A DNA stretch of 64,000 nucleotides from Tubulanus polymorphus (Eukaryota; Animalia; Nemertea), in contig NC_134030.1 of the NCBI RefSeq assembly GCF_964204645.1, positions 14,006,656-14,070,655 on the forward strand, in the 5' to 3' direction. The first letter of the stretch is position 1. The number at the start of each line of letters is the position of its first letter. The notes under the pieces were generated by a model. The model ran no database searches, was not told where the DNA came from, and saw nothing but the letters and a program-made list of their open reading frames with translations. Both the position numbers and the translations under genes were made by a program. Below are positions 1 to 64,000 of the stretch, one piece after another.

Positions 1-3000
1 TAGGTATTTGAAGATACCATGACACGCTTTATTGTGAATTATTCTAGACGGAGGTTGTTTTTCTACAATCATCTCCTTTGAGATGACTGGTTCTCGAAGA
101 TTTATGTTTAACACTATTCTCTGAATCATATTATTCTAAGGGTCATTTTTATATAATCATCTCGATTAAACTGACTGTGGTTATTGGAAATAACATATAT
201 TGAGAATGACTATTCTGCGAGTCATTCTACACAATGTGTCGTTGCATATTCTTCTCAAATAAAGTGACTCCGGTTATGGTAATTAATATTTGCACACCTT
301 TACTGAGATTCAATCTATAGTAGGAGCCATTTTTATACTCATCTGAAATAGACTGACTTTGATTTTGAAGATAAATATTTATACACTATTCTGAAATTAA
401 TTCTATGGTAGAACACATCCTTATACTTATCTCAAATAGACTGACTTTGGTTTTTGGTGATTAATATTCGCACACTTTACTGAGATTCAATCTACAGGAG
501 GAGTAGTTTTTATATTCATCTCAAATAGACTGTTTTCTTTAAAGATTGTAACTTATACACTATAATTGAATTCATTCTATGGAAGGACACATTCTTATAC
601 AACTTATCTTCTTATACTTATCTCAAATAGGTCTAGATTGACTTTGGTTTTTGATGATCAATATTTATACACTACAGCTACAGTTTAACTCAAATAGACT
701 GGTTTTTTATGATTAATATTTATACAGAAGGAAAAAAGACAATCTATAGTAGGAGTCGTTTTTACACTTATTTCAAATAGACTGACTTTGGTTTTAAAGA
801 TAAATATTTATACGCTATACTGAAATTAATTAATTCTATGGTTGGACACATTCTTATACTAATCTCAAATAGACTGTTTTTTTTTTAAGATTATAACTAA
901 TACACTATAATTGAATCCATTCCATGGTAGGACACATTCTTATACTTATATTAAAAAGGCCTAGATTGACTTTGGTTTTTGATGATCCATATTTATACAC
1001 TATCAAAAGACTAAATCTATAGTAGGAGTCGTTTCTATACATATCTCAACTAGACTGAGTTTGGTATTTTATAGTTAATATTTATACACTATGAAAAAGG
1101 TCATTTTATATACTCATCTCAAATGGTCTGAATTTGGTTTCTGGAGAGTAAAACATGACACACTATACTGTGAAGTAGGGGTCAGTTGATTAATAATCAT
1201 CTCAAAAGGACTGACTTGGTTTTAAATAGTAATATACATGTAGAAATACTACACTTGGAATTATTTTATAGTAGGGGTCATTTTTATATACAATGTATAC
1301 TCATACCAACTTTGGTTTTTGAAGAGTAATATTTCTATAGGAATACTTTACTGCCAGTCGTTCTACATTAAGATACATAATTTATATAGAAATATTGTGA
1401 ATCGTTATACGGAAGGGTTTATGTGTAGAAACAAAAGCCAGGGAATATGACCGTTTTATGACTTAAAATCACCTGCTTAGCCCAGGCTCATGATAGCTGG
1501 TGAATCGGTGACAATCTTCTGGTCAAAAATGAGAAGTAGTACGTAAATGGTCGATATCCAATTGGTCAAAAAAACCGAGGGCTCAATAAGGATACTGTAA
1601 TGACTTACCAAATTTTTACTGACACCTTTTACTTCAAATTTACATCTTGAAAATAAAGACAAATCCTTTGCGCAAACTATTCGTTTCGATCTCCTCCTTG
1701 TTGTTCACTCTGAAAATAACCAAATTACTGATTAGGCACAGGCCTAAATGATAAGAATTTACAAAGATAACAAAGAAATTAACAAAATTGCATAGACTGG
1801 GGCATCAATGTCCTAAATATAAAATAGACTGAATTTGCTGCTTGAAGATACCTATTTATATAGAAATACTATATTTACATTTATTCTATACAAGGTGTCA
1901 CCTTTATGTGCTCATCACAAACAGACTGACTTAGGTATTTGAAGATACCATGACACGCTTTATTGTGAATTATTCTACACGGAGGTTGTTTTTCTGCAAT
2001 CATCTCCTTTGAGATGACTCTGGTTCTTGAAGATTTATGTTTAACACTATTCTCTGGATCATATTATTCTAAGGGTCATTTTTTATAATCATCTCAATTG
2101 AACTGTGGTTTTTGGTAATTAATATTCGCACACTTTACTGAGATTCAATCTAAGGAGTAGTTTTTATAGTACACTATAATTGAATTCATTCCATGCTAGG
2201 ACACATTCTTATACTTATCCCAAATAGGTCTGGATTGACTTTGGTTTTTGATGATTGATACTTATACAGCATGAAAAAGACTTAATCTATAGTAGGAGTC
2301 GTTTTTACAATTATCTCAAATAGACTGACTTTGGTTTTAAAGATAAATATTTATACACAATACTGAAATTAATTAATTCTATGATTGGACACATTCTTAT
2401 ACTAATCTCAAATAAACTGTTTTTTAAAGATTATAACTTATACACTATAATTGAATCCATTCCATGGTAGGACACATTCTTATACTTATCTTATATAGGC
2501 CTAGATTGACTTTGGCTTTAGATAATTAACATTTATACAATATTAAAAAGACTAAGTCCATAGTAGGAGTCGTTTCTATACTCAACTCAAATAAACTGAC
2601 TTTGGTTTTTGATGATTAATATTTATACACAATAAAAAGGCTTAATCGATAGTAGTAGTCGTTTCTATACTCATCTCAAATAAACTGATTTCGGTTTTTG
2701 ATAACTAATATTTATACACTTTTTAAAAAAGCTTATTCTATAGTAGGAGTCGTTTCTATAATACCTAACTCAAATAAACCGATTTTGGTTTTTGATAACT
2801 AATATTTATTTATTCAGTTTAAACACTTCTCTAAAAGAAGGATTCGTTTCCATACTCATCTGAAATAAACTGTCTTTGGTTTTTGATAATTAGTATTCAT
2901 ACACTATACAAAAGACTTAATCTATGGAAGCAGTCGTTTCTATACTCATCTCAAATAAACTGACTGTTGGTTTTTGATAACTAATATTTATACACTATAA

Positions 3001-6000
3001 AAAACTTAATCTATAATAGGAGTCATTTCTATACTCATCTTACATAGACTGATTTTCGTTTTTGATGACTTAGGCCTATAGTTATACACTATAAAAAGGG
3101 TTAATCTATAGTAGGAGTTGTTTCTATACTCATCTCAAATAAACTGACTTTAGTTTTTGATAACTAATAGACACAATGAAAAAGCTTGCTCTATAGTAGG
3201 AGTCGTTTCTATACTAATCTCAAATAAACTGACTTTTGGTTTTTGATGACTAATAGACACAATAAAGAGGCTTAATCTATAGGAGTAGTTGTTTCTATTC
3301 TCATCTCAAATAAACTGACTGTTGGTTTTTGATAACTAATATTTATACCCTATAAAAAAGCTTAATCTATAATAGGAGTCGTATCTATAATCATCTCGCA
3401 TAGACTGATTTTCGTTTTTGATGACTTAGGCCTATAGTTATACACTATAAAAAGCTTAATCTATAGTATGAGTTGTTTCTATACTCATGTCAAATACACT
3501 TATTTGGTTTTTTATGACAAATATTTATACACTATAAAAAGGCTTAATCTATAGTAGGAGTTGTTTCTATACTCATCTCAAATAAACTGACTTTAGTTTT
3601 TGATGACTAATAGACACAATAAAGAGGTTTAATCTATAGAAAGAATCGTTCCTATACTCATGTCAAATACACTGATTTGGTTCTTGATGACAAATAGTTA
3701 AACACTATAAAAAGGCTTAATCTATAGTAGTTGTTGTTTCTATACATATCTCAAATAAACTGACTGCTGGATTTGAAAACTAATATCTATTCACTATAAA
3801 AAAGCTTAATCTACAGTAGGAGTCATTTCTATACTCATCTCAAATAGACTGATATTGGTTTTTGATAATTCACGCTTATACACTATTAAAAGACTTAATC
3901 TATAGTAGGAGTTGTTTCTATACTCATCTAAAATAAACTGACTTTGGATTTCGATATCGAATACTTATATACTATAAAAATACCTAATCTATAGTAGGAG
4001 TTGTTTCTATACTCATCTCAAAAAAACTGACTATGGCTTTTTATTATTAATATTCAACACTATAATCAAGCTTAATCTATAGAAGGAGACGCTTCTATAC
4101 TCATCTCAAATAAACTGACTTTTAGTTTTTGATGACTAATAGACACAATTAAGAGGCTTAATCTATAGTTGTAGTTGTTTCTATACTCATCTCAAATAAA
4201 CTGACTTTAGTTTTTGATGACTAATAGACACAATGAAAAAGCTTACTCCATAGTAGGAGTCGTTTCTATACTAATCTCAAATAAACTGACTTATGGTTTT
4301 TTGATAGACACAATAAAGAGGCTTAATCTATAGGAGTAGTTGTTTCTATTATCATCTCAAATAAAATGACTGTTGGTTTTCGATAATTAATATTTATACA
4401 CTATAAAAAAGCTTAATCTATAGAAAGAATCGTTCCTTTACTCATGTCAAATACACTGATTTGGTTTTTGATGACAAATAGTTATACACTATAAAAAGGC
4501 TTAATCTATAGCAGGAGTTGTTTCTATACATATCTCAAATACCGGTACGGTAAACTGACTGCTGGTTTTGATAACTAATATTTATTCACTATAAAAAAGC
4601 TTAATCTATAGTAGGAGTCATTTCTACACTCATCTCAAATAGACTGATTTTGGTTTTTGATAATTAATACTTATACACTATTAAAAGACTAACTCTATAG
4701 TAGGAGTCGCTTCTATACTCATCTCAAATAGACTGATTTTGGTTTTTGATAATTAATACTTATACACTATTAAAAGACTTACTCTATAGTAGGAGTCGTT
4801 TCTATACTAATCTCAAATAAACTGACCGTTGGTTTTCGATAATCAATATTTATACACTATAAAAAAGCTTAATCTATAGAAAGAGTCGTTTCTATACTCA
4901 TGTAAAATACACTGAATTGGTTTTCGATGACAAATAGTTATACACTATAAAAAGGCTTAATCTATAGTAGGAGTTGTTTCTTTACATATCTCAAATAAAC
5001 TGACTGCTGGTTTTGATAACTAATATTTATACACTATAAAAAAGCTTAATCTATAGTAGGAGTCGTTTCTATACTCATCTCAAATAGACTGATTTTGGTT
5101 TTTGATAATTAATACTTATACACTATTAAAAGACTTACTCTATAGTAGGAGTCGTTTCTATACTCATCTCAAATAGACTGATTTTGGTTTTTAATAATTA
5201 ATACTTATACACTATTAAAAGACTTACTCTATAGTAGGAGTCGTTTCTATACTAATCTCAAATAAACTGACTGTTGGTTTTCGATAATCAATATTTATAT
5301 GCTATAAAAAAGCTTAATCTATAGAAAGAGTCGTTTCTATACTCATGTAAAATACACTGATTAGGTTTTCGATGACAAATAGTTATACACTATAAAAAGG
5401 CTTAATCTATAGTAGGAGTTGTTTCTTTACATATCTCAAATAAACTGACTGCTGGTTTTGATAACTAATATTTATACACTATAAAAAAGCTTAATCTATA
5501 GTAGGAGTCGTTTCTATACTCATCTCAAATAGACTGATTTTGGTTTTCGATAATGAATACCTATACACTATTAAAAGACTTAATCTATAGTAGGAGTTGT
5601 TTCTATACTCATCTCAAATAAACTGACTGCTGGTTTTGATAACTAATATTTATACACTATAAAAAAGCTTAATCTATAGTAGGAGTCGTTTCTATACTCA
5701 TCTCAAATAAACTGAGTATGGCTTTTTATAATTAATACTTATACACTATAAAGCGCTTTATCTATAGTAGGAGTTGTTTATATACATATCTCAAATAGAC
5801 TGACTGTTGGTTTTTGATAACTAATATTTATACACTATAAAAAAGCTTAATCTATAGTAGGAGTCGTTTCTATACTCATCTCAAATAGACTGATTTTGGT
5901 TTTTGATAATTAATACTTATACACTATTAAAAGACTTACTCTATAGTAGGAGTCGTTTCTATACTAATCTCAAATAAACTGACTGTTGGTTTTCGATAAT

Positions 6001-6637
6001 CAATATTTATATGCTATAAAAAAGCTTAATCTATAGAAAGAGTCGTTTCTATACTCATGTAAAATACACTGATTAGGTTTTCGATGACAAATAGTTATAC
6101 ACTATAAAAAGGCTTAATCTATAGTAGGAGTTGTTTCTTTACATATCTCAAATAAACTGACTGCTGGTTTTGATAACTAATATTTATACACTATAAAAAA
6201 GCTTAATCTATAGTAGGAGTCGTTTCTATACTCATCTCAAATAGACTGATTTTGGTTTTCGATAATGAATACTTATACACTATTAAAAGACTTAATCTAT
6301 AGTAGGAGTTGTTTCTATACTCATCTCAAATAAACTGACTGCTGGTTTTGATAACTAATATTTATACACTATAAAAAAGCTTAATCTATAGTAGGAGTTG
6401 TTTCTATACTCATCTCAAATAAACTGAGTATGGCTTTTTATAATTAATACTTATACACTATAAAGCGCTTTATCTATAGTAGGAGTTGTTTATATACATA
6501 TCTCAAATAGACTGACTGTTGGTTTTTGATAACTAATATTTATACACTACAAAAAAGCTTAATCTATAGTAGGAGTTCTTTCTAATCTCATTTCAAATAA
6601 ACTGACTTTGGTTTTTTATAATTAATACTTATACACT
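1..6637. repeat. ~89-bp AT-rich tandem satellite (runs off left edge)
   Basis: Monomer ~ATTTATACACTATAAAAAAGCTTAATCTATAGTAGGAGTCGTTTCTATACTCATCTCAAATARACTGACT(G/T)TTGGTTTTTGATAACTAAT. CAAATA recurs at 5081, 5170 and 5259 (period 89). Degenerate at the left, homogeneous at the right. Remnants at ~7115-7205 and ~7422-7440. Confidence 0.95.
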
Positions 6638-7204
6638 CACAGGGGTTTGGCGATGGGCTTGAATTTTATTTCCGGGTTGTTGATAATCTCGCGAGAATGG
6701 CGCTAAATATGAACTGCGAATAAATTCAAAATATCACGGAAATACCTTGTGTTTATCTTGTTTATTTATACGCTATAAAGTTTCGATAAACAATTGGTTG
6801 TTAAGAATCATTATCAGACGGTCGTCACGCTTTACTATATAAAATCACAAGGGATGAAACACATGGCTAATTAGCATACCCAGGTCATTCATCCGATTTG
6901 AGAAAAAGCTATTTTTCCTTGACTTTGCACAATTGTCAATTATATTTCTGTAGTGCAAATAAAAATTCCTTCACAGGGGTTGGAGAATGGATAATGCTCT
7001 AATGAATGATTTGTATGAATATATGCTCAGTTGCACAAAGAGCCTTTCATCTGGAAACCATGTCATTTAAATTCGCTCCATTTGTTTAGTAATAGACTCA
7101 GCCTATGGCTGGCCTAAAAAAGACTTAATCTCGAAGGAGTCGCTTCTACACTCATCTCAAATAAACTGACTAATGGTTTTTGATAATTAATATTCAAACA
7201 CTAT

Positions 7205-8580
7205 AACTAGGGGTCCAGGGACACCATGTCCACTTAGAAAGTGGTTTCAATTGCTCAACTATCTAACAATTTCAATATTCAACACCCCCTGGTGACCATA
7301 TTCAAAAACCAATTACCTCAAAACTCACCAATCATAGAACATGTCAGCAGCTACGATTTTGTAATCGATTGTGATAACAAAATAAGCCTCATTACCAATC
7401 TACTAGGCCTATGGAAATACTAGGAGTCATTTCTATACTAGTATAAAATGCGTATAACTAAAAAAAAACTTAAAGACTCAGTAACGACTTACCTATTTCA
7501 TGGCTGACAACTTTCACGTCGAAATTGTGTTTTGGGAGAGGTGACAAGACCTTTTCCCTTCCGATCTTTTTGATCTCTTCATTGTTCATTCTGAAAATGT
7601 AAAAAAAATTGATTTAGCATAGGCGCCTTAATGATAACGATGGAAATTACAAAATTGCATAGAGCTTGATGATGGTCAATCATCATATAGGCCTACATGT
7701 AGGCCTACCAATATAGGCCGAAGTGCACAACATTGTTCATACAGAAGGAAATCAAATGAGACTTCCTCATAGTTACTTATCAAACTGCCAGAGCCATGAG
7801 AGCAGATACTGTGCTTAATTGAAACCATAATCTTAGAACATGTCACAAGCTTACAATTTAACAATTGATTGTGGAAACAAAATTGTGATCGAAATTCAAC
7901 AGATGTCATTTTCAAGACTGATGACACTTAAGATGGTGGCCAATTGCACGATAATTGACTGATTGCAAAAGCGCTCTAGGCCTAATATGATCTCTTCTCA
8001 AAGAATATCCATTACGGTGCAGATTCTAATAAAAAATGCAAAACCACTAGGAAGCTGCTGTCTCAGCATTCAGAGCAAAATTGACCTTTTTGGGCAAATG
8101 ACCACCACCACACATCCACTCGACTCAATTTGCCTTATGCTGATGGGCCTTGGGGGGATACAATTATCGCTGAAAGATTAAGACAAACGATGAATCGATT
8201 TCAACATTTGCCTTGAAAACATCAAAAATGTTTAAAAAGTGCTGATTTCAGTGAACAAAATGGCCACCAGTTGGCCATCTTGTTTCTGACCGTGCCAATT
8301 TTTTCGACTGAAGATGTATCTACGGTAGGCCTAGATGCATGTTGAATTTCAATTCCTAAACGATCAATTGAAACTTCTTCCAATTCTTAAATAGCTGGAG
8401 TCCAACTATTGACCCGCATAGGCCTAAGCACAAACGAAAACTTTAAGTGAACGCAATAAACTCAAGTCCAAGTGGTCTAAAAACTACTGAAAAGTGCGGA
8501 TTTCGGCAAACAACAATGGCTGCCAGTCGCCCATCTTGAATATGATCGGGCCAGTTTTTAGGCTGCAGATGGTGTCGGTT
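7205..8580 (-). mobile_element. Fragmented HINE/DINE-1-like (Helentron non-autonomous) element, same family as 60030-61308
   Basis: 7205-7390 is the reverse complement of the 3' end of the 60030-61308 element (AACTAGGGGTCCAGGGACACCATG...). Further similar fragments lie at ~7780-8580. Right boundary approximate. Confidence 0.6.
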
Positions 8581-8669
8581 CAACTCCGGATTAGGTCAAT
8601 ATAGTTATGTCATGGTGGGTTTTCTTTTATGAAGTGAGTGGTTCGGTTCCTGATTTTCGAACGATTCTG

Positions 8670-9185
8670 CTCCTCGACAATGTCTACAATCTAATTGTCG
8701 ACCGATTCTACCTGTCGACCAATTCTACTGTCGACAATGTCTACAATCTGATTGTCGACCAATTCTAGCCTATCCGTCGACAATGTCTACAATCTGACTG
8801 TCGTCCGATTCTACTCATCGACAATGTCAACAATCCTGATTGACTGTTAATCAAATGATTGCAGACAGTGTTGACGAGTAGAATTGGTCGACAAATTTTG
8901 GCTGATTCTACTCATCGACATTGTCTACAATCCTGATTCTTACCAATTCTTCTCGTCGACACTCTCTGCAATCCTGACTGTAAATCAATTTCTGTGTGTA
9001 AGGCTGTGTGTGTGTGTGTGTGGATTAACCTTATAGGGTCTATAAAGTGGCTGGGATCGAGGGTCACCTACCTCCATCAGTTGATTTTCACAATCAGGGT
9101 TGTAAACATTGTCGACGAGTAGAATTGGTCGTCAATCAGGATTGTAGACATTTTCGTCGAGTACAATCAGTCACCAATCAGATTA
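8670..9185. repeat. ~37-bp GTCGAC-rich minisatellite present in both orientations around a (TG)n tract
   Basis: Unit TCGACAATGTCTACAATCTGATTGTCGACCAATTCTA repeated. Inverted copies at ~8855-8895 and ~9090-9185. (TG)n at ~9005-9022. Confidence 0.8.
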
Positions 9186-10124
9186 ATGAATAGACAAGAA
9201 CGAACAGCCGACAAACAGGATTTTAGAACTAGGCCTAGGGCTAGGCCTATTTAAGATAGACTTGACTTCGACTGTATTTCGATGATTATGCCTACCCAGA
9301 AAATTAAGTGATAGGCCTATAGGTATCCCAAAAAGATCACTGCCAATCGAAAACAAATAGACTTTAGGTTACAATAATGGGATCTGATACGGCAAGCAAC
9401 ATTGCGGCTTACTTGATAGCCGGTACCCACTCTCTCACTCTCTTCTCTACTTTACTAGATAGAATTAGATTGAGGATAATCTCTTCTTCTAACCAAAAAA
9501 GGCCTCGGCGAATTCGGCCCTAAATGGGGAATAATTGCTTTCTCAAGGTACCACGGACCACCGGTTCGGATGAAAGACGTTTTTACATTACATGAATAAG
9601 AAGAGACACTTCTAACCTACCTGCGATTAGGCCTACCAACGAAATTTAGCAAAATTCAAGGAGAACAGCTGCCGCCATTATCAACGGTTTGGTGATCAAT
9701 TCAATTCAATTCACCGGCTCTGATTCGAGTTATCCGACTTCGTTCTTAGGTGCTACATTTTCTTCACACCGCTTTGTTGGAAAACGTAGATCGCTGTAGG
9801 GTAATTTAGCCGCTGAAAACTTTTTAGAACTGCGTGAGTGACAGCTTAATTTTAGAACTATTTTCATAGCGCATGACGACCTACTAGAGTAGTGCGCCGC
9901 CAAGTTCGAGATTCGGCCGCTAGAGGCACCACCGTACGATGCGATGTATATATTTTCGGTATGAAACTCGATTACGCGAACTACCCTAAAACGAATCTGC
10001 CATCTATCTTAAGATGATTTAAGTCAAAATCTGGTGCGCGTTCTTTTGGCTGACGCGCTATAAAAATCTGGCGCACAACAAAGGTTTTAAATTGAAAAAT
10101 AGCGCGTATCTCGGAAATATGAAA

Positions 10125-10125
<1 letters not shown>

Positions 10126-10160
<35 letters not shown>
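10126..10160. repeat. (TA)n microsatellite
   Basis: Direct dinucleotide run. Confidence 0.95.
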
Positions 10161-10163
<3 letters not shown>

Positions 10164-10207
10164 AATGAGTCCACACATTTACAATGGACAAAAATTTTCC
10201 ACAACTT

Positions 10208-11149
10208 TAAATGTTCCTATATTCAAATAATTAGCATATTTTTTATGTGAACTAATTGACACCACATTTGTGCTGTGTAATAATCCCAATAACCTTTATC
10301 AAAAATACATCATATACATGTTATATGGAGTATTAGACAAAAACATTAAGTCAAAAAGCAGTAAGTGAAAGAGAAAAAAGCATGTTGCACCCCCACCAAA
10401 AATATGTTTTGGTATTAAGTCCATTCAAGTCAAGCACTTATAAAATTAAAATTATAACCAGAAAATTATAGTTTAAGTAGGCTAGGCCAAGCAAAACTGG
10501 CAGCTTGTCAAAGCGGCATCATGGGGGGGGGGGGCGATGAAGCATCTGTCCCCCATAATTTTGGTTACGACCAAATCTTTGTAATGATCACCATTATATT
10601 GCGATTTCGCTGAAATGAAATGAAGTGGTTTGCCCCAATAATATCTGTAATTCCGGTGACGCGCGCCTGCATGTATTAGCCTATAGGCATACGATCATAT
10701 CGAAAAACAGTACATGAAGGCTTATTCGTACTGGTGTATATATGCTGTTTGCGAGGCCATATGTCTACACGACAAGTGCTTTCTTAACACAACACTCATC
10801 AGCTTATAAGTTATTATACTGTACTATAGGCCTAGATAGATAGAACAGAAAACAATTAACAAGACTAGAGTCAGAGAGACATTAAAATTACGGTAAAAGA
10901 TAAACATACCACCACTATATTCAGAGAACTTTTCCTTCCACCAGACGCACCACTTAGTTCTTGACTTCAATTCGTGTTCATTGATGAGTGCTGACACCGC
11001 CATAAAATCATGACAATCATGACAAGAACAAGACGGATCGGAAGATGAAGTTGAATCGTCCGCCATTTTAGGTACGTAGGCAAAGTCTAAATGTATAATT
11101 TGCAGACCGAAATGAAGGTGACTCCCAGCAATCTGAAATAGTCAGACCC
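10208..11149 (-). mobile_element. Partial copy of the MULE-like MITE at 40021-41150
   Basis: Reverse complement of ~40021-40580, ending in the TIR ...GAAATAGTCAGACCC (11149). Carries ~380 bp extra (~10391-10768) relative to the 40-kb copy. Confidence 0.85.
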
Positions 11150-11410
11150 GAATAATTCGATAGCTCTTCCTCATAAAGAAGAGAGAAATTTCGGAAAGAA
11201 AACACAACATGGCTACTAATTGAACGGGGCCAAATTTCCGATGTTTACGGCTCGACAGTGCCTTTATAACGTGGATTTATCAAAATTCCTATGCAGTATC
11301 TGGAGATTGAAGTGAGCTGAAGGATATCATACGGATTGTATCGGCGACAGCGGTAAGGTAAGGAAGCCTTTACACTTTTAACAAAAACTATGTGGAAAAG
11401 GGAAAAAAAT

Positions 11411-13413
11411 AAATATAGCTGCAAAGCAGCGATAACGGGTTTCTGCCTTGCTGGATTAAATTTTGTACAGGATGCGCGCAAAAATTTCACCGAGATCAGT
11501 TCAAAACGTTCCGCTATTTTGAAGGAGCACCACCTAGTAGGCCTAGGGGTCAGCTCATAACATTGATATGTTGATCCACATTGGCAACTACGCGCAAAGT
11601 ACCAATGTGCCATGTTCTAGGGAAACAGTATCGAGAATAACGGATATACGGTGTTTTCATCATCCCCTAGTGGCAGTTGTCTGAACTTATTTTGCCGGTC
11701 AGCGTACTATACATATGTATATGTACTGACACTAGGTTTTTTTTCATTTCTATAATAAAAGGACTGAATTACACATGGAAAATGGATGCTAGAATCAATT
11801 TTCGAAATTTACGCCCCCTAGTGGTTAGAATAGGAACTTATTATGTGAGGGGTCCGTTGTATCTCATATCCGGGTACACTTGTATGAATTTTCATAGAAA
11901 TCCCTTTATCCGCTTAGTAGATATGAATACAAATGCATTTCCAGCAACATGAAGGTGGCGCTCCTGGAGAACCATATAATTTACCTACTTAAACCATACA
12001 TCAATACAAGTATTTTGAAAAGAGCTACTAACCTCTCACATAGCATCCACAATTCTATCACCAACAGTTAAGGAGCTAGAAGCAAAAATCGTAGTTTTCA
12101 CAGCCCCCTGGTGCCAGTTGTATGAACTAATCTTGCAGGTTGGCATATTACACACATGCCTTTGTACTTATACCAAGTTTTGTAATTTACATAATAAACA
12201 GACTGCATTACATGCGAAAAATGTATGCTAAAATCGATTTTTCAAAATTTACGCCACCTAGTGTTAAAATAGGAACTAATAATGTGAGGGGTTCGTTGCA
12301 TTTAGTAACCAGGTACATGTGTATCAATTTTTATAGAAATCCATTGATACCCTTAGTCGATATAGATGAAAACGCGATTTTCCAGCGTCTTATAGGTGGC
12401 GCTACTGGAGAACCATATGAGTTACATAGTTATACCATACATTAATACAAGCGTCTTGTCAAGGGCTACTGATCACTCATTGCAACCACGATTCTATCTC
12501 CAACGGTTAAGGAGCTAGAAGCAAAAATCTCATTAAAAATATTTGGGGCCCATTTTCGAGCCCGTAGAGCCCAAACGGTTAATCGCAGATAGGGCGTGCC
12601 ACTCACTTTTTTAACCTCCGGACTGTTATGAACAACTTTCGTGCTCGCCCGAAGCTGAAAAGTCAAAGACAAAAAATTTTCTCACACAGTAACTTTTCGA
12701 TGTCAGAATTTTCAAATGTAAAACACCCCCTGGTGGGTGAACGGGGTCCCGATCTAAGATCCCCTCGACTTACCTCAAGGTACCTGAGTTCCGTACATCT
12801 CAGGAAAGTTTCAAGTAAATCCGTCAAGGAATATTGTAATGCTACCAGAATATAATCATCCATGCTCTCGCGTATAGCTGCATTAATTAGCTCTATACAG
12901 GGAAGATACTGCCAGGATGCTATTGCTTGTATAGGCGACACAAACAAGGCTAAATTCCTCAGTTGCGTTCACTCGAGACTGACCTCAATCAGTGCACCAC
13001 AATAGTAGAAGAGATAAAAATACTAAAAAAACTACTGATCTAGTACACCAGCTCTATCAATGCTTATAGGGACACTGACACAAACACACATACTGACGCG
13101 CTGTGGGAATGACACACAGGCAATACACATACGTAGATGGATACTGTTTGAATCGGGCTTAAATTTCGATGTTTAGAGGCTCACAGTGAGTAAACAGAGG
13201 CATTCTGATTAATATTATACGCAGTATTTGTCAATGCAGTGTAGTACTTGTGACACAGAATGGATTCACCGACAGTGAAAGTAAGTTGCAGTAGTTTATA
13301 TGCTTTCAGTAAGATCCAGTGTGAAAAAGAATATAATAATAATAATAATAACAATAATAATAATAATCAGCAGGAATACAATAGGGTTTCTGCGAAGGCA
13401 GCAGAAACCCTAA
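11411..13413 (-). mobile_element. Helentron-type non-autonomous element (HINE-like)
   Basis: One end is AATATAGCTGCAAAGCAGCGATAACGGGTTTCTG. The other end is (AAT)n plus the hairpin TAGGGTTTCTGC...GCAGAAACCCTA. Internal ~440-480-bp degenerate repeats. A second copy's terminus begins directly at ~13413. Confidence 0.65.
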
Positions 13414-14077
13414 ATATAGCTGCAAAGCAGCGATAACGGGTTTTCTGAGCAGGCGTGCTATTCATAGTTTGAAAAGTGGTTACGGAAACGACTCGTCAGC
13501 TTGATGAGTTGTATGTATTATGATTGTGCGCCACCTGCATCTTCCGAAATAATGTTCATATAATTATTTGAAGGGAGGATTGAAATCAATTATCAACGTA
13601 CATCTGAATATGTAATAGTCCTTAGTAACTTTCTGTTGCAGAGGGCATAGAAAAGATTTTGAAATTATTTAATTAAAATATAAATGTTATTAACGAAAAA
13701 TAAACTATTATGGTCAGTACAAATTGAAAATTCATAGTGTATTTTTAAGAACAAGCTTACATAGCTTACAGAATACATCACGTACATTTGAATTTTATAA
13801 GTGATGGGTAAAAATCAACGTGTGACAGAAAAAAATTTAGTTAATTATTTAACAATATCGAAATTTGTGCTCTCTTTTTAAACTAATGGAGTGATACGCA
13901 ATTAATCACATGGCCTGTATTAAAAGATAGAACATACAAGTTGGATATTTATAAGTCGAAACATGTGAACAGAAACTAAAACTTTGATGTCAGTGACCAG
14001 TATCGAATTACACAACGACAATTGGCTTTAAACTCAACAAACATTATTAAAGAATGTTTCAAACAAAATGCTTTATA

Positions 14078-16097
14078 TGTAGCGGAAATTCGTTTCACTT
14101 CGTTCTGTTCTTTTTATTTTCCAGCTGCAGAGTCCTCCCCAGCTCAGTCTAAAATTCATATTAAATTCCTATTAAAAGTTTGTATGATGTAAAATAAAAC
14201 CTTATAATGTATTTGTAACTCTGAGACAAGAATGTTTAATGCTTTGGACTTCGGTCTGGTGGATTAGAAACTATTTTTATTTCTATCTTAATGAAATATT
14301 GTATGATTTAATCTGAATTCAAAAACTGTACCTAAAGACCTTTTCTATGTGTTCGGGTCACTCCCGGTTTGTATTTTTCGAGTTAATGTGCCTGAATCGA
14401 TGTTCCCGTGCTTAAATCGATATTTTTATGCTGTGCTCTGTGCCCGAGATGGCGCCACTATACGGTTCTTAATTATATTGTGTGCTCGGGGTGCTTTGTT
14501 TTAACCAATTAGATGGGGTTACGTCATAATCTGGGCTCTATAAAAGGCAAAAATGTGCTTTATTAATTAGTCTCGGTGCACATTCTTAGGTGTGTATTAC
14601 TAAGATTTTGAACTATGGGGGGAGGGATTAATCTAATTTTCTTAGTAAGTCATACTTAGCACTGATTCTCTTTAAGTATTTCTTGGTCCTTATTCTCAAA
14701 GTTGTTTTTCTTCCAAGATGTTTTCGGAAAACAATCTTTCAGGGTTCGAGGAGGTTTTCTCCTTCGAATTATTCCCCGAAAGTATTCTTCTTTCCGATTT
14801 CCTCTCTTGGTTTTTCCCTCAACTTTTGAGTTTGCGGAGTAGTGACCATCTCTTACATAAAAATAATAGGAAGAATGATTAAATAAATACTTAACTGGAA
14901 CTATGATTAAATATAGCGAAAATTCTTATCTTTATTAAGAGCACTTAGAGTTACATCTTCTTTAGCGTAAAACGAGCGCAGGGTTTAAGTAACTATTGTT
15001 GAGTCGTAATGTTAGAATATCTGAAATCTTTATTCCTAATACTTTTGAATTCTGGTGCGAGTCGTGCACTTGTATTAAGGGCAATATGCCCTTGTTAATC
15101 TCCTCCTTTGGTGGCCGGTTGGCCATCTTATCTACCTTAAATGTTGTAAATAAGAGATAACCTCGAGGTTGTGTATATATTGTTCATTGTTCGAATATTT
15201 CCAAGAAATAATAAATAGTATTCAAGAGAATATTATCATATACATAAAATTCTAAATCTTTGCCTTTTTCCCTAAACTATTTTTGTGGTGTCGGATTTAC
15301 TATCAATTGAGGAAAGGATTTTCTTGTGCATTTTTGGGATTCTGTGACACCATAAAATATTCTTGAAGAATCTTGTGGGTTGGAGAGTTTAGGGCATCAT
15401 GTAAGTCTTCAAAAAGGGGAAGCATTGAGGGCACCCTCTAGTGGGAGAGGCCAAATATTGGTGAATGCTCCTCGTTTTATTTAGTTGGTATCTATTATTC
15501 TTTTTGAAGCTAAACGCCTGATCAGGTCGGCTGTGGAGGCTGGAAATACTTGTAGCGCTGGACGCAGTCCTGTATTTCCTCCTCAGTCGGAGAGAAAGCT
15601 AGAGGATTTTTATTTTATTTGACTCATTCATGATTCTTCTATTAATTCTTTTGGTCACAGTTTTTCATACATGCACACGCCTTTTTCATGGGTGATTTGT
15701 GAGGACATTCAGTCACCCGTGTTACCATTATGACTTATCACTGAGAATTAGGACTCCTTTAAGTATTCTCACTCACCAGAGGAAGACTTGACATATTTTT
15801 GCGCGTTAAATCTCATGGAGGAAAACAAGAGAATTTTCCCCTTCTAGCTTCTCTACCTCCCAGATGCTAGTGACGTGAGCGAACCCTAGAAGCGACGCCT
15901 ATATGCAACTTTTTCCTTAAATGTATAGGATTATAGAAAGAGAGAGAGAGAGAGAGTTACCTGTATTCCCTCTTGGTCGAGGAAATTCCGAGAGTTGAGA
16001 CCTTAGACTTGACATTATGAATTTTAACGGAAACGGAAGTAGATTTTTGTAGTCACTTGCCAGAGCACGCTACCCCGAATCCCGGTATTCCGCTTCA
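14078..16097 (+). repeat. 5' LTR of element A (2020 bp)
   Basis: TGTAGCGGAA...TTCCGCTTCA termini. Near-identical to 22396-23866 and to the reverse complement of 50014-52074. Confidence 0.97.
14505..14545 (+). promoter_or_regulatory. LTR A core promoter (CCAAT, CRE-like TTACGTCA, TATAAAA)
   Basis: CCAAT 14505, TTACGTCA 14519, TATAAAA 14539. Same element order as in LTR C. The TATA is mutated to TGTAAAA in the 3' LTR. Confidence 0.65.
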
Positions 16098-16099
16098 AA

Positions 16100-16117
16100 T
16101 GGTGGCAGCGGTGGGAT
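16100..16117 (+). promoter_or_regulatory. Primer binding site, tRNA-Leu
   Basis: TGGTGGCAGCGGTGGGAT, 2 nt after the LTR's CA. Complementary to the 3' end ATCCCACCGCTGCCA-CCA of metazoan tRNA-Leu(AAG/UAG). Confidence 0.9.
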
Positions 16118-16396
16118 TTTCTTCGATATAAGCACATACGTGCATTATTACTATTTTTTTTATCGATACGTTGTAGAGGTTTAGCCTCCCTTGGTGAGTG
16201 AGTCTCCGTAGAGTAATATAATCCGACACCCTCCCTTTTCTCTTATCATTTGAACTACATTAAACTATAAAGGTTAGGTCAGGAAGTTTAGTTAGGTAGA
16301 AACCACAGCAGAGTTTGTTTATCGTTTTTCCGTGATAAAACTTTCTTTCATTCTTTTCATAGCGTATTTGTCTGTGAGTCTTTCGTGTGAATAAGA

Positions 16397-17370
16397 ATGA
16401 GTCGTCCGGCTACCCGCTCCATAACTAGATCTCTTGATAGAAGTAGAAGTGATGAAGATATTCGCCATTTAGCCGAAGCCAGGGATGAACCGGGTATACA
16501 GAGTCTGTCTAGGGGTGACGGACCTGGTGTTAATTCCTCGGCGATGGATGTAGTATGTCCAAATGTTTCCTCCGAGGCCTACAATTATAAAATGAAACCT
16601 GAAAGTTATAATGGTGATACTAGCTGGTCTGATTACCGGTTAAGTTTTGAGACCGTTTCTCGTATTAACTCGTGGCCTGATCATGCAAAAGCCGATAATC
16701 TTTTTGCTTCACTTCGGGGTGCAGCTAGACAGTTGGTCTGTGCAAAACTTTCCTCAGGTGAAGCACTTAATTACTTTGAGATGTGCAAAGTTCTCGAATC
16801 AAGGTTCGGCAAAGGTGCCCATTCTCAGACCTATTTGGCTGAGCTCAAGAATCGCCGCCGTAAAAGACATGAATCCTTGCGAGAGTTGGGTCAATCTATT
16901 CTTGTTTCATGAGCACTTGCGTACCCAGATTTTCCGGGGGACCAACGCGAACAGATGGCGCGTATGCATTTATTGAAGCTTTAGAGGATAAGGGAATGAG
17001 ATTAAAACTGTGGCAAACCATCTACCAAAGCTTGGACGAGCTTATTAGTTTCGCTCTACGAATAGAGGGTATTCAGCTTATGGAAAATGAGCGGGAGGAT
17101 AGATCCAATATTCCTGTTTATCAGGTTCGCTCTTCCGAGGCTGCTAGAAATGATGAGATTACGCGCCTGCGTCAGGACTTTGAGAGGCGTAACGCTAATA
17201 TCAGTAAATTCGTGTCGCAACAAAATGACTATCCTGAGTACAGGTTCAAGCAGTGTTATCGATGGTTAAGATATGGCCATTTAGCGCGCCATTGTAGGAA
17301 CCCCCCTTCTTCTCAACCTCATAGAGAGAGTTTAAACGAGAAGCGGCTGGTCCAACAGGGGAAAGATTAG
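16397..17370 (+). pseudogene. gag: gag of element A (frameshift ~16910, degenerate CCHC knuckle)
   Basis: Two overlapping ORFs with capsid-like motifs (PESYNGDTSWSDY, ESRFG, RRRKRHESLREL) shared with the B and C gags. Knuckle CYRWLRYGHLARHC (C->W). Confidence 0.9.
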
Positions 17371-20300
17371 CTGACTTTGGTGTGTCCCCTTCAAAAGTAG
17401 TTCCTTCGGTTAAATCGGATATCAACTTACCTAGTTCCATGTATATTCCTGCCTCGATTTGGGGAGTTCAGGTCAAATATCTTGTAGATACTGGAGCTCA
17501 CGTAACTATTCTTAGCCGTCATGTCTATTCTAAACTTAGAGACAAAATTAAACTATGTAATTCTAGTGTAAATTTAAGAGCAGCTGATAATCTTCCAATC
17601 AAGGTTTTAGGATCTGCCGTCATACCTATAGGTTTATTCGACTCCAGTATCACCTGGGAAGTCGTCGTGGCGGACATCAAAGATGACGCCATTCTCGGAA
17701 TGGATTTCTTGTCAGCATATGACTGTCATCTTCACCCTAGGCATCAGACAATCACGTGCCAGGGTCATCAGATCAGTGTTGAAAATTCTCCTTCTAATCC
17801 TGTGTTAGTAAGAAGTAAAGATAAAATCAAGGTTCCCCCTCTAACGGAGGTAATCATTCCTTGTTATAAGAGAGGTTCTCATTCATTGGCCAAATGGGCT
17901 ATTGTTGAATCTAATCATAATTGGAAATTAGGTATTGATCTTTGTGTAGCTCGAAGCATAATTGATACTGATTGTGAAGCGATCCCTGTCAGGGTGGTCA
18001 ATTTAAGTGATTCTTCACGTATCATTTATCAGAATTCCCCTCTCGCTACCCTCTCAGGAGTAAATGCTGTATGGTCTGAATCCGATTCAGTGTCTAAGGT
18101 AGAAAGTACTAACCCGGAGAGTCTCAAGGATAAAAATCAAGCGGAGCCCGATCACCTCAAAGATCTTATAAAACGTAGTTGCGAGGGGTTGGATCCGATA
18201 CAGTCCAATCAAGTTAAGAAACTGATTTTGAAATACTCCGATGTATTCGCTAAATCTGACTTGGATTTGGGAGAAGCCATGGGGGTTGAACACACTATTG
18301 ACACGGGACATCTTCCGCCTATTAAACAGAAAGTTCGGCGGGTCCCTCAGGCTAAGCAACCTGAATTGAATTCATTATTAGGTAAAATGCAACAATCTAA
18401 CGTGATTGAAAAGAGCAATTCTGGCTGGAATTCCAGTATCGTATTAGTCACCAAGCCAGACGGTTCGCTCCGATTGGTTAATGATTTCCGAGATTTAAAC
18501 CAACACACGGTTGCCGATGCCTATCCATTACCTAGAATAGACGATACTATCCGATCTATGTCGGGTACTGTTTTCTTTTGTCAGGACGACCTACAGAGCG
18601 GCTATTGGCAAGTTAAATTATCAGAGAATGACCGTGGGAAGACTGCATTTACTCCCCCTCATGGGTTTTATCAATATCGTAAACTACCTATGGGATTGAA
18701 AAATTCTGCCGCTACTTTTGAGAGACTTATGGAAAGAGTTCTCGAGGGTCTTTTGAATGACATTGTTTTAGTTTATTTAGATGACATCATTGTTTATGGG
18801 CGTGATTTTGAGACCATGTTGACTAACCTTGAGAAAGTTTTTATTCGTCTTCGTTCAGCTAATTTGAAACTCAAGCCCAAAAAGTGTAATTTCTTCCGTC
18901 GTAGAGTTCAATTCCTTGGTCATGTTGTTTCTGACAAAGGTGTCTCCTGTTCGGAAGAGAAAATCAAAGCTATTAAAGATTGGGTTAGACCCTCTACTCA
19001 AACCGAGACTAGACAATTCCTCGGTTTGGCTAGCTATTATAGGGGATTTTGTCCTAATTTTGCTTCCATAGCTAAGCCACTTCATTCCTTGACTGAGAAG
19101 TACAAGGTGTTCCAGTGGACTGAGGAGTGTGAGACTTCTTTCCTTAAACTTAAGGAGATGTTAATAACAGCGCCGGTACTAGCTTTTCCTGACCCTAAGC
19201 TTCCGTATATTCTGGACACGGATGCCAGTGGCTGGGGTATAGGTGGCGTTTTGTCTCAACTGGACGAATCCGGTCGTGAGAGAGTCATTTTCTATGGCAG
19301 TAGAACCTTGAGTAAAACTGAGAGAAACTATTGTGTTACGCGTCGAGAGTTACTAGCTGTGGTCGTTTTTTGAAATTCTTCCGATTTTATCTGGAAGGTC
19401 ATAAGTTCACGGTCCGCGCGATCACTCCTCCCTCCGCTGGATGATGAACTTCAAAGAACCCGACGGGCAAACTGCCCGAAGGCTGTCTCTCCTTTCGAGT
19501 TTCGAATTCGATATCGTACACCGTGAAGGGCGTAAGCACACTAACTGTGACACTCTTTCTCGCACTAATTGTCCGCAGTGCCAGCGTATGGAAAGTAAAT
19601 GCTCCGGTAGTAACGAGAAGCCAAACAAACTCAAAGATCTCAGGGTCAATGCAATTTCTCCTGATACACTTCCTGAGGCTGAGTCCCATGTGGCTAAATT
19701 TCTTCCCTCTGACGAGTGAGAGCCACAAAATTTGGCTCAAGCACAGCGTGCCGACCCTGAGTTTGGATGGATCTTTGATTACATTTACAGTGACTCTCGT
19801 CGGGCCTGGTCCGAGATTTCTGCTCTTAGTCCTGCAGCCAAGTTCTATTGGGCTCGGTGGAATTCCATCACAGTAATTGATGGTGTTTTGCATATAACTA
19901 AGAAGAGAGAGGGATTCCCTGACTCTGTACTTACTCTTTTACCTCTCCAATATAGAAAAAGTGTGTTCGAAAATATTCATTCCTCTGTAACATCCGCACA
20001 TTTAGGTATTCGAAAGACTACATTCAGTATGCACCGACGTTTCTTCTGGCATTCTATTTTGTCAGACATTAAATCTTTCTGTCGTTGCTGTGAAGATTGT
20101 CAAGCTAGAAAGTCGTTATCTGAAAAGAGGGCCAAAGCAAAGCTGATGTTATACAATGTAGGTGCTCCTCTTGAGAGAGTAGGAATCGATATCTTAGGTC
20201 CGTTACCTGAGTCCAGATCTGGTAATAGCTATATTGTGGTGGTTTGTGACTATTTCACAAAGTGGGCGGAAGCCTACCCTATTCCCAATCAAGAAGCCGA

Positions 20301-21177
20301 AACAGTGGCTGAGCAGCTTGTTACGTATTTCATTAGTCGATTTGGTGTCCCTAGATCCTTGCATTCGGATCGCGGACAAAACTTTCTTTCCAAGTTGATG
20401 ACAGAGTTATGTGCCATTTTACACATTCGCAAGACCAACACTACTCCTTATAGACCCTCTTCTAATGGTCTCGTCGAGAGATTTAACAAGATGCTAGCTC
20501 AGAGTTTGAGAACTCGTGTGAATGAGAAACAGGATGACTGGGATGAGCACTTACATTTCATTACTAAGGCTTTTCGAGCTACAGTACATGATGTGACCGG
20601 ATTCTCACCCAATTTTCTCATGTTCGGACGTGAAGTCGATATGCCGGTGGACCTTATATCTGGCCGTCCAGCGAACCAGGTGGCTTTTCCGTTTACTCAG
20701 TATGTAGCTGAAATGAAGCGCGAGATAGAATCTGCATTTGAGATTGTCCGAATTAATATAGGAAAGAGAGGAAAGAAAAATAAACGGAACTACGACTTAC
20801 TTAGATCTGGGGGGAAATACGGTGTCGGGGATCAGGTATGGCTATTCCGTCCTGCTGTAGCGGTCGGCTGTAGTAGAAAGCTTTCGTCTTTCTGGAAGGG
20901 TCCATTCCCCGTCATCGAAGTAATTAATGACGTGGTATACAGGCTGTCGGTTCAGGGAAAGTCCGTTACAGCTCATTTTGATCGTCTCAAGCCGTATCAT
21001 GCTGGTAACGTTTGTCCTCCTGAAATTAGAGACAAGAAAATGAGTGAAAGTAATTTTAGAAATTCTGACTTAACCCAGTCGGTGTATGATTCGTCAGATT
21101 CGGTTGTAACACGTTCGGGACGTCACATTAAGCGACCATCTCGATACAATTTAGATCTCTTTGTTTGTTGTCTGTAA
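17331..21177 (+). pseudogene. pol: pol of element A: PR-RT-RNase H-integrase, disrupted at ~19371-19440 and 19717-19719
   Basis: LVDTGA protease, YLDD RT, DTDASG RNase H, H-H...CEDC, D..D..E integrase and a GPF motif. Slippery TTTAAAC at 17331 leads into the pol frame. Confidence 0.95.
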
Positions 21178-21515
21178 GGGTTAACCTTAGTGTTCCTAAG
21201 GGCCTGTTGGGTGCATTGATAATTTGTACTAATCATTGAATATGTATACATAGGAGTAATTAATCTTAAAAATGTTTCTGCTGTGGGTTTCTTATCTTTC
21301 TTGCGGTAATCTCGTGAGATGTAACTCGTTTATAGAGATGTATTCCTTCCTCCTTCTCTTGGAGGGGGTTTAAAACTATTCTCCACCCTTTTTCTGGCTA
21401 GGATGCCACCTTATATACTCACTGACAAGTGGGTTCAATTCGGGTGAAGTTACTTAAGCTATATATATATATATATGAACTTTGTTTTCTCTTTTTCTAT
21501 ACATTTTCAGTGAAT

Positions 21516-22325
21516 ATGGACGTCCAGGACAAGTGGACGTGCCACGACTGCGGTCTTAGCCTTAGTAATACGTACAGGAAGTCGCGCCACCAGGTGTCTT
21601 GCACCTGGAAGCTTTTCGGTCGCAAAACGTATCAGGCCGGCACGGTATTCTCATGCCTTATGTGTGGATTTAGTAATCCGAAAGTGGCGAGGGTAATCAC
21701 ACATATATCAAAATCGCATCGCGACCGCGTTAGAAGGAACGGTAACACTTATGTCGGCTTGATTCGTTCGTGTGTGCCGGAGGGAGTGCCTCGGACGGTT
21801 TTCCCGGGCCTCCCTACCGCTAGTTTCGTGTCCGACGTCGGACTGGATGAGACTAGAGAATCGTCAGTGTCAGAACTCCCGAAGAAGTTCCCGTTTTTTT
21901 CGTTACCGCCGCTGCCGCCTCCGCCGCCGTATTCGCCGCCTCCGCCGCCGTATTCGCCGCCTCCGCCCATCGAAACACCTACGTTGTTCGATTGTCTGAA
22001 CATTCCGCTACCAGGACAAGCTGCGCTGTGCAGCTTTGATGTATCGACTGAGATCATTCTTGACGGCATTGAGGAACCTGCAAAGTCATCCTTACTCATG
22101 CGAACATCTACACCCGTACCAGCTGAAGACGCGGTTCCCGTGGAGATCAACCCTGCAGTACTTTCCGAACCTTCGTGCGCTGTCGGTAATTCTCCGGTCT
22201 CCGAGCAATGTGGCGCTGTTCGGCATGTTCACGATTTTCGCGGACACCACCTCGAGATATCGGTCCCGGTTGGAGTCCCGATTAACTGCCCGTTGTGTCT
22301 TCACCTGGTCAAATCTTTTGAATAA
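21516..22325 (+). CDS. ORF3 of element A: C2HC+C2H2 zinc-finger protein with Pro-rich linker and C-terminal HxH...CxxC (269 aa)
   Basis: CHDC-x12-H-x3-C and CLMC-x12-H-x4-H, PPPPPYSPPPP, HVH...CPLC. ATG lies 5 nt after a polypyrimidine-CAG acceptor (21509-21510). Confidence 0.85.
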   Translation: MDVQDKWTCHDCGLSLSNTYRKSRHQVSCTWKLFGRKTYQAGTVFSCLMCGFSNPKVARVITHISKSHRDRVRRNGNTYVGLIRSCVPEGVPRTVFPGLPTASFVSDVGLDETRESSVSELPKKFPFFSLPPLPPPPPYSPPPPPYSPPPPIETPTLFDCLNIPLPGQAALCSFDVSTEIILDGIEEPAKSSLLMRTSTPVPAEDAVPVEINPAVLSEPSCAVGNSPVSEQCGAVRHVHDFRGHHLEISVPVGVPINCPLCLHLVKSFE

Positions 22326-22379
22326 CCTTATATATATATATACTTTACCTTTGTCGCCTTTTCTGAGCGGGTCGCTCAG

Positions 22380-22395
22380 GGCTGGTGGGGGGCTT
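22380..22395 (+). other. Polypurine tract of element A
   Basis: GGCTGGTGGGGGGCTT immediately before the 3' LTR. Confidence 0.7.
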
Positions 22396-23866
22396 TGTAG
22401 CGGAAATTCGTTTCACTTCGTTCTGTTCTTTTTATTTTCCAGCTGCAGAGTCCTCCCCAGCTCAGTCTAAAATTCATATTAAATTCCTATTAAAAGTTTG
22501 TATGATGTAAAATAAAACCTTATAATGTATTTGTAACTCTGAGACAAGAATGTTTAATGCTTTGGACTTCGGTCTGGTGGATTAGAAACTATTTTTATTT
22601 CTATCTTAATGAAATATTGTATGATTTAATCTGAATTCAAAAACTGTACCTAAAGACCTTTTCTATGTGTTCGGGTCACTCCCGGTTTGTATTTTTCGAG
22701 TTAATGTGCCTTAATCGATGTTCCCGTGCTTAAATCGATAGTTTTATGCTGTGCTCTGTGCCCGAGATGGCGCCACTATACGGTTCTTAATTATATTGTG
22801 TGCTCGGGGTGCTTTGTTTTAACCAATTAGATGGGTTACGTCATAATCTGGGCTCTGTAAAAGGCAAAAATGTGCTTTATTAATTAGTCTCGGTGCACAT
22901 TCTTAGGTGTGTATTACTAAGATTTTGAACTATGGGGGGAGGGATTAATCTAATTTTCTTAGTAAGTCATACTTAGCACTGATTCTCTTTAAGTATTTCT
23001 TGGTCCTTATTCTCAAAGTTGTTTTTCTTCCAAGATGTTTTCGGAAAACAATCTTTCAGGGTTCAAGGAGGTTTTCTCCTTCGAATTATTCCCCGAAAGT
23101 ATTCTTCTTTCCGATTTCCTCTCTTGGTTTTTCCCTCAACTTATGAGTTTTCGGAGTAGTGACCATCTCTTACATAAACATAATAGGAAGAATGATTAAA
23201 TAAATACTTAACTGGAACTATGATTAAATATAGCGAAAATTCTTATCTTTATTAAGAGCACTTAGAGTTACATCTTCTTTAGCGTAAAACGAGCGCAGGG
23301 TTTAAGTAACTATTGTCGTAATGTTAGAGTATCTGAAATCTTTATTCCTAATACTATTGAATTCTGGTGCGAGTCGTGCACTTGTATTAAGGGCAATATG
23401 CCCTTGTTAATCTCCTCCTTTGGTGGCCGGTTGGCCATCTTATCTACCTTAAATGTTGTAAATAAGAGATAACCTCGAGGTTGTGTATATATTGTTCATT
23501 GTTTGAATATTTCCAAGAAATAATAAATAGTATTCAAGAGAATATTATCATATACATAAAATTCTAAATCTTTGCCTTTTTCCCTAAACTATTTTTGTGG
23601 TGTCGGATTTACTATCAATTGAGGAAAGGATTTTCTTGTGCATTTTTGGGATTTTGTGACACCATAAAATATTCTTGAAGAATCTTGTGGGTTAGGGCAT
23701 CATGTAAGTCTTCAAAAAGGGGAAGCATTGAGGGCACCCTCTAGTGGGAGAGGCCAAATATTGGTGAATGCTCCTCGTTTTATTTAGTTGGTATCTATTA
23801 TTCTTTTTGAAGCTAAACGCCTGATCAGGTCGGCTGTGGAGGCTGGAAATACTTGTAGCGCTGGAC
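22396..23866 (+). repeat. 3' LTR of element A, truncated (last ~530 bp missing)
   Basis: Matches 14078-15563 with a few substitutions and small indels, then stops at ...GCGCTGGAC. Confidence 0.95.
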
Positions 23867-23869
23867 TAA

Positions 23870-24925
23870 TTACTGATTTTTAAGTAGAGCGCAGAGTTTA
23901 AGTTGATAAAATTCACAGTAGACACACTGGTACTCTGAGCCTGCGTAGCCGAACAAGATCATATCTCCGTGTCGATGCAATTCTTTCCATGGTCGTTCTT
24001 CTGTTATCTTTCGATCTTCTTTGGTTTGCGTCGAACCGTCTCTCATATCGTTGTTTTGTTTAATCAGGGTAGAACTGATTTTTCTAAGCGGCATTGTCGG
24101 TATTGCATTGTTGGTGAAGGCACATGATTCGATAGATAATTCGGATTCTGTTGCACTCGATGATGATCCGTTGATCTTGGGTAGCTTTACACACGGAACG
24201 ATCGGTTTCTCCGCGGCGAATGATTTCAACTCGGGCACACACGGTGACTTAATATCGGCTTCGAGCAGCGGTTCGGTTGTTTGGTTGTCTTCTTCTATCT
24301 TTGACGCAGCAGACGTTTTTCTTTTAACGGAAATTATCCGCGCGGAACCATCCGGACGCGTCACTGTCGTTTTAGACAGTAACTGCAGCGGGCTTGGAGG
24401 CATTTCTTTCCTAATTTCCTCTAAAATTCTATGGAGATCGTCGTTCGTTGGAAATGAAGTTGTTTTATAATGTGGACTCTTTGGCGTCGGTATTTCCTTG
24501 GTAATTGTGGGAGTTGCGAGTGGGTTTTCTTCCTTAATTACTGTCGGTGTCTTCTGCCTTTTGCCGGTTGGAACCTTGTTCTCTTTTCCCGATTTCCTTT
24601 TAGTTGGATGAAGGATCGGGGTCTCTGGGCGACTTAAGCACTGGATCTCCGGAGGGTCAAATTCAAATTCATCATCGTCGTCTATCGCGACGAGTTTCAC
24701 TTTTCCGATGATGGATCTGGTATCTTCCGAATGTCTTCTGTTCGTTTTTCTAGCATGTTGTCGAATCAGGTCTCGACGTCCGTTCTTGTAACTGCAGAGT
24801 TTGCATCGATATTCATATCCCTGATGCGGCTTACTCTGACATTTTAAATCATGCGACTCGAGGTTCCTCATCGACGCGAAATCTTTCTTACAGTGGACAC
24901 ATAAAAATGGCGTTGTCCCGTGCAT
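23870..24925 (-). CDS. ORF3 of element B: zinc-finger protein (351 aa)
   Basis: CVHC-x12-H-x3-C and CKLC-x12-H-x4-N (last His lost), basic KRKSGK..GKRQK patch, C-terminal HRH...CVYC. ATG lies 1 nt after the acceptor ATACATTTCAG. Confidence 0.85.
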   Translation of the reverse strand: MHGTTPFLCVHCKKDFASMRNLESHDLKCQSKPHQGYEYRCKLCSYKNGRRDLIRQHARKTNRRHSEDTRSIIGKVKLVAIDDDDEFEFDPPEIQCLSRPETPILHPTKRKSGKENKVPTGKRQKTPTVIKEENPLATPTITKEIPTPKSPHYKTTSFPTNDDLHRILEEIRKEMPPSPLQLLSKTTVTRPDGSARIISVKRKTSAASKIEEDNQTTEPLLEADIKSPCVPELKSFAAEKPIVPCVKLPKINGSSSSATESELSIESCAFTNNAIPTMPLRKISSTLIKQNNDMRDGSTQTKEDRKITEERPWKELHRHGDMILFGYAGSEYQCVYCEFYQLKLCALLKNQ

Positions 24926-24951
24926 TCTGAAATGTATGATCATTTTCAAAG

Positions 24952-27900
24952 TTACAGAGCGAGTAGCCGTGGTGGTATAACTCTTCTCCCCGACCTGGTG
25001 TAAGTGGGTGGATCTGGACTGGGTTTCCGGAAGGTCAATTGCGGTCTTGTTTCATTTTCTTGCTCGTATAATTTAAGTCGGTCGAAATGCACTCGTTTAA
25101 TTTTCTCATCTTTGTGTATCTCATACACTACGTCATTCACTTTACGTTTGACTGTCCAGGGACCTTCCCACGGATGGTATAACTTTAGTGACATTCCCCG
25201 AGGGCAAGCGGGGTTATGAAGCCAGACTAATGCTCCGACAGAAAATGCGACTCCGGAGGCTTTAGTATCGTAGTTACGCTTCATTCTCCGAGTCCGAACA
25301 GTAGAATTGTGTCTTGCCAAATCGTGCGCTGCACGAATACGCTCTCTTAGTTCTACGGTGAACATATTTAAGCTACGAGAGCTTTCGTGAGGCGGGCCTT
25401 CATACATTAAGTCGATGGGTAGGCGAATCTCATGCCCGAACATCAGATAGTTCGGGGTGAATTTAGTCGAATCATGAACGGCCGATCGATAGGCCATAGC
25501 GATGAACGGCAATTGTTCGTCCCAGTCAGAGTGATTTTGATTCACGAACATTGACAAGCTATTAATTAGTGTCTTGTTCATTCGTTCGATCATGCCGTCG
25601 GATTGAGGTCTATAAGGGCAAGTTCTCGTCTTCTTAATTTCGAGAATCTTACATACCTCAGCCATGAGCTTAGACTCGAAGTTTGCCCCTTGATCGGTGT
25701 GCAATTCGAGGGGACACCCTAACTTACAGACGAAATGCTTTACGAACGCATCGGCGACAGTGAGCGCCTCTTGGTTCGGTATCGGAACGAATTCGACGTA
25801 TTTAGTGAAATAATCACCGATAACTAAAATATATGAATTACCATTATCGGTCTCAGGTAATGGGCCTAATATGTCCAGGGCGACTCTTTCGAGAGGTACA
25901 CCTGAACTTGAGGGTCGTAGTTCAGCCCTAGTTTTTCGAGCTGGACTCTTTCGCGTTTGACATTCGCGGCAAGTGACGCACCAATCACGAACATCTCTGG
26001 CTATGTTATTCCAGTAGAATCTATCGTGAATCTTATACAATGTTTTCTTGATACCGAAATGACCAGCTGTTTTTGTCGCGTGAAGTTGGTCGAATACATC
26101 TCGGTGGTACGGTTTTGGTAATAACAAGAGCGTCGACGTAGGCAAACCCGAACGCTCTTTTCTAATATATAGAACACCGTTGATAAGATGGAGTTTATCC
26201 CATCTAGCCCAAAGGAACTTTGTGGCTGAATTCTGCCCTGATACATTCCCCCAATTCGGCTTATCGTTACTCGGATTGAAATGGCGTATGGTCCACTCGA
26301 GGTCGGTGTCACGTTTTTGGGCTTGAGCAATAGAAGCGTCGTCCCAGTCTTCGCACGGCGAGAACTTTATGTGACATGCGCGTGCGATTTCAACCGCACC
26401 GGTCGCATTATATCGTCGCTCAGCCCTTTGACACTGCGAACATGACCGCCTCGACATTCCATCTGCGTTCGAGTGTAAGCGCCCTGGTCGATGTTCAATA
26501 CGAAATGCGAAACCTCCGAGTGTAGTTAACCAACGGGCTAGTTGACCCTCTGGCTCTTTGAAAGACATAAGCCACCGGAGTGATCCATGATCAGTTCGGA
26601 GGAGGAATTCTCGTCCTCCGAGATAGTGTTTAAAAGCCTTGATGAAGTGTACCACGGCAAGTAACTCGCGTTTCGTGACGCAATAGTTTCTTTGAGCTTT
26701 TGAGAGAGCCTTACTAGCATACATGATTACGTGCTCTTTGTTATCGCCGTGTACTTGCGATAATACTGCACCGATGGATTCGTTACTCGCATCGGTATCG
26801 AGAATGAATGAGAGTTTTGGGTCAGGATACGCGAGAATCGGAGCAGACACGAGCAGTCGCTTCAGAGCCTCGAAGGCGATCTGACAGTCGTTGTTCCACA
26901 AAAACTTCTTGCCTTTTTCGGTGAGTTTCTGAATTGGTCGGGCAATTTCAGCGTAACCTTTGACGAACGATCGATAATAGGATGAAAATCCTAGGAATGA
27001 CCTAGCTTCTTTGACACAGCCGGGGACCTTCCAACTAATGACTGCTTCGATCTTACTCGGATCGCATTTAATACCCTCTCCGGACACCAGGTGTCCTAAG
27101 AATGCAACCGAGGTCTGAAAGAAGTGGCATTTCCTAGGTTTCAGTTTGAGACCGGATTCTCGAAATCTCTGTAGGACCATTCTAAGATTTTTGATTGTAT
27201 CATCTAAATCGGATCCGAACACAATAACGTCGTCAAGGTAGATTAGACAGGCTTCGAATTGAAGGCCGTTCAATACTCGTTCCATGAGACGCTGGAACGT
27301 GGCTCCGGCGTTCTTGAGTCCGAAAGGCATTTTGACGAACTGGTATAACCCGTTATTCGGTATGGCGAAAGCCGTACGTTCTTTCGATTTCTCGTCCAAC
27401 TTTATCTGCCAATAACCGCTAGCCATGTCTGCGGTGCAGAAATAGCGGGTACCAGTGAGCGAGCGAAGAGAATCATCGATGCGAGGAAGGGGAAAGGCGT
27501 CGATAGGACAGAGGCTATTGACTTTTCGTAGATCGACGCAGAACCTCTGACTGCCGTCTTTCTTGGTAACAAGTACGACTTGTGATACCCAACTCGAACT
27601 AGAAGGTTCTATAATACCTTTTTCAAACATCTCTTTAACTTGTTTATTTGCCTCGATTTGCTTGTCGTACGCCATTCTTCGGGTCGATCACGGACCGGGG
27701 GTGACTCTCCAGTATTGACTACATGCTCTACCCCAGCGGCGGTACCGAGGTCGTAATCCGACTTCGCGAATACGTCCGCGAATTCACAAATCACGGCCTC
27801 GATTTTTCTTTTTTCGTCGGGTTCGAATCCCTTAGTACTTCTTTCGATCAGGTCTTTGACATGGTCTGGGATTTCGGGTTTACTAGAGTGGTCTGGCGAC

Positions 27901-28716
27901 CGACTATTCGTGACGTTATTCACTCGGAGTCCGTTATCTGGACAGGCAATTTTGGAAATCGGAGATATCTTCCCGAGTGTACAACCTCGAAAAACAGTTC
28001 TTGGTTGATCGGATAGATTGATTACTCGAATAGGAATAACCTCATTCTCCGTGTCTACGATTCCCTTAGCGGCCAAAATATGTTTTGATATAGTCTTCGA
28101 GACTGCCGGTTCCACGATAGCCCACTTCCCTGATGAAAGTGACTTTTCAGCAATACCGGGTAAAATTACTTCGCCCCCAGGCGGGACAGACACGTTCTTT
28201 AACGCCGCGACTCGGATGTCTTTATCCGGTGTCTTAATGGCACGTGTGTCAATGTACTGACGGCTTTTACTAACGACAGTACGACATTTCGGATAGATCT
28301 GACAATCGAAATGCGACAAAAAAATCCATGCCGAGAATACCGTCTTCGGTGATATCAGCTACGATCAGATCCCAAACTACTGTCTGGTCGAATATTTCAA
28401 TCTTCGTCGTGATCTTACCGAGCACATTTAGATGACTATTATTAGCCGAAATTAGCTTCGACTGGCAAGGCAATAATCCCGGTCTTTCTTTAGACGGGAT
28501 CTCATAATAACTACGAGAATTCAGTATGGAAGCGCAGCTTCCAGTATCAATAAGATAATTCATAGGAACATCGTTGATCTCAGCGGTATATTGTAACGAG
28601 TCCGAACTTCCGGATATAATTACCTTATTAACTTCTAATTCGACAGCATGCGAGAGATTTAGGGTTTTCTGAGCAGTCGATCGAACTCTCACTGCATCGA
28701 CTGCTGGGAGTTTCCC
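24952..28716 (-). pseudogene. pol: pol of element B (PR-RT-RH-IN; frameshifts ~28320 and ~27680)
   Basis: LIDTGS, YLDD, DTDAS, HATKTAGH...CREC, DDE and GPW motifs across three ORFs. Slippery GGGAAAC at 28716-28710. Confidence 0.95.
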
Positions 28717-29903
28717 GCCGAACCGTTCGAACCTCGAAGTCGTGGGCAATTCGACTTGAAGTGTCCGAACTCTTTACAGTGGAAACATTATACACGTGAA
28801 TAATCTCTCTTTGGCCTTGCGTCAAAGCGACTTCGTTCGTTAGGACGTTGCTGCGCTTGTAAAATGTTTTCGAATAACGAGAACATCTTCGAAAATTCGG
28901 ACTTGATCTCGGCCCTGAACTGTTCGACTCCACTGCCGACTCGAGCGCCATCTTTGACTTCTCGTACGAACTTCTTAGTTAAGCCATCGCGTTCGTCTTC
29001 GAGACGACGATAGCCTTCCAATTCTACCGCCATAGAGACTAATTCATTCAGGGTTGTACATCTACTTTGATATAAAGCCATTCGAAGTTCTCGATCGTCT
29101 AGCGCATCGAGGAAATGTGTCTTAATTAAACGATCTAGCTGTTCGGGAGGCATATCAGGGTATGCGAGCAAAGCTTTGGCAGAGAGGTCTTGCGACAATT
29201 CTCTGAGCGACTCCCCTCGTTTACGTCTTCGATTTCGTAATTCGGCTAAATACAGCTCGGCCTGTTGTCCAGGACCGAACCGACTTTCTAACGCATGGCA
29301 AGGAGTATCGAAATCGACTCTCTCGTCAGGTCGGAGAGTACAGGCTAGTTGGCGAGCTGACCCACGCAAGTGAGTGAATAAATACTCGGCTTTCATATAA
29401 CCCGTCCATCCATTTATGCGAGCTATGGAATTGAAGACGGTAATATAATCGAGCCATGACTCGTTCCCAGAATAATATTCTGGTTCGACTCTCCCGAACC
29501 CTCTCGGAGTTATAGGATTGGGTCTATACATCTCGAATTCTTGTTGGCGGGCGCGGCGAAAGATTCGAGGAGTATTCAAAAATGCGCCTTGGTCTTCGTG
29601 AACATCATCGGGTACACTTGAATCTTGCGGGATGTTTCGTGTCTTTCTCATCGTGGATCGTGGGTTTGAACGAGATATAGCTTCGTTCAAAGAGTGGAGT
29701 TCTCTCTCTATTAGGTCTCTTGAGGCATCGGGTTCAGCCCCCCTAAGTCTATTTTCCTCGGATAAAGGCAAAACAATAGAGTCGCCGCAGGCAAGTGAGC
29801 GTTCGCTCGATGGGCGGTCACTAGAGATTTTATCAGAGGCATTTCGACCGTCGGGGTTTTTCGTGGACAGGTCAAATTCGAGCGGATTGCTTCGAGTTTT
29901 CAT
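28689..29903 (-). pseudogene. gag: gag of element B (premature TAA at 28790-28788 just before the CCHC knuckle)
   Basis: 371-aa ORF. Reading through the stop gives CFHCKEFGHFKSNC...AGNSQQSMQ*. Confidence 0.9.
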
Positions 29904-30025
29904 TTTTAGCTTTCAGTTCCTGAATCGTGGACATAGAAATGCATGTAATATTCTTGTTGAATAAAATTCGACTTGTTACTTCAATTATGCGTTCAGACAT
30001 GGAGTATTCGAGCAAAAAAACGACG

Positions 30026-30043
30026 ATCCCACCGCTGCCACCA
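30026..30043 (-). promoter_or_regulatory. Primer binding site, tRNA-Leu (element B)
   Basis: Same 18-mer as the PBS of A, 3 nt from the LTR end. Confidence 0.9.
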
Positions 30044-31629
30044 ATTTGTAGCGGCATGGGATCGACAGTATATACTTCATTAAATCTTGGTAGCGAGAGC
30101 AGGTAAGTCCAGAATAGGTCCGCTACAGGTGGGTACGCCTAGGTCGATTCTGCCCCTGGAGAGGACAGAATAAGGGGTCAATGACCGCCCTAGGACAATC
30201 GTCGAAAAATACTATGCGATTTGCTAACTCGTGAGATTCGATTCGGTTTCCCGCCTAAACATAACTCTGACCAGTACAGTCGGTCGAATTTCTCAAGAAC
30301 CACAGCCGGAAGTCACCACCTTTCGTTACGTCGGCCATTCGTAATCGAATCGACTCCGACCGTAAATTCGAGAGAAACTAAAAATAGGCGATCGGTTTCT
30401 TCGACTATACAATTCAAGTGCAGTCTGAATTTTATTCCGGTTTCCATAAGCTCTACCGAATCCCACTGAATCTCGCGACAGTCATAGGCAAATAAGGCAA
30501 TCGCATTACTAGAATATCATGCTCGAATATATATATACTCCGAAAAATCGAACGCATAATCAAAAGAAGTAACAATTCATAGTTAAAAATGACATGTATG
30601 AATATTTATTGATTTATTCAGGTCGAGAATCGTGGCGAAATGAACAGGCTATTAGGATTTGACTAGGCCTCGGACCTCCGAGCGATCTCGGGTCGAGAGG
30701 CGGCAAGGGCGAATATCCGACTTCGAGAGAAACCCGCGTTGTCAAGACAACGCAGATTACCCGAGTCATGATTCGAGAGAATTCGCTCGAAGCTCAGGCG
30801 ATGAAAGTCTTCGAGCGAGAAAAGGTAGAGACTAATACTCGAGGCGAGTCCACTCGAAGTCGAATAAACGTAATTCATACGGGATAAAAGGCTATGATGT
30901 TCTTCCATTGCAGTGATCCTTGGTCGGATTCTCCTTTGATTTCGGGTTCAGACGAAGTATTCGAGCGGGGCCGGAGCCCTGTCCGAGGGACGTGGTTTGA
31001 AATGACTTATCGCATCATTCCGGGGTCAATACAGACCTGAATAAGGCAATTAGACTGTGCGTCTGGCGATTTTTAAGAGATCGATTATTCAGCGAGCGAT
31101 TACAACCTCTCTCAACGTGTCTCAAACACAGAATGTCAGAAATGCGGTTCTGACCGCTCTTAGATAGGCCGCCTTCTACGTTGATTGGCTAATAGGCAAA
31201 TTACTGCGCGAAAAAAAATGCCGGCGCACGCGGCTTTGGGTAGGCGTACATGACTGGAATTTTCGATGAACTATCTCGAAATCAATCCTCGTTTGGATAT
31301 TTGCTATTAAAAGAGCAGAAACCCTTCACGGAAAAGACTTGGCAATATCCCAGGTAAAAGGAACTATTCCGTAAAACGGCCGTCTACGATGAGGTGATAC
31401 GGCACTTCCGTATTTCAGCGATTTTGAATAGTGCGGCTCTGAATTGGCGAGTTTTCCTCAAAAGACGGATATAATGCTATCGCGGACTGGTCATCAGGTC
31501 TGAAGGTTGGTTCCATGGTCAATCTCGCCACATGACTATAGTACACTATCCGATGGAATAATAAGCTCCACTCCTCGACAAACTCGTTCCCGTGCATTTT
31601 TATCTCTCTGTTTCACACACACAGCCCCT

Positions 31630-34600
31630 CGGTTCCTGAACTTCGCTGAAAAAGCTGAAACACTGAAAAGCTGAAACGCTGAAATAAAAACGCTGAAATT
31701 TCAGGGAATTTCCGAAAAACGCCGAAATTTCAGGGAATTCCCGAAAAACGCTGAAATCGTGCTAGGTACCGACAATACACGTTTTGAAATTCTTTCCGGG
31801 CCGGTGTCCGCTGCCGAGTCCTGAACCGTCTTTTAGACTCTACCTTCGGTTACAGAGACATGCCTTGAGGTCGTCGTCATGTTCGACTTGATCGATTGCG
31901 GATTGCGTGGATTGTTAGATGTGTTTTTTGTTTTATGCGCATATACCGGTACGATCTAACAATGAAATTATCACTCCATTTGAATAAATTCTTAATTACA
32001 GTAATATTAATTCTCAATATTTTTTCTTATATTTGGTGATTTCTTCCAACTTATCATTGCCAAGTCTCATACAAAAGTAGTAGCTGAATGAAAGTACAGT
32101 AGTAAGGCTGAACCTGATAACCCAAATTAAGTGCTATCATGGAACTTATGACTACTTTGATTCTATTTTGGTGTGAATAAAGGTTCAACCGTCATAGTAT
32201 ACTGTACTTAGCATTACTACGATTGGGTGCCATATTTCTACAATCTCTTCAAGGAAGGAGTCTTGGAGTGTCTTTCGTTCCCGGGTAGGCATCCTCGCTT
32301 GCCAGGAGACCAGTATCGCTCCCAAACTCGCTTCCACCTGCCCCCTGGCCTCACGACGCGCGATTTCATTACCGGCGTTTTAGCGAATGACGTCATATAT
32401 CAACACGCGACAATACTTCCGTTTTCGCTACGTGTTCGCTGATTGGTCCATTTACCGGGAAATTCCATAGATGCCAAATGTCGTTTGTAACAAGCGCTGT
32501 GATTGGCCCGACCTGATTCTGGTCGTCTAGTAACGACTCGAGGTCAAGCGGTTCGGAGAACAGCTTTAGTCAAGTTGGTTCGAATCCCTTGACAGGTGAA
32601 GATGCCGGGTAGGGTACGGGGTAAAACCTGGTTTACTTTCTCTGTCTACTTGCTGGAGACTACTATCTGCAATGTATTGCAAGTTTTTATTTGTTTGGCT
32701 TATGAGAGTCGAACAACGTTTTCCCATACACAGGCTTGGCTTTAGTACTAGATGAAGGCTAGGCACTGCACATTGTGGATTGACTGGAACTCTAAACTCA
32801 CAAAATTAAACGAGTCAACAAGAAAGATCCAATAATTTGACGTTTGTCTAATTATATTATTTAACAGCTTAAAATAATACTTAACACATTATAAGAATAC
32901 ACAAAAGAAATCAGTTCTTACATTATATCAGAATCAATAGTTCGCTTAACTCGGGCTTGAATTCTGGTTCCATTGCTTTATATTCTAATGAAATTCACTA
33001 GCATACCTTAGAATATTGCTTAGCTTAAGATAAAAAATTTGGTACCAGGAAAACGGGGAAGTAAAGTGGGTGTACTGTACATCCCCAATTGACTTATTTC
33101 TCTCTGGTTGAATCAAGTTATTACTGAAATAGCATTCGAATAGCCATTTTGTTTTTAAAAATTGTGTCATTCAGCTATCCTGCTGCAAATTTCGCAGTTC
33201 AAGTTAACTAGTGCCATCTGATTTCTCAGTATCTCCAATTTGCACATTCTTAGCCCGAGTCTAAAAATAGAAAAAAAGTGCATTTAAAGTAGGAAATAAA
33301 AGAATAGTGGCTAACACACTCTGGAGATATAGCCTATGGGGTGGGCCTAGTTTGAAAGCACTGAGGTCCGAGGGAACAGCACTTAGTAAATAAATACTGA
33401 AATCAAACTTACAAAACACCCAATACTTGAGATGATGTACTTGACAAGAAGTGTGTCCAGCTGAGCAAATCAACTTTATCTATGACTCCTCCTTTTATAG
33501 ATACCGTAGTAGTCTAAAAATAAGAATCGGTACATTTTTCTAACAGTTGGTATGTCATTTAAAAAAAAAAAACCTATTATTATCACAACACAGCAAATAA
33601 ATTACAGTTGTTGAATGGTTTGCCCGATTTAGATTAATTGGTTGACGCTAATTAGTATGACCTATAAGTAGGGGCCTACTGCATGTCATTGGCGTCAATC
33701 CATTCCATTCCACGGTGAATTAAAAAGAAATTTAGTTAGATCCCTTTTGTCCAAAAGCTGCATCATTTATATAACTAGCTGTCAAATTTAATTTACCTCC
33801 TTCAGAGAATACCATAGGGCATTCCTTTACTTTCGCACCGCACTATGTTCCACTCTGTCTACGTCCTTCAAACTTATGTCACTGGTGTATTTTTGTATGA
33901 GGAATCTTATGGTGAAGTCCGTTTTTTAATATCTCCAACAGAAAATAAAATTCGCTTTTTTTTCACAGGTAATGGTCATCTCGTCAGCAATTATTTTTTG
34001 GTTGTGTTAAAAAGTCGTAATAGGATCAATTCATTTCAATTGATTTTATTGATACAGAAAAGTATGAAAAATATTTCAAGTATTCAACATCTAACAAATA
34101 ATGTTTGTAAATGTGTAACGTTGTTCATAAAATCCTAAAAATAAATTTACAATTTTCCTTAAATAGGTTGTTTTTCTTTTTGATATGGGAAAGTCACACG
34201 GGCGGCTACTGGGATCCTGGGCATCTCTTCTGTTTTTATACAATGTAACAAATGACTGAGTGACAGATCATGATCAAAGGACTTTTAGTATATATATATA
34301 TATAACAATGTATAAACCCACGGCAGTTCACTGCTGTGGGAATGAGATGAATGAGACAAACCCACAGCAATAGTTTAACAACCTGTGGAAAATGCCGCCG
34401 ATGCCATCAATTTCCAAAATGAATAAATACTGAAAGTAAAAATGCCCTCGCATCATACGTCTCAAGATGGCTCAAGCCGGAGGACAGTGGCCAATTTTAT
34501 CCGCTGTGACTCGACGAGAGGCACGTATATATTGTATATTTGTATATTTTCATTTTCTGTATCATGTATGTTTCTTAGGCATCATTGACCGTTTTATTAA

Positions 34601-35387
34601 TCCAATAATAATAATCATTTTTTCTATTCTATTCCAAAAATGTGTCTTTTTAACTGTTTCTGTCGGTAGTTAGTAAGACCGGAGGCCATAGTCCGACTTT
34701 TACTGCTTCCCAACATGGCGACCATTTGCAGCACGTAAAAACTGGAGGAAGAAAATTTTATAAAAAAGCGAATTTTATTTTCTGTTGAGAGATATTAAAA
34801 AACGGACTTCACCATAAGATTCCCCATACAAAAATACACCAGTGACATAAGTTTGAAGGACGTAGACAGAGTGGAACATAGTGCGGTGCGAAAGTAAAGG
34901 AATGCCTACCATAGTCCGTCGCCCATCAACGTGTTGACAAAAGAAAAGTTGCTTATAATCCTGTTTTATACATGAACGATAGAAGTAAACCATATTCTTG
35001 GAATATTGAGCATAGTGTTTAAGTTGGCTTGCACGGTTTGTGAATGGGTTTTCCTCATCATGCTGCCTGTATGCATTAAAAATCCGGATTTCAAGCGAAT
35101 TAATTTGTTCAACATGTGGCCCTCTAGAAGTATACTCCACACATACTGCCCATGCATGTCTCTGTAACCGAAGGTGGAGACTAAAAGACGGTTCAGGACT
35201 CGGCAGCGGATACCGGCCCGGAAATTATTTCAAAACGTGTATTGTCGGTACCTAGCACGATTTCAGCGTTTTTCGGGAATTCCCTGAAATTTCGGCGTTT
35301 TTCGGAAATTCCCTGAAATTTCAGCGTTTTTATTTCAGCGATTCAGCGTTTCAGTGTTTCAGCTTTTTCAGCGAAGTTCAGGAACCG
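31630..35387. mobile_element. Non-autonomous TIR transposon, MULE/Mutator-like
   Basis: ~235-bp TIRs (CGGTTCCTGAACTTCGCTGAAA...) with internal GCTGAAA repeats. 9-bp TSD ACAGCCCCT at 31621-31629 and 35388-35396. No transposase ORF. Superfamily inferred from TSD and TIR length. Confidence 0.85.
33818..34906. mobile_element. Nested MITE, Merlin-like
   Basis: ~145-bp TIRs starting GGCATTCC. 8-bp TSD TACCATAG at 33810-33817 and 34907-34914. GG termini with an 8-bp TSD fit Merlin; superfamily tentative. Confidence 0.8.
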
Positions 35388-38310
35388 ACAGCCCCTCTAC
35401 CATCAATGCCTAACCCCTGTTCGACCAACTGTGGGCGTTTTCCTTTGAAACATAAGCCTAATTGTAGAAGATAAGCATTAATCTATGTTAATGCTGCATC
35501 TTTATCATGAAACCTAAGAAAGATTATTCTATTATTTAGGAATCACGCTTTGTGACGAAGAAATTGGTTCTAGGCTATAAATTTTACGACTCAAACGAAT
35601 CTTTTCCTCAACAAAGCCGCTTTTAGTTTGATGCAAAATGAAATTTGCTTTTAAAATGTGTAACTAGGCCTAATCAAAAGGATATTTCAAAAGCAAACTT
35701 TGCCGGGCCAAGAGCCATATTGAATTCAATTTTTTCCGAACCATTATGCCTCTTTCATCATAACATTATTTATCCTATTTCAAGATCTTAGGCCTACAAG
35801 TAGAGAGAGGGCCTACGTCGGGTTCAAATCGGAATTTTATGATTTATTTCATTTAATTCCAGGTTTTCACTGTAGATTATCAAAGACATGTGGCGTTGTG
35901 GGAGTTCATAGTTGTTTGATGATCCATCATTTGTAAGTGTAAGGCTATTTGAGGGATTCGAAACCGACATTTTGTAAATTTTGTAGCTTTATTACGTTTA
36001 ATTCCAGATTATCATGACACGTTTCATTATGGGGGTTTGTCAGCGAGTTGGTATGCTGTCGACAGAAGTAGTTTGATAATTCGTTTCATGTAAGTAAACA
36101 GCTATTTGAAGGATTCGAAACCGAAATCTGTATTGTGAATTTTTTAGTTGTATTTTGTTTGATTCTAGGTGAATAGGACATGATTCATTTTGGGAGTTTG
36201 TACCCGAGTTTGTATACTGTCAAATGAAGTTTCTTCGTCAATTTGTCGTATGTAAGTATCAATCTATAGGTTATATAGGCCCTATTAGGTGTTCGATACA
36301 GAAATTTTGTGAATTCCTCAGATTTATTTTAATTTATTCCAGGTTGTTATCAGAAAAATATGTACTTTATTTCATAGGTTGGTCTTTGATTGAAAACTAA
36401 AAATGGATGATAGTTCTAAATTTGATGTTGATTCACATGACCAATCTAGTAAGTATGGCTCACTCGTCTTTTAGAATAAGAGACCTACTGCATTAATCCT
36501 TCAATTCAAGTTGCTATACAACCTTTTATACAGATATTTACCTTATCAATATAAACATGTTTTTGCCATTAGCCATACAATTCAGTAAAACTTTTCCCGT
36601 CCAGATTTTGAAACATCATTTGACTCAATTTTTCCTCCTAGAAAATTGCTTTAGCTCATTCCAATGTTCGCAGTAAAAGTGAATGTAGCATGTATGATTC
36701 CCATCCATCAATTTTGTCTTGTTTCGTATTTTTAGCGAAAATCTCGAAAAATCTTGACGTCGAGGCAGGTGGTGGCCAGACAAAGACATATTCTTGGGAA
36801 ATATTTAAAGGCGCATGGCAAACACACTTATTGTTCAATTTTTTCCTATCCTTATTTTGAAATCGAAGTATTGTAATAAACTATTGATTTATTTTTGTTG
36901 ATCAACGCAACTAGTTTTGTTGTTTTCTTTCTTAATTTACAAACTGACTTCACAGAATTTGATTATGAGTCAAGGATTTTCTAAATTTCTGAATGCTTTC
37001 TCTGGTTTTAAGATCAATTCAAATTCAATCTTCAAAATATTTTATTGAAAGAAATTCTACTGAAGACAGATTTTGAAATGAAGGATATATCCAGGCAAAT
37101 GATTATAGCAAAATCAACTGATGATCATCAAGGTGAAGTTTTCATTCATCTTCGGCTAATTTGTCTACCCCTGATGATTGAAGCATTTTGGTTACTCGTG
37201 CCAATTAGTCAGCCACAGTCGATTTTCATGCCATCTGACCTCTTTCCATCTGTAATTAAGCAATCAAATGTAAGAATTACTTAGGTAAGGAGCGAAATAA
37301 TATATAGATATCTTAGGAGACTATTTGAAATCATGAGTTTGTTGTGAAAATCTATTACTACAGTCTCGTAGAGCATAGACACCAAGCCACGTGGCATTGG
37401 TATTTTAAGGGCTATTCAGTTTACTCCAAAACAAGTCAATGATTAACATTAAAAAAGCTTCGTATCAAGGGTATGTCGACTCGTGACGCCCATGAATTAT
37501 CATCCCATAATTACAATGAAGCCAATTCTGCATGTACATTAGCACGACTGATTACTAATCCAAATATTGCATTACAAAAAAAAAAAATTACGCAAAACGT
37601 CAAGTACTTACAGCATCTGAGACAGTTGCGCTTAAGTTAGCGTGTTAAGTTACGTCTTTGGCTGTCAATGTCGAAAAAGCCTAATTTGAAACATACATTT
37701 GCGCACTGTGGTTTAATATTCCTGCAAGAATCCGCAAAGGAATTGAAGACCGTAGTGACTAGTTCATTCCACGAATAATAGCTGGAAAGAAAGTAATCAA
37801 AATAAATTGTCATGCACATTCAGTGTAAACCAGGCCATAACAAGCTGCTATTAAGGCATTCCACTGACTGGCTCTACCATTATATTTAGGGCCTAAATCT
37901 ATTCTAGGCGCATCCCCCAAAAAAGCTAGGCATTAATTAAAGAAATCATTTAATACATTCCCTGGTTAACGGATTCTCACCTTAAAATACATAAACTCCG
38001 CTGTCGTTGTCATCGATCCGAGTCGTCAACTGAACGCGGAAGTAAAATTCCGTGCGAAAATTCCTACAATTTCTGTCCATATCACGTTGATTTGACCCCG
38101 AAATCTTCAGGAAATGTAGCCAACGTAAATTGATTTACGAATAGAATTAATCAATTTTATTTTAGAAATCATGGTTTCGTGAAATTCATTAGGGTCCTAA
38201 AACTTGCGATAAATTTAAGCCGAAAATGATTTCAACCATCCACCATGTTGTTTCATTAATAAAACAATTATTGCGCGCCGGCGCTGTACTGTGATAATGC
38301 ATGGTTTCAC

Positions 38311-38370
38311 TAGGATTCGAACCCTCGACCTCTCAGTTGGGAGTCAAACACCTTATCCACCATGCCACAG
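38311..38370 (-). other. tRNA-like head (A box and B box), probable SINE fragment or tRNA pseudogene
   Basis: Minus strand reads TGGCATGGTGG...GACTCCCAACTGAGAGGTCGAGGGTTCGAATCC. No clean acceptor stem. Confidence 0.5.
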
Positions 38371-38619
38371 AGGACAGGACGCTGTTTTTATCGTTAGTGG
38401 GAGTACCGGACAGGGCGAGTCGCGATTGCTACTATCATCCGGTGTTATCTTTCAGTAAGTAATTTTAAGTTTAAAATAGCACGGAGAGTGCATAGGTATA
38501 ATCTACGCGGAGCGAATGCGTGTTATATTACTATCAGAATTCTACATTTCAATTAGAAGCAGTTGTCGAATCTGATAGAAGATGAATTTTATGTGCGAAA
38601 AAAAAGTGGAAAATATGTA

Positions 38620-38734
38620 AATAATAATAATAACAATCAACAGAATTAAAAAAGGGTTTTCGACGAAAGTCAGAAAACCCTAATAATCACGCGAATTTCA
38701 ATAGGGTTTTCTGTGAAGCAACAGAAAACCCTAA
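38620..38734 (-). mobile_element. Two adjacent Helentron-type terminal hairpins
   Basis: (AAT)n followed by AGGGTTTTC...GAAAACCCTAA twice, resembling 13330-13413. Confidence 0.5.
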
Positions 38735-40020
38735 TAAACGCATTTCAGTGACAATGGCATGATTTAATTTTTTTGTAAACAGAGATGTGAAAATAACTCT
38801 ACAATATGCTTAAAACGGTTGCTTACTACAAATTACCATATTCCTTAACTTTGGCCCCAAAATACTGCACTTATGAAAATCGATATAATATTTGGATTTC
38901 ACCTGAAATATTGTTTTCTTAAAGTACTCTAATGAAGTAATCTTATTATATGGATAGTTCTCGAGGAATGGATTATAAGCAATATTTATTCAATTATGGA
39001 TAACCGTGACGGAGATGAATGGGTTCGTGGCGCCATATGTTATAGTGACGTCATAGAGGTCAGTTAATGGTCATTCAGCACTGCTGAGCAATGTAAGTGA
39101 AAGAGTTTTATCTGAAATTACAAAAAAATAGTATTTGTTGCATGAAACTCTGAAACAAAAATATTGTGAAGTACTAACTACAAGTTTTCACATACAGCGG
39201 AGAATGACCCTGTAATACTTAGGAAGAAATCTTTAGTGTAAAACATATAAAACTATTGAAGCCATGAGATTTAATGTAGAAATCTGACTTTTTTTAACTC
39301 AAGAAAAATCTATTCTCGTGTAATCGATAAAACAATAGGCTCTCAATATGTAATCAACGTTCCCAAACTCCCACGTTGTTTTTCGCAGAAAATGTTTTTT
39401 TTTTAAATTTAATCACGGGTCCCTTAATTCGCTCGAAGGTCTATCATATTTTGGGTGATTTTCTTTGGTCACGCCACCGGGTGCCTTCCTTCAGCAAAAC
39501 CTACATTTTTTACAATGTTGAACTTGGAAACAAATTTCTTGTGTAAAACATAAACTGTTAAAGCCGTTCGTAGAACATATCTGACGATACAGAAAGATTT
39601 ATTGTCGTATGAAAGATAAAACAAGCAAGGCTTTCAATTTGTAATCAACTCTCCCAAAGCATGTTTTTTTTTCGCAAAAAGGAATTCCTTTTCCATACAT
39701 GTATTTATTTGATCACGGCGAATCTTCGCTTGAATAGATCTTCGACATCTTGGGTGATTTTCTTTCGCCACGGCACACCGAACACGTGCCCCCGCAAAAC
39801 CTATGTTTTTTTACAACGTAGAATTCTATATAAATTGCCGAAAGGGCACTCGCCTTTATTTAATTCATTAAAACTCTGGCTGTGCGCTTCACCAAGTTTC
39901 GACTTTGACATATTAATAAGCGCACAGCGAGCGCCGAAGGCGCGAGCTGGAAGCGCAGCTCCTTAAGTTAATCGCGCGTATGAGGCAAATTCAAATTTTC
40001 TATATTTCTCCATACCGTCC

Positions 40021-41150
40021 GGGTCTGACTATTTCAGATGGCTGGGAGTCACCTTCATTTCGGTCTGCAAATTATACATTTAGACTTTACCTACGTATCT
40101 AAAATGGCGGACGATTCAACTTCATCTTCCGATCCGTCTTATTCTTGTCATAATTGTCATGATTTTATGGCGGTCTCAGCACTCATCAATGAACACGAAT
40201 TGAAGTCAAGAACTAAGTGGTGCGTCTGGTGGAAGGAAAAGATCTCTGAATATAGTGGTGGTATGTTTATCTTTGTCTATCTGAATCTAGTCAGTAGTCT
40301 TGTTAATTGTTTTCTGTTCTATCTATATAGGCCTATTGTACAGTATAATAACTTATAAGCTGATGAGTGTTGTGTTAAGAAAACACTTGTCGTGTGCAAC
40401 ATGCTTTTTTCTCTTTCACTTACTGCTTTTTGACTTAATGTTTTTGTCTAATACTCCATATAACATGTATATGATGTATTTTTGATAAAGATTATTGGGA
40501 TCATTACACAGCACAAATGTGGTGTCGATTAGTTCACATAAAAAATATGCTAATTATTTGAATATAGGAACATTTAAATCACCATATTTGTATATCAATG
40601 ACTTGTAATATTCACCATATTGTACTCAATGTCACCTAACATCATCTGCACCGTATGCACTATTAAAATGCTGTAAGGCCGTGTTGTAATCCAATTTTTT
40701 TTTTGTCAATCAGAACTATGTACATGTATATTTAAATTTTAAAATTGTGTAAGTGAGTGTGTGTGATTTATATCAGAACAATGTGGTGTTTATTCAAATT
40801 TAGAAATTTGTGAAATAAAAATGTTTGTATGGTACATATATGTTTATGGTTTTAGTTTATATTTTTCTTCAAGTTGAATGTAATTTGGGAGGACTTTTTA
40901 AGGAATTTCCTTTTGGAAAGCCGATCTCCTGATTGGAAATAAGTTTCTATTGGTCATTAATTTGAATTTCATTCAGACAAAAAATGAGAATTTTGTTTGA
41001 ACGAATTGCGCTGAAGGACCGAGTTCGTGGAACGATTTACGGGATTCGAACCCAGTGTATTGGGCTACGTTACATCGTAGGGGAAGTCTAAATGTATAAT
41101 TCGTTGACCGAAATGAAGGTGACTCCCAGCCATCTGAAATAGTCAGACCC
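40021..41150. mobile_element. MULE-like MITE
   Basis: ~65-bp TIRs GGGTCTGACTATTTCAGATGGCTGGGAGTC... 9-bp TSD ATACCGTCC (40012-40020, 41151-41159). Confidence 0.88.
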
Positions 41151-41237
41151 ATACCGTCCTTATCAAAAAGTGTAGTTTACATCCGGGACACATGGGCATT
41201 GGCTAAATCGCGGCGACGAAAATGACGGTCACGGACG

Positions 41238-43208
41238 TGTAGCGGATTTGGGTAGTAGCGTGGTCCAAATCCGTAGGCGTCCGCTACGGGGTCCGTCCCG
41301 GGTCACCTTACTTCGGGGAGTGAAGTAAAGAAGGAGCTGCCCTAAACTGCAGCTTCCCCGGGAAAAGGATTCATTCGTCAAAAATACTAAAAGTCGAGGA
41401 TTATCTGTTGTACGTAAAAAAGGTTTGTCAACTCCACTGTTGTTGCTCCTACTTTCCCCATGACTCCAGGTTATCTGGCCAGAATAACCACCCCCAGCCC
41501 CACCTCTTGATGGACCGCGTTCGGAGGATTTCACCATAAAAATATCCATCTAGGGCTCAGTCATGACTCCTTCCAAGTGCGTTCCGTTGCACAATATCGT
41601 CCCCCCGTACAATCTCGCAGGATATCTCGCAACAACTAGTCTAGACCTCACATATCTTCAACCTCACAGTCTCGAACTAATAAAAACAAAACCACGAATG
41701 ATGCGACTCTCCTCTCCTCATGTTCCTTCTTCAGACGTGCCCAGCTTTCAAAAACATAACAGACTCGCCATGTAGAAAATATATGTACAATAGCCATGTC
41801 ATTAGGCCATTTATTAGGTCGATAAATACAGCATCAACAGGACATTTCCATAGTACAGGACTATGAAAAAAATGCCTACAAACTGCTCTCAACCTCGCTC
41901 TAAGAGGTTTAACCAATTATTATAGATACATGTATTGCGAAAATCGCAATAAAATATCATGGTGACAGATGGAAATCGCAGTATCAGCTTCAATAGGCTA
42001 TCAAAGCTGGAGAGAAAGCGATTAAGTTCACCCAGCTTCAGAGTTGAAGCAAGGAATGCTTCAGATGCTTTGAAATAAGGATCTCAGGTAGAAAGCTTCA
42101 AATCATGCTTTCAGACGACTGCCAAAGTAACTATTCAGCTAGGCTGTATAAAATTCGTAATGAAGTTTGAAGCATCACAAAGCTGGAAAGCTTGATGCTT
42201 TAAGAAACGTGCTTCGCATCACAAAAGCTGAGATCTTTAGTCTATGTACACGATAATTCGAATCTTCTCTATCTACATGATAATTGTAGTTGAAGCATCT
42301 AAAAAATGAAAGCTTCAAAGCATCCTTCATGCTTCACGGGAACATGCTTCACCATAAAGTTATTTGATTCTATCTACAAACATACGATACTTCACATCGA
42401 TTATAGCTGAAGCATCTTAAAAGTGAAAGCTTCAAAGCATCATTGCTTCACCATAATAAAGTTGTTTCATTCCATCTACATGCGATACTTCATGACGATT
42501 AGTTGAAGCATCTCAAAGCATCTCAAAGCTGAATGCTTCAAAAGTAAGGGTCTGGAAAACGATTCCCATATGTCACCATCCATGACGAAATAGCTTATAA
42601 TACGCTGTCGTTAGAAATATAATTTAATTCTAACCATGTTCTATGCAATTGCTCATCGAATAAAGGTAGTCAGTCAGCCGATCTTCAAATAAATATCTTC
42701 AGTTTGCTTGCTTTATAACTTGACGTAAGTTGACAATCAAGTTGTTATTACTGAGCAGCCGAACTGTCACACTTATATAGAGGCGCGGCGTGACGTCACA
42801 ACAAAAACAAAGGCTCTAATTGGCCGAGAGACGCGAAGCATGACGTCACGCAACAACAAAAGCCGCGATTGGCTAGAAAAACACGTGCAGCGACGAGCGC
42901 ACAACAACAAAGGCTGTGGTTGGTTGAAAAACCGCAGCGAGGCTCAGCTCTGCACATAAATTATTGAAACACGGGAATCGAACCCGCACGGATAAATATT
43001 ATGAAAACCGCAAGAACTACGCGAATAGAAGTGAAAATAGAAGTCCCGCGACAGAAATAAAGGTAGATAAATCACTCAAATGTGAATCTATCCACCCCGC
43101 GCCTATATGGTTTAATTAATACAACGCGACAGGAAGGCAAATGAAGAGAGGGGAGGACACCGAAGCGAAAGAAAACAACAAATCAAATCAACATCAATTT
43201 TCGCTACA
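41238..43208 (-). repeat. 3' LTR of element C
   Basis: TGTAGCG...CGCTACA termini. Adjacent to the PPT AGAGGGGGGGGCAT. Confidence 0.95.
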
Positions 43209-43500
43209 ATGCCCCCCCCTCTAGCCCTTTGCCTGTACATAAAAGATAAAAGGCAATGGGCGAAAATGCCCAAGAAAATTGCCAAGAACACTACAAAATA
43301 CAAGAGAACGTCCGAATCCGATCTACGCACTAATTGAACACTAAAGCATACTAATTCTCTACTAATACTCTACTAATACTCTAACTCGTATACATATACT
43401 AACTATACTAATATATTACAATACTCACTAACAACGTAACCGTACTAATAAAGAAGATGAGATAAAACTATATAACGCGATAGAAAGAAGGTCTGGAAGA

Positions 43501-44361
43501 TCACTCTTCACGGCGACGTTGATGAATCTCCCGGCAGATGTTGCAGAGTTCGCACTCGATGTCGTGGGTCTTCGTAAATTCGGTCTTTATCTCTGACTCA
43601 AACATAACATGAGTGTGTAGCTTCTGTCCCGTCTTTTCGGCGAGTCGTTGAGAGAGTCCAGCTATGTCTCGGCACATCATACAGAATAAACATTGAGGTA
43701 AATCGTCTGGGTGGTGCATGATTTCGATAGTGGACATGTACATAGAATGTACATGTTTCTTGGCATTCGGATGATGATAAGTTAGTTCTGATGACGGAAT
43801 GACGGAGGGTTGAGGAATAATGACTGGCTTCTGTAATTCGGATGACGGAGTGGCAGCAGGTCGAGAAATGGTCGCAGGTTTGACGGCTGATGATGGAGTG
43901 GTAAACGGAAGTGAGGACGTAGCTAAAATATTGTCCATCACTGGATTCTTCGTGACGACACGACGTTCAGGCGTGACGGCTGCCTTCAGAGTTGATGGTT
44001 CGCCTCGCTTGGCTATCTCGGTCGCAACAAAATTCAAAAATGAGGTCTTCGGTGGCGGCGGACCTGACACATCTGGAAACACTGGCTCCGAAATAGACAC
44101 GTCGTCAATTGGTGCTAAATCATCTGATGTGATCAACTCCGAAATACTTCTACCAATAGTATTGTCACGATGCTTCTTCTTGATATGTGTGCGGGTGGTG
44201 TCATATGCTTTGGACGAGTAGTTGCAGATCTTGCATCGAAAACTTTCGTTCTCACGATCAGGGTTTTTATCGCATACTCGCAGATGTCTGCTTCGACTCG
44301 TCGATATAGAAAACCTGCCATTGCAGTACTTACATGACCATTTTTCAACTTCCGACTTCAT
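43501..44361 (-). CDS. ORF3 of element C: zinc-finger protein with duplicated C-terminal HxH...CxxCxxC module (286 aa)
   Basis: CKYC-x12-H-x3-C, CKIC-x12-H-x4-H, HVH...CLFCMMC and HTH...CELCNIC. ATG lies 4 nt after a CTAAT...TATTTTTATTTTCCAG acceptor. Confidence 0.88.
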   Translation of the reverse strand: MKSEVEKWSCKYCNGRFSISTSRSRHLRVCDKNPDRENESFRCKICNYSSKAYDTTRTHIKKKHRDNTIGRSISELITSDDLAPIDDVSISEPVFPDVSGPPPPKTSFLNFVATEIAKRGEPSTLKAAVTPERRVVTKNPVMDNILATSSLPFTTPSSAVKPATISRPAATPSSELQKPVIIPQPSVIPSSELTYHHPNAKKHVHSMYMSTIEIMHHPDDLPQCLFCMMCRDIAGLSQRLAEKTGQKLHTHVMFESEIKTEFTKTHDIECELCNICREIHQRRREE

Positions 44362-44418
44362 AGTACTGGAAAATAAAAATACATGCGAGTATTAATTAGC
44401 AGCCTGAATTGCTAAGGC

Positions 44419-44940
44419 TTATAAAAGCCATTCGCCGAAGCGATCTGGACGTCTCGTCTGTCGGCCTGAGGATGTTATGACCGGCTGTATAAATCTTGCA
44501 ATCGTAGTACTCCAGAAATCCATCCCTATAATGACTTGATTTGAAATCTCAGCTACTACAAATTCCCAGGGTGTCGGTTTGTTGAAAATATTAATATTGG
44601 CACAAACTTGACCAAAGACTTTAAGTGAAGTTCCATTAGCTGCGCATAAATTGAAATCGCACGTGGAAAGTGAATCGCGAGTAATGGCGTCGAGCGTGTT
44701 GAAAACATCGTGACTTAAAACAGAAATACAGGCTCCAGTGTCAATTAAACAATCGACCTGTCTGCCTATAAATCTACCCTCGACGATTATGTTCGAGTCT
44801 GCTTTGCCGAATCGTTTATCTGTAGGCCTAACGCTTAATTTGACTATTGGTTTATCGATTTCAGGATGAAGTGGTTTTGATGAGAGCTCTACTGTCTGGG
44901 CTGATTTGGCTCTCCTCGGACCAGCCGTTGTCCGTTTCCC
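44419..44940 (-). pseudogene. pol: pol remnant of element C: protease joined to the pol C-terminal tail
   Basis: From the slippery GGGAAAC (44940-44934) the frame reads ...VDCLIDTGACISVLS...VIIGMDF...TSSGRQTRRPDRFGEWLL*. The tail resembles TRSGR..RP at the end of pol in A and B. Confidence 0.85.
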
Positions 44941-44953
44941 TGACGATTTGAAT

Positions 44954-46732
44954 AAAGAAGTTTCCAGTTTCTAGGGGTCATTTTGTGGCGGTCCCTCAGG
45001 TCCCCATTGTTGCGATAATTTGCGCTCATTTTCGAAACATAAGTTTAGATTGAATATCTTATAGTTCTGCAGTCCCTTGCTCGATGAACTGAATTTATAT
45101 ACCATTTTGAAGGAAATGAAATGCAGATCTTTGTTAGTGATTCTTGGAATTTTTGAACGCTGCGATTGAGAACAGTAACGATATGAAACCAAGGACCGCA
45201 TATCTTAACCGCGCGTAAAGGGAATCGCGATATTTATTAATTTTGAAATATTTAAGTATATCTTGAAGCTTTATTTCCAATTTTCACAGAGGTTAAAGAG
45301 GGTTATTTGCAGTTTAGGCCTGTTTAAAAATTTTTTTAACATCTTTCCTGGGGACTGATCTGTACCCGCTTGAGTTTGAGATTACGCGCAAAAGGGGTCT
45401 TCCACTGCGCATTGCCATTTCACCGAACATTGAGATTTGCGAAAAGAAATCGAAAAAATAAGATTTTATACTGGTTTGATATCATTAATATTGCTTCTTA
45501 TGGTTATATATTACCTTTATTTTCGTATGATTAAAAATGGACGTTGAGTGCTTTGAGGAATTCGAGTTTTGTAGCGTTGGGAAATTGAAGGATTTCTTGT
45601 AAGAGTGGGGACGTTCTGTGTTGGTTTCAAAGGTGGCCTAGTTGAGAGCCTAATTTGCTTTTCAACAAAATGTACCACTCATGGATGGACACTAGAACAA
45701 AATCTAAGTTTTTATATATTTTTGAATATGTGGCGCAGCTTAAAGTAGCCCAACTGGACGTTGACCCCCTAAAACAGAATATCAAATGGGGGACAGGGCC
45801 CCTTTAAATACGAAATTGGAATTTTATATCAGCAAGGTTATCTGGTCGATGTTTTCCAGCAAGAAGGTTGAGATTCAGTAAATTCATCGTATGATCCCAG
45901 GATTAGGGATTACCAGATAGAGATATGTGAAATATGTGAGAAATATATGAGTATTGAAATATGTCCTAAGCGTTTAAATTGACTGGCACATTTCACCATC
46001 GACTCTAAAACGTTTTGGGCCCATGATTTCACCGAACACAAAATCGGCGCTAGGCTGGACGGGCTGCATGCGACAATTCCCCAATGGTCAGTTCACACTT
46101 CAATAGCGGGACAAACCGGATCCCGAAACCAGATTAACGAATTGCCCCCGCCAAAATACGGTACAAACAAGATATGGATTATAATCTCAAAATATCCCCA
46201 TGGAAATGTGAAGAAATCAAATTGTATTTAAATATTTCTTGTCGCAAATCTCAATGTTCAGTGAAATTGCAATGCGCAGTGGGAGACCCGTTTTGCGCGT
46301 AATCTCAAACTCAAGCGGGTACAGATCAGTCGTCAGCAAAGCTATTCAAAAGATTTTAACACTGGCTTAAACTGCAAATAACCCTCTTTAACCTCTATGA
46401 AAATAGGAAATTACAGCTTCAAGCTATACTTATATATTTCAAAATCAATAAATATTGCGATTTCTTTTACGCGCGGTTAAGATATGCGGTCCTTGGTTTC
46501 ACATCGTCACTGTTCTCAATTGTTGCATTCAAAAATTCCAAGAATCGCCAACAAATATCTGCATTTCATTTCCTTTAAAATGGTGTATAAATTAAGTTCA
46601 TCGAGCAAGGGACTGCAGAACTATGTGATATTCAATCTAAACTTATGTTTTAAAAATGAGCTCAAATTATCGCAACAGTGGGGACCTCGAGGAACCGCCA
46701 CAAAATGGCGCCTGGAAACTGGAAACTTCTTT
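44954..46732. mobile_element. Non-autonomous long-TIR DNA transposon, ISL2EU-like, inserted in gag of C
   Basis: ~500-bp TIRs starting AAAGAAGTTTCCAG. Flanked by AT/AT, and removal restores the gag frame (CRVSNSNRQGN). A decayed SAP-like peptide lies at ~45537-45650. Confidence 0.8.
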
Positions 46733-47710
46733 ATTGGAAACTCTACAGAATCGAGCAATGTGTCCCATCTCGCCGCAGTTATAACATTTGACGTCTTTCT
46801 TCTGTTCTCCGCGCCTAAACTGATCTCGGGGACCATTACCGTTCATCATTACGGTCTTCACCATGCTGCTGAGTTCTGACACTTGATGTTTCAACTCTCG
46901 AAGTTCACTGTGATCGTCGAGCTTAACCGAGTTAACATGGCCACGACTTCCTCGTTCACGGTCGTCTTCAAGCTTGGTAAAGCCTTCCAGCTCAACTGCC
47001 AATCGAACCAACTCATTTAGATTCTCGCACCTGCTTCTGAACAGCTGCATTCGCAAATCGCGGTCATCTAATGCGTCGATAAAATGGGTTCTGATCATTC
47101 GATCACGCTGACGAGAATCAAGGTCTGGATACGCTCTCGCTGATAACGTGGTAAGAGCTTGGGCTAACTCACGTAACGTCTCATTTCGTCTTCGTTTTCT
47201 ATTTCTAATCTCAGCCAAGAATAACTCTGCCTGATTTCCATAACCGAATCTACTGTCGAGTATTCTATTCAGTTCGTGATAATTGGAACGATCACATGCC
47301 GGGACTGCACACGCCAACTGTCGAGCAGGACCACGAAGTGATGCAAACAAGTAGTCTGCTTTCGTTTCATCGTTCCAACCATTAATTCGTGCCACCGTTT
47401 CGAAGACTTGACTGTAGTCTTGCCAGGGAGTTTCGTCAGAGTACAATTCGGGCTTCATCTTGCAGACACTAAAAGACGAATCTCGTTGATACGGTCGTAC
47501 GTCACTGGAAACTGGAACATGTTGAAATCTCTCGCGTTCATCCTCAGACGGTAGATCATGCAGCATATCACCAGCAGCTTCTCTGCGCATGACGACGGGT
47601 TCCATCATCACACGATTCTCTGATGGACTTGAACTGCGGGATCTCCGATGGTCACCATTTGAGCCACAGATCTCTTTATTTCTAACTATAGATCTCGTTT
47701 CCATTCTCAA
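46733..47710 (-). pseudogene. gag: gag of element C (interrupted after the CCHC knuckle; last codons at ~44890-44953)
   Basis: KPELYSDETPWQDY, DSRFG and CYNCGEMGHIARFC. Confidence 0.92.
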
Positions 47711-47902
47711 ACCTAATACGTTGATGTATACTTAAAATAATGGAAAGAAATCATCTATATGTGCATATACGTTTTCGAGTCAAGTTTCAAGATAGGCCTA
47801 GTTCATGACTATTGAACACCAGGCCCGATAACGAGTGTTTCTCGTCCGAAGCTGGGCACAAGCTGAATAGGAGGAACGTCGCATCATCGAAAAATATAAA
47901 TA

Positions 47903-47920
47903 ATCCCACCGCTGCCACCA
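47903..47920 (-). promoter_or_regulatory. Primer binding site, tRNA-Leu (element C)
   Basis: Same 18-mer as in A and B. Confidence 0.9.
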
Positions 47921-47923
47921 TTT

Positions 47924-49892
47924 TGTAGCGGATTTGGGTAGTAGCGTGGTCCAAATCCGTAGGCGTCCGCTACGGGGTCCGTCCCGGGTCACCTTACTTC
48001 GGGGAGTGAAGTAAAGAAGGAGCTGCCCTAAACTGCAGCTTCCCCGGGAAAAGGATTCATTCGTCAAAAATACTAAAAGTCGAGGATTATCTGTTGTAAA
48101 AAAGGTTTGTCAACTCCACTGTTGTTGCTCCTGCTTTCCCCATGACTCCAGGTTATCTGGCCAGAATAACCACCCCAGCCCCACCTCTTGATGGACCGCG
48201 TTCGGAGGATTTCATCATAAAAATATCCATCTAGGGCTCAGTCATGACTCCTTCCAAGTGCGTTCCGTTGCACAATATCGTCCCCCCGTACAATCTCGCA
48301 GGATATCTCGCAACAACTAGTCTAGACCTCACATATCTTCAACCTCACAGTCTCGAACTAATAAAAACAAAACCACGAATGATGCGACTCTTCTCTCCTC
48401 ATGTTCCTTCTTCAGACGTTCAAAAACATAACAGACTCGCCATGTAGAAAATATACGTACAATAGCCATGTCATTAGGCCATTTATTAGGTCGATAAATA
48501 CAGCATCAACAGGACATTTCCATAGTACAGGACCATGAAAAAAATGCATACAAACTGCTCTCAACCTCGCTCTAAGAGGTTTAACCAATTATTATAAATA
48601 CATGTATTGCGAAAATCGCAATAAAATATCATGGTGACAGATGGAAATCGCAGTATCAGCTTCAATAGGCTATCAAAGCTGGAGAGAAAGCGATTAAGTT
48701 CACCCAGCTTCAGAGTTGAAGCAAGGAATGCTTCAGATGCTTTGAAATAAGGATCTCAGGTAGAAAGCTTCAAATCATGCTTTCAGACGACTGCCAAAGT
48801 AACTATTCAGCTAGGCTGTATAAAATTCGTAATGAAGTTTGAAGCATCACAAAGCTGGAAAGCTTGATGCTTTAAGAAACGTGCTTCGCATCACAAAAGC
48901 TGAGATCTTTAGTCTATGTACACGATAATTCGAATCTTCTCTATCTACATGATAATTGTAGTTGAAGCATCTAAAAAATGAAAGCTTCAAAGCATCCTTC
49001 ATGCTTCACGGGAACATGCTTCACCATAAAGTTATTTGATTCTATCTACAAACATACGATACTTCACATCGATTATAGCTGAAGCATCTTAAAAGTGAAA
49101 GCTTCAAAGCATCATTGCTTCACCATAATAAAGTTGTTTCATTCCATCTACATGCGATACTTCATGACGATTAGTTGAAGCATCTCAAAGCATCTCAAAG
49201 CTGAATGCTTCAAAAGTAAGGGTCTGGAAAACGATTCCCATATGTCACCATCCATGACGAAATAGCTTATAATACGCTGTCGTTAGAAATATAATTTAAT
49301 TCTAACCATGTTCTATGCAATTGCTCACCGAATAAAGGTAGTCAGTCAGCCGATCTTCAAATAAATATCTTCAGTTTGCTTGCTTTATAACTTGACGTAA
49401 GTTGACAATCAAGTTGTTATTACTGAGCAGCCGAACTGTCACACTTATATAGAGGCGCGGCGTGACGTCACAACAAAAACAAAGGCTCTAATTGGCCGAG
49501 AGACGCGAAGCATGACGTCACGCAACAAAAAAAGCCGCGATTGGCTAGAAAAACACGTGCAGCGACGAGCGCACAACAACAAAGGCTGTGGTTGGTTGAA
49601 AAACCACAGCGAGGCTCAGCTCTGCACATAAATTATTGAACCACGGGAATCGAACCCGCACGGATAAATATTATGAAAACCGCAAGAACTACGCGAATAG
49701 AAGTGAAAATAGAAGTCCCGCGACAGAAATAAAGGTAGATAAATCACTCAAATGTGAATCTATCCACCCCGCGCCTATATGGTTTAATTAATACAACGCG
49801 ACATCGCATAAGAAAGGAAGGCAAATGAAGAGAGGGGAGGACACCGAAGCGAAAGAAAACAACAAATCAAATCAAAATCAATTTTCGCTACA
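47924..49892 (-). repeat. 5' LTR of element C
   Basis: Matches 41238-43208 apart from a few substitutions and small indels. Confidence 0.95.
49445..49600 (-). promoter_or_regulatory. LTR C promoter: repeated CCAAT/CRE units and TATA box
   Basis: TATATAA (49451-49445), TGACGTCA at 49463 and 49513, CCAAT at 49495 and 49544, arranged in ~50-bp repeated units. Confidence 0.7.
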
Positions 49893-50013
49893 GACGGACT
49901 TTCGTCGAAACTTGCGGGCCGCGTCGCGCGGGTAGTTTAAATACGTGAATGAAGGATAACAAAACGATTTTGTGTAATTTTCAGAATATTTACAAAGAAT
50001 ATTCACGAAATAT

Positions 50014-52074
50014 TGAAGCGGAACACCGGGATTCGGGGTAGCGTGCTCTGGCAAGTGACTGCAAAAATATACTTCCGTTTCCGTTAAAATTCATAATGTC
50101 AAGTCTAAGGTCTCAACTCTCGGAATTTCCTCGACCAAGAGGGAATACAGGTAACTCTCTCTCTCTCTCTCTTTCTGTAATCCTATACATTTAAGGAAAA
50201 AGTTGCATATAGGCGTCGCTTCTAGGGTTCGCTCACGTCACTAGCATCTGGGAGGTAGAGAAGCTAGAAGGGGAAAATTCTCTTGTTTTCCTCCATGAGA
50301 TTTAACGCGCAAAAATATGTCAAGTCTTCCTCTGGTGAGTGAGAATACTTAAAGGAGTCCTAATTCTCAGTGATAAGTCATAATTGTAACACGGGTGACT
50401 GAATGTCCTCACAAATCACCCATGAAAAAGGCGTGTGCATGTATGAAAAACTGTGACCAAAAGAATTAATAGAAGAATCATGAATGAGTCAAATAAGATA
50501 AAAATCCCCTAGCTTTCTCTCCGACTGAGGAGGAAATACAGGACTGCGTCCAGCGCTACAAGTATTTCCAGCCTCCACAGCCGACCTGATCAGGCGTTTA
50601 GCTTCAAAAAGAATAATAGATACCAACTAAATAAAACGAGGAGCATTCACCAATATTTGGCCTCTCCCACTAGAGGGTGCCCTCAATGCTTCCCCTTTTT
50701 GAAGACTTACATGATGCCCTAAACTCTCCAACCCACAAGATTCTTCAAGAATATTTTATGGTGTCACAGAATCCCAAAAATGCACAAGAAAATCCTTTCC
50801 TCAATTGATAGTAAATCCGACACCACAAAAATAGTTTAGGGAAAAAGGCAAAGATTTAGAATTTTATGTATATGATAATATTCTCTTGAATACTATTTAT
50901 TATTTCTTGGAAATATTCGAACAATGAACAATATATACACAACCTCGAGGTTATCTCTTATTTACAACATTTAAGGTAGATAAGATGGCCAACCGGCCAC
51001 CAAAGGAGGAGATTAACAAGGGCATATTGCCCTTAATACAAGTGCACGACTCGCACCAGAATTCAATAGTATTAGGAATAAAGATTTCAGATATTCTAAC
51101 ATTACGACTCAATAATAGTTACTTAAACCAGGGAAGTGTGATGATCACATCACACTTCCCTGCTTAAACCCTGCGCTCGTTTTACGCTAAAGAAGATGTA
51201 ACTCTAAGTGCTCTTAATAAAGATAAGAATTTTCGCTATATTTAATCATAGTTCCAGTTAAGTATTTATTTAATCATTCTTCCTATTATGTTTATGTAAG
51301 AGATGGTCACTACTCCGAAAACTCAAAAGTTGAGGGAAAAACCAAGAGAGGAAATCGGAAAGAAGAATACTTTCGGGGAATAATTCGAAGGAGAAAACCT
51401 CCTTGAACCCTGAAAGATTGTTTTCCGAAAACATCTTGGAAGAAAAACAACTTTGAGAATAAGGACCAAGAAATACTTAAAGAGAATCAGTGCTAAGTAT
51501 GACTTACTAAGAAAATTAGATTAATCCCTCCCCCCATAGTTCAAAATCTTAGTAATACACACCTAAGAATGTGCACCGAGACTAATTAATAAAGCACATT
51601 TTTGCCTTTTATAGAGCCCAGATTATGACGTAACCCCATCTAATTGGTTAAAACAAAGCACCCCGAGCACACAATATAATTAAGAACCGTATAGTGGCGC
51701 CATCTCGGGCACAGAGCACAGCATAAAAATATCGATTTAAGCACGGGAACATCGATTAAGGCACATTAACTCGAAAAATACAAACCGGGAGTGACCCGAA
51801 CACATAGAAAAGGTCTTTAGGTACAGTTTTTGAATTCAGATTAAATCATACAATATTTCATTAAGATAGAAATGAAAATAGTTTCTAATCCACCAGACCG
51901 AAGTCCAAAGCATTAAACATTCTTGTCTCAGAGTTACAAATACATTATAAGGTTTTATTTTACATCATACAAACTTTTAATAGGAATTTAATATGAATTT
52001 TAGACTGAGCTGGGGAGGACTCTGCAGCTGGAAAATAAAAAGAACAGAACGAAGTGAAACGAATTTCCGCTACA
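50014..52074 (-). mobile_element. Solo LTR of family A
   Basis: Full reverse complement of 14078-16097 with 4-bp TSD ATAT (50010-50013, 52075-52078). The host repeat is continuous across it. Confidence 0.95.
51129..51162. other. 34-bp hairpin insertion, probable P-superfamily excision footprint
   Basis: CAGGGAAGTGTGATG-ATCA-CATCACACTTCCCTG with 7-bp direct repeat CTTAAAC. Absent from the other two LTR A copies. Confidence 0.75.
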
Positions 52075-54537
52075 ATATTGTCAAAGAAATGTCATATTTA
52101 GTTCGTATTTCTCCGTAGAAACCGATTGGAAGACTGGATTCGAATCCCACAAAAAGCACAGTCCCTTAGCAACGGGTCGAATTTTTTTTAGAATAACAAG
52201 AGCGCCGGTTTCACAGCATCACTAAGGGTCGAGTCCCGGAGAATAACGCGCGCGCGGTTCGCGTGTTACAAAATGACCGTCCCGCTCCACACAAGTACTG
52301 AATAATTAACTCAGAATTTTGCCAATCCCTGGGAGTAAAATGCCGTGCGTTTTTTAACATATCGTATCTTTATGTGTTTTTTACTCCCGTTTTTCAAACG
52401 TTATTCCCCTTTTCCGTTTCGAGTAAAATTCGCTATCATCCGTACCGTATTTAAAATACCGTTGTTCCATTAACAAATCTTTAGTGTAAAACATATAAAA
52501 CTATTGAAGCCATGAGATTTAATGTAGAAATCTGACATTTTTAAACTACAGAAAAATTTATTTTCGTATAATCGATAAAACCATAGGCTCTCAATACGTA
52601 ATCAACATTCCCAAACTCCCACGTTGTTTTGCGCAAAAAATGATTTTTTTCTTTTTTAATCTTCAAATTTCTTGTGTAAAACATATAAAACTGTTAAAGC
52701 CGTTCGTAGAACATATCTGGCGATACAGGAAGATTTATTGTCGTAAAACAAACAAGGCTTTCAATTTGTAATCAACACTCCCAAAGCATGTTTTTTTCGC
52801 AAAAATGAATTCCTTTTCTATACATGTATTTGATCACGGCGAATCTTCGCTCGATGAGACTTCGACATTTTGGGTGATTTTCTTTGGCCACGGACCACGT
52901 CGAACACAGGTGCCCCCGCAAAACCTATTTTTTTACAATGTAGAATTCTATATTCTTGAAGTTGCCGAAAGGGCACTCGCCTCTATTTATTCATTAAAAC
53001 TTAAGACTGGCTGTGCGCTTCACCAAGTTTCGACTTTGACATATTAAGCGCAAAAAGTGTAGTTTACATCCGGGACACATGGGCATTGGCTAAAGCGTGG
53101 CAACGAAAATGACGGTCACGGACGGACTTTCGTCGAAACTTGCGGGCCGCGTCGCGCGGGTAGTTTAAATACGTCAATGAAGGATAACAAAATGATTATG
53201 TGTAATTTTCAGAATATTTACAAAGAATATTCACAAAATAATATCAAAAAATGTTATTTTTAGTTCGTATTTCTCCGTAGAAACCGATTGGAAGACTGGA
53301 TTCGAATCCCACAAAAAGCACAGTCCCTTAGCAACGGGTCGAATTTTTTAGAATAACAAGCGCGCCGGTTTCACAGCATCACTAAGGGTCGAGTCCCGGA
53401 GAATAAGGAGCGCGCGCGGTCTGCGTTTTGCAAACCGTTCCGATACAAACGAACACTGAATAATAACTCAGAATTTTGCCAATCCCTGCCGTGTGATAAA
53501 ATGCGTTTTTTAACATATCTTATCTTTTTTACGTGTCTTTAACTCCCGTTTTTGAAACTTTATTCCCTGCTTGCGTATCGAGTAAAATTCGTATACATAA
53601 CACTATAATCCATCAAATATCGTTGTTCCACCCATGCGACCCGTTGTACTACTTAGGAACAAATTTTTAGGGTAAAACATATAAAACTATTGAAGCTATG
53701 AGATTTAATGTAGAAATCTGACGATTTTTAACTAAGGCTTACAGAAAAATTTATTCTCGTATATTCGATAAAACAATAGGCTTTCGATTTGTAATCAACA
53801 TTCCCCAAACTCCCACGTTGTTTTTTCGCAGAAAATGATTTCCATAATTCGCTCGGAGATCTATCATATTTTGGGTGATTTTCTTCGGTCACGCCTTTGG
53901 TACCTTCGTTCAGCAAAACCTACGTTCTTTACAATGTTGAACTTGGGAACAAGTCTTGTGTAAAACATATAAAACTATTAAAGATTTAATGTAGAACATC
54001 GACGATACATTAAGATTTATTCTCGTATGAACGATAGAACAAAAAAGGCTTTCACAATTTGTAATCAACATTCGCAAAGCATGTTTTTTTCGCAAAAATG
54101 AATTTCTTTTCTAATGATCACGGCGAACCTTCGCTCATATATCTTCGATATCTAAAGTGATTTTCTTTGGCCACAGGCCCACGCCGAACATAGAATACCT
54201 TCAACAAAACCTATGTTTTTTACAATGTAGAATTCTATATGAGTTGGGAAGAGCCACTCGCCTCTATCTATTTATTAAAACTCAAGTCGGCTGTGCGCTT
54301 CACCAAGTTTCGACTTTGACATATTATTCATCATGCTATATCTAAATATTGATATTACATTTTTTTATCAATGTGGAAATAACTGAGAAAAACTTATTTA
54401 GATAACTTGAGTATGGATAACTAATCTCAAAAGTTTTGCTCTAAAAAACTATTAGAACTTATTAACTATGGGCGCAATAAAACTATTGTATTGCATTGGC
54501 CATATGTCCTTTTCCGCATATTCCGCACAACACTGAC

Positions 54538-54568
54538 ATTGCCATTGACAACGGCTGAACCCGGAAGT
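54538..54568. promoter_or_regulatory. Putative RFX X-box plus ETS site upstream of TRAF3IP1
   Basis: ATTGCCATTGACAAC (reverse complement GTTGTCAATGGCAAT) ~110 bp before the ATG, and CCGGAAGT at 54561. X-boxes are typical of IFT gene promoters. Confidence 0.55.
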
Positions 54569-54663
54569 ACGCAGTGTATTCTGGACTAGAATTCCGGAAT
54601 TCCGAGGTAAAGTGTCGAGACGTTTTTTTTCGCCTAATTTGAAACTGGGTGAAGCGCGGCGTC

Positions 54664-54798
54664 ATGGATGAAAAAGAATTTCAGAAAATATCGAAGAAAA
54701 CTCAGGACTCATTGGGAAAACTGATTAAAAAGCCTCCCCTAACGGATAAACTGCTGAAGAAACCGCCTTTCAGATTTTTGCATGATATCATCACCTCG
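54664..54798 (+). CDS. TRAF3IP1: TRAF3IP1/IFT54 (MIP-T3) coding exon 1
   Basis: [45 protein letters not shown], the recognisable MIP-T3 N-terminus. Donor GTAAGT. Confidence 0.95.
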
Positions 54799-56493
54799 GT
54801 AAGTCCTCGCTCATTCGACCTGGATGGATAAGGATGGAGTCCAGACCACAAATCCACACTGTGCACCTCCCTTAGCTGTGATTTGAACATGATGACAACG
54901 CCACGAATCGGCCACGGTATTGGTAGGCCTATACAAAACCCTTGTCCATGCCAATTATCACAGTCACAGAGCGTAGGTTTTGCTGCACAAACGTTGTGGC
55001 GGCACCAATTCAATTCTCCGTTTTATCACTGGGGCTACGCGTGGAATACCTGATAAGACATTCTCAAGAGAGAATTTCGATCACAACTTTTAATTGAAAA
55101 ATGAACATGAAAAATGAAATGGCAAAACTACAAGTGAAAAACCTATTAGGCCTACTTAAACTAATAAACAAAATAAAATGTATCAAAAATACCACAACAT
55201 CTAAAATAGAGACGGTTAGATCTACTGCTGTAGCAGTAACTGCAGCAGTACTGCTTGTAATATATATATTTGAAACTGCAATTCAATTCAATGTTATGTT
55301 TATTGCACCGCAATAAATCAATAGTTCAGCAGTCGTGATGTATCTGCGGGAGGCCTCCGCCCTCACCCACTTCTGCTAGTTATTCTAATTGAAGTAACTA
55401 TCGAAATTTTGAGATGCTCCCTAACTGTCTGTCACACATGGTAGGCGATCTTTTCAACCTTACCTTAAGCGTCGTTGGTAGGCCTAAGCTTTTATTAATC
55501 GGATGGACTTATCAAGACTCGGCCCGACACAAAATAAAATCATGCAGTCTTCAGTAGGCTATTTGAATTTTAAGATCCTAAACCTTCTGATTCCTTGTGA
55601 TTCGTCGCTTATTCTGGGTCCTAAGGTGGTGATTATTATTGCTCTTGAAAATAGGGTATTTTTCGATTTATATTTTCTCTGACTCAAATGCGTATATATA
55701 CACAATATAGCTCATTTGCATTGATAGACAAGTTTTATGAATGATTTTTCTGTTGGCAGTTGGTTCTTAAAATATGATTTGCAATCCCACTCTCAGGCTT
55801 TTGATTACAGATATCTACTCTGTTCCTTTTTGCGTCCCGTTTCACCGATGGAGGCCTACATCATGTTACAAAACCTGTAGCTCCTGAATTGTTGGCTGCT
55901 GTTCTTTGAAATTTGTGGTGATTATAGGCCTACTTTAAGAAGGGCTCTCAAACATATCAACATATTTTTTTATCAGTCAAGCATGACACAATCGGTAGCC
56001 ATCTTGCTGTTGACAGGTTTTAACTCATAGTCCTGATATTTGATTAATCGTCTCGCTGTCATAGTATTCATTTCCTAGCGTGGAATTGGGGTTACCTAGG
56101 TTATTGTTCTCGCCAGCAGGGGGAGTTGAATATTGACTTATATACAATTTGCCTGATTTAGGCCTATATTGGGACCTATGCATATTTTGTAACCACAATC
56201 AATTGCATAGTTTTAGGCCTAGCTCATGACAGCAGTTTCAAGGCCATTGGTTTTTATGGTCACCAGGGGGTGTTGAATGTTGAAATAGTTTGATTGACTT
56301 GTAGATGTCCTATGACTGTGAGTTTTAGGCCACTGATTTCTGTCTTTATTCACTGGCAGGTGTTTACTCCCTACTGAACTTAAATTATGTTTGGAAACTT
56401 AATTAATTAGGAAAACAGACTCTGCTCACTTCAGCTGATACAGCTTAATCCATTGCATTTCTTGCTGGCAGCTATTTAGATTTTAATTTCCAG

Positions 56494-56611
56494 GTGATAC
56501 GAATGACTGGATTTATGAAGGGTTTGTACACTGCTACTGAAATGAACAGTGAAAATGTGAAGGAAAAAGAAGCCAAAATAGCTTTTCTACAAAAAGCAAT
56601 TGATATGGTTG
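56494..56611 (+). CDS. TRAF3IP1: TRAF3IP1 coding exon 2
   Basis: [48 protein letters not shown] boundaries, phase consistent. Confidence 0.95.
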
Positions 56612-56619
56612 GTAAGTAG

Positions 56620-57697
56620 GCCTACGAGCAACCGGCTTGGCGGGCGTGCAGATGTTGTTCCCACTCTACGGGCTAAAGTTTTTGGTTGATTTTCTTGCTA
56701 CTTGGTATGTTTTTTTTAGGTGTGAGGAGTTTGAGCCCTTATGTGTTTGACATAAATAGGTCAACCAAGATGGCTGCCACAGTTATTTCGATATGCGTTA
56801 ATTAGCCAGTTTTAAGCTTGTTTCCACTCTACAATCGACAATTTTTAGGCCAGTTTTAGGCTGAGCCTATAACTATACAAATTGATTGAATTTAGATGAC
56901 ATGGTTTCCAGAGGAATCAGGGGCACCCCCAGGGACCACTGTCGAGGTTAGCACAATTTATGAATAAGGCATTTTGAAAGGGTCCATTAGCATAAGATAA
57001 ATTTGGTCGATCGAACTCAAGATGGATGCCTGTGACTTTTTTTTGAGCCCAAAAATGTCACTTTTGATCCAAACTCTCTAGCTTCCTAATGGTTTGCCAT
57101 TTTTCATCGCAATTTATGGTAGCCTAGGTATTCTATGAAAAAGAATATTTAATAGGCCACATAAGACAGGTATTATTGGTCAGCCAATTATCACACAATG
57201 ACGGCCATCTTAGATGGAAAAAAGGATAATAACGGCATGTTTGAACTTATAGCCTTGATATTTGATTAGTATTTGCACCGTCGTAGGATACATCTCCTCA
57301 CATGAAATTTGGGTTCAATTCTTTGTTCCTGCCACCAGAAGTTAAATATTGAATAACATACAGTTTGTCTACTTATATTGGTACTTACAATGTCTTTGGT
57401 GTTTGTATATGATCACCAGGGGGTGTTGAATAGTACAATAACTTAGTATTTCCTTATTATATTATGACCTAGGCATATTTTGTTACCTAAATCAATTGCA
57501 AAATTGTACCTTGTGACATATTCTAATGTTGTGGTGAGTATCAAGGTCATTGATTTTAGTTTGTATGGTCACCAGGGGCATTGAATATTGAAATGGTTAG
57601 ATTTACTATTTGAAACCACTTGGTGAAACCATTTGAAACCACTTGGGGAAACCATTTGAAACCACGCGGGCATGGTGTCCCTGGACCCCTTGTTTTA
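56620..57697 (+). mobile_element. Degenerate HINE-like copy in intron 2
   Basis: Ends CATGGTGTCCCTGGACCCCTTGTTTT like 61285-61308 and contains GGTCACCAGGGG repeats. Start approximate. Confidence 0.6.
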
Positions 57698-57840
57698 TGT
57701 GAGGATATATGAACAGAAAAAACAAAATAAAAACAAAAAGCCGTAAAATATGTAATCATTCATATTTTTTGCATGTTTGTAAACAATTTTCGATCAGTGG
57801 TTATGTCCCACTAGTTCAAAGATCTTCTTGGTTTTTTCAG

Positions 57841-57953
57841 CACTTGTTACTGGTAAAGTGGTCAGTGTAAAACCAAATAAGATTGTCTCTGGCCATGAAC
57901 CTGAAAAAACTAATGAATTCTTGCAACTCTTAGCAACTGCGATCCTGAAAAAG
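57841..57953 (+). CDS. TRAF3IP1: TRAF3IP1 coding exon 3
   Basis: (A)LVTGKVVSVKPNKIVSGHEPEKTNEFLQLLATAILKK with the conserved GHEPE-TNE motif. TTTCAG/GTTAGT boundaries. Confidence 0.95.
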
Positions 57954-58652
57954 GTTAGTTTTTCAAATTATGTGGATGATTGAAATACCTTCTTGGCTCA
58001 TCTGTGACATAAAACAGGGTCCCCACACCTCTTTCAGTTTTGAGAAATAGGCATTTAGAAATTTTGTCTAGTCTGTAGTTGTACAGTAGACTTCCCCTAA
58101 ATTGATACAGTTTGGACCTGAATGTTTTTTACCCAAGTAAAAGTACTAGTACTTAGCCAATTACAGAATAAGAAACCTCGTTAAGGTTATGTAAAGGAGA
58201 GAAAACCACTGAATTCATGGTTAGCAATTAGGATAATGAAAGTGATGCAGACACTTCTCAAAATTTGATCCTTGAAAACTCCTAATATTCAGGAATGACT
58301 GATGTTTAGGGATCCTGTGAAGTGGAGCTGATGGCTTAGGGGATAACCATCCGCCGCTATCAACTTATAGTTTTAAATAGTTTAAGGTATCCCCCAACGT
58401 AATTGATGTGGCTTTTGGATGGCGGGAAACGGTGAACTTTGTTCATATATGGATTACTACAGTATGTATGACATAGGCCTATGGTAATTCAATGACTTGT
58501 AGAATGATTTCTAGATAGGCCTATTTACATACCGGTATTTAGATTGTGTGAAAATATCAGACTTGTGGATTTGTTTGTTTTTGGTCCAAATGTTCAATAC
58601 CCAATTCATTTATCTTGATCCATGTTGTATCAGCGATATATTCTTTTCGAAG

Positions 58653-58763
58653 GTTGATAATGATGAATTTGTAAAAAGAGTTTTGTCCAGTGAAAAACCT
58701 GGGAAATCTTCGGTGACCAAAAAAGACAATGAGAAGAAAGATGATCCAAAAGAAAAGAAGAGG
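58653..58763 (+). CDS. TRAF3IP1: TRAF3IP1 coding exon 4 (gene continues beyond window)
   Basis: VDNDEFVKRVLSSEKPGKSSVTKKDNEKKDDPKEKKR. AG/GTATGT boundaries, in phase. Confidence 0.88.
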
Positions 58764-60029
58764 GTATGTTATGTTTTGTTAAGAGGGAATAAAGGAATTA
58801 GGCCTATCTATGTCATGATCAGCCTATTCATACAATTTGATCAAATCATAGGGGTATTCATGGAGTGCTGGGAAGGGTCTATTTGTGCCTGTCGAATCAA
58901 TAAATTTCTGCATTTAATTTTTAGCTGAGGCTACTTTGTAATAGATTGGAAAAATGTGTGACTAATATCTCAAAATCTAATAAACACATTTGACCAGTTT
59001 GTATGTAGCCGTTACGATGCTTAAATTTGAGCTCAATTGCTCTAAGGAAGTTAAACTAATATGGTTTCACTTAGAACTCAAGAATTTTCAATCGTGGAAG
59101 TTGCAAAATTTCATATGTCTTTTCGGCGTCTTAAAGCGCTTGTGTTTGTCACTATCCCTAGATAGCTGCAGATGTACAGAATATCCTTGCTCTTTCAAAA
59201 TGGCCACCACTGCATACATCTTAAATCCTCTTTCAGCTACAAATGAAATGCGATTTTCTTGAAAATTGGTACGTAGTTGTAATGAGCAAGGTACATTAAT
59301 TGCATCCAGTGCTGCCAAGTGTCCCGATTTAGGCGGAATCGTTACGCCTTGGTATAGAAAAATACAACGTTCTGACATATGCTTGAAAAATAGGATTTTT
59401 CGAATAGAAATATCGAAATTTTTACGATTTTTCTTGTTATTTTCTTATTATGAATGAGTCTCAAATTTTCTTGTTCCTATCTCAATCATAAAAATCTATG
59501 TAAAAAAATGTTGCGAGCCGATCGTCGATAAAGATTCTTGAAAGTGTCAGGTGACTCTGCAAGGCAGAGCCACTAGCTGGCTTGATATGCTCCCATGACC
59601 ATGGCAAGTGAGTGAATAAGAAGGTTACAAAATGATGTCCATGATGGTTGTTAGTGACCTGCCTCCGAAGAGGACTCAGGACCACCAAGTAAGAAGAAGA
59701 AAAGAATGCAACAGTTTAAACTATCATATTCATCAGCCTTCCCTTGTGTCACTAGCAGCAAAAGAGGAACACATTTCGCTTTGTGCACTGTTTGCTGCTG
59801 TGGTTTAGTGTCAGCCGCGGAGGAATTTGCAATGTGAAGAAACACTGTTCTGCTACAAACACGTACGTATAGACAAGTATGAATAAAAGGATTTCGGCAT
59901 TTTTCAAGAAACCACAAAGTTTTAATGGCGCGACCAAAGTGGAAGTCCTATATACCATGTTTTTGGTTTACCTTTGTCAGCGATATGAAGTTGGCATTGA
60001 GCCAATTCATGTAAAATCGCGGTACGTTT

Positions 60030-61308
60030 TTCAGCCCACTTGGGACTTTAGTCCCAGCGGGCTGTTGCGTTCACTTTTCGTCCGTCCGTCCGTTGTAGCG
60101 TCCGTCCGTCCGTAGACGGAATCCAGTTATTTTGGGAAGTTTTGAAGATGCTTCAAGGTAACGATATTTGATATTTGGGTTACACATGTATCTACCCTAG
60201 ACACATCTTCAGCCCAAAAACTGGCCCTGTCAGAATCAATATGGCCGACTGGCAGCCATTGTTGTTCGCCAAAATCAGCACTTTTTACACATTTTTGAAC
60301 TTTTTGAGGGAAATTTTGAAGACGCTTTGATCAATTACCTTGATCTTTCGGATATATGTGAATCCCCCCAGGGCCCATCAACATAACAAAAATTGGGTCC
60401 TTCAGACTCAAGATGGCCGTCCTATGACCTTTTTAGTGGCCAAAAATGTTAATTTTGGCCCGAATTCTGAGTCCTGTAGCTTCCTACTGGTTTGCCATTT
60501 CTCATTACAATTTGTGATGGGTGTTCTTTGGAAAGGGATATTTTATACCTGAGACAGGTATTTTTCATCAGCCAATTATGACGCAATTGGCGGCCATCTT
60601 GGTGTCACCAGTACTCATTCGTAAGTGGGAAAAAGTTTTCCACATTATATTGATACCTAAGCTTATTTTGCTACCACAATCAATTAGAAAGTTGTAGCTC
60701 ATAACGTGTTCTATGATTGTGGTGAGTTTCAAGGTAATTGGAATTCGTATATGGCCACCAGGGGGCGTTGAATAATACAATATCTTAGCATTTCTTTATT
60801 ATATTCGTACCTATGAATATTTTGTAACCACAATCAATTGGAAAGTTGTAGCTCATGACATCATCTATGATTGTTGCGAGTTTTAAGGACATAAGTTTTT
60901 CTATATGGTCACCAGGGGGCGTTGAATAGTAGAATAACTTAGTATTTCCTTATTATATTGGTACCTAGGCATATTTTGTTACCATGATCAATTGCAAAGT
61001 TGTAGTTCATGACATGTTTTATGATTGTGGTGACTTTCGAGGTCATTGGGTTTTCAATATGGTCACCAGGGGGCGTTGAATAGTAGAATGACTTAGTATT
61101 TCCATATTAAATTGGTAACGAGGCATATTTTGTTATCACAATCAATTACAAAATCGTAGCTGCTGACATGTTCTATGATTGTGGTGAGTTTTAAGGTCAT
61201 TGGTTTTTGTAAATGGTCACCAGGGGGCTTTGAATATTGAAATTGTTAGATTGTTGAGCATTTGAAACCACTTCCCAAGTGGGCATGGTGTCCCTGGACC
61301 CCTAGTTT
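60030..61308 (+). mobile_element. Intact HINE/DINE-1-like Helentron non-autonomous element
   Basis: Subterminal IRs GCCCACTTGGGA (60034-60045) and TCCCAAGTGGGC (61273-61284). 5' hairpin, (GTCC)n microsatellite, ~155-bp internal tandem repeats, 3' hairpin. T-run flanks. Confidence 0.85.
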
Positions 61309-61342
61309 ATGTGAGCATTTGTTTCATTGGTTCTCGGCTTAA

Positions 61343-64000
61343 CCCTTTCGTGACCGCATTATATGTTCTCTAATGGCCCGGAGGTATTTTGACCATATTT
61401 GACCTGTATACATAATGATCCCAGGAAAAAGATATGACTTACAGACAGCTTGTATGAACATACTATCTACATAGAAAACATATGGGGCTATCTTTTCCTG
61501 CAAAAAAAATTAGTGACCTTGACCCCCAGGTCAAGGTCACGTGATCCGATATGGCTGCCGAAGCAACATTTTTCGACTAAAATTATACGGAAACGACCAC
61601 TACACAACTAAAAACATAAAACAAAGTTTATTTTGAACATCAACTGGTCTACTAACAGCACTGTAACTATCAAACATGGGAAGAATCAACAACTTCAGTT
61701 TTTACTGAAAAGAAAATATTTTTCGCGCCCCCTTATTTCTGGGTCAAACCTGAAAATCACAATAAACATAGAACCCCACACAAAATTTCACAGCTTTCAA
61801 TCTTAGAATAGTGAAATAACACTATAAATCCCCTAGAATTGAAGAAGAACCTTTGGTATGCCTTATAAATATCTCTTTATGTTTTCTTTTTATACCCTTA
61901 TACCATAGGTAAGCTGATTTTCAAGTTTTACCGAAAAGCGCAATTTATCTGTAAAACTTATATACATACTTTGTCATCCTATTGAATGTGAAGAAATAAA
62001 AGTTAGATCCTACCTTATCAGTTCTTTTTTCATGTTATTTAGTTGTATTCTTACACAATAATCCATTCAATAGTCTGTATTGTCCACGGGTTCTACTCCA
62101 TAGTCCAGCACATTGTGATAGACCTAGAAACAGTCGGACTCTACGTGTAATCCAGGATGATCTGGGCAGTTGACACAAATGAATACAGTTTCCTTTGGTT
62201 TTCCATTAGCCGTTCAAAATCCACGGGCATAGCAAACCCTACAAATCTTAGTTTTGCGCCTCGCACCTGATGGGATGTTGCCTCGAGCTCTCGGGAAGTG
62301 GCGTCCGGTTAAACGAGTTACAGTAGTATCCCGAAGTACACTGGCACTGAGACGTAGAGATGATATCAACAGAATAGCTATAACATCTTTGAGAAATCCA
62401 AGAAACTCATTTCTCGGGTACGACATCTTACAAACTTTGTGAGCATTCAAGGCTGCTAGCATAAGTAAGTGAACGGCTAGTTTAATGCTCCATTTGTACG
62501 TTTTCCGAACAGTATGAATTGAGTGGAGCTGTTGGTCGGTTTGATCTACACCTCCCATCTTATGATTGTAATCAATTACCGCTTTTGGCTTTATAATTTC
62601 TCTATTTTTGTGGTCAAACTTTACAAGTTCTGTAACTGGCATGTGTTTTGTTGATAGCATATGTACAATTTTGGGTTTACCACTAGCTTTACCGTTGATA
62701 CCTCGAAACTTAATAGCTAAAACTTGAGGCGTCTTCTCAACAGAGAAAGCCATTTTACCTTAGTCCACAGGCAACAGTTTCAAATCTGCTGGAAACATCT
62801 TACGATTGTTCCTACAAGTATCGACAATGTAAATTCCTTGATCTAACAACCATTTAGCCAAGTGCGGTGAGGTATAATAATTGTCCACAATAAGACAGCG
62901 ACCCATATGGTGATGTGGTTCCATCAGAGTACCGACAATTTTCTCAGTTGCAGAAAGTTTCTCAAAACCTGGTGTCTCATTTGGCTCTGCAGAGCCACAG
63001 TAAACCAAAAAGTCAATTGTGTAACCATTTGGTGTACATAACTTGTACAGTTTCATCCCAAAACGCGCTCGTTTTGTTTTGATATAAACTTTGAAGTGTA
63101 AACGACCTTTATAGAGGAGCAAGGATTCATCGATACAAACATCTGGGCCGGGCTCAAGCATCGCACGAAATTTGCGTCGAAAGAAATCTATTAGAGGGCG
63201 AACTTTATATAGACGGTCGCGATTAGCATCTGCTTGGTCTGGCATCTGATCATTATCATTGAAATGCAAGAAACGTACGAGTTCAAACCTGTTCCTCGTC
63301 ATTGTTTGGCTAAAAATTGCTGTATGGAAAAGTTCATTTGCACTCCAATTCATCCGCATCGACGGAAAATTGTGTATTCCCATCAGCATTACAAGACCGA
63401 TAAATGTTTTGATTTCTGGCAAATCCACATCTTTCCATTCAAATGGCACTTCTTCACCGTTGGCCGCTATGTATTGACGCGCGTACCGGTTTGTTTCCCG
63501 TATAATCAGATATAAAAGTTCATCCGTAACGAAAATATTATAGAAATCGATGGGTTTAGGGTTATCATTTTCGTTAAAACGATGCCTTAGACGTTCTACA
63601 GCTGTAACTGGAATATTTTTAGGTGCATATCCAGTCACAGTGTCAGTCCAGTTCCAAGGATTAGGCCTTACATGTTGCACAACGACATTCCCACCACAGC
63701 TACGTCCCCTGCCACGTCCCCGACCATGTCCACGTCCCATACCACGAGCTCCACGGGCAGCATCAGCAACACGGGGTGGACTGGGACTAGGTGATTGGCT
63801 ACAACTATCTCTAGGCCTAATTGGGCCTGCAGTTCTCTGTCTTGGATGCCCTCTCGCTACAGGCTGAGCGACAGAATCATTACTTTCATCAGATGAGTGT
63901 TCAGCGTAACCATGGCAACTGGATAGGCACTAAGTGAACTATCATCTAAAAGACTGTCATCATATAATTCATCTGAATCAGAATCGTACTCATCACTTGC
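61343..64000 (-). mobile_element. piggyBac transposon (one end visible), antisense within a TRAF3IP1 intron
   Basis: TTAA (61339-61342) followed by a CCC terminus. Transposase remnant on the minus strand. Confidence 0.88.
62066..64000 (-). pseudogene. piggyBac (PGBD4-like) DDD transposase with in-frame stops
   Basis: DESLL, DNYY and GGVDQTDQ catalytic motifs. C-terminal CRVC...CVNC...GLH..DCF. Stops at 62760, 62214 and within the Cys-rich tail. The acidic N-terminus runs off the window. Confidence 0.9.

Follow-up and report, generated by a model that had tools for sequence, protein, structure and literature searches.

Three Ty3/Gypsy elements in the window (the whole 64,000-nt stretch of DNA analysed here), designated A, B and C, each carry an extra ORF (ORF3) in the slot usually occupied by the env gene in retroviruses, and our data support ORF3 as a real, selected, non-env accessory gene belonging to the elements. 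Extra ORFs in this slot are known, nearly all of them, to our knowledge, without an assigned function. Our best explanation, which rests on position, shared layout, silent variation and the filling of the same slot in relatives, is that ORF3 is a conserved accessory gene whose product is quite possibly, if short of probably, a nuclear DNA-binding regulator of its own element's LTR made from a spliced RNA.

Element A (forward strand) comprises a 2.0-kb 5′ LTR with TG...CA ends (14078–16097), a primer binding site (16100–16117), gag and pol (PR-RT-RH-IN) split over several frames (16391–21177), a G-rich polypurine tract (PPT; 22379–22392) and a truncated 3′ LTR (22396–23866) fused to the end of element B; 116 DNA-run reads carry on as LTR across position 23866. 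The 5′ LTR is 98.3 % identical to the 3′ LTR and 97.3 % identical to a solo LTR of the same family on the reverse strand (52074–50014), which has a 4-bp target duplication (ATAT). Element B (reverse strand) retains only the 3′ part of its 5′ LTR (30047–31628), adjoining a TIR element (31629–35388), followed by a primer binding site (30026–30043) and gag and pol in several frames (24952–29912), with RT-RH-IN open over 911 aa; it ends 3 nt past the ORF3 stop, where it is fused to the truncated A LTR, and its PPT and 3′ LTR are missing. Element C (reverse strand) is flanked by the 4-bp target duplication CGTC and has 2.0-kb LTRs of 98.1 % identity (5′, 47924–49892; 3′, 41238–43208), a primer binding site (47903–47920), a gag gene (46736–47731) interrupted by a TIR element (44951–46735) and a PPT (43212–43222), this tract and that of A being assigned from sequence. 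Nearly all of its pol is lost: an internal deletion joins a protease remnant (44419–44970) to the final integrase codons, and this integrase tail ends in a stop 57 nt upstream of ORF3.

A and C thus display the TG...CA ends, primer site, PPT and target duplication of LTR elements, while B offers only a primer site and a single, incomplete LTR. The Ty3/Gypsy order PR-RT-RH-IN was recovered by Pfam in A and B, with only protease and integrase tail left in C, and the nearest proteins to pol share 41–48 % identity, the named ones coming from spider, eel, limpet and beetle. The same 18-mer, which we take to be a tRNA-Leu-type primer site, follows the LTR in all three elements. The preliminary description had found the LTRs unalignable by eye except at their ends, and BLASTn of the LTRs of A and C and of the portion of the B LTR analysed returned only one 21-nt chance match.

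Open frames were found where ORF3 had been described: ORF3-A at 21516–22325 (+, 269 aa), ORF3-B at 24925–23870 (−, 351 aa counted from 24925, with a second in-frame ATG at 24943) and ORF3-C at 44361–43501 (−, 286 aa). Motif positions and shuffles upheld the four-part layout claimed for them. Finger 1 is C-x2-C-x12-H-x3-C in 3/3 proteins (residues 9–29 in A, 10–30 in C), and finger 2 is C-x2-C-x12-H-x4-H in A (47–68) and C (43–64); in the C2H2-like finger of B, N replaces the last H and a His lies three residues further on. A linker of 30–38 % P/S/T follows (Pro-rich in A), and basic clusters are present in all three proteins, B included. The single C-terminal HxH-x(14–18)-CxxC module previously reported holds for A (x18, 237–261) and B (x14), but C has two HxH-x18-CxxC modules (203–227 and 249–273). 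Shuffling the residues of each protein 20,000 times produced the N-terminal finger 0, 1 and 0 times, and the C-terminal module within the last 50 aa 5, 1 and 6 times (A, B and C, respectively). ORF3 does precede the PPT in A and C, as stated; the tract of B has gone with the truncation.

An env identity can be ruled out, in keeping with the earlier view: the maximum 19-residue hydropathy is 1.37, 0.54 and 0.68 (A, B and C), giving no membrane segment, and a Pfam scan of the three proteins returned no env family. The same scan found Baculo_F env in two distant loci (L218 and L220). In viral contigs, one search for related loci returned none and another returned 2 distant ones.

Most differences among ORF3-C copies are silent (16 silent vs 8 replacement among the 24 listed; pN/pS 0.15, p 5e-6), far from the ratio of about 1 expected of neutral cargo, and one related family (L017–L020) gave a dN/dS of 0.17–0.19. 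ORF3-A, -B and -C share 21–27 % pairwise identity, and their similarity is significant over the fingers only (BLASTP E values 2e-8, 1e-7 and 0.004). This restriction to the fingers, together with best HMM matches that are mostly poly-finger proteins, is what one would expect if the ORFs were pieces of unrelated host zinc-finger genes acquired in separate captures, or neutral cargo; that reading is highly improbable given the identical position in all three elements, the pN/pS value, the tracking of integrase subclades by ORF3 type, and the HxH/CxxC tail (3/3 window proteins vs 0/50 other ORFs screened). We rejected independent capture and neutrality on the pN/pS value and the specificity of the tail, which is, among the ORFs screened, the only part specific to A, B and C. 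Descent from a common ORF3 is supported instead, because the four-part layout is the same and the integrases of A and B cluster together (SH-aLRT 97–99).

Searches beyond the window recovered mainly generic zinc-finger proteins. Word-based protein searches yielded no relatives among 651 candidates for ORF3-C, nor among 4135 for the three-way alignment. The full ORF3 HMM gave 1036 matches at E≤0.001, dominated by poly-finger proteins; among the best 150, 24 have a CCHC + C2H2 pair and none has the HxH/CxxC module alongside it. Among eight HMM-match sequences inspected, one (P0160) is clearly related to ORF3-C, though decayed (46 % over 106 aa). The single-sequence fold of ORF3-C has a pLDDT of 41.8, and in the ESM Atlas the protein led to generic zinc-finger clusters, its C-terminal part to no usable match. 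A 46-aa model of the HxH/CxxC module (pLDDT 73.6) forms a hairpin and helix for which Foldseek gave no match at E≤0.001 in PDB or BFVD; the best VIA Z was 3.7, a single Pfam row reached E 0.078, and five contaminated assemblies held no real match to the module. For a modelled domain so small, such absence would exclude no known zinc fold and would not imply a new one.

The slot itself is often filled in related Gypsy loci. A same-strand zinc-finger ORF follows integrase in 18/67 of them (opposite strand, 6; shuffles, mean 1.3, maximum 5) and in 18/41 held-out loci (opposite strand, 2; shuffles, mean 1.2, maximum 6). These carriers come from other samples, so the zinc-finger gene is not confined to one genome, and between roughly one-quarter and two-fifths of the related loci in these sets have it; with the mostly silent variation, this bears out the proposal of an element-owned accessory gene. 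The tails on these ORFs appear swappable, being BTB (paired with fingers in L012), TatD, SF1 helicase (L145), RS-rich (L122) or coiled-coil-like. The RS-rich, TatD and helicase tails suggest work on RNA, which sits uneasily with an LTR regulator.

The preliminary description had also placed ORF3 in a tRNA-Leu-primed clade. As phrased, this reading lacks support because primer site and ORF3 do not coincide (L001, L007 and L046 have the primer site without the zinc-finger ORF, and carriers L017–L022 have a different one) and because carriers are scattered on the integrase tree, where 30 carriers among 90 rows need 17 gains or losses, a count inflated by broken copies, of which at least 9 are forced by well-supported branches. 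We therefore reject one tight tRNA-Leu clade; ORF3 carriers are spread over a broad Gypsy branch, for which 'tRNA-Leu clade' is too narrow.

Two relatives with sister integrases (L049 and L170, SH-aLRT 100) read from the integrase tail without a stop into a CCHC + C2H2 finger pair, an arrangement that tells against an LTR regulator. Such a fusion, and the PHD finger occupying the slot of L044, would suit a partner of integrase that targets integration or tethers to chromatin, a separate-gene counterpart of the chromovirus chromodomain. We consider this unlikely: a stop codon divides pol from ORF3 in A, B and C, the two target duplications available (CGTC and ATAT; n=2) have no shared site, and L049 and L170 also show an acceptor upstream of an internal ATG, so that the integrase fusion may be incidental.

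Under the preferred reading of an LTR regulator, the ORF3 protein would be nuclear, its two N-terminal fingers would probably bind the DNA of its own LTR and so serve as an address, and the bound protein would raise or protect transcription of the element. By analogy, the disordered linker and HxH/CxxC zinc module would act as an effector that recruits host co-factors, a part that the BTB, RS-rich, coiled-coil-like, TatD or helicase tails may play in other lineages. The anatomy of ORF3 would fit such a role. Against solved structures (167 sequences at E≤10), the finger pair is best matched by classical DNA-binding C2H2 proteins, headed by Aart, PRDM9, ZNF568, CTCF and Zif268. Among 24 standard-spacing fingers from 30 ORF3 proteins, helix position 6 is Arg in 15, the backbone-contact site is Lys in 12 and the core site is Phe or Tyr in 17, while positions −1, 2 and 3 vary freely, a pattern that would be predicted from recognition of a different, diverged LTR in every family. 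In A and C, finger 2 has classical C2H2 spacing, with Pfam matches below curated cut-offs (ZNF462-type zf-C2H2 on ORF3-A, E 2.9e-5). DNA binding may nonetheless be weak or absent because finger 1 is CCHC, the inter-finger linker exceeds the canonical length and the usual core Leu is absent from the first finger in both A and C. Fingers of the C2H2 type bind not only DNA but RNA and protein as well, and BTB is a usual partner of DNA-binding fingers.

The C 5′ LTR contains a TATA-like site and an array of the word TGAAGCA/TGCTTCA (10 copies vs ≤6 in 50 shuffles); in the A and B LTRs no word is conspicuously repeated, and we set this array aside as a general putative binding site since it occurs in C only.

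A protein that antagonizes host silencing (piRNA or heterochromatin) by binding other proteins would not depend on any element sequence. Outside the zinc ligands the three proteins diverge fast, at the pairwise identities given above; this divergence, the long disordered linker and the BTB tail of L012 would all accord with such an antagonist; a BTB tail could recruit a cullin ligase. We think it improbable, as the conserved DNA-contact-type finger residues would be unneeded and domain searches of ORF3 gave no known antagonist domain.

A spliced subgenomic RNA is the likely message for ORF3. Candidate acceptors (pyrimidine tract plus CAG) lie 5 nt before the start of ORF3-A (21496–21510, +) and 4 nt before that of ORF3-C (44366–44380, −). 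A donor within the LTR or the leader (candidates at 15401 and 16194 in A; donor-like sites at 49328 and 47997 in the C 5′ LTR) would probably be joined to this acceptor just upstream of the ATG. An acceptor within 20 nt of an ATG was found in 9/18 loci of the first set (1.9 expected), after which the strict rule was written, and in 5/18 of the held-out set (1.2 expected, P 0.003). The proposal that ORF3 is spliced is thus supported at the level of acceptor motifs, by their enrichment and by A and C, but not by B, whose weak acceptor (CAG, 1 nt upstream of the ATG; candidate junction at 24927) fails the strict rule. Some Tor elements (such as Tor3b/4b) use an internal promoter without splicing (PMC4402516, from the part of the text available), which by analogy offers an alternative for ORF3.

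The acceptor enrichment implies that unspliced element RNA must escape nuclear retention, and ORF3 might act there, as Rev and CERV do: made from the default spliced message, it would bind nascent full-length RNA and aid its export or stability, keeping splicing and gag-pol expression balanced. The tails of relatives noted above would agree with this, as would a 200-nt stretch after the TATA-like site of LTR A that folds below shuffles (z −6.3 vs 15 mononucleotide shuffles), although it is one window of 26 under a lax control. Rev-like export, absent from the roles first listed for ORF3, would have the best experimental precedent by analogy, since CERV of Cer1 occupies the same slot and is spliced, nuclear, Cys-dependent and export-essential in the available part of its description (PMC10309623). 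We regard the RNA role as rather doubtful, the ORF3 layout being unlike that of CERV (517 aa, H-M-G domains and C4 loop) and its fingers bearing residues usual for DNA-binding fingers.

Should the LTR-regulator reading hold, a broad and old animal Gypsy branch could be 'complex' in the retroviral sense, with a spliced, modular trans-regulator in the env slot that joins an LTR-co-evolving finger address to an exchangeable effector; we put this forward as a possibility still more tentative than the regulator itself. Transposons would then encode transcription or anti-silencing factors of a class that is widespread but has been overlooked, and from which host zinc-finger genes may have been drawn. 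If the target of ORF3 regulation is the element's own LTR or RNA, a Tas- or Rev-like factor travels with many invertebrate retrotransposons, which bears on escape from silencing. Likewise, among the zinc-finger, BTB and TatD genes annotated as 'host' in invertebrates, some may be retrotransposon cargo. The small, intact ORF3s make the own-regulator idea testable.

In the literature searched, we found no description of a zinc-finger ORF3 in an animal Gypsy element; supplements, Repbase, Dfam and GyDB may already annotate such ORFs. The accessible portions of mollusc and annelid surveys (PMC6238403 and PMC8556966) contain neither 'ORF' nor 'zinc', those of PMC4746887 and PMC2774666 provide no usable clade marker, and those of PMC11952523 and PMC6338049 deal with other accessory products. 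CERV, from the Ty3/Gypsy element Cer1 of Caenorhabditis elegans, is, as far as we found, alone among env-slot regulators of animal Gypsy elements in having been tested; per the text consulted, it is encoded by five exons sharing frame with gag, has no homologue outside nematodes and has H-M-G domains and a C4 loop, with 'C2H2' occurring nowhere in that text (PMC10309623). The same text reports CERV to be needed for RNA export, not transcription, an observation at odds with an LTR regulator (PMC10309623). Compared by layout only, ORF3 lacks the H, M and G domains, C4 loop and gag-shared exons and, unlike CERV, starts at an ATG of its own and combines a CCHC + C2H2 pair with an HxH/CxxC tail.

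The non-env ORF3s of the bdelloid rotifer elements Juno and Vesta resemble ours in being family-specific, exchangeable and placed in the env slot, and are typically expressed from spliced messages; their products differ, being GDSL esterase, DEDDy exonuclease, transmembrane or coiled-coil proteins, and the main text, as far as available, does not contain 'zinc' or 'finger' (PMC5408684). The env genes of errantiviruses and Oikopleura Tor share the position of ORF3 and an acceptor upstream of the ORF (PMC4402516, available part), whereas ORF3 has no membrane segment or env family match. With classical C2H2 transcription factors (PF00096; ZNF462-type PF23225), ORF3 shares spacing, an aromatic core and frequent Arg at position 6, but it has two fingers only, the first ending in Cys, a non-canonical linker and a location inside an LTR element. 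Foamy-virus Tas, HIV Rev and plant VANC are element-encoded trans-regulators of their own expression and, although they belong to other element classes, provide the functional model for ORF3.

Three Gypsy-type LTR elements, A, B and C, lie among satellites and DNA transposons in the window. Element A (forward strand) comprises a 2.0-kb 5′ LTR (14078-16097), a primer site, disrupted gag and pol genes, an extra zinc-finger ORF in the env position (ORF3, 21516-22325), a G-rich tract and a truncated 3′ LTR; a solo LTR of A occupies 52074-50014. Element B (reverse strand) retains a partial 5′ LTR, an 18-nt primer site identical to that of A, disrupted gag and pol genes and ORF3 (24925-23870), and terminates 3 nt past the ORF3 stop at a junction with the 3′ LTR of A. 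Element C (reverse strand) has two LTRs (98.1 % alike), a 4-bp target duplication and ORF3 (44361-43501); its gag is split by an inserted TIR element, and through a deletion the protease now runs directly into the final codons of integrase, the stop of which is 57 nt before ORF3. ORF3 is open in 3/3 copies and gag or pol is broken in each, although ORF3 is also the smaller target. Many variant positions in the DNA runs covering A, B and C indicate further copies of each family.

TIR elements with long inverted ends occur at 44951-46735, 31629-35388 and 33818-34906; the first of these, the one in gag of C, is present in very many genomic copies, its depth being about 2500 where the sequence beside it has about 30. 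Also present are a satellite (1-6700) whose repeat unit is 89 bp and whose higher-order periods are 267 and 356 bp, a broken transposase of the piggyBac type matching DDE_Tnp_1_7 (62214-63929, reverse strand) and 31 copies, across the whole window, of TAGGCCTA, a word common in echinoderm DNA, as might be expected were the host a marine invertebrate.

Every ORF3 motif named in the preliminary description (CCHC finger, C2H2-type finger and C-terminal HxH/CxxC module) is present in all three proteins, at a chance frequency of at most 6 in 20,000 shuffles per protein; in ORF3-C the C-terminal module occurs twice, and its two copies can be aligned to one another (E value 1e-5). That account had also held that the LTRs are divergent and that the protein is not Env; indeed, the LTRs do not align, and hydropathy and Pfam exclude env. 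The ORF3 proteins share 21-27 % identity, with significant alignment over the fingers only, and the gag proteins 46-55 %. The integrases of A and B form a group (SH-aLRT 99 on 47 rows; 97 on 90 rows, with one unnamed protein), while C is not placeable by integrase. The C-terminal module is predicted (pLDDT 73.6) to form a hairpin that bears HxH and then a helix that begins at CxxC, plausibly a single zinc site; comparison of the modelled fold gave no clear match.

Word-based protein searches found no relative of ORF3, and an HMM search yielded, among the hits inspected, one decayed relative of ORF3-C (P0160, 46 % over 106 aa); hence, integrase was used to gather Gypsy loci from metagenomes and bacterial bins evidently containing eukaryote DNA. 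Gypsy elements are numerous in bin G001 (109 integrase matches) and other bacterial bins, most likely as host-animal contamination. Among the 67 loci of the first set, each with at least 900 nt beyond integrase, a same-strand finger ORF followed integrase in 18 (other strand, 6; shuffles, 1.3), with one family supplying four same-strand and four other-strand cases, and L061, one of the 18, looking like chance. The held-out set gave 18/41 (other strand, 2; shuffles, 1.2) after removal of 11 loci as duplicate or already used; one assembly was the source of 40 of the 41, with 70 loci drawn from its 109 matches and 40 of those 70 hand-picked for downstream length. In L016-L020 and L022, which retain both LTRs, ORF3 is internal to the element and precedes the PPT. 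We conclude that zinc-finger ORF3 in Gypsy elements is real and widespread.

The proposal of a tRNA-Leu-primed clade did not hold: the primer site is no marker of carriers, and on the 90-row integrase tree these are clustered (17 changes versus 25.1 in shuffles), yet not a single clade. On a smaller tree, clustering was marginal (11 changes versus 14.0; 26 of 500). As broken copies were scored as absent (e.g. L016, with a frameshifted finger), the sequences would be compatible with a possible old origin followed by many losses.

Across loci, one or two N-terminal fingers precede a disordered linker and a lineage-specific tail, the type of which tracks integrase subclade. Tails include BTB (L012:7326-9089), SF1 helicase (L145:4506-7262), TatD (10/27 scanned ORFs pass Pfam) and an RS-rich tail with an unnamed domain common to L122, L021 and L053; the HxH/CxxC tail was found in 3/53 screened ORFs, all from the window. 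The TatD loci (L193-L195, L199-L201, L203, L204, L208, L209 and L211; 10 pass Pfam) form a subclade with a 500-900 aa ORF3 ending in the nuclease domain, several with a zinc finger upstream. Other cargo comprises a PHD finger (L044:4559-4954), an ORF that is SGNH/GDSL-like by eye with no Pfam match (L005:5921-6775) and, in the distant relatives L218 and L220, a Baculo_F-type env. At L049:1194-1997 and in L170, no stop separates the integrase tail from an in-frame ORF for CCHC and C2H2 fingers; an acceptor also precedes an internal ATG of that ORF.

A candidate splice acceptor, made up of a pyrimidine tract and CAG, lies 5 nt (A) and 4 nt (C) upstream of the ORF3 ATG; B has a weaker one 1 nt before 24925. 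One fixed rule, composed after the first 18 ORF3s had been seen, passed 9/18 of these (1.9 expected) and 5/18 held-out ORF3s (1.2 expected, P 0.003). Donor-like sites occur in A (LTR and leader) and in C (LTR), with none clear in B. ORF3 is thus likely expressed from a spliced message, though its transcription might alternatively start at an internal promoter of the kind reported for env of Tor3b/4b (PMC4402516).

In the ORF3 region of C, 24 of the 40 best-supported differences (a further 223 lie beyond these) fall inside ORF3: 16 are silent, 8 are replacements and 18 affect third codon positions; pN/pS is 0.15 (binomial p 5e-6, with changes from one diverged copy not independent). Frame-breaking indels in some copies show that dead ORF3-C copies exist. 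Whole sequences of a related family gave dN/dS of 0.19 (L017/L019) and 0.17 (L017/L020). ORF3 is very probably a functional accessory gene; that it is neutral, or was captured separately, ranks last and is highly improbable.

The two fingers together are similar to those of classical DNA-binding proteins; across ORF3s, Arg is at position 6 in 15/24 fingers, Lys and aromatic sites are conserved and specificity positions vary. Together with basic clusters and the lack of a membrane segment, these features point to a nuclear nucleic-acid-binding protein. ORF3 probably acts in the nucleus as a regulator, of one kind or another, of the element that encodes it, in keeping with the nuclear regulator first proposed. 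Our first-ranked, tentative suggestion is that it would bind the LTR of its own element. Downstream of the TATA-like site in LTR C, TGAAGCA/TGCTTCA words are arrayed in both orientations (49212-48664); the array recurs in the matching part of the 3′ LTR and is partly the product of a 116-bp duplication. Ranked second, and rather doubtful, is RNA export, for which CERV, the env-slot protein of Cer1, provides a precedent (PMC10309623). A 200-nt stretch of LTR A (14678-14877) has a folding energy well below that of shuffled sequence (z −6.3, with a lax control). Integrase tethering, to which the integrase-finger fusions of L049 and L170 lend support, is unlikely, and antagonism of host silencing equally so.

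Searches confined to the main text of open-access papers yielded no account of an ORF3 of C2H2 type from Gypsy elements of animals. Non-env ORF3s as such are already described, namely CERV (PMC10309623) and the GDSL and DEDDy types of rotifers (PMC5408684).
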